From an uncultured Verrucomicrobiae bacterium (GTDB taxonomy: Bacteria; Verrucomicrobiota; Verrucomicrobiia; Palsa-1439): DNA of 64,000 nucleotides. Location of the stretch: assembly GCA_963812605.1 (NCBI GenBank), contig CAWEWF010000014.1, positions 160,001-224,000 of the forward strand, written 5' to 3'. Positions 1 through 64,000 of this stretch are shown piece after piece. Position 1 is the first letter of the stretch; each line of letters opens with the position of its first letter. The notes beneath the pieces were generated by a model that had not been told where the DNA came from, ran no database searches, and saw only the letters and a program-made list of their open reading frames with translations. Both the position numbers and the translations under genes were made by a program.

Positions 1-1201
1 CGATCTCAGCAGCCGTTCAACCTCAAAGTCGGCTGGCCCGGCGGCACCCAAACGCTCGGCACCAACGGCGCGATCTACTCCATTGGCTTCCTCCAGGTGA
101 TGCAGGCGGATCTGTTGCGTGGTTTCAAGCCGGATGGCGTGACTCCCGCGCCGGGCCGCCGCGTGCTGGCCCAGCCGCTGCACGACGCCATTGCGCAAAA
201 CCCTCCGCCCACGAACATTGCGCCGGCCGGTGCCGTGCAGTGGCCACGGATGGTTCGTTCGCAGCAATCATTCCCGCACGCCGCGCGTTAAGCTGGCAAC
301 TCACCGACACAAACGGCTCGCCGATTGTCCGCGAACGCTACTGGATCACGTTCCAACCCGGCGAAGTTCGCACCTGCGCCAATTGCCACGGCATCAATGA
401 GCATGATCAAACCGGTGTCCAGGGGCCTCCGTCCAACGAGTCGCAGGCCTTGCGTACGCTGTTGCGTTTCTGGCTGGCCGGCAATCCCGTTGGCACGGCG
501 CAATTCAGCGCCGCGAATTACTCGGTTTCGGAAACTGCCGGCAGTCTTACGATCCCGGTCAACCGTCTCGGGGGCAGCACCGGTCCGCTCACCGTGACCT
601 TCAATACCACCAATGCCACAGCGTTGGCGGGGGTGGACTACGTCACGACGAACGGCGTGCTGACGTGGATGGACGGCGACGCGACAGGCAAATCGCTAAC
701 CATTCCCATTCTTAATGACGGCCTCGCGGAGAGCAACGAAACCTTTGCAATCGCGTTGACCGGGCTGCCGCGACGAACACGACGATCGTCACGATTCTCA
801 AGCAACCCATTCAAGTCTGGCGCGTGACCAATTTCGACACGAACGCAAACAACGCGGCGATCGCCGGCGACCTGGCCGATCCCGACAATGATGGGGCGGT
901 GAATCTGCTCGAGTACGCGCTTGGTTTGAACCCGAACGCTGCCAATGTGGGCAGTTTGCCAACGGTCGGCCAAACCAACGGTTTCCTCACGTTGACCTAT
1001 ACGCATGTCAACAGCGCGACCGATATTAGTTACCTTCCTGAAGTCAGCAGCGATCTCGTCAACTGGAACAGCGGACCGCTCTTTGTCAGTCAATCAGTGC
1101 TGGCCAGCAACTCCGCTTTCCAAACCATTCAGGCTCGCGATTTGGTGCCGCTGGGCGCAGCATCAAATCGTTTTATTCGGTTGCACATTACCCATCCATG
1201 A
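1..1201 (+). CDS. C-terminal part of a large secreted protein: hydrazine-synthase-alpha-like region with a CxxCH heme motif, a Calx-beta domain and a C-terminal putative sorting domain (5' truncated, frameshifts near 240 and 780)
   Basis: Frame 1 is open from base 1 (QQPFNLKV...RRVLAQPLHD). It continues into DGSFAAIIPARRALSWQL...VRERYWITFQPGEVRTCANCHG, then Calx-beta (AQFSAANYSVSETAG...AGVDY...ESNETF), then DPDNDGAVNLLEYALGLNP...RFIRLHITHP*. Confidence 0.7.
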
Positions 1202-1253
1202 GGGCAGCTCTCGCGCTTGTCGAGAGAGAACGGTGTGGTAGCATGCCCAGCCG

Positions 1254-1901
1254 ATGAACCAGCCGATGGCAAGACAGCGCCCGTCGGTCAAGAAGATCGC
1301 CATCCTCACGCTGGCGATCGGCTGGATGCTGTTTCTGGCGCTGGTGTTTGTGTGTAATATCTGGATCGTCGGCGCGACGAGATCGCGGGTATTTTACGAT
1401 GTTGGTTCCATTCCTTTTAACGAGGACGGGCTGGTGCTGGGGACGGGGAAACTGATCGAGAAGGGCCGGGTAAACCAGCACTTGGTGCAGCGCATCGACG
1501 CGGCTGCGGCGCTGTACCGCAGAGGCAAAGTGAGGCGGCTGATTCTCAGCGGTGACAAGGGACGCGACGAACCCATGGAGATGAAGCGCGCATTATTGCA
1601 ACGGGGCGTCCCGGAGTCGGCCCTGGTCCTCGACAACTACGGACTGCGTACGCTCGATTCGGTGGTGCGAGCGCGCGACGTATATAAGTGTGCCAGGCTG
1701 ACAATCATCTCGGAGCGTTTCCACGATTTTCGGGCGTTGTTTCTCAGTCACTACTTCGGGATCGAGGCGGTGGCCTATGCGCCGAGCGATTTATCGATGC
1801 GTTGGATGGTCCGCCCGACGGCCCGCGAGTACCTGGCTCGCGTCAAGGCGGTGCTGGATCTGTACGTATTGAATACCCGGCCCGCGGTGACCGCCAGCTA
1901 G
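1254..1901 (+). CDS. sanA: SanA/YdcF/ElyC (DUF218) family membrane-anchored protein
   Basis: N-terminal TM helix; motifs GLVLG, RIDAAAALY, ILSGD, GLRTLDSVVRA, FHDFRA, REYLARVKAVLD. Confidence 0.8.
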   Translation: MNQPMARQRPSVKKIAILTLAIGWMLFLALVFVCNIWIVGATRSRVFYDVGSIPFNEDGLVLGTGKLIEKGRVNQHLVQRIDAAAALYRRGKVRRLILSGDKGRDEPMEMKRALLQRGVPESALVLDNYGLRTLDSVVRARDVYKCARLTIISERFHDFRALFLSHYFGIEAVAYAPSDLSMRWMVRPTAREYLARVKAVLDLYVLNTRPAVTAS

Positions 1902-1920
1902 CCTCGAATCGGCTTCGAGG

Positions 1921-2737
1921 CTAGGCGCTGGCCTTCTCCAGCAAGCGCACTTCGCGTTGCGGAAATGGAATTTCAATGTCGCGGGCGCGGAACTGCTCGA
2001 TGATGGCCTCGTAAATCTCCAATTGCGCAGGGCCGTAGTCCGGCACAGCCACCCACGGGAAAATGCCAATCGTGATTACCGACCCGCGAGAGCCTCGATG
2101 CCGACCACGGGTTGCGGCTCTTTGAGCACGCGCGTGTTGGCGTTGAGGATTTCGTGAATCGTGGCCAGCGCGCCCTTCACATCCGAGTTGTAGGCGATGC
2201 CGACGCTCAGGTTGAGTTGGCGGATGTTACCGCAGTTGTGGAGGATTTCGCCGACGATCTTGCGATTGGGAATGACAACACGCGACTTGTCGGAGTGCAG
2301 GAGCGTGGTCGAGAACAGCTCAATGTTGGTCACCTGGCCATTCCACCGGCCAGTTCGATATACTCTCCGATACGAAACGGCTTGGTGAAAATGATCGTCA
2401 AGCCCGCGATGATGTTGCCGAGCACACCCTGCGCCGCCAGGCCGATGCCGACACCCGCGACGCCGATCCCCGCGATCAGGGACGCGACAGGGACGCCGAA
2501 TTTGTCCAGCGCGAGCACCAGGGCGAACCCGAACACAATCAGTCGCACGACGCGGACCATCAGGATGCGGATCGGCGGTTCGAGATGTTGCTTGGTCAGC
2601 CACTTATCGGTGAGACTGCCCAGCCAGCGGGCGACAAGCGCGCCCACAATGAGAATGATGATTGCGCCGACGATCTGGAAGCCGTAGGTGATGAAGAAAG
2701 TAACGATGGTGTTCTGCCACTGTTCTACCGGAGCCAT
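1921..2737 (-). CDS. mscS: Small-conductance mechanosensitive channel (two frameshifts)
   Basis: GVAGVGIGLAAQGVLGNIIAG..KPFRIGEYIE, then VVIPNRKI, then C-terminus IEIPFPQREVRLLEKASA* ending at 1921. Confidence 0.9.
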
Positions 2738-2743
2738 GACATT

Positions 2744-2772
2744 TTTATCCGCGACACGCGGCGCGTTGTCAA
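2744..2772 (-). promoter_or_regulatory. Sigma70-type promoter of mscS, probably leaderless
   Basis: TTGACA-17 nt-GATAAA, 6 nt before the ATG at 2737; no SD. Confidence 0.5.
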
Positions 2773-2814
2773 TTCTCAACTAAGCTGGAGGACTTTGGGC
2801 CGACAACCGCCTGG

Positions 2815-3182
2815 CTAGGTCGATTCGTCCCGATGAACTGTGTTCGGCGAAAACGCCGGTAGGCAAACCGCGATATACTCAGCTCCATCGGGTGATGGAG
2901 TGCTGTATTGGACCCACTCACCTTTGCGGGTGATGACCGCCTGGCCCGCGCGCACCTCGATGACGCCGCCCTTGTGGTTCACCTGCAGCGATCCCTTCAA
3001 TACATACGTGTACTCATCGAATTGCGGCGTTTGCCCGGGTTCGACCCAGCCCGACGGACTGCGCATGTGCGCGATGCTTATCGCATCCGTCTTTGAATTC
3101 ACGCGCCCGACAACTTCGTCGATGAGTTTGGGTTTGTTACCCGCCGGGTGATGCGCGCAGGCTTCTGAATAAGTGTTGGCAT
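2815..3182 (-). CDS. Cupin domain protein (EutQ-like), frameshift near 5' end
   Basis: MPTLIQKP...GNKPKLIDEVVGRVNS...SPSGWVEPGQTPQFDEYTYVLKG...GEWVQYSTP..AEYIAVCLPAFSP. Confidence 0.8.
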
Positions 3183-3205
3183 GACGCCATTTTACAACAT
3201 GCTCA

Positions 3206-4064
3206 TCACGCCGTCACCTGTAGTTCGCCGGCCACGATCGCTTGATCACCAATTGCAGGCGGTGTCGCGTCGCGGCCCTCCAGGAACTCCAGCACCGCGT
3301 CTTCAAATTCCGCCTTGTGCAATTCATACGCCGAATGGCCGCCGCCAGGGATTAGACCCAGGACGGCCGACGGGATGCGGCAGGCTGTCTCGCGCAGCAG
3401 GGACGGTGGGAAGAAGATGTCTTTGGTGCCACCGATGACCAGTGTCGGCGCCTGGATTTGGCCCAGGGACTCCGAACTGTCGTGCGCAAGACAAGCCTCC
3501 AGGGAAACCAGGAAATCCGCCGGATTGCAGGGCATCGTTCGCAATAGCGGAATCAGAAACCGGGTAAAAGTCTTGTGGTACTCAGCCATCGTTACCCGGT
3601 TAATATCCTGGTAAAATTCCCGCCAGCGTTCCTCGTGCGCCAACGCCAGCCAGTGTTCGGGGGCTTTCCGTCCTTCGTCACTAACGCGGTACGCCGCGCA
3701 GGCGATAATCAACCGATTCACATACTCGGGATAGTCCGCCGCAAAATGCTGGGCCACGTAGCCGCCAAGGGAAATCCCCAAAACATCCGCCGTCCCAATT
3801 TCGCATTCAAAGGCCCTCGCATAGTCGGCGGCCATGTCCCGGGTCGTGTATCCGCGGGGCATACCGCGTTTGCGACTGACGATGTAGACCGTGGACGTTC
3901 GGCAAACCGCCGGTATTGTGAAGGGAAATCCCACTTCCGGCTGGTCACATCCCATGCGGCATCGGCCAGCCGGGAAAAATCACCACGGAATGTGGTTTAT
4001 CACCCAAGCGCACATACGAAAGTCCGCCGGGTAACAACCCTTTCTCCATCGCCAACGTTTCCAT
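3206..4064 (-). CDS. Alpha/beta hydrolase (frameshifted in the N-terminal part)
   Basis: GISLGG nucleophile elbow, PTLVIGGTKD, GGGHSAY; GGAGG SD before ATG at 4064. Confidence 0.85.
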
Positions 4065-4179
4065 AAAGGCCTCCTGCCCCTTATGATACATCGAGTTGCG
4101 GTTATGGCTATTGGGCAGCCTTCCGAATTCTACCTAGGAAATGTCACCAGGGTGGTCGACGGCTTTCTCGATTGAACTG

Positions 4180-4920
4180 CTACTCTTTGGGGAGAGTTCG
4201 TTGCGTGTTGCTGTGGGCGACCTGCATGGCCACGAGAAGGGCGATGAGGATGGCCAGGTACATTTGACCGGAGATGGCTTCGAGGTTGGCGAACGCGCGC
4301 GCGGGGCCCGACCTGGGCAGAATATCGCCATACCCCAATGTCGAAAGCGTGCTCATGCTGTAATAGATCAGCGAGTTGATCATCGCAAACTGCGGAAACT
4401 CTACATGACCCGTGGCGATGGGCTGACCGGCCTCCAGTAAGGAGCCGGGATGTAGCACTTCGAGCATGCAAAAGAGAAATGCCCACATCAACCCGAGTAG
4501 CAGATAGGCGCAAATCGCCCCATAAATCGTGTCCGAGGTCACCGTCTTGCTTCTCAGGACGTTCGAGAGAATGGCAATCGCCGTCAGCAGGAGAAACAGC
4601 ACCCCGAAGCCACGGCTGATCGCGGTCGTGACGGGATTCATGTGCTGCGCGAACGCCAGCCATTGTGCGCCCAACATTCCCGCCGCCAGTACGAGGGCCA
4701 CCGCCAGGAAACGGCGGTCGTGGCTCACGGCATAAGCGCCCGCGACAAGGATCACCGCGAAAAACAAACCCACGTGCCGCGTTTCGGCCACTTCCTGGTC
4801 GATGAACGGATAGAAGGCAAACAACAACAGCAACGCGATCAACAAAGTCAGGTACCGCTGCCGCAAAAGCCGATGCCGGGTCCGTTCACTCTCATGGGGA
4901 ATCATCGGGTTCGTCGACAC
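4180..4920 (-). CDS. Potassium channel family (Ion_trans_2) membrane protein
   Basis: Multiple TM helices; selectivity filter STLSTLGYGDILP. Confidence 0.85.
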   Translation of the reverse strand: MSTNPMIPHESERTRHRLLRQRYLTLLIALLLLFAFYPFIDQEVAETRHVGLFFAVILVAGAYAVSHDRRFLAVALVLAAGMLGAQWLAFAQHMNPVTTAISRGFGVLFLLLTAIAILSNVLRSKTVTSDTIYGAICAYLLLGLMWAFLFCMLEVLHPGSLLEAGQPIATGHVEFPQFAMINSLIYYSMSTLSTLGYGDILPRSGPARAFANLEAISGQMYLAILIALLVAMQVAHSNTQRTLPKE

Positions 4921-5022
4921 GCCGCGCAGCTTACCAATTCACCACCGCACTCGTCTACCGCCATGCGTCCCGATCACTAGGTTGCCGAATCCCGCGCCAG
5001 GTATCGCGCGATGCGGACGTAC

Positions 5023-5499
5023 TCATTGCCCGCCCAGCGGGTGGTAGTTCTTATGGATCTTGTCCAAGATTTGATTCGCAGAAGGTGTGACGATCGTCTT
5101 TACGAATGGAGTCCACTTTAAATCGGTGCCGCAAGCATGGATGAAAAGCTCGCGGACACCCCCTCTGGGAAAAATAGGGGTGAACCGCGCCACCGCGACT
5201 TTATCGGTTGAAGCGAATCGTCCATCCTTTGTTGTCATTGCGAAGCCCCGGCCGTTCATGATGTTGTTGGTAGAATCGATGAAGTACTCAACGGACCAGA
5301 TTTTAACAGAGGCATTAGTGGAAACAGCGCGCACGCTCACTTCTACCTGATTGTTGTTGGTGCGGATAACCGAAGCCTCGCTCAAGATGATGTCGGTGCC
5401 ACCAGTTGCAGCCCAAGGACAGGAAATCATGGCGAAGAGCAGCACTACCACGAGTCCAAGTTGCCTGGTTCCAAAGCTCAGTGTACGGACTGGATTCAC
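5023..5499 (-). CDS. Hypothetical secreted protein (Ig-like beta content)
   Basis: Hydrophobic signal-like segment. The likely GTG start (5499) overlaps the stop codon of the duplicated icd 3' end. Confidence 0.5.
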
Positions 5500-5670
5500 A
5501 TCTTGCTTATCACCGCATCGCCAAACTCGGAGCACTTCACTTTCTTCGCTCCCTCCATCTGCCTTGCGAAGTCGTAAGTGACGGTCTTGGCGTTGATGGC
5601 CCCGTCCATGCCTTGGAGAATGAGGTCGGCGGCTTCGGTCCAGCCGAAGCAGTGGAACGTCATTTCGCCG
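5496..5670 (-). repeat. Diverged second copy of the icd 3' end (icdC-like fragment); direct repeat of 6236-6409
   Basis: Translates [57 protein letters not shown], versus icd [56 protein letters not shown]. Confidence 0.95.
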
Positions 5671-5893
5671 CAGTCAGTTCGCGAGCGTGCAGGACTTCGT
5701 GACCGGAGAGCGAGCGCACCTTGTCAGCTTCTAACGACAGCACAGCGATGGTTTTGCCGTCGGATGTCATGAACTCGACCTCGTAACCTTCGCCGTTACC
5801 GTGCACCATGACGGCAGTACCAATGTCGCCGGCCACGAGGCCGTGCATTGGCAGATCAACCGTCAGGGCTACCAGATCCAACTCCTTAATCAT
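5660..5893 (-). CDS. DUF4926 domain protein (putative antitoxin/immunity protein)
   Basis: [37 protein letters not shown]...DGKTIAV matches the DUF4926 pattern. Confidence 0.85.
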
Positions 5894-5905
5894 AACGGGA
5901 ATCTA

Positions 5906-6231
5906 TCATGGTTTGGTAGGGTATGCAGTAACAAAGTGGGGCGGTGGCCGGTCGTCGCGCAAAATCCAGATTGTGGTAATGGCCAGGCTGCCGCTCCGCG
6001 ATGGGATGCTACCGCGCACAACAAACTTGCGGCCAAAGGGCGACGGCAGTTCCTGCGCGCGTCGGACTCTCGCGCGAGTTGAAGCAAAACGTCCACGAGA
6101 CGCTGTGCCGTGTACCCGGCGGTGACGAAGACGCGTTGTTTGTGCCGACCATGAGCGTGTGTGGCGCTGAGCAAGTACCGCTCAATCTTGTTTCTCTCGA
6201 CGACGGCGTGCTCCGCGTCTGGCAATTTCAT
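5906..6231 (-). CDS. DUF6883 domain protein (putative nuclease-type toxin), frameshift near 6060
   Basis: MKLPDAEHAVVERNKIERYLLSATHAHGRHKQRVF; after the shift SPFGRKFVVRG...TIWIL.....PHFVTAYPTKP*. Confidence 0.75.
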
Positions 6232-6235
6232 CGCG

Positions 6236-7525
6236 TCACATCTTCTTAATCACCGCATCGCCGAACTCGCTGCACTTGACTTCCTTCGCGCCTTCCATCT
6301 GCCGGGCGAAATCGTAGGTGACGGTCTTGGCGTGATCGCGCCGTCCAGGCCCTTGAGGATCAGATCGGCGGCTTCGGTCCAGCCCAGGTAGCGGAACATC
6401 ATTTCGCCGGAGAGGATGACGGAGCCGGGGTTGACCATGTCCTTGTTGGCGTACTTGGGCGCGGTGCCGTGGGTGGCTTCGAAGATGGCGTGGCCGGTGA
6501 TGTAGTTGATGTTGCCGCCGGGCGCGATGCCGATGCCGCCGACCTGCGCGGCCAGCGCGTCGGTGAGATAATCGCCGTTGAGGTTCAGCGTGGCGATGAC
6601 GTCGAAGTCCTCGGGCGGGTGAGCACCTGCTGCAGCGTGATGTCGGCGATGGCGTCCTTGATGACGAGGCCCGCGCCGGGTTTGCCTTCGGGAATCTTGC
6701 ACCACGGGCCGCCGTCGATCTCCGACCGCGCCGAAACGCTCCTTGGCGAGCTCGTAGCCCCAGTCGCGGAAGGCGCCCTCGGTGAACTTCATGATGTTGC
6801 CCTTGTGGACAATCGTGACGCTCTTGCGCTTGTTCGTGATGGCGTAGAGGATGCGGCGTGGATCAGGCGGTTCGTGCCGAGATAGCTGACCGGCTTGATG
6901 CCGATGCCGACATCCACGTCCGGGCGGTGCGGCGCGCCGATGGCCTCAAGCTGCTTCAGCCACTGCGCCGCCGCTTCTTTGGTTCCGAAGCGGATTTTCT
7001 TGAATTCCTTGGGAAATTCCTTCGCCAGGAAATCGAGGATCTTCTGCGCTTCGGGCGTGCCGCCCGCGTACTCGATGCCGGCGTAAATGTCCTCGGTGTT
7101 CTCGCGGAAGATGACCATGTCCACCTTCTCGGGATGCTTCACGGGCGAAGGCACGCCCTTGAACCAGTGCACCGGGCGCAGGCAGACGTAGAGATCGAGC
7201 ATCTGGCGCAGCGCGACGTTGAGCGAGCGGATGCCGCCGCCGACGGGCGTGGTGAGCGGGCCTTTGATGCCGACGAGGTAATCCTGGAACGCCTCGACCG
7301 TGTCGTCGGGCAGCCAGTTGTTGAATTTCTTGAAGGCCTTCTCGCCGGCAAAAACCTCCATCCAGGCGATCTTGCGTTTGCCGCCGTAGGCTTTCTTCAC
7401 CGCCGCGTCGAACACGCGCTCGGCGCGGCCCAGATGTCGGGGCCGGTGCCGTCGCCGCGGATGAAGGGAATGATGGGATTGTCGGGAACGTTCAGTTTGC
7501 CGTTTTGAATGGAAATCTTTGCCAT
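6236..7525 (-). CDS. icd: NADP-dependent isocitrate dehydrogenase (several single-base frameshifts)
   Basis: [65 protein letters not shown]. Confidence 0.95.
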
Positions 7526-7560
7526 GAATTGTGGTTCTCCTCGCCTAAAAAAGTGCCGCG

Positions 7561-7588
7561 ATGATAGCAGAGAGCACAGGGCAGTCAA
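7561..7588 (-). promoter_or_regulatory. Sigma70 promoter of icd
   Basis: TTGACT-16 nt-TATCAT with an extended -10 TG; GAGGAG SD before the ATG. Confidence 0.6.
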
Positions 7589-7640
7589 CCTTGCGTGAGC
7601 AGCATTGCCTTCGCGCGGCGTCCGTCGTATCGTGCGACCC

Positions 7641-8451
7641 GTGGGTTACGCGATTTTGTTTCGCCAGTTTCCCCTCGATCAACTGGATGCGCTGGCGCCG
7701 GTCGTTGCGGGGATTTACGGCATCAACGATTACGACGCGCGCACGAAGATCCGCAAAGGCTGGGGATTTCTGGAGCGGGACGCCTCGAAGGAAGACGCGC
7801 TCCGAATCGTGGAAGGCGTGGGCGATTATGCTGGCGGCGTTGTCTGCATAGACAACACCGCGCTCCGCATGCCCGGCGGGAACCGCGCGTGACCACGGGA
7901 GTCGAGTTCGCGCCCAACGGTTTCACGCTGCGCTTGCAATCGACCGAAAGATCCCACCCGTTTCCTCGAATGGGCACAGGTGGAAGTGGTGTCCGCGGGC
8001 CAGTTTTCGGAGGAGATTATCAAACGCGTATCGGGTGGCGACGAAAAGAAAATGGGGGCGATGATGCTGGGCGTCGGCGTATTTCTCGCCACCGGCATAC
8101 CGCCCGGCCTGCTGGGCGGCGGCAAGAAAAAGAAGAAGGAAGCCAAGCCCGAGAAAACCATGCGCACGATCACCTTCGGCCGGATCGTCACGATCACCGG
8201 CGAACAGTTTGCCTTCGGTCCCGAGCACTTTGATTTCTCCGGCCTGGCCGAGAAAAAGCAGTTAAACACCGGCGCCAACTTCCGCGTGCTTCTCGCGGAA
8301 TTGGCCGCTGACATCCGCCAAGGTGAACCGCGGCGCGCGCCTCCTGCTGGACAACCGCTCCCTGACCTTCGCCAACTACGCCGGCCCGCACGACTTCGAA
8401 ACCGAATTGCTTTGGCTGCTAAATGTCCCGCGTGGTGATAGCGCCGAATGA
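7641..8451 (+). CDS. Hypothetical protein (frameshifted); probable distant paralog of 19306-20064
   Basis: Pieces in ORFs 7605, 7595 and 7980 join into one reading ending [33 protein letters not shown]. Confidence 0.55.
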
Positions 8452-8474
8452 ATCGGGCAGCGTGACGTGGAATC

Positions 8475-9313
8475 TTATTTCGCGCCGGGGACATCCACGC
8501 GGGCGCGGTAGAGACCGGTGCGGGCGCAGATGTAGAGGGTTTTGCGGTCGGGGTCGCCGAAGGCGACGTTGGCGGGGCGCTCGGGCAGGGTGATTTCGCC
8601 AAGCTGCTTTCCGGTGCGGTCAAAATTTCGACCGATTTCATTGCGGAAATGTAAAGGGTGCCTTCGACGTTAACCCGGAAGCCGTCGGGGCGTTCTACTT
8701 TGCAGAAAACACGACTGTTTGTAATGCTGCCGTCAGCGTTTACATCAAAAGCGCGGAGGTGACCGAGTTCCGTGTCGGCGATGTAGAGAATTTTTTCGTC
8801 GGGCGAAAAAGCGAGGCCGTTGGGTTTGACGAAGTCCCGCGCAACCAGGGTGAGTGTCTCGCCCTTCGGCGACACGCAGAACACACCTTGGAAATCCAAT
8901 TCGCGCAGATCCGGCTTCACGCCGTAGGGCGGATCGCTGAAATACACCGAACCGTCGCTTCGACACACGATGTCATTGGGGCTGTTAAGCCGCTTGCCTT
9001 CATAGTGTGTGGCCAGCGCGTTGACCGTTCCGTCGTGCTCGGTGCGCGAGGTGCGACGGTTTTCGTGTTCGCAAGTGACGAGACGGCCCTGCGGGTCGAG
9101 CGCATTGCCATTGGCCTGACCGCTGGGTTCGCGGAAAATACTGAACGAATTGGTCGCCGGCGTGTAGCGGCGAATACAACTGGCCGGAATATCGCTGAAG
9201 AGCAGTTCGTTCCGTGCCTGTACCCACACGGGTCCTTCCAGAAATTGGAAATTTCCCGCAATTTTTTCAGCTACTGTGGCGAATGTTGATGATGTCGCCG
9301 TCTTCCACGACAT
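8475..9313 (-). CDS. SMP-30/gluconolactonase/LRE family protein (frameshift near 8620; start uncertain)
   Basis: FLEGPVW, LLFSDIP, LNSPND, YFSDPPYG, PNGLAFSPDE, PDG; C-terminus PANVAFGDPDRKTLYI. Confidence 0.9.
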
Positions 9314-10355
9314 ACTCTTTGCCTTTGACATGGAGCTTGCCAGTTTCCTTGAGCTTTACTTCCGCGGCGTGCCCGGTGTCGGCAGCCCCGATCAGGTCGC
9401 CGTATTTCATCACCTCGGCGCGGATGAAACCGCGGGCGAGGTCCGAGTGAATGGCGTGCGCTGCGTCGACGGACGTGGCGCCGTGACGAATGGTCCAGGC
9501 GCGGACTTCGTCTTCGCCGCTCGTGAAAAACGAGATGTAACCGAGCGCCTTGTAGAGAAAACGCGTGAGAATGTTAATCGCTGGTTCGGTGATGCCGAGC
9601 GCGGCCAGGAATTCGGCGCGTTCGGCGGGATTCTCGATCTGCGCGACCTCGGCCTCGGTCTTGGCGCTGAGTTCGCAGACTTCGGAACGCGGGCCGGTGA
9701 GTATCGCCTGGGCGGCTTGCACCAGCTTCGGGTTTGGGAAATTACTTTCGCCACAATTGAGGGCGGTGACGATGCCCTTGACCGTGAGAAACTGCAACGA
9801 GCGCATTCGTTTTTCTTCACCCTCATGCCAGGCATATTCGCGGAGTGATTTTCCAGCTTCCAGATGCGGCTTGAGTTTTTCCAGCAGCGCGGCTTCGTCG
9901 GCGCGTTCCTGCTCGAACTTGCGTTTCTGGTCCTGCGCGATGCGATTGAGTCGCGTCTCGATGAGACTGAGGTCGCTGATGGCGAGTTCCAGATTCATCG
10001 CCTCGATGTCCCGCAGTGGATCGACCGAGCCGTTCACGTGAAACACGGCCGGATTTTCGAAGGCCCGGACGACGTGGCAGAATGCATCCATGTCCTTCAA
10101 CTTGTTGAGCCATTGCTCGCGCGGCTTTGGCTCGTGAGGCGGGGCGGGGGCGAGCGTACACTCGATCTCGGCGTACTTCGTCTTCTTCGGATTGTACATC
10201 GCCGAAAGCCTGTCAATACGCTGGTCGGCGACCTTGACCGTACCGATGTGGTATTCGGTGGCCCGGCCAAGCAAGTGGTCAACCCCCACACCTGTAAGCA
10301 GGGAGAAGACCGTCTTTTTGCCGACTTGTGGCAGGCCAATGAGCGCGATTTTCAT
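9267..10355 (-). CDS. ychF: Ribosome-binding ATPase YchF (OBG family), somewhat divergent P-loop
   Basis: GLPQVGKKT, HVVRAF, FFTSGEDEVRAWTI, IHSDLARGFIRAEV, GKEYVVEDGDII. Confidence 0.9.
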   Translation of the reverse strand: MKIALIGLPQVGKKTVFSLLTGVGVDHLLGRATEYHIGTVKVADQRIDRLSAMYNPKKTKYAEIECTLAPAPPHEPKPREQWLNKLKDMDAFCHVVRAFENPAVFHVNGSVDPLRDIEAMNLELAISDLSLIETRLNRIAQDQKRKFEQERADEAALLEKLKPHLEAGKSLREYAWHEGEEKRMRSLQFLTVKGIVTALNCGESNFPNPKLVQAAQAILTGPRSEVCELSAKTEAEVAQIENPAERAEFLAALGITEPAINILTRFLYKALGYISFFTSGEDEVRAWTIRHGATSVDAAHAIHSDLARGFIRAEVMKYGDLIGAADTGHAAEVKLKETGKLHVKGKEYVVEDGDIINIRHSS

Positions 10356-10380
10356 AGCGAAAGCCTGACAGCGTGGAAGG

Positions 10381-11553
10381 TCACGCCTTCAGGCTTTTGC
10401 AAAAGGCCTCGATGCGGTCGAGACCTTTCTGGATGTTCTCCATCGAACAGGCGTAACTGAGGCGCAAGTGCGCATCGCTACCGAAAGCGATGCCGGGGAC
10501 CGCCGCAACCTTCTGATCATCCAACAGCTTTGAACAGAAAGCGGTTGAGCCCAGGCCGAACGCGGAGATATTGGGCAGCATATAGAACGCGCCCAGCGGC
10601 TTCACGCAGGTAATGCCCGAAATCTTTGTGAGCCGATCGTACATGTACGCGCGACGTTCGGTGAAGGCCTTGACCATCTCGCCGATGAACGATTGGTCGC
10701 CTTTCAATGCCGCGAGTGCGCCTTTCTGGGCGAAGCTGGTCGGATTCGAAGTCGAGTGCGACTGGATCGAGTCAATCGCGGCGGCGATGTGCTCCGGCGC
10801 GGCGATGTAGCCCAGACGCCAACCGGTCATCGCATACGCTTTACTGAAGCCGTTGACGGTGATCGTCAGGTCGTAAATTTCACTGCCCAAGGACGCGAGG
10901 CTGACCGACTCGGTGCCGTCATAGACGACTTTCTCGTAAATCTCATCCGACAGCATGAGGATATCCTCTTCCAGCGCCACTTCCGCGAGGGCTTGCAGTT
11001 CCTCGCGAGTGTAAACGGAGCCGGTCGGGTTGCCGGGCGAATTGAGGATGATGAGCCGGGTTGCCGGTGTCATCGCCTCGCGGAACTGGTCCGGTGTGAT
11101 CTTGAAGCCGTTCTCTTCCCTGGTTTCGACGGTCACAGGCGACGCATCGGCGAGCTTGACCATTTCCGGGTAGCTCAACCAGTACGGCGCCGGGATAATG
11201 ACCTCGTCACCCGCCTGGCAGGTTGCCAGGATGACATTGAAACACGAATGTTTCGCGCCACAATTGACGATGATCTGCGATGCCTTGTAGTCGAGGCCAT
11301 TCTCGTTCTTCAACTTCTCCGCGATGGCCGCGCGCAATTCCGGAATGCCCGAGGAAGGCGTGTACTTCGTGAAGCCCGCGGCCAGCGCCTGGGCGGCGGC
11401 GTCCTTGATGTATTGTGGGGTATCGAAATCGGGTTCGCCAGCGCCGAAGCCGCAGACGTCAACGCCTTCCGCTTTGAGTTTTTTGGCTTTCGCGTCGATG
11501 GCGAGGGTCAACGACGGGGTCAGGGTAGTGGCGCGTTGTGCGAGCTGTTGCAT
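10381..11553 (-). CDS. aspC: PLP-dependent aspartate aminotransferase (class I/II)
   Basis: GEPDFDTP, NSPGNPTG, SDEIYEK, FSKAYAMTGWRLG. Confidence 0.9.
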   Translation of the reverse strand: MQQLAQRATTLTPSLTLAIDAKAKKLKAEGVDVCGFGAGEPDFDTPQYIKDAAAQALAAGFTKYTPSSGIPELRAAIAEKLKNENGLDYKASQIIVNCGAKHSCFNVILATCQAGDEVIIPAPYWLSYPEMVKLADASPVTVETREENGFKITPDQFREAMTPATRLIILNSPGNPTGSVYTREELQALAEVALEEDILMLSDEIYEKVVYDGTESVSLASLGSEIYDLTITVNGFSKAYAMTGWRLGYIAAPEHIAAAIDSIQSHSTSNPTSFAQKGALAALKGDQSFIGEMVKAFTERRAYMYDRLTKISGITCVKPLGAFYMLPNISAFGLGSTAFCSKLLDDQKVAAVPGIAFGSDAHLRLSYACSMENIQKGLDRIEAFCKSLKA

Positions 11554-11600
11554 GAATGATCCTTCTGATTAAACGATTCGGGATTTCAAAGTTGAGACGT

Positions 11601-12788
11601 TCAAAGTTTACAGTTGTAAGACTCCTCGATAAGCGGCTTGAGGCTGTTCTCGCGGAGCTTGATGATCTTGATCTCCCGCTGCGCATTCTCGGCCGAATCG
11701 CTGGCGTGCGCGGCGTTAATCATAATGTCCTGGCCCAATTCACGGCGGATGGTGCCCGGCGGCGCCTTGCGCGGATCCGTGGGGCCGAGGACGCCGCGAA
11801 TCTTGGAAACCGCATCCGGCCCTTCATAGACCACCGCCAGGATCTTCTCCACTCCGGGTTGTAATTTGGCGAGGCCCGAGCAGTCTTCCGGTCGGCGGCC
11901 CGTCATGAACTGCACGATCTGGCTGAACTGCTCATCCGCGAAGAGTGGGCCCATGACTTCGCCCAGCGCCTTCTCGGTCTGCGGATTGAGTCCAAAACCG
12001 AACTCCTTCTCCAGGGCCAGGCGCGAGCGCTGGCCCGTGATGTCCTTGAGTCTTTCACGCAGCACCGACCGGACGGGTCCGTAGAACTCTTCCGCTTCGC
12101 CCACGCTCATGCGATGGACCTGAATGGCGATGATGTAGAGGCCCGTGCGCGAAAGCATGTCGACGATATTGCCCGGGCGCGCGCTCGGGAAGCGGAAGTT
12201 GTCCGGCTTCAGCAGCACGAGCGTTTGTTCGACTTTCGCGTTCTTGGGATAAGAGACGACATTCTCGAGGAAGCCGCCGTCGCTTTCCGAGTACTTGCCC
12301 CACAATTTGAGTTTGATCTCGGCTTCCTCGGAGTTTGGCGCGGCCAAGACCGCCGGCTCAAAGTATTTCACCTGACCGTCCGGGTTGACGATGTAATCGC
12401 CGTAGGTATCACGGATGGTTTCACCCGCAGTGCCCTTGTCCGACTGAAAACTGCCGACGACCTGCCGCACTTTGGCCACGGCGTCCTCGCCGCGGAACAA
12501 GAGCATCATTACGCGGCGGCGCTGGCCCGTCTTCGGATCGGGCGAATAATTGTCGAGGATGTACTGGCGGATGAGTTCCTGGATCTTGCGGTCCTGCGGG
12601 TCTTTGGGGGAGACAGTGACCTCCGCGTAGCGCTCGACGAGTTCGCTACTGGGGGCAAACATGCGCGCCGCCACCAACTCCAGCGCAGTTCGCGTGAACA
12701 GGCGGGCAATCACGCCGCCCGTGCGCGATTTGTGAACCGTGTATGGGTTGATCAAAACGTAAGCCAATTCTTCTTTTTTCGCGCTCAT
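11601..12788 (-). CDS. ndk: Nucleoside-diphosphate kinase with two tandem NDK-like domains
   Basis: C-terminal domain has LVLLKPD...GPTDPRKAPPGTIR...NAAHASDS; N-terminal domain has YVLINPY...GETIRDTYG but no catalytic His. Confidence 0.75.
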   Translation of the reverse strand: MSAKKEELAYVLINPYTVHKSRTGGVIARLFTRTALELVAARMFAPSSELVERYAEVTVSPKDPQDRKIQELIRQYILDNYSPDPKTGQRRRVMMLLFRGEDAVAKVRQVVGSFQSDKGTAGETIRDTYGDYIVNPDGQVKYFEPAVLAAPNSEEAEIKLKLWGKYSESDGGFLENVVSYPKNAKVEQTLVLLKPDNFRFPSARPGNIVDMLSRTGLYIIAIQVHRMSVGEAEEFYGPVRSVLRERLKDITGQRSRLALEKEFGFGLNPQTEKALGEVMGPLFADEQFSQIVQFMTGRRPEDCSGLAKLQPGVEKILAVVYEGPDAVSKIRGVLGPTDPRKAPPGTIRRELGQDIMINAAHASDSAENAQREIKIIKLRENSLKPLIEESYNCKL

Positions 12789-12841
12789 TTTTTAATAACG
12801 TGAGACTACCATCCCGTGACCGCCACCATCCTAATCTTAAT

Positions 12842-12881
12842 AAAAACAAACCACCCCCGCAAGCCCGTCAGCCAGCGAGGG
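12842..12881 (-). terminator. Probable intrinsic terminator after the DUF5679 gene
   Basis: Minus strand CCCTCGC...GCGGGGG stem followed by TGGTTTGTTTTT. Confidence 0.45.
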
Positions 12882-12928
12882 ACTCAACTCATTTTAAGGC
12901 GTAACGGCCCGGTCGGGCCGGACTGCGC

Positions 12929-13078
12929 CTACTTCTTGCCGCCCATAATACGGTACAGTTTTGTCCCGCAATCGGGACAAACTCCCTGCATGGCAGGACG
13001 TCCGTTTTTCATGGTGACTTCCTGCGCCTTTGCCATTTCCTTCTTTGCCTTGCACTTTACACAATAAGCTTCAGCCAT
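12929..13078 (-). CDS. DUF5679 small zinc-ribbon protein (49 aa; absent from the ORF track)
   Basis: MAEAYCVKCKAKKEMAKAQEVTMKNGRPAMQGVCPDCGTKLYRIMGGKK*; strong SD GGAGGTGA. Confidence 0.9.
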   Translation of the reverse strand: MAEAYCVKCKAKKEMAKAQEVTMKNGRPAMQGVCPDCGTKLYRIMGGKK

Positions 13079-13264
13079 GGCATTCACCTCCCTTGGGTCC
13101 GAATTTGACTCGGAAAACTGGGCGGCATCTTACCGGCAGCGCCCGGCAAGCGTCAAGGGGCAAAACTGCGACAAAAATTCGCGGCCAAAGCACGAAGCAT
13201 GGTTGTGTTTTTGGCCGGGCTGTGGTACTATTCCTATCCGTTGGGCGTCCAATAAACACAGGGA

Positions 13265-14110
13265 ATGGAGACTACACTGACGAGCCAGCGAATTCACGTC
13301 GGGGCCTTGATTGCGCGCCGGTTCCTGCCGTTCGCGTTCGGGCTAATGCTTGCCCTTGCAACGGCTTGCGACCATTCCGCTCCCCTCACGGATGCTACAG
13401 CCGAGCAAGAGGTCAACTACCTGCGCGCCAAGAAGCTTAACGAACAGCAAGACTTTCAGGCCGCCGCGGAGTTTTATAAGAAGTCGCTCTCGGTGAACCC
13501 GGACTTTGCCAGGGCTCACTTGGAGTTGGGGTTGCTGTGTGACGAGAAACTGGGTGACCCGATCGCGGCGATTTACCATTATCGCCGTTATTTGGAGTTG
13601 CGGCCTGATTCCGAGAAGAGGCAATTGGTCGAGGATTTCATCGAACGCGCCCGATTATCACTGGCGGCCAAGTTGCCGCAGTCGCCGGCTGTCGACCCGG
13701 GCGAATTGGCGCGATTGCAGAACGACAAGACGGCGCTCTTGCAAGAGAATGCGACGCTCCGCTCCCGTGTCGCTGAATTGGAGAAGGCGGCAACGGCAGC
13801 CACAACCGCCGAGACGCCGGCCGCAACGGTTGTTTCGGCGCCGGTGCCCGCCAGTGTGGCGATAACGAGTCCGGTGCCGGCACCGGCGGTCGTTATGGCG
13901 GCAGCGCCGGTACCCGGGTTTGGCGAGCCGTCGCCCGCGGAACCATCGCGGATGCATACGTATCTCGTGCAAAAGGGGGATACGTTGCAGTCGTTAGCGT
14001 TGCGCTATTACGGCACGCGGTCAGCCTGGGAGAAGATTTACCAGGCAAATCGGAGCGGCCTGCCGAGCAAGGACCAGTTAAAGGTGGGGCAGCAGTTGGT
14101 GATTCCGTAG
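13265..14110 (+). CDS. Lipoprotein with TPR, coiled-coil, Pro/Ala linker and C-terminal LysM domain
   Basis: LATAC lipobox; TPR helices; YLVQKGDTLQSLALRYYG..W..IYQAN...LKVGQQLVIP. Confidence 0.85.
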   Translation: METTLTSQRIHVGALIARRFLPFAFGLMLALATACDHSAPLTDATAEQEVNYLRAKKLNEQQDFQAAAEFYKKSLSVNPDFARAHLELGLLCDEKLGDPIAAIYHYRRYLELRPDSEKRQLVEDFIERARLSLAAKLPQSPAVDPGELARLQNDKTALLQENATLRSRVAELEKAATAATTAETPAATVVSAPVPASVAITSPVPAPAVVMAAAPVPGFGEPSPAEPSRMHTYLVQKGDTLQSLALRYYGTRSAWEKIYQANRSGLPSKDQLKVGQQLVIP

Positions 14111-14181
14111 TGGGTTGAGCGGACTCGTTCCGACTCGTTCCGAAGCGTCAGAGCGAGGAGTTGGGCAGTGGCGAGACTTGT

Positions 14182-15045
14182 ATGTTGAACAAGGTATTGG
14201 CAGGGTTGGTGGTGGCATTTTGGGTGGCCATGATGGCCGCCCTGGTGCGTGTCGAGATTTTTCCCAAGCCGACAATCCTTGAAACGCTCCCGAATGAACG
14301 CGTCTTGAAGAAGATATTTGCCAACCCCGATCCTGTTCGTCTGGACGTGTACTATCACAAGGTTGCCGTTGGGTTTTGCGCGATTAGCATTCAGCCACAA
14401 GTAAATGACAGGACGGGGGAGCAATTGCAACCGGGGCAGGAACCAGACGGCTACGAAGTCACCACCGACTTGAAGATAAACCTCTCCATGTTCGGGACGC
14501 AAACAAGGCTTTATCTCAGTGGCAAGAGCGAGTTTAACCCGAAATTGGAATTGGATGGCTTTGATATCGTGACGATTGCCGGTGACAGTCGCGCCAGTAT
14601 CACCGGAAACGACATCACCAAGAAGGTAAAAGTGATTTTTAGCTATGACGGCATGCATGATGAGCGCACCATCGACTTCGACCAGATCAAAAGTGCCGGC
14701 TTTGCCAGCGCCTTCGGCATGCCGGGGCTGGGGAGTTTGGGCTTTCTCGGCGGCGGAATGCCCGGTTCACTCGGGGTGTCATCGGGCAGCGGCCAGCCGG
14801 CAACGCGACCGGTGACGATTACATATTTCGACCGCCTGGAGATCGCGGGCGATTCACAACGGGTTTACCTGATCGACTCGAAGATCGATGACCAGATGTG
14901 GACCAAGATGTGGGTCGATGATTCCGGACAGGTGCTAAAGGTGACCACGTCACTCGGGCTGGAGATGCTTAGTTCTGGACTGGCGGACGGGACGGATTAT
15001 CTGCCGCAGCGACCGCTGCATCGGTTGCGCCAACGAGCGGAGTAA
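14182..15045 (+). CDS. Hypothetical membrane-anchored beta-rich protein
   Basis: N-terminal TM helix; ends 4 nt before the ABC ATPase. Confidence 0.65.
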   Translation: MLNKVLAGLVVAFWVAMMAALVRVEIFPKPTILETLPNERVLKKIFANPDPVRLDVYYHKVAVGFCAISIQPQVNDRTGEQLQPGQEPDGYEVTTDLKINLSMFGTQTRLYLSGKSEFNPKLELDGFDIVTIAGDSRASITGNDITKKVKVIFSYDGMHDERTIDFDQIKSAGFASAFGMPGLGSLGFLGGGMPGSLGVSSGSGQPATRPVTITYFDRLEIAGDSQRVYLIDSKIDDQMWTKMWVDDSGQVLKVTTSLGLEMLSSGLADGTDYLPQRPLHRLRQRAE

Positions 15046-15049
15046 ACCG

Positions 15050-15793
15050 ATGATTCTGACAGAACACCTGACGAAAAGATACGGCGGCCTGGTGGCGGTC
15101 AACGACCTGAACCTGGACATTCCGCAGGGGCAATTTTTCGCCTTCCTGGGGCCCAACGGAGCGGGTAAGACAACCACGATCAAACTGCTCGCCGGATTGT
15201 TGAAGCCCGCGTCCGGCCGCGCGCTGATTGGCGGTCACGATATCCAGAAGAACCCCGTTGAAGCGCGCAAAGTCCTTAGTTACGTGCCCGACATGCCCTT
15301 CCTGTACGACAAACTCGAGCCCATGGAGTTCATGCTCTTCGTGGGTCAGTTGTATGGGATGGATCGAGCCGGGGTGGTGCGCGCGAGCGACGAACTGTTC
15401 GACGTGTTTGGCCTGGACGAAACGCGCCGGCAAATGATTGAGAATCTTTCGCATGGCACGCGGCAACGGCTCGTGATCGCCTCCGCCTTGCTGCACCAAC
15501 CGAAGGTGATCATCATTGACGAGCCGATGGTCGGGCTCGACCCGCGTAGCGCCCGTGTGGTGAAAAACGTGCTCAAGGAACGTTCACGCGAGGGCGTGAC
15601 GGTGTTTCTCTCGACGCACGTCCTCCACATCGCCGAAGAATTGGCGGACCAGGTGGGCATCCTGAACCGCGGCAAGCTGATTGCGGTCGGCACGATCGAC
15701 GAGCTGCGTGAGGTGAGCGGCGAGAAGGGCGAATTGGAAGATGCGTTCCTCGCGCTGACGCGCGGGGAGGAGGCCGCGCCCCAGTTGCCATGA
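15050..15793 (+). CDS. ABC transporter ATP-binding protein
   Basis: GPNGAGKTT, LSHGTRQR, IIIDEP, STH. Confidence 0.95.
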   Translation: MILTEHLTKRYGGLVAVNDLNLDIPQGQFFAFLGPNGAGKTTTIKLLAGLLKPASGRALIGGHDIQKNPVEARKVLSYVPDMPFLYDKLEPMEFMLFVGQLYGMDRAGVVRASDELFDVFGLDETRRQMIENLSHGTRQRLVIASALLHQPKVIIIDEPMVGLDPRSARVVKNVLKERSREGVTVFLSTHVLHIAEELADQVGILNRGKLIAVGTIDELREVSGEKGELEDAFLALTRGEEAAPQLP

Positions 15794-17532
15794 ACGCGCT
15801 GCAATTCTTTCGTTTGTTGGCCGGCGTAAATGCCCGCATTTTGCGCCGCAATATTCTCGCGGTCCGCGAGAAATCGTTCCTGATGGTTTCCGTGATCACG
15901 CTGTTTGTAGTCGGCTACTGGTTTGCGGGTTATTCGGTGTTCTTCACGGGGTTTCGTCGGCTGGCGGACGTACCAGGATTGCAGATGATCCTGGTGGACC
16001 GGATGTTGTACCTGTTCTTTGCCTTCCTGTTTCTGATGTTGATGTTCTCCAACATGATCATCGGCTACTCGACGCTCTTCAAGAGCCAGGAGACACAGTG
16101 GATGCTTACGTTGCCGGTGCGCAGTCTCGATGTGTTTCGGTGGAAACTGATGGAGACCACCCTCCTGGCGAGCTGGGCATTCCTGTTTTTGTCAGCTCCC
16201 CTGATGGCGGCTTATGGAAACGCGCGGCACGTGTCGATGGGCTTTTATTTGAAGGTGTTCCTCTTGTTCATACCCTTCACCGTGATCCCGGCGGCCATCG
16301 GTTCCATTGCGATCCTGATTGTCACACGGTACTTGCACCGGCATATTTTCAAGTGGGCGCTTTTCGGCGTAAGCGCCGTCGGCATCATCTGCGCGATCCT
16401 CTTTTTGAAACCGATGCAGGCGGAAGACCTGGAAAAGGCGCAGATCGTCGCGGCATTGCACCAGTTGCTCCACACCAGTCGTGTGACGGTGCAGCCAATT
16501 CTGCCGAGTTACTGGGTCGCCTCGAGTATGATCGCGTGGGGCGATGGATGGTCGGGGAGGGGAATTTTCTTCTTTCTGGTTCTCTTGAGCAACGCCATGA
16601 TGGCGACGCTGGTGAGCGTCACTGTCAGCCGTCATTTATACTACGAAGGTTGGTCTCGCAATCACAGCCAGGGTCACTTCCAACTCGGCGTCCCGCTTCT
16701 GGACGCCCCGATCCCCTTGCCGCACATGGCACTTGTCGAGCGTCTCGTGAACTTATGGCCGCGCATGCACCACGCCACGCGCGCCCTTGTGATCAAAGAC
16801 ATTCGGGTCTTCTGGCGTGACACGTCACAGTGGAGCCAGTTCGTCATCTTCTTTGGCCTGCTGGGCTTGTACGTGCTCAATCTCCGCAGCGTGGCCTACG
16901 ACCGGAGCACCGAACTCTGGGCGACCTTTGTTTCCTTCCTCAACCTCGGGGCTTCGAGCATGACGCTGGCGACGCTTACGACACGCTTCGTGTTTCCCCA
17001 GTTCAGCCTTGAGGGAAAACGGCTGTGGATGGTCGGGATGGTTCCTTACGGATTGAAGCGGGTGCTGCTGGAGAAATTCTGGTTGAGCAGTGTCTGCACG
17101 GCGGCCATCACGCTGGTTCTCATGCTCACCTCGAGTTGGATGCTCCGGATCCCAGGCTGGCTGGCGCTGCTGTTCGCCTCCACTGTGGTTGTCATGAGTT
17201 TCGCGCTCTGCGGCATTGCCGTGGGCATTGGCGCTTTGTTCCCGAACTTCAGTTCCGGTTCGACGGCCAACCGACGCGACGACAATCCGGCAAAGATTGT
17301 CTCCGGTTTTGGCGGTACGTTTTGTTTCATCCTCAGTCTTTCCTACATCGTCGTCGTCATTGCCGCCGAAGTGGCGCCCATGTACGCGAGTTTCGCCGTG
17401 AATGGCTTCGGCGAGCGCGGCCAGCCGTGGGGACTCGTGTTTTCCTGGATATTCGTCGCGCTTCTCAGCCTCGCCACCGCCAGTATTCCCATGTCCCTGG
17501 CCTTGAAAAAGGTCGAGTCACTCGAAATCTGA
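15790..17532 (+). CDS. Putative ABC exporter permease (about 12 TM helices)
   Basis: ATGA overlap with the ATPase; two hydrophobic halves; KDIRVFWRD and FSLEGKRLW motifs. Confidence 0.8.
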   Translation: MNALQFFRLLAGVNARILRRNILAVREKSFLMVSVITLFVVGYWFAGYSVFFTGFRRLADVPGLQMILVDRMLYLFFAFLFLMLMFSNMIIGYSTLFKSQETQWMLTLPVRSLDVFRWKLMETTLLASWAFLFLSAPLMAAYGNARHVSMGFYLKVFLLFIPFTVIPAAIGSIAILIVTRYLHRHIFKWALFGVSAVGIICAILFLKPMQAEDLEKAQIVAALHQLLHTSRVTVQPILPSYWVASSMIAWGDGWSGRGIFFFLVLLSNAMMATLVSVTVSRHLYYEGWSRNHSQGHFQLGVPLLDAPIPLPHMALVERLVNLWPRMHHATRALVIKDIRVFWRDTSQWSQFVIFFGLLGLYVLNLRSVAYDRSTELWATFVSFLNLGASSMTLATLTTRFVFPQFSLEGKRLWMVGMVPYGLKRVLLEKFWLSSVCTAAITLVLMLTSSWMLRIPGWLALLFASTVVVMSFALCGIAVGIGALFPNFSSGSTANRRDDNPAKIVSGFGGTFCFILSLSYIVVVIAAEVAPMYASFAVNGFGERGQPWGLVFSWIFVALLSLATASIPMSLALKKVESLEI

Positions 17533-17635
17533 CCGCGCTTTGCGGCGGATATCAACATTTTGGCATCCTTGCCACGAACACTCTTTACTTTTTCTCTCGT
17601 CCTGCTATTGTCCCACCAACAAGGAGGATGTTTGC

Positions 17636-18277
17636 ATGAAACAAGGGGGGAGTGGCACCGCCACTATTTTGCCCGAATCCAATATCGGGCCGACGCTTTC
17701 CGTCGTCGAGTTGCCGCAATACCGCGAGGAGGTCGATTCCAAACTCGACCAGGCCCGCGAACATTTGCTCGCGTTGCGCCGCCAACAGGAAGAACTCGAA
17801 CGCCAGAAGGGCGAACTCGAGGAGTTGCGCCGCAAGCAGGAGGAGTACAGCCGCGGTCGCGCCGAGATCACCGATAATCTCGCCCGCGGCCTGCTGGTGC
17901 TCGAACGCCAGCAGAATGAATCCCAGCGGCTTGCCGAACTTTCGGGGACGACCATCGCCGCCTTCCGTGATTACGCGGAACAGATTCAACAAATCAACGA
18001 TGGGGACTGGAATAGCGGCAACGTCCGCTCCGAGTTGAGCCGGGCGCTCGGCGTCCTTGAAGCCGCACGCCTCGAATACAACCGTGCCCGCACGAAGCTC
18101 GATTGCCTCAATCCGGCAGCCGGCCAAGACAACGAGGCCCACCCGTCGGGGACAACGAGGAAGCCGGTCAGTAAGAGTGAAATCATCCGTTACGCCTGCC
18201 TCGGCGCCGCTGCTTCGGCGCCACTGATACTGGCGGGCACGATTTGGCTGATTGCGCTGCTCACCGTGAAACATTAA
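17636..18277 (+). CDS. Hypothetical coiled-coil protein with C-terminal TM anchor
   Basis: AAGGAGG SD; long heptad-rich helix; hydrophobic C-terminus. Confidence 0.7.
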   Translation: MKQGGSGTATILPESNIGPTLSVVELPQYREEVDSKLDQAREHLLALRRQQEELERQKGELEELRRKQEEYSRGRAEITDNLARGLLVLERQQNESQRLAELSGTTIAAFRDYAEQIQQINDGDWNSGNVRSELSRALGVLEAARLEYNRARTKLDCLNPAAGQDNEAHPSGTTRKPVSKSEIIRYACLGAAASAPLILAGTIWLIALLTVKH

Positions 18278-18290
18278 GCAAAGAACGGCC

Positions 18291-18851
18291 ATGCCATTGT
18301 GCTGGAAACAACCCGACCCCATTGACCGTGCGATTGGCGATCTGGATCAGCAGATTGCGACTGTGCAGCGCCAGATGCGTGAATTCACCAGCGGTTCCGC
18401 GCGCGGGGACGGCATTCGCCGAACGGGTGCGACTGCGCGAGGGCGGGCATCGGCGCCAGCAGGGACTTTCCTGAGGTTTGTCAAAGGTATGTTGGGATCG
18501 ACGAAGCGCGAGATGGATGCCACCGAACGCACGCGTCAGGACCTGTTCGATGTCAACGCGGAGCCATTGAAGGAACTCGAAGCGGAACCAATTGCTTTCG
18601 CGAAAAAGCCCGAACCCGATCTCTTCGCGCACCCCGCTGCGCCGGGGAACCATGTGGTTACAGGTACAGCGGCCCTGGAAACCGCCCAAGTGGTGCCGCC
18701 GCAGGAAAAGCTCGCGGCCTATCTCGGTGCGGGAAGCATTCGGAGCTATAAGCCCCTCAAGCGGGCGCAGCGCCAAACGCGGAATCGCTTTTTCATGTGG
18801 CTCGGGTTATCCTTCTTTGCGCTATGGATAATCTGGTTCGTGATCCGCTGA
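18291..18851 (+). CDS. Hypothetical protein with C-terminal TM anchor
   Basis: 186 aa ORF in the operon; ends RNRFFMWLGLSFFALWIIWFVIR. Confidence 0.65.
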   Translation: MPLCWKQPDPIDRAIGDLDQQIATVQRQMREFTSGSARGDGIRRTGATARGRASAPAGTFLRFVKGMLGSTKREMDATERTRQDLFDVNAEPLKELEAEPIAFAKKPEPDLFAHPAAPGNHVVTGTAALETAQVVPPQEKLAAYLGAGSIRSYKPLKRAQRQTRNRFFMWLGLSFFALWIIWFVIR

Positions 18852-19306
18852 TCATCCAGACGAAGCTGGGCGCGTTCCGGGTCCAGTTCTCACGCCGCGG
18901 ACTTGCCCGCCTGGAGTTTTGCACTGGCGCTTCTACTGCCCGATCCGGGCAACACCCGCGCGTGAGGTTGCCGTACGATCTCGGGCCTCAGCTTCGGCGC
19001 TACGCCGCCGGCAAACTTGTCCGCTGGAGCGTGCCCCTCGACCTTTCATCGGGCACAGGCTTTCAACAAGAAGTCTGGCGGGTGCTGTTGACGATTCCTC
19101 GCGGCGAGACGCGTTCATATGGTTGGGTCGCAAAAAAGATCGGCAGGCCCCACGCCGCGCGCGCAGTGGGCGCCGCCTGCGGCGCCAATCCGCTTCCCGT
19201 CATTGTCCCCTGCCATCGCGTCATCGCCGGCGACGGCTCGATCGGGGGCTTTGGCGGCGGCTTGTCAATGAAACGGCGATTGCTCGCGTTGGAGAGGGAT
19301 CACTAG
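18824..19306 (+). CDS. ogt: Methylated-DNA--protein-cysteine methyltransferase (start uncertain)
   Basis: GTGFQQEVW..IPRGETRSYG..ARAVGAACGANPLPVIVPCHRVI. Confidence 0.92.
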   Translation: MDNLVRDPLIIQTKLGAFRVQFSRRGLARLEFCTGASTARSGQHPRVRLPYDLGPQLRRYAAGKLVRWSVPLDLSSGTGFQQEVWRVLLTIPRGETRSYGWVAKKIGRPHAARAVGAACGANPLPVIVPCHRVIAGDGSIGGFGGGLSMKRRLLALERDH

Positions 19307-20064
19307 TGCCCTATGCCCTCTTGCAGCGTTCGCTGGATCAAACCATCGACCGCGCATCGCTGGAAGACGCGGCGGCTGCCTCGCATAGTATTCCCCGGCC
19401 GGATTGCGCGCGATTGCAGAAGGAATTGTTCGGGATTGTCGTGGACAATCTGGATCACGAGCACGCGCTTGCGCTTCAACAAGAGCTCGCTCGGCGCAAT
19501 TTTCCGACCGAGGTTGTTGACCAGGTGCAACTCTCGGCCCTGAACGAGCCCGCTTCGGGCCAGGAATTTGAAGTCCAGCCGCACGCCTTCGTTGTCGTTA
19601 ATTTATACGGGACGCAGGTTGAGTACCCATGGGAGAAATTTGTGTTTGCTGCCGCTGGATACGTCTTGCGGCTGGCCGACCGGCCTTACCAAACGCATTT
19701 GGAACCGGCCACTGACCCTTTTCGTTCGAGATACCAGAGCGTCGAGGTTGTTGTCGACTACAAGCTCCAAAATGTTCCGCAATTCCGGTTCGATTTGTTC
19801 TTTGATGCCGAACCTTACCGGTGGCAATGGATTTGGGATCGCGAGTCGATGGTACGTGTCAACAAGGAGCCAATCCGCTTGCGGGAGCATGAAAGGTTCG
19901 TCGGTTTACTTCAACAGCTGACCAGTTTTCTCCCGACGGAGCGCCTGAATGGCGGGGTTCGAAAACTCAGCAGCGGAGGTTATTTTGTCTACCCCAGCGT
20001 CCACGCGTTCGAGGAGGAAATCATTTGGTCGTTCTATCAACTAATGCGCGACGCCAACGCGTGA
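19306..20064 (+). CDS. Hypothetical protein; probable paralog of 7641-8451
   Basis: GTG overlaps the ogt stop; ends LNGGVRKLSSGGYFVYPSVHAFEEEIIWSF. Confidence 0.65.
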   Translation: MPYALLQRSLDQTIDRASLEDAAAASHSIPRPDCARLQKELFGIVVDNLDHEHALALQQELARRNFPTEVVDQVQLSALNEPASGQEFEVQPHAFVVVNLYGTQVEYPWEKFVFAAAGYVLRLADRPYQTHLEPATDPFRSRYQSVEVVVDYKLQNVPQFRFDLFFDAEPYRWQWIWDRESMVRVNKEPIRLREHERFVGLLQQLTSFLPTERLNGGVRKLSSGGYFVYPSVHAFEEEIIWSFYQLMRDANA

Positions 20065-20127
20065 ACGTCGTCGGGAGTGGCAAAATATGTTGCCGCCTCC
20101 GGTTGAATCTGCGATAAACCACCGCAC

Positions 20128-21540
20128 TTGGAGGACGGTATCTTGCTGAATCTACAGTACGATTTCAACAATTTGATGGCGGAACGCGTCGGCGAGCATG
20201 GCATCGCGGACGCCGAACTTCATGCGCTTGGGCCGAAGCTCGCCGCCGCCGCCGATGCGGTGGGGAAAACACCGCTCGGTTTTCGCAAACTGCCCCACGA
20301 TGCAAAGCTCGCCGATGAGGTGGCTGTTCGCGCCAACGAAATTCGCGCGCGTTGCGATGATTTTGTAGTCGTCGGAATCGGTGGGTCGGCGCTGGGCAAC
20401 ATTGCGCTGCACAGCGCGCTCAATCATCCCGAGTACAACCAACTTGCTCGTCCACCTCGGCGCGGCCCGCGCCTGTTCGTGGCTGACAACGTTGACCCCG
20501 ACCGCATCGCGGCGTTGCTGGAGGTTGTCGATCTTGAGAACACCGTCTTCAATGTGATCACCAAGTCCGGCGGCACGGCGGAGACGATGAGCGAGTTTCT
20601 GGTGTTCCGCGACGCCCTGATTAAAAAACTTGGGCCGGAGCGGCATGTCGAGCACATCGTCATCACGACGGATCCACAACAAGGCGCGCTGCGCGAGATT
20701 TTGAAGCGGTTTGGTTATCCGTCGCTGCCCATCCCAACCGATGTCGGGGGACGTTTTTCGGTGTTCAGTGCCGTTGGTTTGCTGAGCGCGGCGGTCACGG
20801 GCATCGACATCCACAAATTATTGAAGGGCGCCGGGGAAATGGATGCGCTTTGTCGGAAATCGAAGAAATTGTGGGAAAACCCCGCGCTTACGGGTGCGGC
20901 CCTGCATTACTTGATGGACAAGGCGAAGGGCAAGAACATCCAGGTGATGATGCCCTACGCACACGGATTGCGCGACGTGGCCGATTGGTTCCGCCAACTC
21001 TGGGCCGAGAGCCTTGGCAAGCGGGCGGACCGGGCGGGCAAGACCGTGCATGCCGGCCAAACGCCCGAAAAAGCGGTGGGCGTGACCGACCAGCATTCGG
21101 TCCTCCAGCTTTACCTTGAAGGGCCCTTCGACAAAGTCGTGACCTTCCTGACCGTGGAAGAATTTCGCGCAACGGTCCCGATTCCGCCCGCGTTCCCGGA
21201 TTTCGACGCGGTGAAGTATCTCGGGGGACGGACGCTGAATGAATTGATCAAGGCCGAGCAGCGCGCGACCGAGTTGGCGCTGACACAAAGGGGCAGGCCG
21301 AACTGCGCGATTCGCCTCCCGCGCGTGGATGAGGGAACGGTCGGCGCCTTGTTGTACCTGCTGGAAATGCAAACGGCCTACGCTGGCGAACTTTACAATA
21401 TCAATGCGTTCGACCAGCCTGGTGTGGAACTGGACAAGAATTTCACCTACGGGTTGATGGGTCGCAAGGGCTACGAGGCGAAACGGCGCGAGGTTGAGCA
21501 AGCGAGCAAGACGAATCCGCAATGGGTGGTGAACGCGTGA
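20128..21540 (+). CDS. pgi: Glucose-6-phosphate isomerase
   Basis: GIGGSALG, TKSGGTAET, VGGRFSV, QLWAESLGK, DQHS, FDQPGVE. Confidence 0.95.
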   Translation: MEDGILLNLQYDFNNLMAERVGEHGIADAELHALGPKLAAAADAVGKTPLGFRKLPHDAKLADEVAVRANEIRARCDDFVVVGIGGSALGNIALHSALNHPEYNQLARPPRRGPRLFVADNVDPDRIAALLEVVDLENTVFNVITKSGGTAETMSEFLVFRDALIKKLGPERHVEHIVITTDPQQGALREILKRFGYPSLPIPTDVGGRFSVFSAVGLLSAAVTGIDIHKLLKGAGEMDALCRKSKKLWENPALTGAALHYLMDKAKGKNIQVMMPYAHGLRDVADWFRQLWAESLGKRADRAGKTVHAGQTPEKAVGVTDQHSVLQLYLEGPFDKVVTFLTVEEFRATVPIPPAFPDFDAVKYLGGRTLNELIKAEQRATELALTQRGRPNCAIRLPRVDEGTVGALLYLLEMQTAYAGELYNINAFDQPGVELDKNFTYGLMGRKGYEAKRREVEQASKTNPQWVVNA

Positions 21541-22103
21541 CAGAGGCCGAAGTCCTGCGGATCTTTCGCGACACGCAGGCGTTGCTCGATGGGCATTTTG
21601 TGCTACGTTCGGGCCTGCATAGCCGCCAGTATTTCCAGTGCGCGATGGTGCTGCAGCATCCGCGCGTCGCCGAGCAGTTGTGCGGGGAGCTGGCGGTGAA
21701 GTTCAAAGACACGGGAGCACAGGTGGTGATCTCGCCGGCGCTGGGCGGGTTGTTCGTGGGTCACGAAGTTGCGCGGGCGCTTGGCATTCGCCATATTTTT
21801 GTCGAGAAGAATTCAGCGGGAAAACTGGAGTTGCGGCGCAATTTCCAGGTCGCCCGCGGTGAAAAGGTGCTGGTGGTCGAGGACGTTGTGACTCAAGGGG
21901 GCCGTGTGCGGGAGACGCTCGACATTGCGCGCGCCCTCGGCGGCGAGGTGGTCGGGGTGGGTACACTGGTGGATCGCTCGGGCGGCAAAGTAGGTTTTGG
22001 CGTACCGCTGGAAAGTCTGCTAAGATTGTCGATTGACACATTTGACCCGGCGACGTGTCCGCTCTGTCAGGCGGGCATGCCGGTGATAAAACCGGGAAGC
22101 TGA
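21537..22103 (+). CDS. pyrE: Orotate phosphoribosyltransferase
   Basis: GHFVLRSGLHS, VLVVEDVVTQGG, C-terminal CPLC...KPGS. Confidence 0.92.
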   Translation: MTEAEVLRIFRDTQALLDGHFVLRSGLHSRQYFQCAMVLQHPRVAEQLCGELAVKFKDTGAQVVISPALGGLFVGHEVARALGIRHIFVEKNSAGKLELRRNFQVARGEKVLVVEDVVTQGGRVRETLDIARALGGEVVGVGTLVDRSGGKVGFGVPLESLLRLSIDTFDPATCPLCQAGMPVIKPGS

Positions 22104-22117
22104 AGCGAAGGATTTGT

Positions 22118-25114
<2,997 letters not shown>

Positions 25115-25162
25115 CGTGCTGCCTCTGGTCCCGAACCCGATTCGGGGCGGGATGAGCCGCGA

Positions 25163-26761
25163 ATGAGATTCACCACCGCAAAACTTCTGGTGGGTCGCTG
25201 GCTCCTGCCCATTGCCACCGGCGCTCTGTTCGCATTCGCTCTTCCACCATTTAATATCGGCGAATTGGGCTGGGTTTCGCTTGTGCCATTGTTATTCGCG
25301 CTGGAAGATTGTCGCCTGGAGGAAGCGTTCCGTCGCGGTTACATCGCCGGGTTGGTTTTCTTCGGAATGACAATCTGGTGGATCTATCACGTCACACTGC
25401 CCGGCGCGGTCGGAGCCATCGCTTTTCTCGCGCTGTACTTCGGCGTGGGGGCGCAGATGATCGTCATGGCCAACAGCTTGTTGCCCGATTCGGCGAATTC
25501 CGAGAACCGATTCGGCGCCGGTGCGGCGATTCGCAATCTGGTCGTGGCCGCCGTTATCTCTGCCGGGTGGGTAACGCTGGAATGGTTGCGTGGAAAATTA
25601 TTGTTTGGCGGCTTCCCCTGGAATTTCATCGGTGTGACCCAATGGCAGGTGGGTCCGCTCATCCAATTCGCCAGTGTGACAGGCGTCTACGGGGTGTCGG
25701 CCTTGGTATGCTTTGTAAACGTCGCGCTCTACTTCACCATCCGTCGGTTTGTCCTGCAGATGCGAACCCGCGAGAAGCGGTGGCGATTGAGTTGGGAATT
25801 TTACGTGGCCATGAGTTTGATCTGCCTGGCGTTCTGGCATGGTGTGCCGCAGGTATTCCAGCACACCGAAGGAAAGCAAAGAATCGCGCGTCTCGCCCTG
25901 GTGCAAGGCGACATTCCCCAGACCTTGAAGTTTGATCCAGAACAGAAGCCCATGATTCTCGAACGCTACCGGACGCTCACCGAAACCGTGATGGCGACCC
26001 GGCCCGAAATGATCATTTGGCCCGAGACGGCGACACCCGATGCGTTGCGGTATGATCGAGATTCGTTTGACCTGGCGACGAACCTGGCTGTGAGATCGGG
26101 CGCCTACCTTTTCACCGGCACCATCGATATTACGCCTTACTCGTCCCCCGTCGAAGCCTTTAACGGGGCAATCCTCGTCCGTCCGGATGGTTCCCTGGGT
26201 GAAATCTACCACAAGATCCACCTCGTGCCGTTTGGCGAGTACGTGCCGCTCCGAAAGATTTTCCCGTTCATGAAATGGCTTACCCCCATCACCGATAGTT
26301 TTGAGCGCGGCCGGGACTTCACGGTGTTCCGTGCCGGCGACCTGCGTTTTGGCGCGGTCATTTGCTTCGAAGACACGGTGCCGGATTTGTACCGCCATTT
26401 CGTGCAACAGGACGTCGATTTTATGGTCAATGTCACGAATGATGCATGGTTCAAAACTTCGCCAGCCTCTCAAATGCACCTCGCGAATGCGGTCTTCCGC
26501 GCTGTCGAGAGCCATCGTCCGCTGGTACGCGCCTCGAACAATGGCATGACCTGTATTATCAACGAGCACGGGGTTCTCCGGGCGCGGTGCGCAGCGTTTG
26601 GCAGGGGGACCCTGAATTTCGATTTGCCGCTGCCGAATGATCACTCCCGGACGTTTTACACGCAGCACGGCGATGTGTTTGTCGGGGGTTGCGCTGTCGT
26701 CTCGGTGGCTGCAATCGGGCTTGCTGCGTTTTGCCGCAATCGGCTACAGTCGCAAGTATGA
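25163..26761 (+). CDS. lnt: Apolipoprotein N-acyltransferase
   Basis: GGFPW, WPETA, KIHLVPFGEYVP, ICFED, NVTNDAWF. Confidence 0.95.
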   Translation: MRFTTAKLLVGRWLLPIATGALFAFALPPFNIGELGWVSLVPLLFALEDCRLEEAFRRGYIAGLVFFGMTIWWIYHVTLPGAVGAIAFLALYFGVGAQMIVMANSLLPDSANSENRFGAGAAIRNLVVAAVISAGWVTLEWLRGKLLFGGFPWNFIGVTQWQVGPLIQFASVTGVYGVSALVCFVNVALYFTIRRFVLQMRTREKRWRLSWEFYVAMSLICLAFWHGVPQVFQHTEGKQRIARLALVQGDIPQTLKFDPEQKPMILERYRTLTETVMATRPEMIIWPETATPDALRYDRDSFDLATNLAVRSGAYLFTGTIDITPYSSPVEAFNGAILVRPDGSLGEIYHKIHLVPFGEYVPLRKIFPFMKWLTPITDSFERGRDFTVFRAGDLRFGAVICFEDTVPDLYRHFVQQDVDFMVNVTNDAWFKTSPASQMHLANAVFRAVESHRPLVRASNNGMTCIINEHGVLRARCAAFGRGTLNFDLPLPNDHSRTFYTQHGDVFVGGCAVVSVAAIGLAAFCRNRLQSQV

Positions 26762-27423
26762 CGGCGGCCATTTTGATTGGTTGTGCAGTCGCTTCGTATT
26801 TCCTTGGTTCCATTCCGACCGGCTTTCTGTGGGCCAAGGCGCGTGGAATCGATATTCGCAAGGTCGGCAGCGGCAATATCGGCGCGACCAACGTGATGCG
26901 CGCGCTCGGCAAGGGCCCGGGCCTGGCGGTGTTGTTGATTGATGCCGCAAAGGGTTTTCTGCCAGTGCTGCTTTTACCGCGAAGTTTGATTTTCATGCAG
27001 CTCGGCGACGATGGGAGCCATGCTCAGAATTTGATAAGGGCGATGCAGATCACCTGCTGTATCTTCGTAATCGCCGGTCACAACTGGACGTGTTGGTTAA
27101 AATTCAAGGGCGGCAAGGGTGTGGCGACCAGCGCCGGCGCCTTGTTGGCATTCCTGCCGGTGCCATTCCTCTGCGCGTTCGGCGTTTGGGTAATTGTCTT
27201 TGCCATCTGGCGATATGTGTCCCTGGCCTCCATCGTTGGCGCGGTGGCCATGCCGATCGCCACGGTGTTTTATGAGAAGGACACGGCGACTTTTGTTTTT
27301 ACAGTGGTTCTGGCCGTCGTCGTCATCTATAAGCACAGGCCGAACATCCAGCGGCTGTTGGCGGGGACCGAGAAACGAATTGGCGGACGAAAGGAAGCGG
27401 GCGGAAAGGGTGCCACGGTATGA
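26758..27423 (+). CDS. plsY: Glycerol-3-phosphate acyltransferase PlsY
   Basis: GSIPTG, DIRKVGSGNIGATN, FKGGKGVAT, HRPNIQRL. Confidence 0.95.
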   Translation: MTAAILIGCAVASYFLGSIPTGFLWAKARGIDIRKVGSGNIGATNVMRALGKGPGLAVLLIDAAKGFLPVLLLPRSLIFMQLGDDGSHAQNLIRAMQITCCIFVIAGHNWTCWLKFKGGKGVATSAGALLAFLPVPFLCAFGVWVIVFAIWRYVSLASIVGAVAMPIATVFYEKDTATFVFTVVLAVVVIYKHRPNIQRLLAGTEKRIGGRKEAGGKGATV

Positions 27424-28415
27424 ACATCACAGTGATCGGCACGGGCGGGTGGGGGACGGCGCTGGCGGTGCTGTTGCGCGGCAACGGGCATAAGGTTACC
27501 TTGTGGGGACGGCTCAAGGAAGAGGTCGAGCCGATCATGGCAGCGGGCGAGAACAAGACGTTCCTGCCCGGGGTAAAGATTGCGAAAGAGATCGTGCTCA
27601 CACTCGACACGAAGTCGGCACTGCGCGGGGCCGAGTTGGTTGTGCTGGCCGTTCCTTCGCATGGCATGCGTCCGATTTGCGAGAAGCTTCACGATTACCT
27701 TCCTACGGACATTCCGGTTGTCAGCGTTGCCAAGGGAATTGAGAATGGAACGGGTGCGCGGATGAGTGAGGTCATCGCGGAAGTGCTCAAGACCGAGCAC
27801 ATTGTTGTTCTTTCCGGACCCAGCCACGCCGAAGAAGTAGGACGAGGGATTCCGACGGCGGTGGTAGTTGCCTCACGCCAGGCGGGGCACGCGGCCCAGG
27901 CGCAGAAAGCATTCATGAACGAGCGCTTCCGCATTTATACGCACGATGACATCATCGGCGTTGAATTGGGCGGCGCGCTCAAGAATGTCATTGCCATCGC
28001 GGCCGGCGCGTGTGATGGAATCGGGTTTGGGGACAACACCAAGGCGGCGCTGTGCACGCGCGGGTTGACGGAGATGACAAGGCTCGGGGTGGCGTTGGGC
28101 GCGCGGCGCGAGACGTTTTTCGGACTGAGCGGCGTGGGCGACCTGATCGTCACCGCGTTCAGTCGCCATAGCCGCAACCGCGGCTTCGGCGAACGGCTGG
28201 GGAAGGGGGAGACGCCCGAGCAAATTGCCGCGAGCACCCAGATGGTGGCCGAGGGCGTGAAGACCGCGAAGTCTGCCTGGCAACTGGCGCAACGCCACGG
28301 CGTGGATGTGCCCATTACGCGGGAAGTGCAGGCCATCCTTTACGAAGGTAAACCGCCAAAACAGGCGGTGCGTGACCTGATGACGCGGGAGGCCAAGCCT
28401 GAATTTGGTTCATGA
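27420..28415 (+). CDS. gpsA: NAD(P)H-dependent glycerol-3-phosphate dehydrogenase
   Basis: GTGGWGTALA, SGPSHAEEV, GGALKNVIAIAAG, GDLIVT..SRNR. Confidence 0.95.
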   Translation: MNITVIGTGGWGTALAVLLRGNGHKVTLWGRLKEEVEPIMAAGENKTFLPGVKIAKEIVLTLDTKSALRGAELVVLAVPSHGMRPICEKLHDYLPTDIPVVSVAKGIENGTGARMSEVIAEVLKTEHIVVLSGPSHAEEVGRGIPTAVVVASRQAGHAAQAQKAFMNERFRIYTHDDIIGVELGGALKNVIAIAAGACDGIGFGDNTKAALCTRGLTEMTRLGVALGARRETFFGLSGVGDLIVTAFSRHSRNRGFGERLGKGETPEQIAASTQMVAEGVKTAKSAWQLAQRHGVDVPITREVQAILYEGKPPKQAVRDLMTREAKPEFGS

Positions 28416-28433
28416 CGGCGGGAACTTTTTTCC

Positions 28434-29042
28434 ATGGAGCGTGTCTTAAACCCGGCAGGCTGGGCTGAGGCCAGCGACCGAGAGTTGGTGGCCCGCTGCC
28501 GAGCGGGCAATGAGACGGCGTTTGATGATCTAGTGCTGCGCCATCAGCAACGCGCGTTCAACGTCGCCTTCCAGGTGCTTCACGACCACGAGGACGCCAC
28601 GGAAGTGGCGCAAGATGCATTTGTGAGAATTTATCGGAGCATTGGCGATTTTCGCGGGGAATGCGAGTTTACGACCTGGCTGCACCAGATCGTCGTAAAC
28701 CTGGCCCGCAACAAACATCGTTGGTGGAGACGGCGCGGACGGCAGGCGAGTGTGTCCCTCGACAGCACGGTCGAGACCGCCGACGGCGAAGTGCCCGTGC
28801 AGATTGCCGACAACACCGATGCCCCGGACGTACAAGCGGCGAAGGCCGAGTTTGCCAAATTGCTAAGCCTGCGGATGCGCGAGCTGCCCCACAAGTTTCG
28901 GGAGGTATTGGTGCTGAGGAATGTGGACAACATGAGCTATGAAGAAATTGCCGAATTCCTGGATTGTTCCGTTGGGACGATCAAATCGCGAATCGCGCGC
29001 GCGCGCGAGGCGCTGCGCAAAAGCCTGAAGGACGAGCTGTGA
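28434..29042 (+). CDS. ECF RNA polymerase sigma factor
   Basis: DATEVAQDAF, FTTWLHQI, SYEEIAE...GTIKSRIARAR. Confidence 0.92.
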   Translation: MERVLNPAGWAEASDRELVARCRAGNETAFDDLVLRHQQRAFNVAFQVLHDHEDATEVAQDAFVRIYRSIGDFRGECEFTTWLHQIVVNLARNKHRWWRRRGRQASVSLDSTVETADGEVPVQIADNTDAPDVQAAKAEFAKLLSLRMRELPHKFREVLVLRNVDNMSYEEIAEFLDCSVGTIKSRIARAREALRKSLKDEL

Positions 29043-29052
29043 GGATAGAAGG

Positions 29053-30240
29053 ATGAAAAGCTGCCGGAATATTCGGCGGGAGTTGTCGGCTTACTTCGAC
29101 GGCGAGTTGACCCTGCCACAGCGGACAGAAGTGGAGACGCATCTGGCATCGTGCGTACGCTGTCAGCGGGAATTACTGGAGATGAAGACATTGGTGACCG
29201 GGATGGCGGCGTTGCCGACAATGCAGCCACCGCCGCGGTTCCTCGCCGAAGTCCGCCGGAAGATTGCCCGTGGTGAGGATCCCGAGGCGCCCACCTGGTA
29301 CGACTATATGTTTCGACCGATCTGGCTGAAGGTTCCGCTGGAAATGGCGGCACTCATCGTGATCATCGGCCTCATGATTGAGGCCGAGCGTCCGTTGCCG
29401 ACGCAAACGAGTACCTCGGTCGAATTCGCCAAGGCGGATAACAGCGAGAATGAGCGCGAGGACAACATTTCAGCGAGGCAAGTGGAAAAGACCACAGTGA
29501 CCGACACGCTGAAATCAACGGATGCGGCTCAAGCTCCGACAGTGGAGGCGTCTCAAGAAGATCGAGCAGCCCCGGCAGCGAACGCGGGGCCTGCGCCATT
29601 GCGCGAGGCGCTGGAAAAAGACGAAAAGAGTGTCAGTGTGTTGGAAACTCTCGGTCTTGCAGTCACTGCTAATAAGGGACAGTCCGTGGACCAATCGGCG
29701 AAGAGCGAAATTACGGCGGGCCGTGGGGAGTCTCAACCCGCGGCCGACTTAAGAAGGGTCCCTGCATTTGACAACAGCGGTGAATTGTCCACGCTTCCCC
29801 CGTCGCCTTCGGTCGCCGCCGGCGCGGTACGGAGCATGCAATTGGCCCAGTCAAAGCCCGGTGAAACGGTCACTATTCACGGACGTGATTTTGATGATGT
29901 GCGAAGTCGAGCTCAGCGACTTGCGGCAAGGTGCCGCGGGCGGATTATTGACGTCCCTCAATCAAAAGAGGCGACGGGACATGGCTTCTTTGTCGAACTG
30001 CCGCAAGAGTATGTGGCGGCATTCAAGTTGGAACTCTTGAAAACTTCCGGATCATCCGCGACACTGGACAGTGGCGGGACCGGCGGCCGGTCAGGTGCGC
30101 TTTCCACCGGCGTGTTGACAGGCAACGCAGCCACGAGCAACAGCATTAATGCTCCGGGTCCGTTCGGCCTTGGAGATGACGGTACGGCGACAACGCCCAC
30201 GGCAATTCTGGAAATCTGGGTCGTCACGCCGACGAACTAA
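29053..30240 (+). CDS. Zinc-finger (zf-HC2) anti-sigma factor with TM helix and periplasmic domain
   Basis: C..IRRELSAYFDGEL....VETHLASCVRC; directly downstream of the ECF sigma. Confidence 0.8.
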   Translation: MKSCRNIRRELSAYFDGELTLPQRTEVETHLASCVRCQRELLEMKTLVTGMAALPTMQPPPRFLAEVRRKIARGEDPEAPTWYDYMFRPIWLKVPLEMAALIVIIGLMIEAERPLPTQTSTSVEFAKADNSENEREDNISARQVEKTTVTDTLKSTDAAQAPTVEASQEDRAAPAANAGPAPLREALEKDEKSVSVLETLGLAVTANKGQSVDQSAKSEITAGRGESQPAADLRRVPAFDNSGELSTLPPSPSVAAGAVRSMQLAQSKPGETVTIHGRDFDDVRSRAQRLAARCRGRIIDVPQSKEATGHGFFVELPQEYVAAFKLELLKTSGSSATLDSGGTGGRSGALSTGVLTGNAATSNSINAPGPFGLGDDGTATTPTAILEIWVVTPTN

Positions 30241-31949
30241 TGTGCCGAGGACTGGTTGCCCTTCAGCTTCTGAAGTTTTTCGGAAATCTCTTTGTTGCCC
30301 GGCTCCAATTCGCTGGCGCGCCGCAAGACGGACAGCGCCTCCTCGGTCTTGCCGACTTTCAGGAGCACATCCGCAAGATGGCCGCAGAGGGTCGCGTCGT
30401 CTTTAATCAACGCCACCGCGTGCCGTAACTGCACCAGGGCCTCCTCGTTGCGCCCGAGCTTAAATAATACCCAGCCAAGGCTGTCGATGTACGCCCCGTT
30501 ATCGGGATCGAGCTTGACGGCTTTCTGGATCAGCGCGAGCGCTTCCTCCAAATGGACGTCTTTGTCGGCCCACATGTAACCGAGATAGTTGGCGGCGCTG
30601 TGGTCCGCCGGGTCGATCTGCAGGCATTTGCGGAAAAGCGACACGGCTTTGTCGTAATCACCGGAGCGTTCGCAGGCCGCGCCGTACGAGAAGTAGAAGT
30701 TGCTGCTCAGCTTAACGTCCGGGCCCGCTTCCTGGGCCAATGCCTCCGCATCCGTGAAAGAGGCCACGGCTTCGGTGTACTGTTTTCGGTCGGTCTGGAT
30801 GAGGCCCGTGAAATAGGGTACTCGAAAATCGGTCGGGAACTTCTCCTTCCACGTGGCCATGGTCTTCAACGCCTGGTCGATGTGTTTGGAATCCAATTGC
30901 AGGGCGGTAATCAGCGAGTAGATCTCCGCCTGATTGGGATTCACGACCAGCGACTGCTGGTAATTGGAAAGGGCCTTTTCATGCTGGCCCAGGTCCTCGT
31001 AAATCTCGCCGAGGTAATTGTAGATCGCATATTGGAGCGGCGCGCGTTTGATGATTTCTTCCAGCACGGCCGCGGCCTTTTCCTTCTGGTCCGCGCGGAT
31101 GTAATTGGCCGCCAGCCGCTCGCGAATGCGAGGGGCTTCGGGATTCTGCGCGAGCAACTTGGCATAGGAATCCGCGGCCCTTTGAAAGTTGCCGTTGTCC
31201 GCGTAGGTATCGGCCAGGCGTATCTCGATTTCGGTGTCGTCGGGGGCCAGGGCCAGCGCCTTCTCGTAACACTGTTGAATGCGCTTCCGATCAATCTTCT
31301 GGCCCCACGTCGGCTTTTGCCGGCCGACTGCCGTGTAGAAGTCACCGAGCCGCGCCCAATAGCTGCTTACTTCCACTTTTTGGCGAAAGGCGTGATCGAA
31401 CAATTTGACAGCATCGGCGGACGAATCCTTTAACACGTAGATGTCGAGCAATCCGCCCAGCGCGTTAAGGTTGGTGGGGTCGAGCTTCAACGCGTGCTGA
31501 AACGCGGTGATCGCCTTCTCGTTCTGGTTGTCGCTGCGATAGATGTAACCCAGCCAGTAGGAAAGCTCCGCATCGTTAGGATTGGCTTGGGCGGAGGACT
31601 CCAGCACGCTCACCGCGTTGGTGATGTCGCGGCGGGTCGCGTAGAGTTGTCCGAGGCGGACCGCCAGGGCGGCATTCTGCGGATCAAGCTGCAGCGACCG
31701 TTGGTAGCGATCCAGGGCGTTATCGAGGTCACCACGAATTTCTTCCGACACGCCGGTGGCGTATTCCGCCAGGGCCTCGGCGTGATTGGCTTGCGCCGGA
31801 GACAGGTCCGCAGTTCCATCCAGCGGCCGGGGTGCCGGCTCTCCGGAGGGACCCGGTCGCGCCATGGCCAAGGCAAAGGTAGCGGCCGCACAAAACGCGA
31901 CCGCCAGCGCAGCCGCGCGACTGCGCGCACTTGCTCGTGGGTAAAACAT
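30237..31949 (-). CDS. Exported tetratricopeptide repeat protein
   Basis: Signal peptide; many TPRs; ANYLGYMWAD...YIDSLGW. Confidence 0.88.
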   Translation of the reverse strand: MFYPRASARSRAAALAVAFCAAATFALAMARPGPSGEPAPRPLDGTADLSPAQANHAEALAEYATGVSEEIRGDLDNALDRYQRSLQLDPQNAALAVRLGQLYATRRDITNAVSVLESSAQANPNDAELSYWLGYIYRSDNQNEKAITAFQHALKLDPTNLNALGGLLDIYVLKDSSADAVKLFDHAFRQKVEVSSYWARLGDFYTAVGRQKPTWGQKIDRKRIQQCYEKALALAPDDTEIEIRLADTYADNGNFQRAADSYAKLLAQNPEAPRIRERLAANYIRADQKEKAAAVLEEIIKRAPLQYAIYNYLGEIYEDLGQHEKALSNYQQSLVVNPNQAEIYSLITALQLDSKHIDQALKTMATWKEKFPTDFRVPYFTGLIQTDRKQYTEAVASFTDAEALAQEAGPDVKLSSNFYFSYGAACERSGDYDKAVSLFRKCLQIDPADHSAANYLGYMWADKDVHLEEALALIQKAVKLDPDNGAYIDSLGWVLFKLGRNEEALVQLRHAVALIKDDATLCGHLADVLLKVGKTEEALSVLRRASELEPGNKEISEKLQKLKGNQSSAH

Positions 31950-31965
31950 GTCCGGGTTGCGACTC

Positions 31966-32058
31966 CTACTTTCTCTTCTTGTGACGCATCGCCTTCAAGC
32001 GCTTGCGGCGCTTGTGCTTGTTGATCTTCTGCTTGCGTCGTTTCTTCAGCGAGCCCAT
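31966..32058 (-). CDS. AURKAIP1/COX24-domain basic peptide (bS22/mS38-like small ribosomal protein; absent from the ORF track)
   Basis: MGSLKKRRKQKINKHKRRKRLKAMRHKKRK*; AAGGAGG SD. Confidence 0.85.
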   Translation of the reverse strand: MGSLKKRRKQKINKHKRRKRLKAMRHKKRK

Positions 32059-32101
32059 CCGGGCCTCCTTGTTGTTTGCGGCATCAGTCCTCGGGTCAAA
32101 T

Positions 32102-32992
32102 TCAGTAAATCACCTTGTTCAACGGATACTCAATGATACCCTCTGCGCCCGCGTCTTTCAACTGCGGGATGATCTCGCGCACCGTTTTCTCATCAATAAT
32201 CGTCTCCACCGCCACCCAGTCCTCGCGCGAAAGCGCTGACACCGTCGGATTGCGCAGGGCGGGCAATTCCTTCAACAAGGTCGCGAGCTTCGCGCGCGGC
32301 ACGTTCATCTTCAAGCCGACCTTCTCCTCCGCTGCCAGCGCGCCCCGCAGCATGAGCGCAATGGTCTCGATTTTCTTGCGCTTCCACTTGTCGGCCCACG
32401 CCTCGTTGTTGGCGATGAGTTGGGGGTAGCTGGAGACGACGGTCTCGACAATCCGCAGGTTGTTCGCTTTCAGCGATGAACCTGTTTCCGTCAATTCGAC
32501 GATCGCATCCACCAACTCCGGCGCCTTTACCTCGGTCGCACCCCAGGAGAATTCCACTTCCGCGGTCACCCCGTTTTTTTTCAGCCAACGCCGCGTCATC
32601 TCGACCAACTCGGTGGCAATTCGCCTGCCCTGCAAATCCTTCACGGATTTGATGGGCGAATCATTCGGCACGGCCAGCACCCAGCGCGCGGGATTCGTGG
32701 TCTGCTTGCTGTAGGCAATCTCGCCGACTACATGCACGTCGCTGTCGTTCTCGGCAATCCAGTCCGCACCCGTTAGACCGACATCGAGGAATCCATGTTC
32801 AACGTAACGGCTGATTTCCTGGGCGCGGATAAGCCGCAATTCCAATTCCACGTCATCGGTTCGTGGCACGTAACTGCGGCTGCCGGTGGAAATCTTCCAG
32901 CCCGCTTTCGCCATCAAAGTCATGGTCGATTCCTGCAAGCTGCCTTTTGGCAACCCGAATCGCAATACCTGTTTCGTTGTCTTCTCGCTCAT
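32102..32992 (-). CDS. hisG: ATP phosphoribosyltransferase (long form)
   Basis: [29 protein letters not shown]-terminal regulatory domain. Confidence 0.95.
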
Positions 32993-33615
32993 GTTTCAAT
33001 AATCCTGACCGTCCGCCCGTCGATCTCCAATTTTCCCTCGGCGAAGAGCCGTATCGCCTCGGGATAAATCTGGTGCTCCGCCAACTGGATCCGCTCGTGC
33101 AATGATTCGGGCGTGTCGTTGTCGAGCACCGCCACTTCCCGCTGGAGGATGATCGGTCCGGAATCGACCCCTTCCTCCACAAAATGCACCGTGCAACCCG
33201 TGACCTTCACGCCGCTCTTCAGCGCCTGCTCCCACGCGCGCAACCCGGGGAAGGCGGGCAACAACGACGGATGCACGTTGAGCATCCGCCCGGTAAACGC
33301 CTGCAACAGCGGCGACTTCACCACGCGCAGGTAACCCGCCAGCGCGACCAATTGCACCCCGGCCTCGCGCAGCATCCGCGCCGCGTGTTCTTCCAACTCG
33401 GGTTCCAGCTTCGTCTTGAACCGGCTCGGCCCGATAAAGCGCGCCTCGATCCCGTGTTTCCGTGCCCGCTCCTGGATAAACGCGTCGGCAACGTCCGTGA
33501 GTACCAACACCACGCGCCCGGGAATCCTCCCGCGCGCGCACGCCTCGAAAATCGCCTCGCCGTTGGAGCCGTTGCCCGAGCCAAGCACCCCGATGCGGAA
33601 ATCGCCGCCACTCAC
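32989..33615 (-). CDS. purN: Phosphoribosylglycinamide formyltransferase
   Basis: [41 protein letters not shown]. Confidence 0.95.
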
Positions 33616-33692
33616 ACAAAGTTTCTAATCGAAGCCCCCCGAAAACACAAGCGCTGATGCGACCACGCCGCCCGTTCCAATTGCTTGACTGG

Positions 33693-34529
33693 CTATGGTA
33701 CGAGGCGCACGCGGTAATAGCGGATCGGGGCGTTGGTCGCGCCGCCCGGATCGAGGTAGTTGGTGGTCGTGAAGTCGCCGCCCTTCGGGATGATGATGGG
33801 GCTGAGGTCGGTAAAGTTACTGGAGTAGCTGCCAGATGTCCCGGTCGTCGCCTGGACGACATTGGTCTCGCCGCCCACTGTTTGCCAGGTAATGAGGAGG
33901 TCATTGGCTTGCCTCGTGATGCTGGTGATGTTGAAGAGGCCCGGGACCGGCGCAGGCGTCACGTAATACGCATTCGTCTGCAGGCCGGAGCCGTAATGAT
34001 CGCCGGTGAAATAGACCTCGCCTCCCAGGCCGATCAACAGTCGCATCGGCCCGGGAAAGGCAACCGTGCCAAAGGCCTCGATGCCCGGGTCGTAGGTGGC
34101 GTTGCTAATATTCAAACTGGGCCAGACCACGAATTCCATATAGTAGTTGTTTCCCTTCCGCGGAATATTCGACAGCTCGCCCGGATTATTGAAGTTGAAA
34201 AACCCGCCGTCATCCGTTTCGGTTGGCATCCAGTAGCCATGACGGATGCGATCCAACGTCAAGGTGACGTCGATGGAACCCGTATAAGCCAGCGCACTGA
34301 AATTATACACTTGGATATCATTCGTCTGGCCGACGGGGTCGTAGACGACGCCGGCATTCGTGGGGACATTGGCGATGGCCTGCGCGACGGAGGCATTGCT
34401 GTGGGTCGAGTTGTTCGGGAAAGTTCCGAAGTTGACCGGCGTGGCCCCGGTGGGCACAGCGAAGGCGACCGTCGAAGCGAGCGCCAGCATGCCTATCCAG
34501 CGGTGACGTGCGTTCATTCGTGTGAGCAT
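33693..34529 (-). CDS. Secreted microbial ribonuclease (barnase/RNase Sa-like) with a C-terminal putative sorting domain
   Basis: Signal peptide; DGGFF...IPRKGNNYYMEFVV...GPMRLLIGLGGEVYFTGDHY; tail LLITWQT...RYYRVRLVP*. Confidence 0.7.
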   Translation of the reverse strand: MLTRMNARHRWIGMLALASTVAFAVPTGATPVNFGTFPNNSTHSNASVAQAIANVPTNAGVVYDPVGQTNDIQVYNFSALAYTGSIDVTLTLDRIRHGYWMPTETDDGGFFNFNNPGELSNIPRKGNNYYMEFVVWPSLNISNATYDPGIEAFGTVAFPGPMRLLIGLGGEVYFTGDHYGSGLQTNAYYVTPAPVPGLFNITSITRQANDLLITWQTVGGETNVVQATTGTSGSYSSNFTDLSPIIIPKGGDFTTTNYLDPGGATNAPIRYYRVRLVP

Positions 34530-34674
34530 GTTTCAAATGCCTCCTGACATTCCTCAAAAAATACCGCCAGCATTGTGCTGCGACTCCGGAAAGAGAGTAG
34601 ACCAGAGCATCGCCGGGAAGTACAGTAAATATGGGCTTCCCAAGCTTACGGCCTTCTCCAAGCTGCGTTTCCGC

Positions 34675-35079
34675 CTATCGCTTTTTCCCTTCCGCCTTCA
34701 CGTTCACCGTGCCTGTCTGCGTGAACGAATACTGCGGGGTGTTGAAGCGGGAGCAATTGATGTCGTAGCGGATCTGGACGGTGCCGTCCTCCAGGGCGGC
34801 GAAGGTAACATCGTTAAAGTCGTTGGGGTCAAACGGAACGCCGTTGGCGAATGCAAATTCTGCCAGCTCCTTAAGCGTCTGCGGCCAGCGGCCAACCGAC
34901 AGCTGGAATGCTTTCGTGGCGGTGACGAGTTGTTTGACTTTGACGCGGGCGAAGTCCACGACGACCGCATTCTTGTGCTTGTAGTCATTGAGGGCAGATC
35001 GATAGGCCTTTTCGCGGGGCGACGCGCAGGCGACAAGGTTCAGAGCCAGCAGACCGACGAGTACCCATCGCGCGCGCAC
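34675..35079 (-). CDS. Hypothetical lipoprotein
   Basis: LVAC lipobox; segment FQLSVGRWPQTLKEL is reminiscent of pseudopilin GspG. Confidence 0.65.
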   Translation of the reverse strand: MRARWVLVGLLALNLVACASPREKAYRSALNDYKHKNAVVVDFARVKVKQLVTATKAFQLSVGRWPQTLKELAEFAFANGVPFDPNDFNDVTFAALEDGTVQIRYDINCSRFNTPQYSFTQTGTVNVKAEGKKR

Positions 35080-35080
35080 G

Positions 35081-35578
35081 TTAGCACCCGGCTTTGCGAA
35101 TCTTCGCGATCAGCCGGGTGGTCGAAAAACCCTTCACGAAGGGCAGGATGTGGACCTTGGAACCAATCGCCGTGAGCACGGCCCGCTCGCGCGCATCCAA
35201 TGTATCGGGCCGGTAATCGCCTCCCTTGACATAAATGTCGGGTTGGATGGCTCCCAGGAAGCGATGCGCCCGTCTTTCGGGGAAAATGACGACGGCATCG
35301 ACGCACGCCAGGGCGGCGATGACTTTCGCGCGCTGCTGTTCCGGGACGAGCGGACGACCATGGCCTTTGAGTTGGTGGACCGATCGATCGCCATTGAGCC
35401 CAACGACGAGGAGGTCCCCGAGCTTCCTCGCGCGCTGGAGATAGCTGACGTGTCCAAAGTGCAGCAGATCAAAACACCCGTTCGTGGCGACAATTTTTTC
35501 GCCGCGACGGCGCGCGCGGGCGGCCCAACGGGCCGCTTGCGGCAAGGTCAAAACTTTGGGAGAGGGCGCGTTAGGCAT
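35081..35578 (-). CDS. rfaE2: D-glycero-beta-D-manno-heptose 1-phosphate adenylyltransferase (RfaE domain II)
   Basis: TNGCFDLLHFGHVSYL, GLNGDRSV..LKG, YVKGGDY, STTRLI. Confidence 0.88.
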   Translation of the reverse strand: MPNAPSPKVLTLPQAARWAARARRRGEKIVATNGCFDLLHFGHVSYLQRARKLGDLLVVGLNGDRSVHQLKGHGRPLVPEQQRAKVIAALACVDAVVIFPERRAHRFLGAIQPDIYVKGGDYRPDTLDARERAVLTAIGSKVHILPFVKGFSTTRLIAKIRKAGC

Positions 35579-35734
35579 TGGTTTTTGGGCTTGATTCCGT
35601 GTTGCGCTCTGACATGATGACCTTGTGTGAGAATGGCTCACCCGAAGAAGGTCGGTCAAGGGTGATTTTTAGGTGGCGGGCCGCTGTGAATGCCGAGAGC
35701 AGCGGCCTTTGCTCTAGGGGTCAACTAGGAGGTT

Positions 35735-37251
35735 ATGGAAGAACTGCATTTGGTAGGAACGATAGTTTATTTTACCGTGCTTGTGTGTCTGTCGTGTTAC
35801 GGCCTCCACCGCTATTGGATGATTTTCCTGTACCTTCGCCACCGCCGGGAAGTGCCCCGCCGGTTGGACACTTCGCCGAGTTGCCGAAGGTGACCGTGCA
35901 GTTGCCGCTGTACAATGAGATGTACGTCGCCGACCGGTTGCTCGACGCGGTTGCGGCGTTGGATTACCCGCAGGACAAGCTCGAAGTGCAGGTGCTGGAC
36001 GATTCGACTGACGAAACGACCGGCATTGTTGCCCGCAAAGTCGCGCAACTGCGCGAGCGCGGCTTCGAGGTTTACCACATCCATCGCGCGAACCGCCTCG
36101 GCTACAAAGCGGGCGCGCTGGAGAACGGCCTGCACCAGGCCGCGGGCGAGTTCATTGCGATCTTCGACGCCGACTTCGTTCCGCAACCCGACCTGTTTCA
36201 GAAAACGATCCATTACTTTTCGGACCCGAACATCGGCATGGTCCAAACGCGTTGGGGCCATCTCAACGAGCAATACTCGTTGCTGACAAAAATCCAATCG
36301 ATGTTGCTGGACGGGCATTTCCTCATCGAGCAGACCGCGCGTGCCCGCTCGGGAAGGTTCTTCAATTTCAACGGCACCGCCGGCATCTGGCGGCGGACGT
36401 GTATCCAAACCTCAGGCGGCTGGCAACACGATACCCTGGCCGAGGACCTCGACCTCAGCTATCGCGCGCAGATCAAAGGTTGGCGGTTTTTGTTTCTGCC
36501 GGGCATCGTGACGCCTGCGGAGTTGCCCATTGAGATGAACGCCTTTAAGTCGCAGCAGCACCGCTGGGCGAAAGGCTCGATCCAGACGAGTAAAAAAGTG
36601 TTGCCGCTGCTCTGGCGGAGTGATCTGCCGCTGAAGATCAAATTCGAAGGCACCGTGCACCTGACCAGCAACTACGGCTACCTCGCGCTGTTGGTGCTCT
36701 GTCTGTGTTTTCATTCCTCCGCCGCGGCGGGGACGAATCACGCCACGGGCGGGAATCCCTGGACGAAGCTCTTTCTCGTGGATCTGCCATTGTTCATTGC
36801 CGGGTCGGTTTCCATCAGCGCGTTTTATTTCTGCGCGCAACGCGAGTTGCATGCGCAATGGTGGAAACGGCTGGTCTATCTGCCCGTGTTGATGGCGGTG
36901 GGCGTGGGTCTCACCATCAACAACGCGCGCGCGGTGCTCGAAGCGATGTTCAATCATCGCAGCGAGTTCATTCGCACGCCGAAGTACGGAACGTTACGGC
37001 GCGGGCAAACGCGGTCCCGTGGCAAGTACCACGCCTTGCGCGGACTGGTTCCATTTATCGAACTCGCCTTCGGCCTGTACTTCAGTTACCTCGTCGTGCA
37101 GGGCATCGACGCCAGTCAATGGATGTTTGTCCCTTTCGCGATGGTCTTTCAGGCCGGATTTCTCTACGTCGGCCTGATGTCGCTCCTGCAAACCACCGTC
37201 CGCGCGATGCGACAGATGGAAGAACCGACGTTGGCCGTTGCCGGCGCGTAA
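35735..37251 (+). CDS. Processive GT2 glycosyltransferase (cellulose-synthase-like), frameshift near 35845
   Basis: GGAGG SD and MEELHLVG start; VQLPLYNE, FDADF, AEDLDLS, QQHRWAKG (QxxRW); C-terminal TM helices. Confidence 0.88.
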
Positions 37252-37461
37252 TCGGCCCTCACTCGGGACTTCTTCATGCCAAACTCCCTGGCGTTGCAAC
37301 TTCATGGCTTGCGTCAGGAGATGGCCGTCAACACTGAGGACATCGTGCGCAGCGCGGAAGCAGTCGCCGCCAGCGCGCGGTATTTACGCGAACTCTGACC
37401 GATCCCGGGTGAATGTTTCCTTGCCATCGGCTGACGAAGCGGCAAGAATCTGTGCACGCGA

Positions 37462-38280
37462 ATGGAGCCACTTGGCATTATTGCAGGAAACGGCGATTTT
37501 CCCCTGATCCTGGCCCGCTCGGCGCGTCAACTTGGTGGCGGGCGGACCGTCGCGGCGGCGTTCGAGGGGGAAACGAAGCCGGAAATTGACGACGCGGTCG
37601 ACGAGGTTGAATGGATCAAGCTTGGCCAACTCAACAAGCTGATCGAAGTCTTCACTTCACGCCGCGTGAAGCGCGCCGTAATGGCGGGCGGCATTACGCC
37701 CTCGAATCTTTTCAAGAACCTGCGGCTTGATCTGCGCATGACGACCGTCGCCTTGCGCCTCAAGGAACGCAATGCCGAGACGATCTTTGGCGCGATCGCC
37801 GCCGAGATGGCGAAGGACGGCGTCGAACTCATCGACCCGCGTCCATTCCTCGGCGACTCCGTCCCGCAGCCCGGTGTGCTCACCCGTCACAAGCCGGACA
37901 AGGACCAGCGGGCCGATGTTGAATTCGGACTGAAGATCGGCAGGGCCGTCAGCGGGCTCAATATCGGCCAGACGGTCGTCGTCAAGAAGGGCACGGTGCT
38001 GGCGGTGGAAGGTTTTGAGGGCACGGACGAGTGCATCCGCCGCGGCGGCGCACTGGCGGGCGAGAAGGGCGGCGCGGTGGTCGTCAAGGTCAGCAAAGCG
38101 CAACACGATTTTCGGTTCGATATCCCGTGCCTCGGGGAGAAAACGGTCGAGTCATGCCGCGCGGGAAAGATTTCTGTGTTCGCGATGGAAGCGGGCCGAA
38201 GCCTGCTGCTCGACAAGGACAAGTTGCTACAGGCCGCGAACGAAATGGGGTTGTGCCTGGTGGCGGTGCCTTCCGCATGA
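37462..38280 (+). CDS. lpxI: UDP-2,3-diacylglucosamine pyrophosphatase LpxI
   Basis: LGIIAGNGDFP, IGQTVVV...AVEGFEGTD, DFRFDIP; next to lpxB. Confidence 0.9.
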   Translation: MEPLGIIAGNGDFPLILARSARQLGGGRTVAAAFEGETKPEIDDAVDEVEWIKLGQLNKLIEVFTSRRVKRAVMAGGITPSNLFKNLRLDLRMTTVALRLKERNAETIFGAIAAEMAKDGVELIDPRPFLGDSVPQPGVLTRHKPDKDQRADVEFGLKIGRAVSGLNIGQTVVVKKGTVLAVEGFEGTDECIRRGGALAGEKGGAVVVKVSKAQHDFRFDIPCLGEKTVESCRAGKISVFAMEAGRSLLLDKDKLLQAANEMGLCLVAVPSA

Positions 38281-39302
38281 GCGATATCCTCAAAGTCGGC
38301 GTGGTAGGGGTCGGGCAGCTGGGCTCGCAACACGCGCGCATTTATTCCGAGTTGGCCAAGCGTTCCAACGGCCTATATTCGTTCGTCGGCGTGTTTGATA
38401 CTGATAACATTCGCGTGCGGGCGCTTACGGAAAAGGTCGGTGGCGGCGCGTTCGAGAGCGCGGTGGAGCTGGCGAACTTTGCGGACGCGGTCAGCGTGGC
38501 CACGCCCACGGAGACGCATTACAAGGTCGCGCGCGTATTTCTGGAGCGCGGCAAGCACGTGCTGGTGGAGAAACCGATCACCGACAGCCTCAGCGAAGCC
38601 GAAGAACTCGTCGCGCTGGCGCGGAAGAACAAGTGCGTGTTCCAGGTTGGCCACGTCGAGCGCTTCAACCCGGTCATGCGTTACTTGAATGAAGTGCTGG
38701 AAGAAGCGCGCTTCATCGAAGTGCACCGCCTCTCGCCGTACCCGGGCCGCTCGACGGACATAGGCGTCGTGCTCGATTTGATGATTCACGACCTCGATGT
38801 GGTCTTGTCGCTGGTGAAATCGCCGCTGGTGTCTGTCGATGCGGTCGGCATCCCCGTGCTCAGCGCAAGCGAAGATATTGCCAATGTGCGATTGAAATTC
38901 GCCAACGGCTGCGTGGCCAATATCACCGCCAGCCGTGTATCGGCGGAAAAGATGCGGAAAATCCGGGTATTCGGACGCACCGCGCACGGCGCCGCCTACG
39001 TGTCGCTCGATTACATGAAACAGGAGGGCGAGAGTTATCGGGTCGCCGCCGAAGATGCGCAGGAATCCGGTTTGCTGAAGAAACTGCTGGCGGGCAAGCA
39101 CGCGAGCATTGTCAGCGAATTCGCGGGCAGAAAAATCGTTCGCGAACCGGTCCCCATTGAACGCGACGAGCCGCTCAAACTGGAGTTACAACATTTCCTC
39201 GACGCGATCCGTTTCCACCGCGACCCGCTGGTCACCGGCGAAGCCGCCAAACAGGCCCTCGAAGTGGCGATGGAGATCACCGAGCAGATTTCCCACGCCT
39301 AG
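38277..39302 (+). CDS. Gfo/Idh/MocA oxidoreductase, possible GnnA (UDP-GlcNAc 3-dehydrogenase)
   Basis: GVGQLG, VEKPI, VGHVERFNP, LDLMIHDLD; lies between lpxI and lpxB. Confidence 0.8.
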   Translation: MSDILKVGVVGVGQLGSQHARIYSELAKRSNGLYSFVGVFDTDNIRVRALTEKVGGGAFESAVELANFADAVSVATPTETHYKVARVFLERGKHVLVEKPITDSLSEAEELVALARKNKCVFQVGHVERFNPVMRYLNEVLEEARFIEVHRLSPYPGRSTDIGVVLDLMIHDLDVVLSLVKSPLVSVDAVGIPVLSASEDIANVRLKFANGCVANITASRVSAEKMRKIRVFGRTAHGAAYVSLDYMKQEGESYRVAAEDAQESGLLKKLLAGKHASIVSEFAGRKIVREPVPIERDEPLKLELQHFLDAIRFHRDPLVTGEAAKQALEVAMEITEQISHA

Positions 39303-39350
39303 CCCCCGAAGGAGGTGGCAATCGCACCGTTCGACCTCGTAGCTCAAGTT

Positions 39351-39386
39351 TCCGTTCCCCTCCTTGGAGGGGCAGGGGTGGGTTCC
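39351..39386. repeat. Left inverted repeat (palindromic, REP-like) of the DUF559 cassette
   Basis: TCCGTTCCCCTCCTTGGAGGGGCAGGGGTGGGTTCC closely matches the reverse complement of 39795-39833. Confidence 0.85.
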
Positions 39387-39427
39387 ATCGTTGTCATCAG
39401 CTTCTGATCCCGCTACTATGTTGCGTC

Positions 39428-39892
39428 ATGCGGGATCGGATCATCCCCTATAATCCCGACTTGAAGGAACGCGCTCGCATATTGCGCAAGAATATGACCC
39501 GCGCGGAAGCGTTGCTGTAGACGAAGCTGAACAGAAAGCAAATGTGTGGCTACGACTTCGACCGTCAGCGGCCACTGGACGAGTATATCGTGGATTTTTA
39601 CTGCAAGGAATTGCGTCTGGCGATTGAGATCGATGGCTGGAGTCACGCGCTGAAGGGAGCGCGCGATGTTGAGCGGCAGAGACGACTTGAAGGTCTTGGT
39701 GTGTGGTTCTTAAGGTTCACCGAGCAGGAAGTTGTCGCTGACTTGCAGTCAGTGGCGGATCAGATTGAGATGTGGATTCAACAACAGACCGGAAGGAAAC
39801 CCACCCCTAACCCCTCTGGGGGAGGGGAACGGAAAAGGACGGTACGGAAACACACCCATAGCCCCTGCAAAGGGGAAAAGCGAATGGTATGA
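39428..39892 (+). pseudogene. DUF559 (Vsr-like PD-(D/E)xK) endonuclease with an in-frame TAG at 39518
   Basis: IIPYNPDLKERARILRKNMTRAEALL*TKL...FDRQRPL..YIVDFYC..LAIEIDGWSH; the TAG replaces the family's conserved Trp. Confidence 0.85.
39795..39833. repeat. Right inverted repeat of the DUF559 cassette
   Basis: GGAAACCCACCCCTAACCCCTCTGGGGGAGGGGAACGGA; a degenerate extra copy follows at about 39846-39879. Confidence 0.85.
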
Positions 39893-40973
39893 AACCTCGC
39901 TCCCTCATGTTCATTGCCGGTGAAGCCTCGGGCGACGCACATGCGGCGGAACTCATCAAGGCGCTGCGGGCGCAGGCGCCCGAGGTAAAGGTCTTTGGCG
40001 CGGGCGGGCCGAAGATGGAGGCGGCGGGGATGGAGTTGTTGCTGGATCTCACCGAGCATGCGGTGGTCGGCTTGTCGAGGTGCTGAAGAACTATGCCAAG
40101 TTTCGCCGACTTTTCTGGGACCTGGTGCGCGTGGCGGAGAGGCGGCGGCCGGACGCGGTGGTGCTGGTGGATTTTCCGGGGTTTAACCTGCGGTTTGCCG
40201 CGCAGATGAAGCAGCGCGGAATTAAAGTCATCTACTACATCTCGCCGCAGTTGTGGGCCTGGCACGCGAGCCGTGCCAAACAGATTGAGCGCGACGTGGA
40301 CTTGATGCTCTGCATTTTCCCGTTTGAGAAGGACTGGTACGCCAAACACGCACCCAAGTTACGCGTGGAGTTCGTTGGTCATCCTTTTACGGAAAGGATG
40401 AAGACGGAGGACCGAGAGGTGAAGCGGGAAGAGAAACTCGTCCTGCTCTTGCCCGGCAGCCGCGAGCGCGAAGTGGCGAAGATTTTTCCGATCATGGCGG
40501 ACGCGGTCGAACGGATGCCGACGGACGTGAAGTTCGTCGCGGCGGCGGTGAATGAGTCCTCAGCGGCGATGATGAAGCACTCGCGCATCACGGTGGAAGC
40601 TGGCAATGCGCACGAATGGATGCGGCGGGCCACGTTGGCGATCACCGCCAGTGGGACGGCCACGATGGAATGCGCGTTCTACGGCTGTCCGATGATCGTG
40701 GTCTACAAAGTGAACTGGCTGACGTATCTCATTGGCCGCCTGGTTGTGCAGGTGGACTGGCTCGGCATGCCCAACGTGATTGCCGGCCGCGAAATCGTGC
40801 CGGAGTTTCTCCAGCACGACGCGAAACCCGAGCGCATCGCCGCCGTAGCGCGTGAGTTATTGGAGAACAACGCAAAACGCGAAGCAATGCAGCGAGAATT
40901 GGCAACAGTTGTTGGAAGTCTCGGCGGAACTGGCGCCAGCGAGCGCGCTGCTCAACTAATTCTTGCGCGTTAG
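39889..40973 (+). CDS. lpxB: Lipid-A-disaccharide synthase (frameshift near 40075)
   Basis: AGEASGD, DFPGFN, SPQLWAW, IFPFE, FVGHP, LPGSR, SGTATME. Confidence 0.95.
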
Positions 40974-41855
40974 GAAGAAATCCGCGATGGCGCGGAGCGG
41001 TTCGGCGTTCTTGCCGAAGACGGACAGTTGCTTGTGGGCATCGGCGATGAGGTCGGCGGCGTAGTGCCGCGACTTGTCGAGGCCGAGGACGGTGGGGAAG
41101 GTGGACTTCTTGTTTTTTTCGTCGGCTCGAACGCTCTTGCCCATGATTTCCTTGGTGCTCGTGGCATCGAGAATGTCGTCGATGACCTGAAACGCGACAC
41201 CGAGGTCCTGTCCGTAGCGGGTCAGGCGTTTGAGTTCGGACGGCGTGGCGTTGCCCGCCATCGCGCCCAGGCGGATTGAGGTGGTGATGAGCGCGGCGGT
41301 TTTGTTGCGGTGGGTCGTTTTGACTTCCTCAAGGCTGGCTTGGCGCTCTTCGTTCTCGAGGTCCTGCACCTGTCCCGCGATGAGCCGCAGGCTGCCGGCG
41401 GCCATGGCGAGGTCGCTCACCAACAGTTGCATGGGATAACGCTTGGGCGGCTTGCTTTTGGCGACCATGGCGAACGCCTCGGTCAGCAATGCATCACCGG
41501 CCAGCACCGCGATGCCTTCACCAAAGACCTTATGGTTCGTCGGCTTGCCGCGCCGTAAATCATCATCGTCCATGCTGGGCAGATCGTCGTGAATGAGCGA
41601 GTAGGTATGGATGCATTCAACCGCGCAGGCCAGGGGAATGGCGGTCGCTGATTTGCCACCAACTGCTTCGCAAGCGGCGAGACAGAGAACGGGACGAATC
41701 CGCTTCCCACCCGCAAAGATCGAATAGCGCATCGCCTTGTGGATCGTCGGCGGCGCGGCGGTTTCAGGAGGCAAAAGCTTGTCGAGCGCCGCATCCACGC
41801 GCACGCACAGGCGGTCCAGATACTGATTTAGATTAAACACAACTAGGGATTTCAA
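40956..41855 (-). CDS. ispA: Farnesyl/geranylgeranyl diphosphate synthase
   Basis: GGKRIRP, SLIHDDLPSMDDDDLRRG, FQVIDDILD. Confidence 0.93.
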   Translation of the reverse strand: MKSLVVFNLNQYLDRLCVRVDAALDKLLPPETAAPPTIHKAMRYSIFAGGKRIRPVLCLAACEAVGGKSATAIPLACAVECIHTYSLIHDDLPSMDDDDLRRGKPTNHKVFGEGIAVLAGDALLTEAFAMVAKSKPPKRYPMQLLVSDLAMAAGSLRLIAGQVQDLENEERQASLEEVKTTHRNKTAALITTSIRLGAMAGNATPSELKRLTRYGQDLGVAFQVIDDILDATSTKEIMGKSVRADEKNKKSTFPTVLGLDKSRHYAADLIADAHKQLSVFGKNAEPLRAIADFFLTRKN

Positions 41856-41902
41856 TCAGGCTCCACGGTTGGCGAGGTATCGTACGGGGCAGGGAGTTTT
41901 TT

Positions 41903-43141
41903 TCAAGCGAAAGTTTCGCGCGCCGTCACTGGTTGGGACTTTGCTTCCTTCGCATAGCGCGTGAAATACACCAACCACGCCAGGCCCGCAGTCCAGATAA
42001 CCAGATGCAGGGCCTGAATGATCGGGAAATCCGCCAGGTGCAGGGGGAGGCAGAGCGCGGTAAGGATTACCACAAACATTGTTGCGTGGCCGACCGCGGG
42101 GCGTTTCAGAAAAAGTTGTCCCAAGGCGATGGCCAGGAAGACGATCAGGATGTCGTCGTAGGATTGATGATAGGTGAACAGCCGCGCCAGGGTGCTGCAG
42201 ATTGCCATTTCGAACAAAGGAGCGTTCTGGGAACCTTGGACCAGCACGATGGAGAGGATGGTGGCGAACCCGAGGCATCCAAAAAAAGCCAGCGACCGCG
42301 TAACGCCGATGAAAATAAGCACATCGGGAATGCTGTAGGAATTGTCTTTCCACCGGGAAGTCTGGACAAGCATTTGCTTCACCATCACCAAGGGACTGGT
42401 GGCGACGTGGCGACCTACAATCATCGCGGCGGCAACCGTGGCAATGAACGCGACCATCAGCGAGAGGTACAAGCGGCGGTTGAAAAAGACGCTGGCATGG
42501 GCAAAGGAGAAGGTCGGCTTCAGGAGCGCAATGGCGTAGAGAATCCCCAACGGAACCCGTCCCAGTCTCTCCCTGTAGGAAACACAAATGACCAGAATGG
42601 CGCACAGAATCACCCCCCATTGTCCATTGACGAGGGTCGAGCAAAGCGGCGAAGCACCAAGCACCGTCAGGGCCAGGAGTAGTTTGTGTGAAACCAGATT
42701 GGAGGGGGCGGCGCGACAGGCGAACATCACAATGAGTAGCAGGGCGATGACGTTCATGAGAAAGAACCAGACCCTCGCGACCGGCCAGGAAACCGGGGGA
42801 ATAAAAAGGGCCGACCAAAAGAATGCCCACGGCGGATAACCGCTGCCGACCCACGTTGCGCCATACACTGGATCGATATTTACTGGACGTGAGTTTGGCA
42901 AAGCAGGCGACACTCCGAATTCACGGTCGTAAAGGTACTCGGAGATATCGTAAGGATTCTGTCCACCCGCCACGTACCGCAACTCCCGCCAGCGAAGAAA
43001 AAAATCCGTTGGATGCGATTTCTTTACGATCAGGTGGTACATGCCGCGCCCGAGGTAAATGGCGGCGAAAAACGCTGCCACCGTCACCGCCGCCAGGACA
43101 AAGGCCCGCGTAATGCGCGGATCAATTGTGCGCTGGATCAT
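41903..43141 (-). CDS. GT-C membrane glycosyltransferase (GT87/DUF2029-like)
   Basis: DF..RW after the first TM, YPPW, NGQ, LLKP, YHQSYD; many TM helices. Confidence 0.7.
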   Translation of the reverse strand: MIQRTIDPRITRAFVLAAVTVAAFFAAIYLGRGMYHLIVKKSHPTDFFLRWRELRYVAGGQNPYDISEYLYDREFGVSPALPNSRPVNIDPVYGATWVGSGYPPWAFFWSALFIPPVSWPVARVWFFLMNVIALLLIVMFACRAAPSNLVSHKLLLALTVLGASPLCSTLVNGQWGVILCAILVICVSYRERLGRVPLGILYAIALLKPTFSFAHASVFFNRRLYLSLMVAFIATVAAAMIVGRHVATSPLVMVKQMLVQTSRWKDNSYSIPDVLIFIGVTRSLAFFGCLGFATILSIVLVQGSQNAPLFEMAICSTLARLFTYHQSYDDILIVFLAIALGQLFLKRPAVGHATMFVVILTALCLPLHLADFPIIQALHLVIWTAGLAWLVYFTRYAKEAKSQPVTARETFA

Positions 43142-43925
43142 AGGCCCCTCGCAAAGCGCGGACCAGCGTTCTCAGCACCAACCAATTCCCGCGCAGAGGG
43201 CTGATCTTGGTCGGCACGGGCCCGTGTGCGGGATACACACGGGAGACGGGAGTTTCGCACACGCGGAAGCCAAGCTTGGCCGCGCGGATAGCGAGATAAT
43301 AGTGCAGTTCATAACCGACGAATACGTCACGGAATGGTTGCACCCGTGGATCCAGCAGGAAGCGCCGACTGTAAGCGCGGAAGCCGTTGGTTGTATCCGT
43401 ATAATGAACCCCGGCCGCCACGCTCATCAGTGGGGCATGTAGTAGTCGGACAGCCAGCAGTCGGGAAGGGGGAGTGTTGGCGTGATGACCACCCGGAATG
43501 AAGCGCGACCCCTGAACATGGTCCCATCCCTCGTCAAGCAAACGAACAAATTCCGGGATGGCCTCGATGCCGTCCTTCCCATTGCCGTCGATGGTAATGA
43601 CACCTTCGTACCGGCGTTGCATGGCATAGGCGAGCGCCATGCGCATCTGGGCGCTCAGTTTGCCGGGTCCGGTTTTCACGAGCAAGGCAGCACAGTCTGC
43701 CGCCGCCATGATTTCGGGTGTCAGAGAGCCGTCGGTACTGCCGCCATCGGCCACGATGATGTCGATCTGCGAGGCGAAAGACTTCATCGCCTGCAACTGC
43801 TTGCGGATCTTTTCCCCTTCGTTGATGACAAAGACCGCGACGGCATATTTCGTCCGCTTGGGTCCTTCAAAGGGAATGTGGTAATCCGGAACCTGCCAGG
43901 GATTTCCGGCCGGGTCGCTAGACAC
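43122..43925 (-). CDS. GT2 polyprenol-phosphate glycosyltransferase (Dpm1-like)
   Basis: VINEG, DGGSTDG, IDGNGKD, QGSRF, TDTTNGFRAYS. Confidence 0.85.
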   Translation of the reverse strand: MSSDPAGNPWQVPDYHIPFEGPKRTKYAVAVFVINEGEKIRKQLQAMKSFASQIDIIVADGGSTDGSLTPEIMAAADCAALLVKTGPGKLSAQMRMALAYAMQRRYEGVITIDGNGKDGIEAIPEFVRLLDEGWDHVQGSRFIPGGHHANTPPSRLLAVRLLHAPLMSVAAGVHYTDTTNGFRAYSRRFLLDPRVQPFRDVFVGYELHYYLAIRAAKLGFRVCETPVSRVYPAHGPVPTKISPLRGNWLVLRTLVRALRGAYDPAHN

Positions 43926-44931
43926 GCTTCTGTTCCTCGGCAGTCGGTTCGTTAACAATGTTCTTTTTGATGGAGTCCTCGAGCAAGACCGAACTTGTCT
44001 TTTCATGCGAGACGAGGTAGATGGGCCGGTCCTGGGTTTCCTCGAGGATGCGTCCCACGTATTCGCAGAGCACGGAGAGAATCAGAAACACGAAGAAGAA
44101 CATGGTCGTTTGCTGGAGCGACGCGGTGGTCCAGCCTTCGGCGACCTTGCGTTTGAAAAGATAGATCGCGACCACATAGAAGAGGTAAAGGAAATTCAGC
44201 ATACTCAGGAGCAGGCCGATCCGGCTAACGATTCGCAGGGGATGGCGGGAATTCGCAATCGCGATTTCCAGCGCGTTGTTCAAATGATCGAGCAGAGTCT
44301 CACGCTCGACGCGTTTGCTACGGTGCTGCGGTTCGTAGGTGAAAAACTCCTGGTTGTAACCCAGCGTGGCGGTAAAAATTCGCAGATACCGGTGGCGGTC
44401 CTTGATGCGGGTGATGGCGTTGACGGCCTGTCGACTCAAGACCCGGTAATCCGTGGAGTTTTCCTTGTAGTCGAAACCGAGGTAACGACGGCAATAGGCA
44501 TGAAAAACCTTGGACCCCTTGTTCGCCAGCCATCCTTGGTGACGCGGCGCCGCCGACACGCCGCAAACGATGCCGCTGCCATTCTGGCATTTCTCCACCA
44601 ACTCGGGGACGAGGGAGACGGGATCGCTGTCGGGAAGCATCACGACGACAAAATCCCCGATGGCCGTCTCGAGGCCGGCAGAGATGGCCACTTCACGTCC
44701 AAACGACTTGGAAAGCGCCAGGTAGCGCACCCGTTCGTAACGCTGTAGGAGCGGGCCGATGACCCGGGAAATGTCATCGGTCGAGCCGTCATCAATCAAC
44801 AGGATCTCATAAAAACCATAGCTCGCTTGCAAAACGTGCGTCAATTCCTCCAAAAACGCCGGCAGAATTTCGGCGTCATTGTTGAGCGGGGCGACGACGG
44901 ATACCACGACGCTGGTATTCTTTTTTTGCAT
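43918..44931 (-). CDS. GT2 glycosyltransferase, GtrB/ArnC-like, with two C-terminal TM helices
   Basis: IDDGSTD, LSKSFGRE.AI.AGL, DYRVLSR, EYVGRILEE...RP.Y. Confidence 0.85.
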   Translation of the reverse strand: MQKKNTSVVVSVVAPLNNDAEILPAFLEELTHVLQASYGFYEILLIDDGSTDDISRVIGPLLQRYERVRYLALSKSFGREVAISAGLETAIGDFVVVMLPDSDPVSLVPELVEKCQNGSGIVCGVSAAPRHQGWLANKGSKVFHAYCRRYLGFDYKENSTDYRVLSRQAVNAITRIKDRHRYLRIFTATLGYNQEFFTYEPQHRSKRVERETLLDHLNNALEIAIANSRHPLRIVSRIGLLLSMLNFLYLFYVVAIYLFKRKVAEGWTTASLQQTTMFFFVFLILSVLCEYVGRILEETQDRPIYLVSHEKTSSVLLEDSIKKNIVNEPTAEEQKRV

Positions 44932-44947
44932 GATTTCAAGAGGGAGA

Positions 44948-46078
44948 TTAATGGCGCACCATCAACCCGATACCGTCCAAATCCTGTGGGATATCATAAA
45001 TGTTGTCAAGCTTGCCGCCCAGGATCGTGACGAGATTCGGGAGCTGGGGGCACTGGTGAAACAGGATGGGCCGGCCGTCATCGAGTTCACTTTGCGGCAG
45101 CAGGGTTTTCACCTCCCACAGTGAGTCACGGTACTGGCATTTGGCCAAACAAGGGAGAAAGCGGGCAGCATCATGAATCATAAACGGCGCGTTGGACACC
45201 TTGGGGCAACGGTCGAAATACTCATAGGCGTCGCGATAGGCATCGGACGACTTGTCGCGCCAATCATGATGCGGCGTGTAGCGCACGTGGCTCAAGGTCC
45301 ACAACCGGCGGTCAGGAAAAGGCATGAAGGAGAAAAACGGTCCGCACATTACGGTGACCGAGCAGTGTTCCAGCTCGGACGGCGCTTCCACCAACGCCAG
45401 TTCCGTCAGTTCGTGCTTCAGAGGCACCAAGGGAAGGTTGGAGCGATGGCGCAAGCGATTGATCTCACTGTAGGTGCAGTTGAAAACCCAATCGGCATCC
45501 AGTTCCAAGGTAGCGCCATCCTTCTTGCATTCCAATTGAAGGCGTCCGTTGGAATCCGCTCGGACCCGGTCGGCAGTCACGCCGAACAAAACTGGAATAC
45601 CCCGGCTGGCCAGTCGTTCGCGCATGATTCGACGGAGAATCGCCGCATCGAACGCATACTCACGGACGGTAAAGACCTCTTCAATCAAGTCGGGATTGAA
45701 TAACTGACGGACACGATCCGGTGCTGGACTGAGCGGGGCGCCCACGCGTTCCATGAACAGCCGAAACTGGCTCGCCGTGACTTTGCTGGCGCCGCGACCG
45801 ATGGCGTAGTATTTCTCGAAATCACTCTTGATACATTCGGAAAAATCCTGGACGAACCGAGGAAAATTGATTCGGGAGCGCACGGCGGTCATCAGGCTTC
45901 GCGGATAATGGTAGCCGGCATGGACGCGCGCTTGATTGTTGTAGGAGGCCCGCAGCAGCAAGTCCGGCTCACGCTCCAGGACCACGACGGAGTTCACGCG
46001 GTCCCTGAGCAACAAAGAAAGGTAGGCGCCAAAGAAACCACCGCCGATGACCACGGCGTCCCACTTAGACTGCTGCAT
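44948..46078 (-). CDS. FAD-dependent oxidoreductase
   Basis: VIGGGFFG, RASYNNQARVHAGYHYPRS. Confidence 0.85.
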   Translation of the reverse strand: MQQSKWDAVVIGGGFFGAYLSLLLRDRVNSVVVLEREPDLLLRASYNNQARVHAGYHYPRSLMTAVRSRINFPRFVQDFSECIKSDFEKYYAIGRGASKVTASQFRLFMERVGAPLSPAPDRVRQLFNPDLIEEVFTVREYAFDAAILRRIMRERLASRGIPVLFGVTADRVRADSNGRLQLECKKDGATLELDADWVFNCTYSEINRLRHRSNLPLVPLKHELTELALVEAPSELEHCSVTVMCGPFFSFMPFPDRRLWTLSHVRYTPHHDWRDKSSDAYRDAYEYFDRCPKVSNAPFMIHDAARFLPCLAKCQYRDSLWEVKTLLPQSELDDGRPILFHQCPQLPNLVTILGGKLDNIYDIPQDLDGIGLMVRH

Positions 46079-46880
46079 AGCATTCCCTGGCGAATTGCAC
46101 GGCGCGCCGCACGTCGTCCAACCCGTCGGCCGGGCGTTTCATCTCGATTGAGACCAGAAGCCCGTAGTTGATTTGCGCAAGCGCCCGCGCCAGGATCGCG
46201 TGTCCTTCCCAGGGCGTTTCGAACCCGGTGAGCATCGGTTGGCTGATATGAACGTGGCCGATGATATCAGCTTGTTCCGTGATGACCTGCTCGACAGCTT
46301 CGCTGTTCATGGCCAGTTCGCCCGCGTCGATTTGCAACCGCAACCCAGGGGAGCTCACCAGTCGCACGATACGGGCCGCATCCACAACATGCGTGAGATA
46401 GTTGCAGCCGTAGGCTGTCGGATTCGGCTCCAGGCAAAACGAGACACGAAGGCCGGCGGCGTGGCGAGCGAGTTCGCCGAAAAATTCCACAGCAATGTGA
46501 TCGGCTTCTGCCGGAGGCATGCCTTCGGGTACGCGGCGATTTTTTGGGGCGCCGAAGACCAGCGCACGAGCGTCGCACGCCGCCGCGAGTTGAGCGATGT
46601 GGACGAGATAGTCGACGCATCGGCGGCGCGGTTCAAGACCATCGAAGATTGTCAGCTCGGGCTTGCCGAAGAGAATCGCCTGAAAAGCAGCCACGGAAAA
46701 ACCTGCGGCTCGCAATTCCACAAGGTAGCGTTGAGCATCCTGTACGACGGCGGTGGATGGATCTGGCCACTTTCGCGAGGGCGCAAGCTCCAAAAGAGAA
46801 ATACCCAGGGTGCGCAGCATGTCGAGAGCCGCGCCATCTTCTTCCGGTGACCAGGCGATGTTGGAGACAGCAAGCTTCAC
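46065..46880 (-). CDS. Sugar phosphate isomerase/epimerase (xylose-isomerase-like TIM barrel)
   Basis: LAVSNIAW, LVFGAP, LEPNP, HVHISQP, SIEM. Confidence 0.85.
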   Translation of the reverse strand: MKLAVSNIAWSPEEDGAALDMLRTLGISLLELAPSRKWPDPSTAVVQDAQRYLVELRAAGFSVAAFQAILFGKPELTIFDGLEPRRRCVDYLVHIAQLAAACDARALVFGAPKNRRVPEGMPPAEADHIAVEFFGELARHAAGLRVSFCLEPNPTAYGCNYLTHVVDAARIVRLVSSPGLRLQIDAGELAMNSEAVEQVITEQADIIGHVHISQPMLTGFETPWEGHAILARALAQINYGLLVSIEMKRPADGLDDVRRAVQFARECYAAV

Positions 46881-47653
46881 GGGGGAGTACTCTGGTGCCG
46901 GGCGACGAATTCACCGATTTCATGCAGGATGGTCTGGCGATCGTAGAGATAACCTCCGATGGTCGAATCCCACAAGTCGGCGTGTTCCGTGCGCATGTCG
47001 TAATTCACAGTGAAGGGTTTGGCCGGGCCGACCCGGTCCTGCTGATGAGGAAAATAATCCTGAATGATGTCCCGGGTTTTTACCGGTTCCGTGGCGATGT
47101 TGAGCAACAAAAGGTTCGCCGCAAGACCTCGTTGAATATCGCTCCAAAGTCGATCCAGCGAGTAATACTGAAACACGCCCTCGGGATTGATCTGTTCCAG
47201 ACAATTGTTGTGGAGCAAATCAAAGATCACATTCTTTTTGAGGCCGCGACCGAAGAGTCCCGGCAAACGAAGGACCAGGCTGCTGGGGAAACGCGCACGG
47301 ATGAATTGCTCAGCCGCATATCGATGCTTTCCATAGGCATGGTTTTCACCGGTGATCGGGGTCATTTCGGTTACGCGAACCGGGGTGGGATAGACGTCGA
47401 CCGTCGAGATGAGAATGAATCGGCGCGCCTGAATAGTGTCGAGCAGGGCCAGTAATTTCTGGATGGCTGCCCAGTCGGCTTCCGGGTTCTGATTGGCCCA
47501 CCATTTTTTCGCCTGGATTCCCGTGCAGACGACCGAATCAAAAGCGCCGCCCCGCATTTCTTCGATGGTCGTCGAGTTGAAGAGCGCCGGAAACTTGTGC
47601 TGGTTGACGAGGTTCGAACCAACAAACCCTGTATGACCGATAAGTGCGTCCAT
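46877..47653 (-). CDS. NAD-dependent epimerase/dehydratase family protein
   Basis: GHTGFVG, ISTVDVY, YGKHR, RLPGLFG. Confidence 0.85.
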   Translation of the reverse strand: MDALIGHTGFVGSNLVNQHKFPALFNSTTIEEMRGGAFDSVVCTGIQAKKWWANQNPEADWAAIQKLLALLDTIQARRFILISTVDVYPTPVRVTEMTPITGENHAYGKHRYAAEQFIRARFPSSLVLRLPGLFGRGLKKNVIFDLLHNNCLEQINPEGVFQYYSLDRLWSDIQRGLAANLLLLNIATEPVKTRDIIQDYFPHQQDRVGPAKPFTVNYDMRTEHADLWDSTIGGYLYDRQTILHEIGEFVARHQSTPP

Positions 47654-47803
47654 CCGTTCCCGACTATACTTTTCGCGAGCATGGATTCACAAGTTGAAAG
47701 GGAGGTGCCGCCGGTGGAAACCAGGACGTGGAAATGGTATACTACTTGATTCGAGTTGACTTGAAGCAGCGAGTTGTTCGATAAGAAAAGCGCCTTTTTA
47801 CAC

Positions 47804-48121
47804 ATGCCGACATACGAATACGAATGCCAGAAGTGCGGGCATCACTATGAGTTGTACCAATCGATCAAGGATGGGCCGAAGCGGGCCTGTCCGAAGTGTC
47901 ATGGTCGCGTGAAACGGTTGCTGGGGACGGGCGCCGGGCTGATCTTCAAGGGCTCAGGATTTTACACGACGGATTATCGAAAGCCCAGCTACACAGAAGG
48001 CGCGAAGAAGGATAGCAGCGCCACGCCCACCCCGGCTGCCAATTCGAAGACGACCCCGGCAAAACCGGCCAGCACACCGGCGAAATCCGGTGATGCCAAG
48101 GGAACGACAAAGAAGGATTAA
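47804..48121 (+). CDS. FmdB family zinc-ribbon protein
   Basis: MPTYEYECQKCG...CPKC...FKGSGFYTTDY. Confidence 0.92.
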   Translation: MPTYEYECQKCGHHYELYQSIKDGPKRACPKCHGRVKRLLGTGAGLIFKGSGFYTTDYRKPSYTEGAKKDSSATPTPAANSKTTPAKPASTPAKSGDAKGTTKKD

Positions 48122-48124
48122 CCC

Positions 48125-48859
48125 ATGGTCATTTGTTCAAAATGCGGGTACGACAACGAATTGGGCCGCATCTTTTGCCATTCCTGTGGCGCCAAACTCA
48201 ATCTCAGTGAAATCAAATCCCCCAGCCAGGGCGGCAAGGATCTAACCAGGAAAAAGAAGAGGAAAGGGGCGATGCTTGCGCGGTTGATCCAGATTGTGAT
48301 CGCGCTGGCAATCGTTGTGACACTCGTTCTCGTCCTGCAGGTGCCGGCGTTGCGCCCCATCAGCACCTCAAGCGAGGATCTGACGTCGATCGACAAGAAG
48401 CGTTTCGAATTGGATGGGCTTAACCTGCAGAAAGCTCCGCAGACGATCTCCATCAGCGAGACGGAGTTGAATGCCTTCGTTGACACGCTGGGCCTGCAGA
48501 AGAGCGAAGCCAAGGGCGTGTCCATAATTCCGAGCAAACTGCAGATCGAGCTTGGCGATGGTTTTGTGACGGCGATATTCATCAGCAAGATCCATTTGGG
48601 CGGCTCGTTTGAGAAGCAACTTTACCTCACCTATTCGGGAGTCCCCACCATGGAGGGGGGCCATCTGGTCTTCAAACCCACCGCTGGCGCGATAGGGTCC
48701 CTGCCGATTCATCCGCTAATTCTGGAAAAAACCGGCGTCTTCGATCGCATTTATGGCAGGCTCTTTGGAAATCTGGGCCCGGAGAGACAGATGCTTGATG
48801 CCCTCGCTTCGATTGCGGTGACGCCGAAAGAAGTGTTGCTGACGTATCAGCCGCACTAA
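48125..48859 (+). CDS. Zinc-ribbon membrane protein
   Basis: CSKCG......FCHSCG, basic stretch, one TM helix, periplasmic domain. Confidence 0.75.
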   Translation: MVICSKCGYDNELGRIFCHSCGAKLNLSEIKSPSQGGKDLTRKKKRKGAMLARLIQIVIALAIVVTLVLVLQVPALRPISTSSEDLTSIDKKRFELDGLNLQKAPQTISISETELNAFVDTLGLQKSEAKGVSIIPSKLQIELGDGFVTAIFISKIHLGGSFEKQLYLTYSGVPTMEGGHLVFKPTAGAIGSLPIHPLILEKTGVFDRIYGRLFGNLGPERQMLDALASIAVTPKEVLLTYQPH

Positions 48860-48875
48860 GCCGTTCGCGGCGGCC

Positions 48876-50213
48876 ATGAACGCGCGATCTTTGAACTGGT
48901 TTCTCGCAGTCGCCGCCATTGCGCTCCTGCAGTTCCACGCCGGCGACGCGGACGGGGCGTCCGCCGTCACGAATGTTCTCTCCAGCACCCTCAGCGCCTC
49001 GCGGCAGTTCGCCGCTTATGCCGAGAATCCGCTGCTGCCGTCCGCCTTGTGCGTGTACGCGGAGCGCGTGAAACGCGAGTGGCTGCGACGGATGGATGTG
49101 GCCGATAATTGGCGGGATCCGATTCTGCTCGTGGTCCGCGCCCGTGAGCCCGCGCAAACCAACGCCCCCCCGGTCTCGATGGCGGTGTACCAGACGGATG
49201 CGCACCTCAAGTATCAGATTCGCTGCCTGGTGCCACCGCCGCTTGACGAAGCCGAGTTGTTGGCGACGATGGTCGAGGCCCTGTCTTCGGAATGGGCGAA
49301 CCGTGGGCAACCGCTGGTTCGTGGCCAGTTGTACGCGACGCCCGAGATGCCGTTGTGGCTGGTGGAGGGGCTGGCGGCGTCGATTCAAGGTCGTTTCGAC
49401 CCGCTCTTGTCGATCGCGCGACGATCCGTAGCGGCGGGCCGCCCGCAACAAGCGGCGGAGGTGTTGGGCGTCAAGGTTCTTCCGGTCGACACGACGGATC
49501 GGCAACTATTTCAGGCCAACGCGTGGATGTTTACGGAAAGTCTTCTGGCGATGCCCGATGGTTCACGAAAGCTGAGAAATTTCCTGACGGAACTCGGCGC
49601 GCAAAAGGCGGCCAGTAATGCGTTCTGGACGGTCTATCGACAGGATTTTACACAGAGCACGACGCTCGAGAAATGGTGGAGCCTGGAACAGGCTCGGCGC
49701 ACCTCAGTGACCGTGGCGCAGGACCTCTCCGCTGAGGAAACGGTGCGGGAACTCGACGCAATTTTGATCGTGAAACTTGGGCTGACCAATGGAGCCAAGG
49801 GTGTGCGCCAGAAAACGGAGACAACCATCGACCGTCTTTGGGAGTACGCCGAAGAACCCTGGCTGAAGGACGTGCTAAAACTCAAGATCGACCACCTGGG
49901 CGCTTTGCGCAGCCAGGCGCACCCCTCCTATCAGCCGGTGCTGGATGAATATATCGAAGCGCTGAAGTGGCTCTTTCAGGGCAGCGTCGTTCGCTTTCGC
50001 CGTACGCTAAAACATGCCGCCGCCATGCAAGCTGCCGCCGAAAAGCAGTCGCGAGCGGTTGCCGCCTACTTGGACCAGGCCGAGCGCGCCTATGCACCGG
50101 AAGAGCTTTCCAAAGTGTTCCATGACTACTTCCAGACTTTCGACCAGGTGCAAAAGCTGGATGAGGAACGGCGCAGTCCCATCAGCGATTACCTCGACAA
50201 GTTTGATCACTGA
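48876..50213 (+). CDS. Hypothetical exported protein, possibly a degenerate gluzincin-like fold
   Basis: Signal peptide; PLWLVEGLA motif but no HExxH. Confidence 0.6.
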   Translation: MNARSLNWFLAVAAIALLQFHAGDADGASAVTNVLSSTLSASRQFAAYAENPLLPSALCVYAERVKREWLRRMDVADNWRDPILLVVRAREPAQTNAPPVSMAVYQTDAHLKYQIRCLVPPPLDEAELLATMVEALSSEWANRGQPLVRGQLYATPEMPLWLVEGLAASIQGRFDPLLSIARRSVAAGRPQQAAEVLGVKVLPVDTTDRQLFQANAWMFTESLLAMPDGSRKLRNFLTELGAQKAASNAFWTVYRQDFTQSTTLEKWWSLEQARRTSVTVAQDLSAEETVRELDAILIVKLGLTNGAKGVRQKTETTIDRLWEYAEEPWLKDVLKLKIDHLGALRSQAHPSYQPVLDEYIEALKWLFQGSVVRFRRTLKHAAAMQAAAEKQSRAVAAYLDQAERAYAPEELSKVFHDYFQTFDQVQKLDEERRSPISDYLDKFDH

Positions 50214-52814
50214 AGCGCGCGCAGCAGCGCCTGCATTTTCTCCCGTTGCTCCCGCAACTGCTGCTGCCGCTCGCGCTCGCGCTGCACCGCGATGGGCGCG
50301 GCTCGGCTGGTAAAATTCTCATTGGCCAACTTTGCTTCCGTCGTGGCGAGTTGCTTTTCGGTATCCGCCAGTTGCCTGGTGAGGCGCTCGCGTTCGGCTT
50401 GGGGATCGACAGCGCCGACCATGAAAACGGTTGCCGCCGGCGTCACCAGGCTCGGTGTCAGGCCCGTTGGCTGGTAGTCCGATTCGATGGTCAAATTTTC
50501 CGCCGAGAGGATCTGCGTGAGAAATGGAATCTCTGCCGCAATGAAGTCTGAATGACGACTCGGTTTGATGACGAAAGAGACTTTTTGGCGAGGTTCAATC
50601 CCGTGGTCGCTGCGCAGTTGCCTGCCGGCAGTCACGATGTCGTATAAATCCCGTACCTTCGGCATGATGTCGATAGCGGCGGGATCAACCACATCGGCTT
50701 TTGGCCACGGGGCAAACTGGATGGTCTCCGAACCGTATCCCATGCCGCGCCAAAGTTCTTCCGTGATAAAGGGAGCGAACGGATGCAACATGCGCAACGT
50801 GGCGCCGAAGACGGTATCGAGGACGGCGATGTTGGGAGAGACTTTGCTGGCCTCGATGTACCAATCGCAGAAGTCGCCCCAGACAAAATCGTAGAGTTGC
50901 TTCGCCGCCTCGTTAAATTTGTACGCATCGAGGGAGATTGCCACTCGCGAGACGGTGTTCGCGAGCGCCCCGAGGATATTCTGGTCATGCGCGTTGGGCG
51001 GACGTGCTGGTGGATTAGTGGCGCGCTGCATCTGGATGAAGCGCGCGGCGTTCCAGAGCTTGTTCATGAAGTTGCGGCCAACTTCGCAGCGCTTCTCATC
51101 GAACAGAATGTCCTGACCCTGCGGCGCGATGAGCATCAGGCCGAAACGCAGTCCGTCCGCGCCGTACTTCGCGATGAGATCGAGCGGGTCAGGTGAATTG
51201 CCGAGCGATTTCGACATCTTGCGGCCTTGCGTGTCACGGATGATGCCGGTGAAGTACACATTCCCGAATGGCTTCTCGTCCATGTACTCGTATCCCGCCA
51301 TGATCATGCGCGCGACCCAAAGAAAGATAATGTCGGGCCCGGTGACGAGATCGGTTGTCGGGTAGAACCTCTTCAATGCCTCGGTCTTCTCCGGCCATCC
51401 CATCGTGGCAAACGGCCAGAGCCAGGAACTGAACCAGGTGTCGAGTACGTCGGGGTCTTGTGTCCAGCCGCCATCCCTCGGAGCTTCAAGGCCACAGTAG
51501 ACCTCCTTGCCGCGATACCAGACGGGGATGCGATGGCCCCACCAGAGTTGGCGGCTGAGGCACCAATCTCTGATGTTGCGCATCCAATGCATGTAGGTCT
51601 TCGTCCAACGCTCCGGGTAGAATTGGATCTCCTCCTTTTCGAGTGCATCGATGGAGCGGGGAACTTGCGGGTACTTGAGGAACCACTGTTCGCTCAGGTA
51701 CGGTTCGATGGGCACTTCGGTGCGTTCGCTGTGGCCGACATTATGCTCGTACGGCTCGGTTTTGAGGAGGAAACCAGCTTCCGTAAGTTCGTTCACAACG
51801 GCGAGGCGCGCTTCCATGCGGTCGAGGCCCGTGAACGGTTCGCCGGCTTCCTCGGTCATCCTGCCGTCCGGCCCGATGACGACGGTGAAAGGCAAATCGT
51901 GGCGCAGTGCCATTTCGTAATCGGCAACATCGTGTGCGGGCGTGACTTTCACGCAGCCCGTGCCGAATTTCGGATCAACCGCTTCATCGGCGATGACGGG
52001 AATCGGTTTGTTCTTCAACGGCAGCAGCAATTGCTTGCCGATCAGGTGTTGGTAACGGGGGTCGCTCGGGATTCACCGCAACCGCTTCGTCACCAAGCAT
52101 CGTTTCGGGGCGCGTGGTGGCGACGACGATAAATTCATCGCAGGCAGGGACGCCTGCGCCACCAGAACCCTCTTTTATGATCGGGTATTTGATGTGCCAG
52201 AGGCTTCCCGTCACCGTCTTCATGATGACTTCTTCGTCGCTCAAGGCGGTGCGGCTGACGGGGTCCCAGTTGACCATGCGTTTGCCGCGATAGATCAGGC
52301 CCTTCTTGTAGAGATCGACGAAGACCTGCAGGACGCAGCGCGAGTACGCCTCGTCCATCGTGAAGCGTTCCCGGGTCCAATCGCACGAGCAACCCAGCTT
52401 CTTGAGCTGCTGGATGATGATGCCGCCGTGCTTCTCTTTCCATTCCCAGATTTTTTCGACAAATTTTTCACGGCCCAGGTCGTCGCGATGCTTGATGACG
52501 CCCTGTTTGCGCAGCGTCTTCTCGACGACTGTTTGTGTCGCGATCCCCGCGTGGTCGGTGCCAGGCAGCCAGAGGACTTCAAAGCCCTGCATGCGTTTGC
52601 GGCGGGCGAGGATGTCCTGGAGGGTATTGTTGAGCACATGGCCCATCGTCAACACGCCGGTCACATTGGGTGGCGGGATGACGATTGAATAGGCGGGCTT
52701 TGCGGAGGCCGGGTCAGCGGTGAAGCAACCCTTCGCCAGCCAGTCGGCGTACCACTTATCCTCCACGAGCTTCGGCTCGTAGGTCTTCGAAATCTCTGTC
52801 GGGGCAGCGCTCAT
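50207..52814 (-). CDS. valS: Valine--tRNA ligase (frameshift near 52050)
   Basis: [38 protein letters not shown]-terminal coiled coil. Confidence 0.97.
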
Positions 52815-52918
52815 GCGGCGAGAAACTATGCGAACAGAACGACCGATTGGCAAGCCCTGAAAACTCCGGGCAGCGAGGCATACTTGCGCGCCGGTGCGCT
52901 TGTGTGTAGTCTGAGACC

Positions 52919-53393
52919 ATGACCAATGAGGAACGCAAGCCGATCGTCAAGGAACTGCTGGCCAAGGGGCTCACGCTTTCCCAAATCCAGGATTATTTCC
53001 ACAAGGAGAAGAACGACCCGATCAAGTATATGGATTTGCGGCTGTTGTTGTCCGAGATGCCGGACGCCCAGTTGCCGGAAAAGGAATTGCTGAAGACCGT
53101 GTTGCCACCGGCCGCTCCCGCAGCCGGCGCGGGCCGGAAAGCCTGTCCCAAACGACGCGGAGCCGGGAGCCGCCGGCAAGCTTTCGATCAGTGTCGATCA
53201 AGCCCCCGCACCGGGCTCGATGCTGAGCGGGTATGCGCGATTCGCCTCCGGCGCCAAGGCGCATTGGTTCCTCGATGAGATGGGACGTTTGGGACTCGAG
53301 CCCGAACTGGGTTCCAGCAAACCGACGGCACCGGACATGCAGGAGTTCAGCGCGGAACTGCGCCGCATGTTGCAACAAACGGGTGGAATGTAG
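52919..53393 (+). CDS. Conserved hypothetical protein (frameshift near 53140)
   Basis: GLTLSQIQ...YMDLRLLL, continuing [32 protein letters not shown]...LQQTGGM*. Confidence 0.7.
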
Positions 53394-53408
53394 TCCGCAC
53401 ATCCGTGG

Positions 53409-53971
53409 TTAGAGAAACTCCGAGCGCAAGATCCCGTAGGCTTCGATGTCCAAGAACTCTCCCCACTTTTTCACATGCTGGCGGTGACGACCTTCGTGGC
53501 GCATGCCGACTTTTTGCATGACGCGACCCGAGGCCGGGTTGCGGCTGAAATGGTGAGCATGAACGCGGTTCAGGCGAAGTTCGGTGAACGCAAAATGTAA
53601 AACCACACGCGCGGCCTCCGTGCAATAGCCGCGGTTCCAATACGGTTTTCCAATCCAGTAACCCAACTCCCCATTCCCCTGATCGAGCTTGAGGACAAGG
53701 CCGATGCAGCCGATCAATTCGCCGCTTTCCTTCCGGGTAATGGCAAAGACGACTCCTTCGCCCTTGTCGAAGCGTTCCTGATGCGAACGCAATCCACGTC
53801 TCCGCCATACCCGTCTTCGTAGGGGTGAGGAACGTGCTATGTCGTCATGGCGGCGACATCGCGGTCGCCGGCGAGGAGTTGCACGCGGGGCGCGTCACTC
53901 AATTCAAACGGACGAAGCACAAGCTGTTCGGTCTCAAGCGTGGGGCGTTTCTTTATGGACGGTGTCGCCAA
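53409..53971 (-). CDS. RimJ/RimL-type GNAT N-acetyltransferase (frameshifted)
   Basis: LETEQLVLRPF...PHPY..., ELGYWIGKPYWNRGY, NPASGRVMQKVGM. Confidence 0.85.
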
Positions 53972-54456
53972 GCCGCACCTCTCCTCCTTGAATTACGCGC
54001 GCGAGCACGCCGCGCAGATGCAGTCGCCAAACCTTCCGTCGTATAGGTGAGATCCAGCACGGCTTTTCCATAGCGCCGTTCGAATTTGCTGCAACCCGTA
54101 TGCGGGGAATCGGTGACTTCCAGCACGGCCTGGCCGATCCGCAGACGTGTGCCGGGGGGAACATTATCCTCATGCAGATCGAGATCCACGATCAAGTTAT
54201 CGCCCGCCAGATTCATGCGCTCGTCGCCGTCGGAAATCGCTTCGAGAAAGCGCGAGTTCATGACTGACACTTGCATGAGCAAATTGCGGTTGGACTTCAG
54301 TCCCCACCGGTCACCGACCACGCCGTGTTCCGGGGTGAGCATCGCCTGTTGTGGCGTATGGCGTTGTTCGTTCGGCAGCCGCAGGACAATGCGCTTCAAC
54401 ACGCCGACGTCTTTTGGGCTGGCGCGAACCAGGTCAAGGAGAGCACGCGAATCCAT
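53934..54456 (-). CDS. MOSC domain protein (frameshift near 54045)
   Basis: GVVGDRW, GDNLIVD, LEVTDSPHTGCSKF, LRGVLARVIQGGEVRLGD. Confidence 0.8.
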
Positions 54457-54465
54457 GTGGCGATG

Positions 54466-56043
54466 TCATTTCTTTTTCTCGTCCTGGAAGAGTTTGTATT
54501 CAACGGAATCCACCAGGGCTTCCCAACTGGCCTCGATGATATTATCGTGCACGCCGACCGTGCCCCAGGTGTCGGTGCCGTCGGTGCTCTCGATGATGAC
54601 GCGGGTCTTGGCGGCGGTGCCACTGTGGCTGTCGAGGATGCGCACCTTATAGTCGATCAGTTGCACCTGGGCGATTGCGGGATAGAACTTTAGCAGCGCT
54701 TCGCGCAAAGCCTTGTCCAAGGCGTTGACGGGGCCGTCGCCATTGGCCACGGTATGTACAGCCTCGCCGCCGACCTCGAGTTTGACGCTGGCTTCGACGA
54801 CATTGTCGCCATCAGCGCCATGCTTGTCCATGATGACACGATAAGCTAGCAGTTTGAAAAACGGGGTGTGGCTTTTGAGCAGCTTCTGGACAAGGATGTG
54901 GAAACTGGCGTCGGCAGCTTCGTATTCGTAGCCCGCGTTTTCAAGCTGCTTCAGTTGCTGAAGGATGTCGCGCACTTCCGGCGTGTCCTTGCTGAGGTCC
55001 ATGCCCAGCTCGTGCGCCTTCATCAAAATGTTGCTGCGACCGCTCAATTCGCTCACTAGCACGCGGCGATGATTGCCGACCGTCTCCGGCTCGATGTGTT
55101 CATAGCTGCGCGCGAGCTTCTCGATGGCATTGACGTGGATGCCGCCTTTGTGCGCGAATGCCGTCGCGCCCACGAATGGCTGACGGATGTCATGGCGCAC
55201 GTTCGCGAGATCATCGACAAACATCGACAGATCGCGCAGCCGACGGACATTGTCCTTCGAGATGCAGTCATAACCCATCTTCAGCACGAGACAGGGGATG
55301 ACGGTGGTCATGTTGCAGTTGCCCGTGCGTTCGCCGTAACCGTTGATCGTGCCCTGCACCTGCACCGCGCCGGCTTCGATGGCGGCGAGCGCATTCGCGA
55401 CGCCGACACCGGAATCATTGTGGGTATGGATGCCGACCGCGCACTTCATCTGCTGAATAACGTCCGCGGTGATGCGGCTGACTTCGCCGGGCATCGTGCC
55501 GCCGTTGGTGTCGCAGAGGACCACGATATCGACGCCCGAATCCTGCGCGGCCTTCAGCGTGGCCATTGCGTAACGCGGGTCGTCCTTATAACCATCAAAG
55601 AAATGCTCGGCGTCGTAGACGACTTCCTTGCCATGTTCCTTGAAGAACCGGACGGAATCGCCGATCATCGCCACGTTTTCCTCGGGCGTGGTGCGAATGA
55701 CTTCCTTAACGTGCAAGGACCACGTCTTGCCCACGAGGGTGACGACGGGTGTGTTGGCTTTGATCAGCATGTCGATCTGGGGATCATCCTTGCACTTGGT
55801 GTTCGCGCGGCGGGTACTGCCAAAGGCCGCGACTTTCGCCTGCTTGAATTTTCGCTTGGCCGCCTCGGTGAAGAAATCCATGTCTTTCGGATTTGAACCC
55901 GGCCAGCCGCCTTCGATGTAATGGATGCCAAACGCGTCGAGCCGCTCGGCAATTCGAATCTTGTCCGCGCTCGAAAACGAGATGCCTTCGCCCTGCGCCC
56001 CGTCACGGAGCGTCGTATCATAGATGGAGATCTTCCTGCTCAT
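54466..56043 (-). CDS. cimA: Citramalate synthase
   Basis: YDTTLRDGAQGEG, EGGWPGSNPKD, YDAEHFFDG, HTHND, FAHKGGIH, C-terminal regulatory domain. Confidence 0.92.
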   Translation of the reverse strand: MSRKISIYDTTLRDGAQGEGISFSSADKIRIAERLDAFGIHYIEGGWPGSNPKDMDFFTEAAKRKFKQAKVAAFGSTRRANTKCKDDPQIDMLIKANTPVVTLVGKTWSLHVKEVIRTTPEENVAMIGDSVRFFKEHGKEVVYDAEHFFDGYKDDPRYAMATLKAAQDSGVDIVVLCDTNGGTMPGEVSRITADVIQQMKCAVGIHTHNDSGVGVANALAAIEAGAVQVQGTINGYGERTGNCNMTTVIPCLVLKMGYDCISKDNVRRLRDLSMFVDDLANVRHDIRQPFVGATAFAHKGGIHVNAIEKLARSYEHIEPETVGNHRRVLVSELSGRSNILMKAHELGMDLSKDTPEVRDILQQLKQLENAGYEYEAADASFHILVQKLLKSHTPFFKLLAYRVIMDKHGADGDNVVEASVKLEVGGEAVHTVANGDGPVNALDKALREALLKFYPAIAQVQLIDYKVRILDSHSGTAAKTRVIIESTDGTDTWGTVGVHDNIIEASWEALVDSVEYKLFQDEKKK

Positions 56044-56055
56044 TCGCAAGGTAAG

Positions 56056-56084
56056 AGACTAAAACCAACTGCCTTGCCCGTCAA
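56056..56084 (-). promoter_or_regulatory. Sigma70 promoter of cimA
   Basis: TTGACG-17 nt-TAGTCT. Confidence 0.55.
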
Positions 56085-56268
56085 CTGCGCTGTTGGCAGG
56101 CCGTTTTCTACCCGTCGTGCCGCCGTTGGTAAGTGCGTCTCCCTGGTCACGGCAGCTTCCCCTGGTAAAAAATCCGGCCGGTTTTTCGAGGGCGAACGCC
56201 TAAGCCATTCCAAAAGCGCCACTTAACTGTGGGGTTCGTTTCGTAATTTGTGTGTTTTGTGCGTGAAA

Positions 56269-57202
56269 TCATCTCCTCGACACCTCCATCGTCAATGGCG
56301 GCGGCACGTTCTCCCCGGCGCGCCGACGCTGTAACCTCTCCAGTTGGTTCATCGCCCGATACATCTGCCGGTCCAGCGCGGTCTCATATCGCAGGATCTT
56401 CTCCAGCACCGCCGTTTCCGGTAATATATTCGCCGCCTGCTGTGCCATTTCCTCCTTGTCCTCCCGTTCCTCGCGCAGCCGCCTCAGTTCCGCGTAGGAC
56501 TCGAGTTCCAGTTCAAGAAAACCCAACACCGCCCGCTGGTGGTTGCCCTTCGATTCTTCCTTGCTTAATCCGTTCGCATTGGCCACAAATCTCTCGCGGT
56601 ATCCCGCTAACGCCCGGATCAACGAATTCGGTTTGCCGGCGAATCGTTGTAAGACCCACTCACACATTGTCTCCGTCAACTCACCATCGCGCTGGACACC
56701 TTCCCTGACCTTCTCCAACACATGCCGCAGGTACTGGAGGCCCTGGCTCGACTTCGTCATCTCCTCCGCCACGTCATGGAGGTTGTCCAGGAATGTCATG
56801 ACCGATATCGGCTCGCGGCTCTCCCGTTTCCATCGCCCGCCGTCCACGCTCAGCGCGATCTCTCCCGTCTCCGCCAGCAACACCCGTCGCAACCGCCACT
56901 GCATCGTCACGATCCGCTCGACCAGCATTTCCTCCACCGGCCCTTCCGGTGCCAGGCTCTCCCAGAACCGCGCCCGCAACGCCTTGAACTCGTCCTCTCG
57001 CTCCTGGATGCGCAACCCCCGCACCACCACTTCCGCCGACAGGATCCCATGCTTCACCGCGTTCATCCGCGCAGCCGACTTACCCGCCAAACTCAGCGGC
57101 CCCGTCGCTCCGCCGGGCCGTTCTCCGATGGCCCGGCCTCTTTTTCACGGCTACCGCCTTCGCTGGTGCGACTGCCTCAGTAACTGCATCATTGGGAATC
57201 AT
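56269..57202 (-). CDS. Hypothetical helical protein with GK..A.MNA.KHG motif (5' part frameshifted)
   Basis: GKSAARMNAVKHG...P.GPVEEMLVERIV..QWRLRR...ILRYETALDRQMYRAMNQLERLQ; AGGA before the ATG at 57202. Confidence 0.7.
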
Positions 57203-57363
57203 GGCTCTGTCCTTTCCTGGGGGTGGTACGGAGGAGTCGTCACGTTGTGCGCCGGTCCCTCGTTGCATTGGTCTGCATTCATCCGCTACCGATAGTCACA
57301 CAGTATAACACTATCGAATAACGATGACAAGTGATGAAATACCCTCGCTATCCGATTGGTGGT

Positions 57364-57456
57364 GTAGCCACGGCTTTATGAGCCGTGCAGAAGCGCGCAA
57401 TGGTGTAGCCACGGCTCGATGAGCCGTGCGGAAGTGCGCCTCGCAGAGGCGCGCTA
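57364..57456 (+). repeat. Tandem GTAG-type REP-like palindromes (41-bp period)
   Basis: GTAGCCACGGCT-TTATG-AGCCGTG at 57364 and GTAGCCACGGCT-CGATG-AGCCGTG at 57405, then hairpin GCGCCTC-GCA-GAGGCGC. Confidence 0.75.
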
Positions 57457-57572
57457 GCGATTCACGCCGAAAACTTTCGGAGTGCCAAATACCACCGGCG
57501 CGGCTATACTGCCCGTCATAGAAAGGAAGCGTTTGATTCGATCTCGGAACCTAAAAGTGGTACCCAGTTCCC

Positions 57573-57853
57573 ATGAAAACTGGTCATAACAGTTATCCCT
57601 ACGCTCAATGCGCTGATCGGATTGCTACTTAATCCGTTTAGACATGAGAAACATAGCTGACATTTTCGTCATTTGAGGCTCGCAACCATCCGATATGGCT
57701 GGCTTGCATTGTGGGATTTATCGTTAGCAAAGTCAACATATAGGTTACGACGCAAACACCTCTCTGTATGGAAAGAATGCGGTTCTCCTACTCTGTTTAG
57801 TGGTTTTTGGCCTACTCATGCGATTTGGAGGTCCGTGTGAACTACTTTGGTGA
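57573..57853 (+). pseudogene. Possible fragmented small membrane-protein gene in an AT-rich island
   Basis: Hydrophobic pieces in shifting frames: LVITVIPTLNALIGLLL / IWLACIVGFIV / NAVLLLCLVVFGLLM. Confidence 0.3.
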
Positions 57854-58038
57854 TGTAAATAACAAAACTCTGCAAGTTTATTAAATGGTTCTATGTTGTG
57901 TACTGTTACCAGCTTGGCGGTACGTGGCGATAATGTTTTTTACCTCAATTGATTTAGGGCATATGTGAGATATCGAGTCAAGTAAAGTGCCATTCATTAA
58001 AGGTGACAACCGAAAGATGTCAGTACACCAATAGCGGG

Positions 58039-58727
58039 GTTCCATCCACAGCGCAAGCCGTCTTCGTGTCTGATTTAAGCAACTCGTGGCACCTTCTACA
58101 TCCCCGCCGTTTTCGCCGTCCGCCGCACCACGTCGAACGAAGAGGAATTCGGGCAGGTCTCAACATCAGACAATTGGCCCAAGAATATTTATCGTTGGTC
58201 ATTGGGGTCAACTCCGTACTCTGGACAGATTTTGGAGGCGCACCAAAAAAGTTCGCTTTTCATTGTCAGTGCCTAAGCGCTCAGCAAACGCCATCATCAC
58301 CCGGTGCCGCAGTTCCATCCACAGCGCAAGCCGTCTTCGTGTCTGATTTAAGCAATTCGTGGCAACGTCTACATCCCTGCCGTCCTGGCGGTGCGCCGTA
58401 CCACGTCGAACAGGCTGTCCTCGGCGATGACGTGGCCGGTCAGCTTCTTCTTGCTGTTGGCGATGATCTGGCGTCCGGCTGGGGATTTGTCCATGCCCAC
58501 CAACGCTCTGGACAGATTTTGGAGGCGGACCAAAAGGGTTCGCTTTTCGTCATCAGGGCTAAGCGCTCAGCAAGGGTCATCATCACGCCTACATTCCCGC
58601 CGTTTTCGCCGTCCGCCGCACCACGTCGAACAGGCTGTCTTCGGCGATCACGTGGCCGGTCAGCTTCTTCTTGCTGTTGGCGATGATCTGGCGGCCGGCT
58701 GGGGATTTGTCCATGTCCACCAATGCT
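58039..58727. repeat. Mosaic repeat array A-B-X-C-A-B-C-B (B = phnD-like 3' end)
   Basis: A at 58039-58095 and 58312-58368; B at 58096-58138, 58369-58507 and 58589-58727; C at 58219-58300 and 58506-58586. Confidence 0.9.
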
Positions 58728-58954
58728 GTCTGGATCTTGCAATCGCCGTAGTCCTTGGCGATGTAGAGCACGACCTTCTGCCCGATGGCATCAGAAAGAT
58801 AGGCCGCGAGCGGGTCGAACTCGGCCCGCATTTCCGCTTCGCCGAGGACGGGAGTGAAGCCGAATTTCAGGTCGCGCGCGGCGGCGGGGCGAACGGCGAG
58901 TCGATGATGAAAACCGTAAGGACCAACAAAGCCGTTTGACGAGGGCGTCGTCAC
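58589..58954 (-). pseudogene. Internally deleted PhnD-like phosphate/phosphonate ABC substrate-binding protein
   Basis: N-terminal LKFGFTP....MRAEFDPLAAYLSDAIG.KV.....DY is fused directly to C-terminal KIQTALVDMDK...DSLFDVVR; the central part is missing. Confidence 0.65.
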
Positions 58955-58958
58955 GCAC

Positions 58959-59423
58959 CTACTTCTTCTCTGCCGTGCTGGCCTGGCGCTTCTGGGCGAA
59001 CTCCGCTGATTCGATCAGGAGTTGGTTGTTCTTCTCGGTGTAGGTGGCGATCAACTTGCCGTCGGCGCTGGTCCAGTGGCGGTTCCCGTCCCTGGTGTCT
59101 TTGATTTCCGTCCAGCCGCCTTCGGGGGCAGCAGCTTTGAGGGAGGCTTCGATCTCCACGTTTTCCATTGCGACCTCGCCAATATCGCCGTCTTCCTCGA
59201 TCGTCTCGACCAGTTCGTAGGCTGCCTTGCCGTCAACGAACCCGACAAAGATGGCGAGATCGTCCTGCCGGTACTGGTAGGCGGCGGTGGCCGGCGCGAA
59301 GGGTTTCGCAACCTTCACGTGCTTGCCGTAGCGGGCCTCGGTTTGCGGCAGGTCCTCGCCGATCTTTGCGTGGCAGGCGGACGCGGCGAGGAATACTGCG
59401 GAAGCGAGTGGCAATAATTTCAT
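58959..59423 (-). CDS. Hypothetical exported protein
   Basis: Signal peptide MKLLPLASAVFLAASACHA; AGGA SD; directly after lysC. Confidence 0.7.
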   Translation of the reverse strand: MKLLPLASAVFLAASACHAKIGEDLPQTEARYGKHVKVAKPFAPATAAYQYRQDDLAIFVGFVDGKAAYELVETIEEDGDIGEVAMENVEIEASLKAAAPEGGWTEIKDTRDGNRHWTSADGKLIATYTEKNNQLLIESAEFAQKRQASTAEKK

Positions 59424-59433
59424 ATCCTGTTCC

Positions 59434-60648
59434 TTATTTGCCCAATTCGAACGCATCGTGAACGGCGCGGGCGGCTTTGTCGGCGTCCTTCAGCCCGATG
59501 ATGACGGAGATTTTGATCTCGCTGGTGGAGATCATGTCGATGTTGACACCCGTGGCCGCAAGTGTCTCGAACATTTTAGCGGCCACGCCGGGGTGCGAGC
59601 GCATGCCGATGCCGACGACGGAGAGCTTGGCGATTTCCACCGTGGAAGTGACCTCGCGCGCGCCGATTTCCTTGACGATGGGCTGTAGGGCTTTCGTGGC
59701 TTTGGCCGCTTCGCTGGACCCGACGGTGAAGGAGATGTCGGTGAATCCTTTCTCGCTGACGTTTTGCACAATGACGTCGATGTTGATATGGGCGTCGGCG
59801 ATTGTCTTGAAGACCTTCGCGGCGATGCCGGGTTTGTCGGGCACGCCGGCGATGGTGACTTTGGCCTGGTTCTTGTCAAGCGCGACGCCGCGGATGACCA
59901 CATCTTCCATTTTTGCGGTTTCTTCTTTCACAATAGTCCCCGGGTTGTCGTTGAAACTGCTGCGCACTTCGAACACGACGCCAAACTTTTTGGCGAACTC
60001 AACCGAGCGCGCCTGCATCACCTTCGAGCCCAGCGCGGCCAGTTCCAGCATTTCGTCATAGCTGATTTCCGCGAGCTTGCGCGCGTTGGGCACGATGCGC
60101 GGATCGGAAGTATAGACGCCATCCACATCGGTGTAAATCTGGCAGAGGTCGGCCTTGACGGCGGCGGCGATGGCGATGGCGGTCAAATCGCTGCCGCCGC
60201 GACCCAGCGTGGTAATCTGGCCGTCCGCCGTTTCGCCCTGAAAGCCGGCGATGGTCACGATGTTGCCGTTGTTGAGGAACTCGTGGACTCGTTTCGGCGT
60301 GATGTTGGCGATCTTGGCCTTGGTGTGGAGGCCGTCGGTGACGATACCGGCCTGCGCGCCGGTCAAGGACACGGCTTGTGCGCCGAGCGAATGCAGCGCC
60401 ATGGCGAGTAGCGCGATGGTCGTTTGTTCGCCCGTGGCGAGCAACATATCCATCTCGCGCTCGTTCGGTTCGGGATGGACTTCCTTGGCGAGTTTGATGA
60501 GCGAATCGGTCACGCCGCTCATCGCCGAGACGACGGCGACGACTTTATTGCCCGCTTGCTGCGTGGCCAACACGCGGCGCGCGACGTTCTTGATGCGCTC
60601 GGGATTACCGACCGACGTCCCGCCATATTTTTGTACAATGAGAGCCAT
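59434..60648 (-). CDS. lysC: Aspartate kinase
   Basis: VQKYGGTSV, TTLGRGGSD, two ACT domains, STSEIKIS. Confidence 0.97.
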   Translation of the reverse strand: MALIVQKYGGTSVGNPERIKNVARRVLATQQAGNKVVAVVSAMSGVTDSLIKLAKEVHPEPNEREMDMLLATGEQTTIALLAMALHSLGAQAVSLTGAQAGIVTDGLHTKAKIANITPKRVHEFLNNGNIVTIAGFQGETADGQITTLGRGGSDLTAIAIAAAVKADLCQIYTDVDGVYTSDPRIVPNARKLAEISYDEMLELAALGSKVMQARSVEFAKKFGVVFEVRSSFNDNPGTIVKEETAKMEDVVIRGVALDKNQAKVTIAGVPDKPGIAAKVFKTIADAHINIDVIVQNVSEKGFTDISFTVGSSEAAKATKALQPIVKEIGAREVTSTVEIAKLSVVGIGMRSHPGVAAKMFETLAATGVNIDMISTSEIKISVIIGLKDADKAARAVHDAFELGK

Positions 60649-60655
60649 TTTATTA

Positions 60656-60684
60656 ACCGCGAATGAACGCCAATAAACGCTAAT
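60656..60684. repeat. Inverted repeat at the 3' end of the GxxExxY gene
   Basis: ACCGCGAATGAACGCCAATAAACGCTAAT; 23/29 identical to the reverse complement of 61019-61047. Confidence 0.85.
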
Positions 60685-61030
60685 CGGAGAGCACGACTCG
60701 CCGATATTCCAGTTTCGGACGCCGGAAATTCAAGATGATTCCAAGTTCCAGCCTGGCGATACGCAGGTAGTTCATTACCTGCCCAAGTTCGGCGTCCGAA
60801 ACGGCTTCGATTACCTTCGTGTCCACAATGACCTTGTCGTCTACCAACAGGTCGGGGATGTATTCGCCGACCACGACGTTCTTGTATAGCACCTTAAATC
60901 GCTTCTGTTGACCGACCGCAATTCCCCGCACATTCAGTTCTGCGACGAGCGTATTCAATACCTCCATCGCGGCACCGACGATTTCAAACGAAAGTTCTTT
61001 ATGAAGAACTTTCGTTTCATTCACGTTCAT
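60680..61030 (-). CDS. GxxExxY-family PD-(D/E)xK nuclease-like protein lacking its namesake motif (possibly inactivated)
   Basis: LSFEIVGAAMEVLNTL|VAEL..RGI...Q....V.YK...GEYIPDLLVDDKVIVDTK....GQVMNYL......GIILNF. Confidence 0.8.
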   Translation of the reverse strand: MNVNETKVLHKELSFEIVGAAMEVLNTLVAELNVRGIAVGQQKRFKVLYKNVVVGEYIPDLLVDDKVIVDTKVIEAVSDAELGQVMNYLRIARLELGIILNFRRPKLEYRRVVLSD

Positions 61031-61047
61031 TAGTGTCCATTCGCGGT
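61019..61047. repeat. Inverted repeat at the 5' end of the GxxExxY gene
   Basis: Reverse complement ACCGCGAATGGACACTAATGAACGTGAAT contains the ATG start. Confidence 0.85.
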
Positions 61048-61053
61048 CAAGAC

Positions 61054-62114
61054 CTACATGCCGATTATTTTCAAGACTTCATCCGCGTTCGCATCACAGG
61101 TGATTGGCGAGGAGGCGTTGGCCATCGCGGTGTCGGGGTCCTTTAGCCCGTGCCCGGTCAGGGTAATTGCCACAACTGCGCCGCGCGGGAAAAGTCCCTT
61201 CGCCACGTGTTTGCGCAGGCCCGCGACGCCGGCGGCGGATGCGGGCTCGACGAACACGCCTTCTTTCGCGGCGAGCAATTTGTAGGCATCGATGATCTCC
61301 GCGTCGCTTACCATATCGATCAGGCCGCCGGATTGGTCGCGGGCGGTTTCGGCGAGCTTCCAACTGGCCGGGTTGCCGATGCGAATGGCGGTGGCGATGG
61401 TCTCGGGGTTCTCGATCGCATGCCCGCGAACGATGGGCGCGGCGCCTTCCGCCTGAAAGCCGATCATTTTCGGCACGGAAGTAGTGATCTTGTGCGCCCG
61501 ATATTCCTGATAGCCCTTCCAGTATGCGGTAATGTTGCCGGCATTGCCGACGGGCAGCAGATGAAAATCCGGCGCGCGACCGAGCGCATCGCAAATTTCG
61601 AAGGCCGCCGTTTTTTGTCCCTCGATGCGATCGGGGTTGATCGAGTTGACGATCTGGATGCTGGAGCGTTCCCCGATTTCGCGGACGATGCGCAATGCGT
61701 CATCGAAATTCCCGCGCAACGCGATCACGGTCGCGCCTTCCATCATCGCCTGGGTCAGCTTGCCCATGGCGATGGCGCCCTTGGGGAGAAGCACGACGCA
61801 TTTGATGCCCGCGCGCGCGGCGTAAGCCGCGGCCGAGGCGGACGTATTGCCGGTGCTGGCGCAAATCACGGCCTTCGCGCCGCGTTCCACGGCCAGCGAG
61901 ACCGCCACGGTCATGCCGCGGTCCTTGAAGGAAGCGGTTGGGATTCAAGCCCTCGTACTTGAGCCAAATCTCCAGGCCGCCGCCGATGATCTTTCTCCAG
62001 GTTATGCGCATGGATGAGGGGCGTGTTGCCTTCGCACAGGGACACGACGGGCGTCTTGTCCGTAACGGGCAGATACTGGCGATATTGTTCGATGACTCCG
62101 CGCCACGCGCTCAT
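61054..62114 (-). CDS. thrC: Threonine synthase (frameshifted near 61940-62000)
   Basis: [51 protein letters not shown]. Confidence 0.95.
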
Positions 62115-62132
62115 GTTGGCATTCCTACGCTT

Positions 62133-63492
62133 TCACTTCGCGGTCGCCTCGAAGTTTTCGACGCGGATGACGACGGTCTTGTACTTGACGACACTGAGAC
62201 CGTCAATTTTAGCCACCGCTTCCCGCACGGCGCGGTCTTTCGCGGTGTGCAACATCATGATCAGGGGGACCGTGTCGCTGTAGGTCTCCGCATGACCGGG
62301 TTTCGGCTCGGGTGCTTCGCGTTGGAGCACCGAAGCGATGCTGATATCGGCTTCGCCGAGGATATGTGAAACCTTGGCGATCACGCCCGACCGATCTTCG
62401 ACCGTCAATCGCAGGTAGTAGCGCGATTCAACGTCATCGATGGTGCGCACGCGCGCATTGAGCCGGTGCGACACAAACGCGGGCACGCGTTGTTTGCTGC
62501 CAAACTTGAGATTCAACGCGGCATCGGCCAAATCGGAAATGACCGCGCTCGCCGTCGCGTCCGCGCCCGCGCCGCGCCCGTAGAACATGGTGTCGCCGAC
62601 CACGTCGCCGTGAACGACGACGCCGTTGAAGACCCCATTGACGCTGGAGAGGACATGGCTGTGCGGGATAAGCGTCGGATGCACGCGCACTTCCACAGCG
62701 GGCGAGTGGCTGTTCCCGTCGCTCTTGACGACTGCCAGCAGTTTGATCGTGTAACCGAGTTCGCGCGCGATCTGGATGTCGAGCCGCGAGACCTGGCGGA
62801 TGCCTTCGACGTAGGTGTTCTCGAAGCCGGTCCAGAACCCGTGCGCGAGCGAGGCGAGAATCGTCGCCTTGTGCGCGGAGTCGACGCCGTCGATGTCGAG
62901 CGCCGGATTGGCCTCGGCGTAACCGCGGGTCTGGGCTTCTTCGAGGGCTTCCTCAAAATGCAAATCGTCCGCCGTCATCCGCGAGAGGATGTAATTGCAG
63001 GTGCCGTTGACGATGCCGTAGAGGATCGGGAAATGGTTGGCGACGAACCCTTCGCGGAGAGACTTGATGATCGGGATGCCGCCGCAGACGCTGGCTTCGT
63101 AGAAAATGTTGGTGGAATTTTTGGCGGCGGCGCCGAAAAGCTCTTCGCCATCGTGGGCGAGCAGCGCTTTGTTGGCGGTGACGACAACCTTGCCGCGAGC
63201 GAGCGCGTCGAGGATCAGGGTCTTGGCGAAACCGGTGCCGCCGACGAGTTCGACGACGACGTGGACATCGGGGTCCTGCAGCACCTTTTGCACGTCGCCG
63301 GTGAGATTCTCCCTGAGGAACGGACAAACCTTTCAGGCGAGACTCGTCCTTGTCGCAGACCCACTTGAGGTGCAGGCGCATGCCGAGCCGTTCGGTGATG
63401 AGGTCGGCGTTGCGGGTGAGATGTTTCACCACGCCGCCGCCGACGACACCCGCGCCGACCAGACCGACATTGAGTTGTTTCGCTTCGCTCAT
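62133..63492 (-). CDS. hom: Homoserine dehydrogenase with ACT domain (frameshift near 63310)
   Basis: GAGVVGGG, VTANKA, EASVCGGIPII, NGTCNYIL, GRGAG. Confidence 0.95.
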
Positions 63493-63510
63493 GGGAGAAT
63501 CAGGGCGCAA

Positions 63511-63539
63511 AGTGTAGCGGCAGCGGGGCGGTTTGTCTA
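63511..63539 (-). promoter_or_regulatory. Sigma70 promoter of the hom-thrC-lysC operon
   Basis: TAGACA-17 nt-TACACT. Confidence 0.55.
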
Positions 63540-63595
63540 GACTCGATGCCGCCCGTTGTGTTCCAATAACGGCACAACAACCCACGGGAGGCAAA

Positions 63596-64000
63596 ATGAA
63601 CGGATTCAGCAAGCTGGCGGTAGCTTTGGCTTTGGTGGCGATGGTCGGGTGCGCAACGCAGGTGACGGTGACGCCCACGCATCGCGAGAACATGGCGGCG
63701 CAGTCGAAGGTGCTCGCCATCGCGGCGCGGGACCTCGAAAGCATTGTGCGCCAGCGTAACGCCGAAGGCGGTGGAGAGGAAGCCGTGCGGGCGGTCATCG
63801 AATTCCACGCGCAGGCGGAGAACTTCGCGGGGACGGTGGGCGAGGGGCGCTCGGATGAGAGGATCAACACCGATTACGAGCATTTGATCGAGGCGTATGT
63901 GAGGCTCAAGCACACCTTCCCGAACCTGAACGCCGACAAGCTCACGCAAGACGCATTATGAGCGCGTGCAGTATGAATATGAGAAACTGGCGCGCGCGTC
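63596..64000 (+). CDS. Hypothetical lipoprotein; stop at 63961 or continues past the window end through a frameshift
   Basis: GGAGG SD; MVGC lipobox; helical body; alternative frame YERVQYEYEKLARA is open to the window end. Confidence 0.65.

Follow-up and report, generated by a model that had tools for sequence, protein, structure and literature searches.

How can a toxin-immunity pair come to lie directly behind a housekeeping gene, followed by a second copy of that gene's 3' end, if no integrase put it there? The question is raised by a locus within a 64,000 nt stretch (the window) of contig CAWEWF010000014.1, from the assembly GCA_963812605.1 of an uncultured Verrucomicrobiae bacterium. 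The movement of chromosomal toxin-antitoxin and other small selfish genes without a recombinase is an old question, and a familiar example of insertion at this host gene is provided by e14 and phage 21, which integrate into icd of E. coli and leave the pseudogene icdC. The first-pass annotation of the locus offered two origins, a prophage relic reduced to its addiction module or a tiny cassette that spreads by recombination through a carried icd 3' end. The best reading of the evidence, to which we give about an even chance, is integrase-free homologous recombination through the carried icd end, with the cassette kept by its toxin/immunity pair. The features of the locus are as follows.

7525 to 6236, minus strand: icd, NADP-dependent isocitrate dehydrogenase, the host gene (TGA at 6236-6238; Pfam Iso_dh on pieces of the reading frame)
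6236 to 6412, minus strand: copy A, the 3' end joined to icd, 57 codons plus TGA
6399 to 6408, minus strand: GGCGAAATGA inside icd, read as G-E-M, partner of the junction microhomology
5906 to 6231, minus strand: DUF6883, putative gene for an RNase toxin of the BECR-Tox3 type (PF21814, E 4.6e-12, covering just the N-terminal half)
5893 to 5660, minus strand: DUF4926, putative immunity/antitoxin gene, 77 aa (TGA at 5660-5662; PF16277, E 3e-21, 75 bits)
5660 to 5669, minus strand: junction microhomology GGCGAAATGA, where DUF4926 ends (A-A-K-stop) and copy B begins
5496 to 5673, minus strand: copy B, the displaced icd 3' end, 57 codons plus TGA (Iso_dh positions 304-348, E 3.6e-6)
5023 to 5535, minus strand: 170-aa ORF, hydrophobic at its N-terminus, without a family match
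4180 to 4920, minus strand: ion-channel gene, conserved downstream flank
3206 to 3955, minus strand: alpha/beta-hydrolase gene, conserved downstream flank, its N-terminus split off by a frameshift

The coordinates of the first-pass annotation were confirmed. The icd stop codon is followed after 4 nt (CGCG) by the start of DUF6883 (6231) and then by DUF4926, the stop codon of which (5660-5662) falls inside a further copy of the final 57 codons of icd; this copy measures 177-178 nt (previously given as about 175 bp). The insert was rightly described as lacking an integrase, but it is 562 nt long (5674-6235) rather than about 570 bp, and it contains DUF6883 and DUF4926 only. The repeat spacing is 739-740 nt. 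Copies A and B are 83.7% identical over 178 nt with one 1-nt indel (as two blocks, 98 nt at 86% and 80 nt at 83%), and the frame of copy B is still open in the window. Besides this pair, the first 12 kb contain no repeat family longer than 36 nt.

Compared with 12 relatives, icd in the window has five single-base indels, one in copy A (a 1-nt deletion near 6333) and four in the body of the gene, and DUF6883 is frameshifted into two pieces. The bin also holds a contig, C15, of a second strain that is about 90% identical, and its versions of icd, copy A and DUF6883 are all intact, unlike those of the window. The C15 icd frame runs through copy A for 452 aa and scores 636 bits against TIGR00183 (NADP-IDH), and DUF6883 is intact at 108 aa in C15 as well as in the genomes G024 and G041. 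Errors in the consensus of the main contig (C14) are the probable source of the indels and the frameshift in the window. Neither the indels throughout the window copy nor the genome-wide extent of the layout, described below, had been part of the first-pass annotation.

DUF6883 exceeds the gathering score of PF21814 and has a PF16277 match directly downstream, as expected of a DUF6883/DUF4926 pair; the PF21814 match reaches 78.8 bits over profile positions 1-110 in C15, and 46.6 bits for the N-terminal half in the window. Its predicted structure (pLDDT 90.4) has three helices followed by a four-stranded sheet, so that the model displays an alpha/beta fold of the BECR type. In a comparison of this model with the PDB the top four matches were chains of 6cp9 (E 5e-5, TM 0.65, probability 1.00), and sequence identity to the matched chains was 12-16%. 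A PDB sequence search with DUF6883 gave no match at E ≤ 1, and one with DUF4926 gave chance-level matches only (E at least 0.12). The fold match links DUF6883 to the CdiA-CT/CdiI complexes (PDB 6cp9, 6cp8, 6vek), from which it differs in being a free-standing protein without a delivery domain. PADLOC and NCBIfam matched nothing for DUF6883, DUF4926 or the 170-aa ORF. In a preprint (10.64898/2026.08.28.747851), DUF6883 is equated with BECR-Tox3 and DUF4926 is its conserved downstream partner. The earlier label of a toxin-immunity pair is thus supported by Pfam, by the preprint and by the confident fold match to contact-dependent inhibition (CDI) toxin-immunity entries, with DUF6883 as the putative RNase toxin and DUF4926 as the putative immunity protein.

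A promoter-like site precedes icd on the minus strand (7588-7561), and the scan returned no promoter-like and no terminator-like site on that strand in the interval from icd to the cassette. With its start 4 nt after the icd stop and no separate promoter signal, the cassette is probably transcribed together with icd. On its other side, the 170-aa ORF, with a putative GTG start at 5535, would share 40 nt with the end of copy B. The slot of this ORF is variable, and C15 has instead an HNH homing-endonuclease gene and a DUF4160/DUF2442 pair.

The divergence of the two gene ends looks like that between functional genes. There are 16 synonymous and 11 non-synonymous differences over 56 codons, as the first-pass annotation had implied in placing them largely at synonymous sites, and dN/dS is low (0.12), as for two working alleles. 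When the 17 loci of this layout in the genome (G000, see below) are pooled, the counts are 135 and 93, with a dN/dS of 0.16; two loci run contrary to purifying selection, those of CbiX (1.29) and of a DUF5678 host (0.62). Copies A and B therefore look like working alleles that diverged under purifying selection, and the predominance of synonymous differences suggests that one of the two ends arrived from elsewhere in functional form. Their synonymous divergence (pS 0.46) is close to that between genera (0.48) and above that between species of the genus (0.24-0.31). It could alternatively stem from a later allelic replacement of icd, with copy B frozen. In addition, the two strains form a reciprocal mosaic. 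Of eight informative sites in all, three (11, 20 and 48) follow position while five (99, 105, 106, 117 and 164) are swapped between C14 and C15, a pattern that different crossover points would produce. Gene conversion could also have led to it, as could polishing errors among four similar copies of two co-assembled strains.

According to the preferred reading, the mobile unit would be 740 bp long and consist of a 177-nt icd 3' end, DUF6883 and DUF4926, inserted by an integrase-free insertion-duplication. A small DNA would have carried, besides the cassette, a functional icd end that stemmed from a different lineage. It would have entered the resident icd by RecA-type homologous recombination, as a circle through a Campbell-type single crossover or else through homology-facilitated illegitimate recombination. 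Icd would have been left intact with copy A, and copy B pushed behind the cassette. Recombination between A and B would remove the cassette scarlessly, and the only cargo to persist would be that which punishes its own loss. Examples would be nucleases and toxin-antitoxin pairs, among them a stable RNase toxin encoded beside its immunity protein. Punishment of scarless loss by addictive cargo would also explain the cargo at other loci. Within this scheme, the circle or single-crossover step, the co-transcription and the addiction are what we infer.

Relatives provide both empty sites and alternative cargo at icd. The cassette is present at icd in none of 17 same-genus genomes, and none of them has a close DUF6883, although two carry homologues of 35-38% identity at other loci. 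When 41 genomes were searched, C15 and G024 alone matched the part of the query that covers the cassette. Seven relatives (G009, G007, G003, G005, G013, G014 and G002) have a single icd 3' end only; in G013 the hydrolase gene of the downstream flank follows about 380 nt after icd, an empty site. In four others (G016, G006, G015 and G021) different inserts lie behind icd, each followed by an icd-end copy of 29-81 nt. C15 shows the same icd-cassette-copy junction as the window, and G041, of another genus, has the same layout with a repeat spacing of 741 and the same GAAATGA junction. Cassette identity is 72-74%, below that of icd.

The cassette family is not tied to icd. Related DUF6883-DUF4926 pairs were found 2-8 nt behind metF (G057) and xseA (G056), followed in each case by a copy of the end of that gene, and stacked units occur at metF in G057 and at icd in G006. 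A search with a four-member alignment returned six related loci, three of them already known, and a DUF4926 gene follows DUF6883 in seven of eight further loci. Flanking gene-end duplications accompany five of the 12 DUF6883-DUF4926 loci examined and are absent from the other seven. The share of the sampled words contained in any one public sequencing run did not exceed 0.10, and no read from a circle, from an excision product or from an empty site turned up. Four runs yielded only short contigs that cover conserved icd parts of relatives, one of them with an unclean joint (5592 to 6358, with 26 foreign letters); these contigs are uninformative on circles, empty sites and indels.

The same layout recurs throughout G000. 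Among 111 nearby direct repeats, 28 terminate at the stop codon of a long reading frame, compared with 8.8 ± 3.0 in shifted controls (maximum 17 over 118 offsets). Twenty-six loci were flagged, and 17 were kept after Pfam annotation and junction inspection; the nine set aside comprise FKBP tandem paralogues, TPR repeats and seven ambiguous cases (C10:187184, C10:219992, C14:218096-218734, C14:754871, C4:101757, C4:376696 and C7:69905). All 17 share the order host gene, small cassette, copy of the host 3' end, at 17 different host genes, and eight carry toxin-antitoxin-like or nuclease cargo (e.g. a homing nuclease). The homologous stretch breaks off at -9 to +2 nt relative to the host stop, repeat lengths range from 36 to 233 nt, and there is no common junction motif. 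Several loci have nearly identical copies (95-97%). At OYE and LpxC, and likewise at metF (G057) and xseA (G056), both copies keep the stop at the homologous place but have C-terminal tails that are spelled differently. Occurrence of the same layout across many small selfish cassettes points to gene gain without an integrase. Several loci have cargo on the opposite strand or at a distance of 58-500 nt from the host stop, and on this ground translational coupling was dismissed as the sole filter. The HNH5 locus of G012, considered as a cassette-free tandem of A and B, was dropped because NN stands exactly at its junction.

Two origins involving reverse transcription were set aside. RVT_1 had no match in G000 (89.96% complete), and a diversity-generating retroelement was rejected on this ground and because the differences between A and B include T/C, G/C and C/A. 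The end of homology at stop codons had prompted the idea of an RNA origin, with mRNA cut at stops by RelE-type toxins and then reverse transcribed. It was put aside in view of the RVT_1 result, and since two alleles that are similar only in their coding end explain the boundary more simply.

Of the competing explanations, insertion by an e14- or phage 21-like integrase into the icd 3' end, followed by reduction to the addiction module, retains the most weight, yet we consider it unlikely; the same estimate covers a CIME-like element mobilised in trans. The anatomy corresponds to that of e14 and icdC in the host gene, in a replacement end of similar length (about 57 codons) that keeps icd whole (the C15 frame is intact), in mostly synonymous differences and in the displacement of the old end downstream. 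In four genomes the icd-end copies begin at one position about 40 nt before the stop, like a fixed att core, and G015 has an integrase homologue 5.4 kb downstream of icd. CIMEs are cis-mobilisable integrase-less elements lying between att sites, as at the fda 3' end in Streptococcus, and their repeats are short att sites that a known ICE integrase recognises. They resemble the present units in lacking an integrase, in using the 3' end of a housekeeping gene, in their direct repeats and in stacking; they differ in that the present locus showed neither a matching integrase nor a conserved core. Copies A and B have no phage or integrase gene between them or next to them, so that none is situated within the element or at a candidate att site, and the nearest of 12 PF00589 matches in G000 is 81 kb from the locus. 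Ten G000 integrases were also compared by tblastn with 20 loci from relatives (icd in 19, an icd-end copy only in L021) and with window positions 1-30000. This part of the window gave no match, and among the relatives a single locus did (L019 of G015, overlapping matches of two queries), with the integrase homologue outside the A-B interval. Whereas e14 and phage 21 carry phage genes and an integrase, the cargo here is 562 nt without either and with no recognised identical core, and the layout is found at many other genes of the genome. With 17 loci at different host genes, repeats of variable length and no junction motif, many different integrases would be needed, and one cassette family occupies three host genes (icd, metF and xseA). 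The earlier proposal of a prophage relic reduced to its addiction module is therefore not supported, and such a relic is less likely than recombination through a carried end.

Somewhat less probable again is a true long target duplication, in which the resident 177 nt were doubled at insertion, by staggered breaks or MMBIR-type template switching, and then diverged in place. Insertion with long target duplication of restriction-modification genes was reportedly described by Nobusato in 2000, and to our knowledge the process has been described since that year with no mechanism given. The 10-nt microhomology at the junction of cassette and copy B would be in keeping with it, as would the nearly identical copies at several loci. 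The sequence GGCGAAATGA occurs twice in the window (chance expectation 0.35; at least two in 6 of 100 shuffles) and is shared at the 5' edges of both copies, where an identical att core would lie, and the next 25 nt of the copies downstream of it contain five differences. Yet it is also the native DUF4926 end in G024, where that gene ends in ...GCGAAATGA with no icd copy behind, and the microhomology is, on this sequence comparison, native to the end of the DUF4926 gene. Free decay of copy B predicts a dN/dS near 0.5, against the 0.12 (icd) and 0.16 (pooled) observed, and the A-B pS exceeds the range between species of the genus. Stops at homologous places behind differently spelled tails (OYE, LpxC, metF, xseA) argue for alleles rather than a breakpoint.

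The mode itself has been described for restriction-modification genes by Furuta, Abe and Kobayashi in 2010 (PMC2853133), with direct repeats of more than 30 bp, inserts below 20 kb without mobility genes and an empty site in a relative; its authors propose a selfish life cycle for these units. The locus agrees in its 177-178-nt repeats, its 562-nt insert without mobility genes and the single icd ends of seven relatives, and more generally in being a small addictive unit with direct repeats of variable length above 30 bp. Its cargo is a DUF6883/DUF4926 pair without a PADLOC match, a predicted RNase-type toxin and immunity protein rather than a DNA-cutting, restriction-modification system. Further differences are that the repeats here always end at the host stop codon, and that they are diverged alleles (dN/dS 0.12-0.16) rather than near-identical duplicates.

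An old, vertically inherited icd-DUF6883-DUF4926 operon, lost many times, has a slightly lower probability still; copy B would then derive from an unrelated partial duplication or a flank exchange. The operon occurs in G024 without a second copy, which makes such descent conceivable. The same place and a homologous left junction are shared by three genera (G000, G024 and G041), and the cassette identity below that of icd is as for an old resident. Against this, the cassette is missing at icd from all 17 same-genus genomes, and neither the reciprocal mosaic nor the recurrence of the layout at 16 further loci and at metF and xseA is explained. A chimeric join of two strains' icd ends during assembly is highly improbable, even with two similar strains in the bin and a main contig rich in indels, since the junction common to C15 and G041 shows that the arrangement is no such chimera, the same architecture is found in the independent assemblies G041, G056 and G057, and the mere 10 nt shared by cassette end and icd are too short to drive a false join.

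Recombination through the carried end keeps its place as the best reading. The corresponding proposal of the first-pass annotation, a tiny cassette spreading by means of a carried icd 3' end, is supported by the empty sites, the other cargo, the allele-like copies, the mosaic, the native microhomology and the lack of a nearby integrase. A partial parallel is known in the minimal mobile elements of Neisseria, which are said to go back to work of Saunders and Snyder in 2002 and Snyder in 2007. As defined in PMC3082526, these are whole-gene cassettes swapped between two conserved flanking genes by homologous recombination. Both systems exchange cassettes at a fixed site beside a conserved gene, by homologous recombination and without a recombinase; the Neisseria elements use two flanking genes and have no duplicated end, whereas here one gene end gives the homology and is duplicated. 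The literature covered, which excluded subscription journals, yielded no paper on toxin-antitoxin cassettes bracketed by duplicated host gene ends.

The locus is a compact, testable case, with a 740-bp unit, a defined microhomology and reciprocal footprints in two strains, and its value is increased by the same cassette at three host genes and by 16 sister loci in one genome. For annotation, it warns that short duplicated gene ends behind housekeeping genes are not by default prophage-derived pseudogenes. Taken jointly, the results raise the tentative possibility, which we hold to be somewhat short of an even chance, that Verrucomicrobiota host recombinase-free mobile cassettes that carry a gene 3' end, loop out, re-enter through RecA and are laden with addiction cargo. 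The sole 'integration machinery' of such cassettes would be the carried piece of a conserved housekeeping gene 3' end. They would loop out between the gene-end copies, travel as small circles or fragments, and re-enter the same gene of other species by means of the host RecA. Addiction modules would survive in them by blocking the scarless loss that flanking repeats ease, and the A/B strain mosaic would be the footprint of two separate entries. If this is true, conserved gene ends would be universal landing pads for gene gain across species, and addiction would explain which cargo remains.

The icd–cassette–copy arrangement is real, and is one case of a recurrent type of insertion-duplication, integrase-free and located at gene ends. 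At this locus, with the icd-attached 3′ end called copy A and the displaced end copy B, the window contains:

icd, 7525 to 6236, minus strand; last codon ATG, stop TGA at 6236–6238
spacer CGCG, minus strand; four bases between the icd stop and the DUF6883 ORF
DUF6883 ORF, start 6231, minus strand; matches the first half of Pfam DUF6883
DUF4926 gene, 5893 to 5660, minus strand; 77 codons, stop 5660–5662 within copy B
copy B, 5673 to 5496, minus strand; 178 nt, repeating the last 57 icd codons and stop
170-codon ORF, GTG start at 5535, minus strand; overlaps the final 40 nt of copy B

The first-pass annotation had described the locus base-exactly (icd stop, 4-nt gap, DUF6883, DUF4926, 57-codon copy), including the DUF4926 stop inside the second icd end and the next gene's GTG overlapping it. 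A repeat search aligned copies A and B over 98 nt at 86% and 80 nt at 83% (spacing 739–740 nt), and found no other repeat family longer than 36 nt in the first 12 kb of the window.

The source genome bin (G000; 4.17 Mb, 15 contigs, 89.96% complete) includes, besides the main contig C14, on which the window occupies 160001–224000, a 28.9 kb contig, C15, that is collinear with C14:142–169 kb at ~90% identity and derives from a second strain or species binned with it. Compared with 12 relatives, the window icd shows four single-base deletions, one of them within copy A, and one single-base insertion; the C15 icd is free of all five, and additionally has an in-frame 3-nt deletion. Single-base indels occur at ~1 per 300 nt in the main-contig icd (6236–7525), the window DUF6883 is broken across two frames, and the neighbouring hydrolase and gluconolactonase genes (3206–4091, 7826–9331) also contain apparent frameshifts. 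C15 has all three genes intact: icd, DUF4926 and DUF6883, the last with 108 aa and a full-length Pfam match. The window indels are probably errors of a noisy long-read consensus of the main contig, which may also be the cause of the bin's incompleteness. Behind copy B, C15 (L015 1–14000) has a homing-endonuclease gene of the HNH type (HNH plus three HNH_repeat units). It starts 4 nt past the position where the stop of the icd copy has decayed, and is followed by a convergent DUF4160/DUF2442 pair; in the window, the 170-aa ORF occupies this place. The bin also contains a ~135-nt, MITE-like dispersed repeat (e.g., L015 13590–13730) in more than 20 places on at least 8 contigs, with copies 85–97% identical.

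The cargo proteins are a putative toxin (DUF6883) and a putative immunity protein (DUF4926). The AlphaFold2 model of DUF6883 (24 sequences, pLDDT 90.4) comprises three helices and then a four-stranded sheet; among PDB entries it is closest to 6cp9, a Klebsiella CdiA-CT/CdiI complex entry whose chains take the first four places (E 5e-5 to 2e-4, TM 0.63–0.65), and the next-ranked are E. coli 3006 entries. These matched toxins are BECR tRNases. DUF4926 lies downstream of DUF6883 in 7 of 8 further loci. A 2026 preprint (10.64898/2026.08.28.747851) gives DUF6883 as the BECR-fold RNase family "BECR-Tox3" and DUF4926 as its conserved downstream partner.

A self-BLAST of the bin (direct repeats of 30–450 nt, at least 75% identity, 150–6000 nt apart, at most 4 copies) returned 111 direct-repeat pairs. 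In 28 pairs, the end of the gene-proximal copy lay no further than 10 nt from a stop codon closing a reading frame of 100 codons or more, against 8.8 ± 3.0 (maximum 17) in controls at 118 shifted offsets. These 28 pairs represent 26 loci, of which 17 were kept and nine dropped upon Pfam annotation and junction inspection.

Table. Host genes and cargo at the 17 loci of the source genome.
icd: DUF6883 + DUF4926
cytochrome-c peroxidase: DUF433 + DUF5615
ABC transporter: DUF433 + DUF5615
276-aa protein: HigB + HTH
HNH_5 gene: DUF4160 + DUF2442
CbiX: Phd/YefM
HhH-GPD: GIY-YIG
unnamed host gene: DUF5678 + aspartyl protease
Zn-ADH: SDR + SnoaL
495-aa protein: DUF1559
OYE, PheA, NTP-transferase, AP_endonuc_2, ComM, DEAD helicase: ORFs lacking a clear family match
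LpxC-FabZ: ORFs likewise, apart from a marginal TSP3_bac match

Several of the DUF pairs are presumably toxin–antitoxin candidates. A/B homology ends −9 to +2 nt from the host stop codon in all 17 loci, and the 5′ edge of the copies is variable (lengths 36–233 nt). The DUF4160/DUF2442 cassette is absent beside its host gene in all 17 same-genus genomes. Additional pheA ends, at varying distances, also follow pheA in G002, G011, G006 and G014, with a DUF2283 gene between pheA and the extra end in G002. In G012, the host gene of the HigBA cassette directly adjoins a conserved 86-nt element, possibly a tRNA gene, and parts of the cassette recur as 89–92% copies at two other loci. A candidate empty site with cassette-free tandem ends, L077 (G012:C30, ~21620–21712), was rejected, as NN lies exactly at the join and is most likely a scaffold gap concealing an insert. 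Three consecutive copies of one gene end occur at a DEAD-box helicase gene (L061, G000:C4:29203–30764) and at pheA (L082, G014:C62), an arrangement that suggests cassettes stacking one after another. Within the window, a frameshifted fragment of a phosphonate-binding-protein gene has, at its end (58096–58734; C14:218096–218734), two or three incomplete copies in direct orientation (43 nt, 98%; 150 nt, 89%), which may be a further gene-end duplication.

Junctions and strain differences bear on the mode of entry. The cassette-to-copy-B junction, GGCGAAATGA, occurs twice in the window (5660–5669 and 6399–6408), reading G-E-M in icd and A-A-K-stop in DUF4926. The motif is native to the DUF4926 gene, because in G024, from a third genus, DUF4926 ends likewise (...GCGAAATGA) with unrelated DNA and no icd copy behind it. 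The join is thus a microhomology join, as expected for circle closure or illegitimate end joining. Between C14 and C15 the copies form a mosaic of only eight informative sites, three of which (11, 20, 48) follow position, A with A and B with B, while five (99, 105, 106, 117, 164) are swapped, A of one strain matching B of the other. A circle with one icd end entering two strains at differing crossover points would give exactly this mosaic; excision followed by re-entry would equally yield it, and a similar picture could come from gene conversion or from mis-polishing among four similar copies. We give about an even chance to a reading in which the cassette entered by homologous recombination via an icd end that it carried and is stabilised by its toxin/immunity pair. 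That the cassette is instead an integrase relic is unlikely. An integrase had been reported absent, and a tblastn search with ten G000 integrases, covering window 1–30000 and 228 kb in 20 loci of relatives (icd is present in 19), gave no match in that part of the window; a homologue was detected only in G015, 5.4 kb from icd and outside the interval between the two copies. The nearest of the 12 PF00589 matches in G000 lies 81 kb from the icd locus, and no RVT_1 was found in that genome. The cassette G+C (0.57–0.59) is that of the genome. A transcription-signal scan placed a promoter-like site only upstream of icd, and detected no minus-strand terminator-like site between icd and the cassette.

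As first noted, the icd copies differ largely at synonymous sites (16 synonymous, 11 non-synonymous differences in 56 codons). Their synonymous distance of 0.46 equals the between-genera value (copy A against G024, 0.48) and exceeds the between-species values within the genus (0.24–0.31). The 17 loci pooled show 135 synonymous versus 93 non-synonymous differences, with CbiX (dN/dS 1.29) and the DUF5678 host (0.62) as outliers and in-frame stops in two B copies. A local duplication with a freely decaying distal copy would predict dN/dS of ~0.5, whereas the observed values are 0.12 for icd (the valid figure, as the icd row of the pooled table is skewed by the window indel) and 0.16 for the pool, and we rate a true target duplication or template switch as less likely again than an integrase relic. 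Because of these low ratios, A and B appear to behave as two alleles, both selected during most of their divergence, and follow the "replacement end" logic of e14. Homology would end at the stop because donor and recipient share conserved coding sequence, but not the DNA beyond it. Several pairs (OYE, LpxC, metF, xseA) have stops at equal distance with differently spelled last codons, which fits alleles better than breakpoints.

The distribution of the cassette bears on two further alternatives. G024 has icd-DUF6883-DUF4926 with the left junction as in the window, the second copy being absent. Among 41 genomes searched, C15 and G024 alone gave matches to the cassette portion of the query; an order-wide protein search gave a DUF6883 match (E ≤ 1e-5) in 9 of 47 genomes, with no close homologue in the 17 same-genus genomes. 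Both empty sites and alternative cargo, proposed as a check, were found, so the arrangement is not fixed among relatives. G013 has an empty site, because the hydrolase that borders the variable region in the window comes ~380 nt after icd. Other cargo with a short icd-end copy follows icd in four genomes:

G016: PadR gene, IS200-like Y1 transposase gene and more, 2 kb; 40-nt copy, with an HNH homing-endonuclease gene beginning 4 nt past it
G006: three ORFs without family matches; icd-end copies 29 nt and 36–72 nt long
G015: ~100 nt, then a 40-nt copy
G021: 81-nt copy

An old operon with many losses is improbable, ranking behind the integrase relic and the target duplication. An assembly artefact is very improbable, as the order icd-copy A-cassette-copy B is shared by C15 (cassette 92% identical, copy B′ 176 nt) and the independently assembled G041 of another genus (repeat spacing 741, copy B 92–104 nt, identical GAAATGA junction), which speaks against a two-strain chimera. 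Icd-end copies with a common start ~40 nt before the stop (TGCAGCGAGTTCGG...) occur in L017 (G016, 6743–6782), L019 (G015, 3631–3670), L018 (G006, 10034–10104) and L021 (G022:C20, 7289–7327), the last lying away from icd and preceding a 249-aa ORF and a BglII-type restriction-modification pair. This fixed boundary could mark the genuine att core of another class of element.

Members of the cassette family also lie behind metF and xseA. The DUF6883 of G057 (61% identical) begins 2 nt past the metF stop; DUF4926 comes next, and then two more metF ends (32 nt, 88% and 97%), both with the same 40-nt CTGA-rich spacer in front. The G056 pair, 35% identical, begins 8 nt past the xseA stop, and behind it lies a further xseA end of ~110 nt that has a stop of its own and a differing C-terminal tail. 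The idea that such pairs are flanked by duplicated host ends held for 5 of 12 loci (two in G000, ten others) and failed for seven, where no flanking duplication was detected (E ≤ 0.01, within 2.6 kb). CTGA-rich spacers (e.g., CTTCTGACTACTGACTCCTGTCTTCTG), which supply stop codons in several frames, stand immediately before displaced gene ends in three genomes (L038 of G057, 2094–2133 and 2714–2753; L019, ~3590–3630; L021, ~7220–7288).

The published neighbour of the icd-end duplication is e14/icdC. Further neighbours are the "insertion with long target duplication" of restriction-modification genes (PMC2853133) and the minimal mobile elements of Neisseria, as defined in PMC3082526. What is new is toxin/immunity cargo in the Verrucomicrobiota, the use of three host genes by a single cassette family, the gene end-cargo-gene end layout at 17 loci of one genome, and junction and mosaic evidence on how the cassette enters.

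Follow-up and report, generated by a model that had tools for sequence, protein, structure and literature searches.

Two unrelated kinds of small inserts between housekeeping genes of an uncultured Verrucomicrobiae bacterium

Closest described systems and the inserts of the window

RAYT proteins are Y1 HUH transposases, and the REP and REPIN sequences are their short repeats. Other described systems resemble the inserts reported here in part. A Vsr-like homing endonuclease of group I introns is listed together with DUF559 in a table row of PMC3424549. The intrastrand-triplex repeats BoxC, PIT, or TM_ECO have been linked to genomic instability, with no mobility genes found nearby, in a study whose main text names no nuclease partner, since the word “endonuclease” is absent from it (Holder et al. 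2015, PMC4666352). Addiction modules, namely, restriction-modification units, may insert “with long target duplication” and without mobility genes, as stated in a section of Furuta, Abe and Kobayashi 2010 (PMC2853133). In Escherichia coli, icd and the pseudogene icdC are located around prophage e14, as given in an excerpt of PMC13626634.

The window, which is the whole 64-kb stretch of DNA analyzed, contains all three inserts and their boundary repeats as first described (Table 1). Coordinates and profile matches agreed with three co-oriented inserts of 0.4 to 0.7 kb in housekeeping units, bordered by a duplicated icd end, by a G+C-rich inverted repeat in the case of DUF559, and by inverted arrays of ~10-nt units in the case of GxxExxY. 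The cassettes are docked directly 3' of the stop codon of the upstream gene, and none of the 73 scanned open reading frames matched an integrase, transposase, or resolvase family, both as claimed by the original prediction; PF00589 gave 12 matches in the genome and none within the window. The proposed survey of presence and absence in the pan-genome revealed that each insert is missing from the same junction in most relatives, making it accessory. One-nucleotide indels are frequent on the contig, and valS and lpxB are each in two pieces.

The claim of one general system was not supported, because the DUF6883 gene encodes an RNase toxin, is accompanied by that of its immunity partner, and has a direct duplicate as boundary. 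The three inserts are genuine insertions of two unrelated kinds, and two distinct classes in one niche replace the single system. It is rather probable, although far from certain, that GxxExxY and DUF559 cassettes constitute one class, “class A,” and the DUF6883-DUF4926 pair another, “class B”; this judgment applies to the explanation as a whole, including the phnD array as local decay.

Class A shares with REP/REPIN-RAYT a single small gene flanked by inverted short repeats, repeats that also occur without the gene (at least 11 solo TM-like repeats in this genome, G000), and a repeat sequence that follows the gene lineage. In contrast to RAYT, the enzyme fold is PD-(D/E)XK instead of HUH, and unlike REP/REPIN, solo GxxExxY arrays and a second GxxExxY-type array pair were absent from G000, and most cassettes exist as single, old, site-bound copies. 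Like free-standing homing endonuclease genes, class A cassettes occupy precisely one conserved site in some related genomes and are missing from it in others, in a scattered pattern on the host tree, and they comprise many divergent lineages that each have a site of their own; the fold of the DUF559 group is shared by a known homing enzyme (table row in PMC3424549). They differ from homing endonuclease genes by the lack of an intron or intein and by terminal inverted repeats, which are unnecessary for homing genes. At eight loci of relatives, the DUF559 arms match the published TM_ECO consensus (PMC4666352) exactly, but those of the window are shorter and do not satisfy it in its strict form.

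TABLE 1 Features of the inserts and their host genes in the window
Feature	Position	Strand	Remarks
Pseudo-icd, direct duplicate of the last ~58 icd codons	5496..5673	-	84% identical to 6236-6412
DUF4926, presumed immunity/antitoxin partner	5660..5893	-	PF16277, 75 bits
DUF6883 (BECR-Tox3 RNase toxin)	5890..6231	-	PF21814, Pfam 46.6 bits; frameshift near 6059
icd (isocitrate dehydrogenase), host gene	~6236..7531	-	Pfam Iso_dh match on 6250-6792 piece; start estimated by aligning it with the intact gene of contig C15
Gfo/Idh/MocA oxidoreductase gene, upstream host	38031..39302	+	ORF profile match; filled versus empty alleles
DUF559 left arm, three-block triplex-motif (BoxC-like) variant	39354..39386	+	
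DUF559 gene (Vsr-like PD-(D/E)XK fold, predicted), pseudogene	39428..39892	+	PF04480, 102 bits read through one TAG
DUF559 right arm, inverted copy of left arm	39798..39833	+	Within 3' end of the ORF
lpxB, downstream host gene	39889..40973	+	Frameshift near 40080
Decayed phnD	58039..58954	-	Internally deleted ORF 58589-58954 plus two more copies of 3' end and downstream spacer
lysC, downstream host gene	59434..60648	-	ORF profile match; start at 60648
3' array of GxxExxY cassette, inverted copy of 5' array	60653..60684	-	Inverted-repeat pair I1
GxxExxY/PDDEXK_3 gene, 116 aa	60680..61030	-	83.4 bits; TIGR04256, 90.6 bits
5' array of GxxExxY cassette	61019..61050	-	Three ~10-nt units; contains the start codon of the gene
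thrC (3' part), upstream host gene	61054..61914	-	PALP match; orthologues found; 3' end at 61054

Class A cassettes and the history of their junctions

GxxExxY and DUF559 are predicted from profile matches to be small genes for nucleases of the PD-(D/E)XK fold; 3HRL, matched using the DUF559 orthologue of genome G016, was the only solved relative found. The arms of the GxxExxY cassette in the window comprise 32 nt each, are 78% complementary, and are the first-listed pair among the 12 inverted repeats found in the whole window. Compared to the orthologues in G016 and G033, the gene itself carries an in-frame deletion of 39 nt (13 codons), which includes the name-giving motif. The G+C-rich DUF559 arms of the window reached an inverted-repeat score of 42 versus 22 or less in 30 shuffles, and the DUF559 gene contains an in-frame TAG at 39518-39520, where the orthologues possess a TGG tryptophan codon. 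With the motif missing from one and a stop codon in the other, both class A copies of the window are broken and are dead relics, in agreement with the prediction that at least two of the nucleases look inactivated. Comparison of filled and empty alleles indicated that the last codons and the stop codon of the Gfo/Idh/MocA gene are cassette-derived sequence.

In relatives, the GxxExxY arms of 30 out of 32 copies outscored all 30 of their shuffles, two of them by a single point. They are inverted arrays of two or three units of 8 to 11 nt with the core C-R-C-N-R-A-D, and a heptamer occurs at least three times over both arms, in inverted sense, in 27 of the 32 copies. The cores mostly differ among copies, as read for five to seven copies in each of four genomes, and each is matched between its own two arms; two GxxExxY protein subfamilies separate with motif position 7. 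For the DUF559 arms, which are BoxC/triplex-motif repeats, 22 of 23 full-length copies but none of six weak or domain matches exceeded the shuffles. The published TM_ECO consensus (PMC4666352) matched 8 of 212 loci, all 8 being DUF559 loci, and a shuffled genome yielded 0 solo TM-like repeats, as against those of G000. The GxxExxY arms are related to those of DUF559 neither in sequence nor in design. The association of repeats with gene families across genomes, a test proposed with the original prediction, was observed for these two families; DUF6883 has a direct target duplicate.

Of the 26 GxxExxY copies with a co-oriented upstream frame, 19 had the upstream stop codon 44 to 64 nt ahead of the Pfam match. 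Co-orientation with both neighbors (24 of 31 and 16 of 23) was only moderately above the expectation from operon structure, and these counts depend on crude gene calling and include several copies at orthologous sites, which are not independent cases. DUF559 cassettes are also located inside open frames of 725 to 1231 aa. Orthologous-site copies are spread across several genera, and only 1 of 47 within-genome paralogue pairs was at least 85% identical, which suggests that recent movement of the cassettes is rare.

The thrC|lysC junction was filled in 2 and empty in 15, with spacers of 3 to 49 nt, of the 17 loci holding both genes. GxxExxY occurs at the same junction in the independent assemblies G016 and G033, and the copy upstream of lysC in G033, a different genus, is the third orthologous one. 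Of the 28 Gfo|lpxB loci, 6 carried DUF559, 19 were empty, and 3 contained other, non-nuclease cargo; since this junction accepts non-nuclease genes, turnover at this position needs no nuclease. Many empty Gfo|lpxB loci have a gene overlap of about 4 nt, at GTGA or ATGA. The listed empty junctions are all compact and appear on both sides of the tree, and in filled alleles, the end of Gfo and the start of lpxB are different. Mapped onto a LysC+LpxB+Icd tree of 27 genomes, the occupied junctions of 6, 3, and 3 genomes require a minimum of 5, 3, and 3 changes, respectively, and sister genomes are not alike.

The distance between G000 and G033, divided by the mean distance between G000 and its congeners, was 0.64 (95% CI 0.53-0.78) for the DUF559 cassette, 0.95 for lpxB, and 1.40 for lysC. 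These ratios point to a non-clocklike history of DUF559, in which the G000 cassette is closer to its counterpart in the other genus than its flanking genes are to theirs. Nevertheless, an identical unrooted topology resulted for lpxB, lysC, and the six DUF559 cassettes, and the identities of the three GxxExxY cassettes (80.8, 79.2, and 76.0%) run parallel to those of lysC (86.4, 81.1, and 79.6%). Prolonged vertical residence combined with recurrent loss therefore accounts for a large part of the pattern. In part, inheritance was found to be vertical at fixed loci, the outcome that the original prediction had set against itself: the trees of cassettes and hosts agree with it.

The toxin-immunity pair behind icd and the phnD array

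According to a passage of a preprint (10.64898/2026.08.28.747851), DUF6883 is a BECR-fold RNase toxin and DUF4926 its immunity partner. The insert behind icd is an RNase toxin-immunity pair and no DNA nuclease. Its boundary is a direct target duplication of host sequence and not an inverted repeat, so that action of a nuclease on its own flanking DNA repeats, as originally suggested, is ruled out for DUF6883. The DUF6883 start codon is 5 nt past the icd stop, and pseudo-icd starts at the stop codon of DUF4926. The duplicate begins in the ...GWTEAADL... region, and its 178 nt align in two adjoining blocks, one of 98 nt (86%) and one of 80 nt (83%). Compared with the intact copies on contig C15, icd contains six 1-nt indels and one 3-nt indel, and DUF6883 contains one 1-nt indel, which puts PF21814 profile positions 1-58 and 62-110 into different frames; the C15 copy encodes 113 aa. 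The six 1-nt indels breaking icd are probably assembly errors, and due to these indels and the split valS and lpxB, the DUF6883 frameshift is not trustworthy.

DUF4926 was directly 3' of DUF6883 in 12 of 13 loci, 5 of which were flanked by direct repeats of the end of the upstream gene (three times icd, once xseA, once a metF-like gene). At icd, the pair recurs on C15, in G024, where the duplicate is missing, and in G032. In the other carriers, whose loci span 3 to 5 kb, no integrase was seen. G021 likewise has a duplicated icd end, without cargo, and so does G031, as nested copies with a regulator-like gene that resembles PadR by eye.

Similar to the insertions characterized in the relevant section of PMC2853133, class B is a pair of the post-segregational-killing type with a direct target duplication of more than 30 bp and without a transposase or integrase. 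The duplicate in that section often overlaps the 3' end of a gene, which fits the icd cassette and its xseA and metF-like relatives. Unlike those insertions, the cargo is an RNase toxin-immunity pair and not a restriction-modification unit, and the repeats have diverged (84-88%). With e14, as modeled in the excerpt of PMC13626634, it shares the host gene icd, about the same duplicated 3' stretch, and the functional copy on the gene side, but the insert has 0.74 kb compared to about 15 kb and contains no integrase.

The array downstream of lysC, which had been taken for a similar pattern, holds no cassette. Copies of the phnD 3' end are located at 58585-58734, 58365-58512 (89%), and 58096-58138 (98% over 43 nt), and congeners possess an intact phnD of about 300 aa at the same place. 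The array is a product of local decay with tandem duplications. The tandem copies could also be an assembly problem.

Candidate mechanisms and alternative explanations

A class A unit consists of a single small nuclease gene between family-specific terminal inverted repeats, docked at the upstream stop codon and presumably expressed by read-through from the host operon; the DUF559 cassette provides the upstream gene with a new stop and the downstream gene with a new start. Filled and empty junctions behave as alternative alleles, repeatedly gained and lost among related genomes, most likely by recombination in the conserved flanks. By analogy with a homing endonuclease or a RAYT-type enzyme, the GxxExxY and DUF559 nucleases probably recognize their own arms or the empty site. 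Class B is an addiction pair whose insertion duplicated a long stretch of the host gene's 3' end. It may have arisen by homology-driven (Campbell-type) integration, or it may be the last remnant of an e14-like integrative element, retained because loss of the pair would be toxic.

The remnant route can be specified as a larger, integrase-borne element of the e14 or phage 21 type for which the conserved 3' region of icd served as attB; it would have brought along its own substitute for the gene end and later lost everything but the addictive toxin-immunity pair. Duplication of ~58 codons from ...GWTEAADL..., as in the modeled icd-icdC chimera around e14 (excerpt of PMC13626634), and the duplicated icd ends in G021 and G031 agree with such an origin, yet neither the window nor the loci of other carriers contain an integrase, and two other genes are likewise followed by this pair and a duplicate of this kind. 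Three different elements would have to decay to the same two genes, leaving this origin a tentative possibility. Concerning class A, the nucleases may instead be old vertical host genes, for instance, for repair, defense, or RNA processing, that were randomly lost and never were mobile DNA, with inverted repeats acting as RNA-level signals (a stem, an RNase III site, or a terminator) that uncouple them from the operon. The common topology of cassette and host trees, the GxxExxY divergence parallel to lysC, the orthologous-site copies in several genera, and the single recent paralogue pair are in accordance with such genes. Repeated exact restoration of a junction by deletion is unlikely, however, given compact, often stop/start-overlapping empty junctions on both sides of the tree and differing Gfo ends and lpxB starts in filled alleles. 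The DUF559 cassette of G000 that is nearer to another genus than its flanking genes, cassettes inside long open frames, deeply divergent within-genome lineages with their own arm sequences, and solo arms scattered through the genome also argue against old host genes, which we regard as an unlikely source.

Much less credible is one general recombinase-free class in which all of the small nucleases, the DUF6883 unit among them, each act on the repeats that flank them, as in RAYT/REP. All units are indeed of 0.4 to 0.7 kb, co-oriented, a few bases from a stop codon, polymorphic, and recombinase-free, and two of the three show a family-wide link of gene and repeat. The unrelated arms of GxxExxY and DUF559, the phnD array without a cassette gene, and the assignment of DUF6883 as RNase toxin with immunity partner contradict this, as does a boundary duplicate that varies with the host gene (icd, xseA, or the metF-like gene) and is thus not a conserved recognition repeat. 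Artefacts of a poor metagenome assembly (chimeric joins, collapsed repeats, and the like) might be considered since a second population of ~90% identity is present in the bin (C15 runs colinear with C14:142-169 kb), with many 1-nt indels on the contig and tandem copies of phnD, but the cassettes recur in independent assemblies: GxxExxY in G016 and G033, DUF559 in five genomes, and the toxin pair in C15, G024, and G032. As the source of the three cassettes, assembly artefacts are refuted, and for the features in general, they are extremely improbable.

The preferred explanation remains that of two classes. Among the papers listed for GxxExxY, PDDEXK_3, and DUF559, none deals with such cassettes in its title or the opening of its abstract. 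Class A nuclease cassettes are widespread and apparently undescribed, and both classes share a common niche, namely, the handful of bases that separate two co-transcribed housekeeping genes.

Survey of the window and of its assembly

The three inserts of the original prediction were present together with their boundary signals, as revealed by a Pfam scan of 73 open reading frames (ORFs), sequence reading and repeat comparison, and the units and their orientation were confirmed. Their absence of recombinases was also borne out: no match to an integrase, transposase or resolvase family was found among the 73 ORFs, and none of the 12 tyrosine-recombinase matches of the genome was located inside the window. 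The unifying view, one general system of nuclease cassettes behind stop codons of core genes, was only partly supported; a tie between repeat and gene family held for GxxExxY and DUF559. Because the boundaries of the units differ in kind and DUF6883 is a predicted RNase toxin, a single mechanism for all three units was rejected, and the phnD 3'-end array added to them is decay. What was claimed as one system falls apart into two classes and a decayed gene.

Features of the window, with positions in nucleotides
Feature	Position	Observation
icd-DUF6883-DUF4926-second icd 3' end	5496-5673; 6236-6412	the first copy matches the second in two blocks, 86% and 83%
Gfo/Idh/MocA-DUF559-lpxB	39354-39386; 39798-39833	G+C-rich inverted arms; arm score 42 versus 22 or less in shuffles
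thrC-GxxExxY-lysC		32-nt arms, three ~10-nt units each; first-listed inverted repeat of the window
1-nt indels in icd, DUF6883, lpxB and valS	6059-7425; ~40080; ~52000	lpxB and valS each in two pieces
TAG in the DUF559 gene	39518-39520	TGG in five orthologues
Additional sequence between phnD and the leuA-like gene	56090-58000	absent from congeners
Two hairpin repeats	57359-57453	relatives on contigs C10 and C11
GxxExxY arms joined on a soil-metagenome contig	60684/61018	9 letters between the arms

The source bin comprises 4.17 Mb in 15 contigs, is 90% complete, and contains the window as C14:160001-224000. The closest named relatives of its LysC were MAGs labelled Verrucomicrobiia with 88-90% identity. 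Contig C15 of the same bin (28.9 kb) was colinear with C14:142022-169278 (window 1-9278 plus upstream sequence) at about 90% identity, and for this reason C15 looks less like a duplication than like part of another, related population that ended up in this MAG during binning. On C15, icd, DUF6883 and DUF4926 were all intact. The indel density was far higher in icd (six relative to C15) than in secA or lysC, where none was seen, and the indels may be consensus errors at places where two populations were mixed. With 1-nt indels in housekeeping genes and a second population in the bin, frameshifts in the window were not taken as evidence of gene decay. No RNA sequencing runs containing window sequence were listed, only soil-metagenome contigs with about 10% of the sampled words; at 85% likeness these contigs covered mostly lysC and thrC of relatives and were uninformative on this population.

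The pair behind icd and the phnD region

The DUF6883 match in the window is directly followed by DUF4926, which was downstream of DUF6883 in 12 of 13 loci. In the accessible part of a preprint (10.64898/2026.08.28.747851), DUF6883 is classed with the BECR RNase toxins (as BECR-Tox3) and DUF4926 is its conserved partner downstream, and the two genes are, judged by their profiles, a predicted RNase toxin-immunity pair. This assignment, and a boundary that is a direct duplicate of the host gene, spoke against DUF6883 as the nuclease of one system acting on its own flanking repeats. The window copy is frameshifted, which may be an assembly error because the C15 copy is intact.

Among the icd loci of 29 relatives, the pair was downstream of icd only in G024, and additionally in G032 and in the C15 population. 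Direct duplicates of the icd 3' end measured 178 nt in the window, 172 nt on C15 and 97 nt in G032; they set in at the stop codon of DUF4926, some four codons ahead of GWTEAADL. The pair was located behind xseA (by Pfam) with a 118-nt duplicate in G033 and behind a gene that we take to be metF-like in G031, here with a duplicate that measured 30-32 nt in blastn and about 50 nt by eye; G024 carried the pair at icd with no duplicate.

Two origins of the pair can be considered. It may be the remnant of an element like e14, the E. coli prophage in icd, and the duplicated region may fit this: a modelled icd-icdC chimera around e14, as described in the accessible part of PMC13626634, duplicates a 19-residue stretch of the GWTEAADL region, and the window duplicate, compared at the level of the region, may share its boundary. 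An integration of the e14 type, however, would be expected to leave an integrase gene, none of which is in the window insert, and the same design occurred behind three host genes. Because of these three host genes, an addiction module inserted with long target duplication and no mobility genes is favoured over the e14-like remnant. The window contains predicted toxin-immunity genes in an insert of 0.74 kb (limit of Furuta 2010, 20 kb), flanked by direct duplicates longer than the 30 bp used there and with no integrase or transposase. In the accessible part of PMC2853133, the units inserted with long target duplication are restriction-modification units, whereas here it would be a toxin-immunity pair. 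Identities of the proximal and distal icd copies to relatives overlapped and gave no clear signal as to the native copy.

Other arrangements were observed at related loci. A 78-nt copy of the icd 3' end is located 45 nt past the icd stop codon with no cargo in G021 (L131), nested icd 3'-end copies surround a regulator-like gene (PadR-like by eye) in G031 (L157), and a short tandem motif of the TTCATCC type is common to G021 and G024 downstream of icd. At L192 (G024:C190), a 36-nt repeat occurs once, some 0.6 kb upstream of a DUF6883-DUF4926 pair, and a dozen times more downstream of it at 66-nt spacing; these repeats are a CRISPR-like array around the pair.

The phnD 3'-end array downstream of lysC had been counted as a similar cassette pattern. 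In congeners, lysC is immediately followed by an intact phnD-like gene of about 300 aa and, in several of them, by a leuA-like gene about 65 bp further on. In the genome of the window, G000, phnD has an internal deletion, the region contains an extra 165-aa ORF and two further copies of the phnD end plus spacer (the spacer is single in G006), and about 2.5 kb of additional, partly low-G+C sequence (0.51) separates phnD from the leuA-like gene. As no nuclease or toxin gene was found in the phnD region and congeners hold the intact gene, the array was ruled out as a cassette site; with its internal deletion and duplicated gene ends, it is ordinary decay. The additional sequence harbors a 273-aa ORF with no Pfam match and the hairpin repeats listed in the table.

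The GxxExxY and DUF559 genes and their arms

The window GxxExxY gene scored 83.4 bits against PF13366 (cut-off 22) and 90.6 bits against TIGR04256 (cut-off 35), over profile positions 28/30-117 only. The GxxExxY motif itself, present in the G016 and G033 orthologues, was deleted from the window copy with a loss of 39 nt, or 13 codons, between short direct repeats, while the core columns PD...VDTK / VELK were retained as read from the alignment; the catalytic residues of the PD-(D/E)XK fold are D ... D/E-x-K. For the G016 protein, no solved structure was found at E <= 0.01. The window DUF559 gene gave a full-length match of 102 bits to PF04480 (profile positions 3-107) when read through one TAG, which breaks its frame. 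Both copies thus look inactivated as predicted, one by the 13-codon loss including the name-giving motif and one by the TGG-to-TAG change.

Comparison with relatives revealed that each junction is mostly empty and that the cassette units are insertions. Both thrC and lysC were present at 17 of 30 lysC loci of relatives; 15 of these 17 junctions were empty with a spacer of 3-49 nt, and two were filled (G000, G016). In G033, which belongs to another genus, the orthologous cassette is directly upstream of lysC behind a different gene, and thrC was not found on its 4-kb lysC locus. The 28 loci with both Gfo and lpxB were divided into 19 empty ones, six with a DUF559 cassette and three with other cargo. 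In many empty junctions the two genes overlap at GTGA or ATGA; in the filled alleles, unlike all empties, the last Gfo codons with the stop and the lpxB start are cassette-derived. The other cargo (L074 of G001, L089 of G021, L088 of G030; by eye) consisted of two related, repeat-rich lipoprotein-like genes ending in ...FRW and one Hsp70-like gene bounded by a second, directly repeated copy of the lpxB 5' end.

PF13366 was present in 40 of 61 genomes, and 32 GxxExxY copies were read for arm analysis. Their arms exceeded the best of 30 shuffles in 30 copies, two of them by one point only, and failed to do so at L045 and L064. A heptamer was seen at least three times over both arms in inverted sense in 27 of the 32 copies, with cores fitting C-R-C-N-R-A-D. 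Within a genome, the cores mostly differed from copy to copy, and the two arms of a copy matched each other (21 copies, four genomes). Six genomes of different genera carry the cassette at one orthologous junction, presumably nuoD|nuoE (L044, L047, L049, L051, L052, L054), with the core CACAGAT in three and CACGAAT in three, both arms changed in concert; at this junction, the stop of the upstream gene and the GTG start of the downstream gene seem to come from the outer ends of the arms. The division into two protein subfamilies goes along with core position 7, and the column-by-column association of protein and motif mirrors these subfamilies, so that descent confounds it. Of the 26 copies preceded by a co-oriented frame, 19 had the stop of that frame 44-64 nt ahead of the profile match, and the array therefore begins at or just past the stop. 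Co-orientation with both neighbors was found for 24/31 GxxExxY and 16/23 DUF559 genes, at sites not all independent and by crude gene calling with a GC3-GC2 criterion that miscalls the window's own Gfo gene. A soil-metagenome contig of low depth (run X2) joins both GxxExxY arms, resting on 30 nt on the shorter side at 85% likeness, and hints weakly at a hairpin form of the cassette, devoid of the gene, in some organism.

BoxC, PIT and triplex repeats have been known since the 1990s. Three-block arms were found in 22 of 23 full-length DUF559 copies and in none of six weak or embedded-domain matches. The association of repeats with the nuclease families therefore held for GxxExxY and DUF559 but not for DUF6883, the boundary of which differs by host gene. 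In the accessible part of PMC4666352, the TM_ECO triplex-motif consensus is given as a C-block, 3-6 nt, a G-block, 3 nt and a second G-block, and Holder et al. never found mobility functions near TM repeats. This consensus matched 8 of the 212 loci compared, all eight being DUF559 loci in relatives where the matches adjoin the gene, except for two (one each in two loci). The window arms are a shorter variant with 7-8-nt blocks and 2-nt loops that fails the strict pattern, and the window-derived loci L002 and L069 gave no TM_ECO match; at least 11 solo copies of this variant occurred in G000 compared to none in a shuffled genome. At L099, L101, L111 and L126, DUF559 matches are embedded in open frames of 725-1231 aa; these large genes seem to run through the cassette in frame, and one of the matches is followed by sequence that we take to be type I methylase-like.

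Turnover and proposed role of the nuclease cassettes

On a host tree of 27 genomes built from LysC, LpxB and Icd, which includes the flanking genes themselves, the filled states required at least five changes for six filled junctions and at least three changes for three filled ones in each of the other two cases. DUF559 occupancy was no more clustered than shuffled labels (mean 5.5 changes; 217 of 500 shuffles as low). The cassettes were thus present or absent at one conserved site and scattered on the host tree between sister genomes, as are homing genes.

Evidence on vertical inheritance of the cassettes is mixed. The six DUF559 cassettes, lpxB and lysC share one unrooted topology, the identities of three GxxExxY cassettes (80.8, 79.2 and 76.0%) parallel those of lysC (86.4, 81.1 and 79.6%), and only one of 47 within-genome GxxExxY paralogue pairs from four relatives was recent (identity of at least 85%), a count that omits four copies that were partial or lay at contig ends (one from G032, one from G058, one from G018, and the eighth G032 match). 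No conflict between cassette and host tree topologies was found; branch-length ratios alone differ. On the other side, the DUF559 cassettes of G000 and G033 are, in relative terms, much more alike than their flanks, with a distance ratio of 0.64 (CI 0.53-0.78) versus 0.95 for lpxB and 1.40 for lysC, and occupancy differs between sister genomes. Moreover, the empty junctions listed are all compact, and in many of them the stop and start codons overlap. Repeated deletion is unlikely to restore such a junction, which allele exchange through the conserved flanks could readily do. A recent transposition burst was ruled out by the single recent pair and by G000, which contains no further GxxExxY genes or inverted array pairs. 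We read the nuclease cassettes as slow-turnover junction alleles, not jumping elements, and nearer to homing genes than to insertion sequences. The recent pair, L200 and L201 of G058, occupies different loci and is 87% identical over 422 nt, with some 10 nt in common beyond the arrays; no other sign of fairly recent copying was seen.

A tentative proposal, which we consider rather unlikely as a whole, is that the GxxExxY and DUF559 proteins are the missing enzymes of two widespread repeat classes, the 8-11-nt "CRCNRAD" inverted arrays and the BoxC/PIT/triplex repeats, respectively, and drive recombinase-free, homing-like junction conversion as new selfish PD-(D/E)XK elements. Each nuclease would recognize its own arms, by structure or sequence, or else the empty junction, and would convert operon junctions with no need for a recombinase, and the cassette would give its neighbors new stop and start codons, being harmless and transcribed for free. 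In the accessible part of a PD-(D/E)XK survey (PMC3424549), PDDEXK_3 is listed as "unknown" and a group I intron homing endonuclease is placed in the Vsr/DUF559 group. In a REPtron, a Y1/HUH transposase (RAYT) is located between the REP repeats, whereas here PF13366 and PF04480 genes lie between the arms; integron cassettes carry an attC site, depend on an IntI integrase and attI, and form arrays, whereas the window has no integrase and its cassettes are single. The cassettes are apparently an undescribed kind of element, the mechanism of which we infer; no paper on them was found for GxxExxY, PDDEXK_3, DUF559 or DUF4926/DUF6883 in a search of titles and abstract starts of openly accessible papers.

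For the window itself, with both nuclease copies dead, the practical message is modest. The pair behind icd would extend insertion with long target duplication from restriction-modification to modules of the toxin-antitoxin type. Should the nuclease cassettes prove to be selfish elements, a role would be at hand for two large families of unknown function, and BoxC/triplex repeats, linked to genome instability in the accessible part of PMC4666352 and with no known partner, would gain a candidate enzyme. This would also show how accessory genes may enter tight junctions of essential operons without polar damage.
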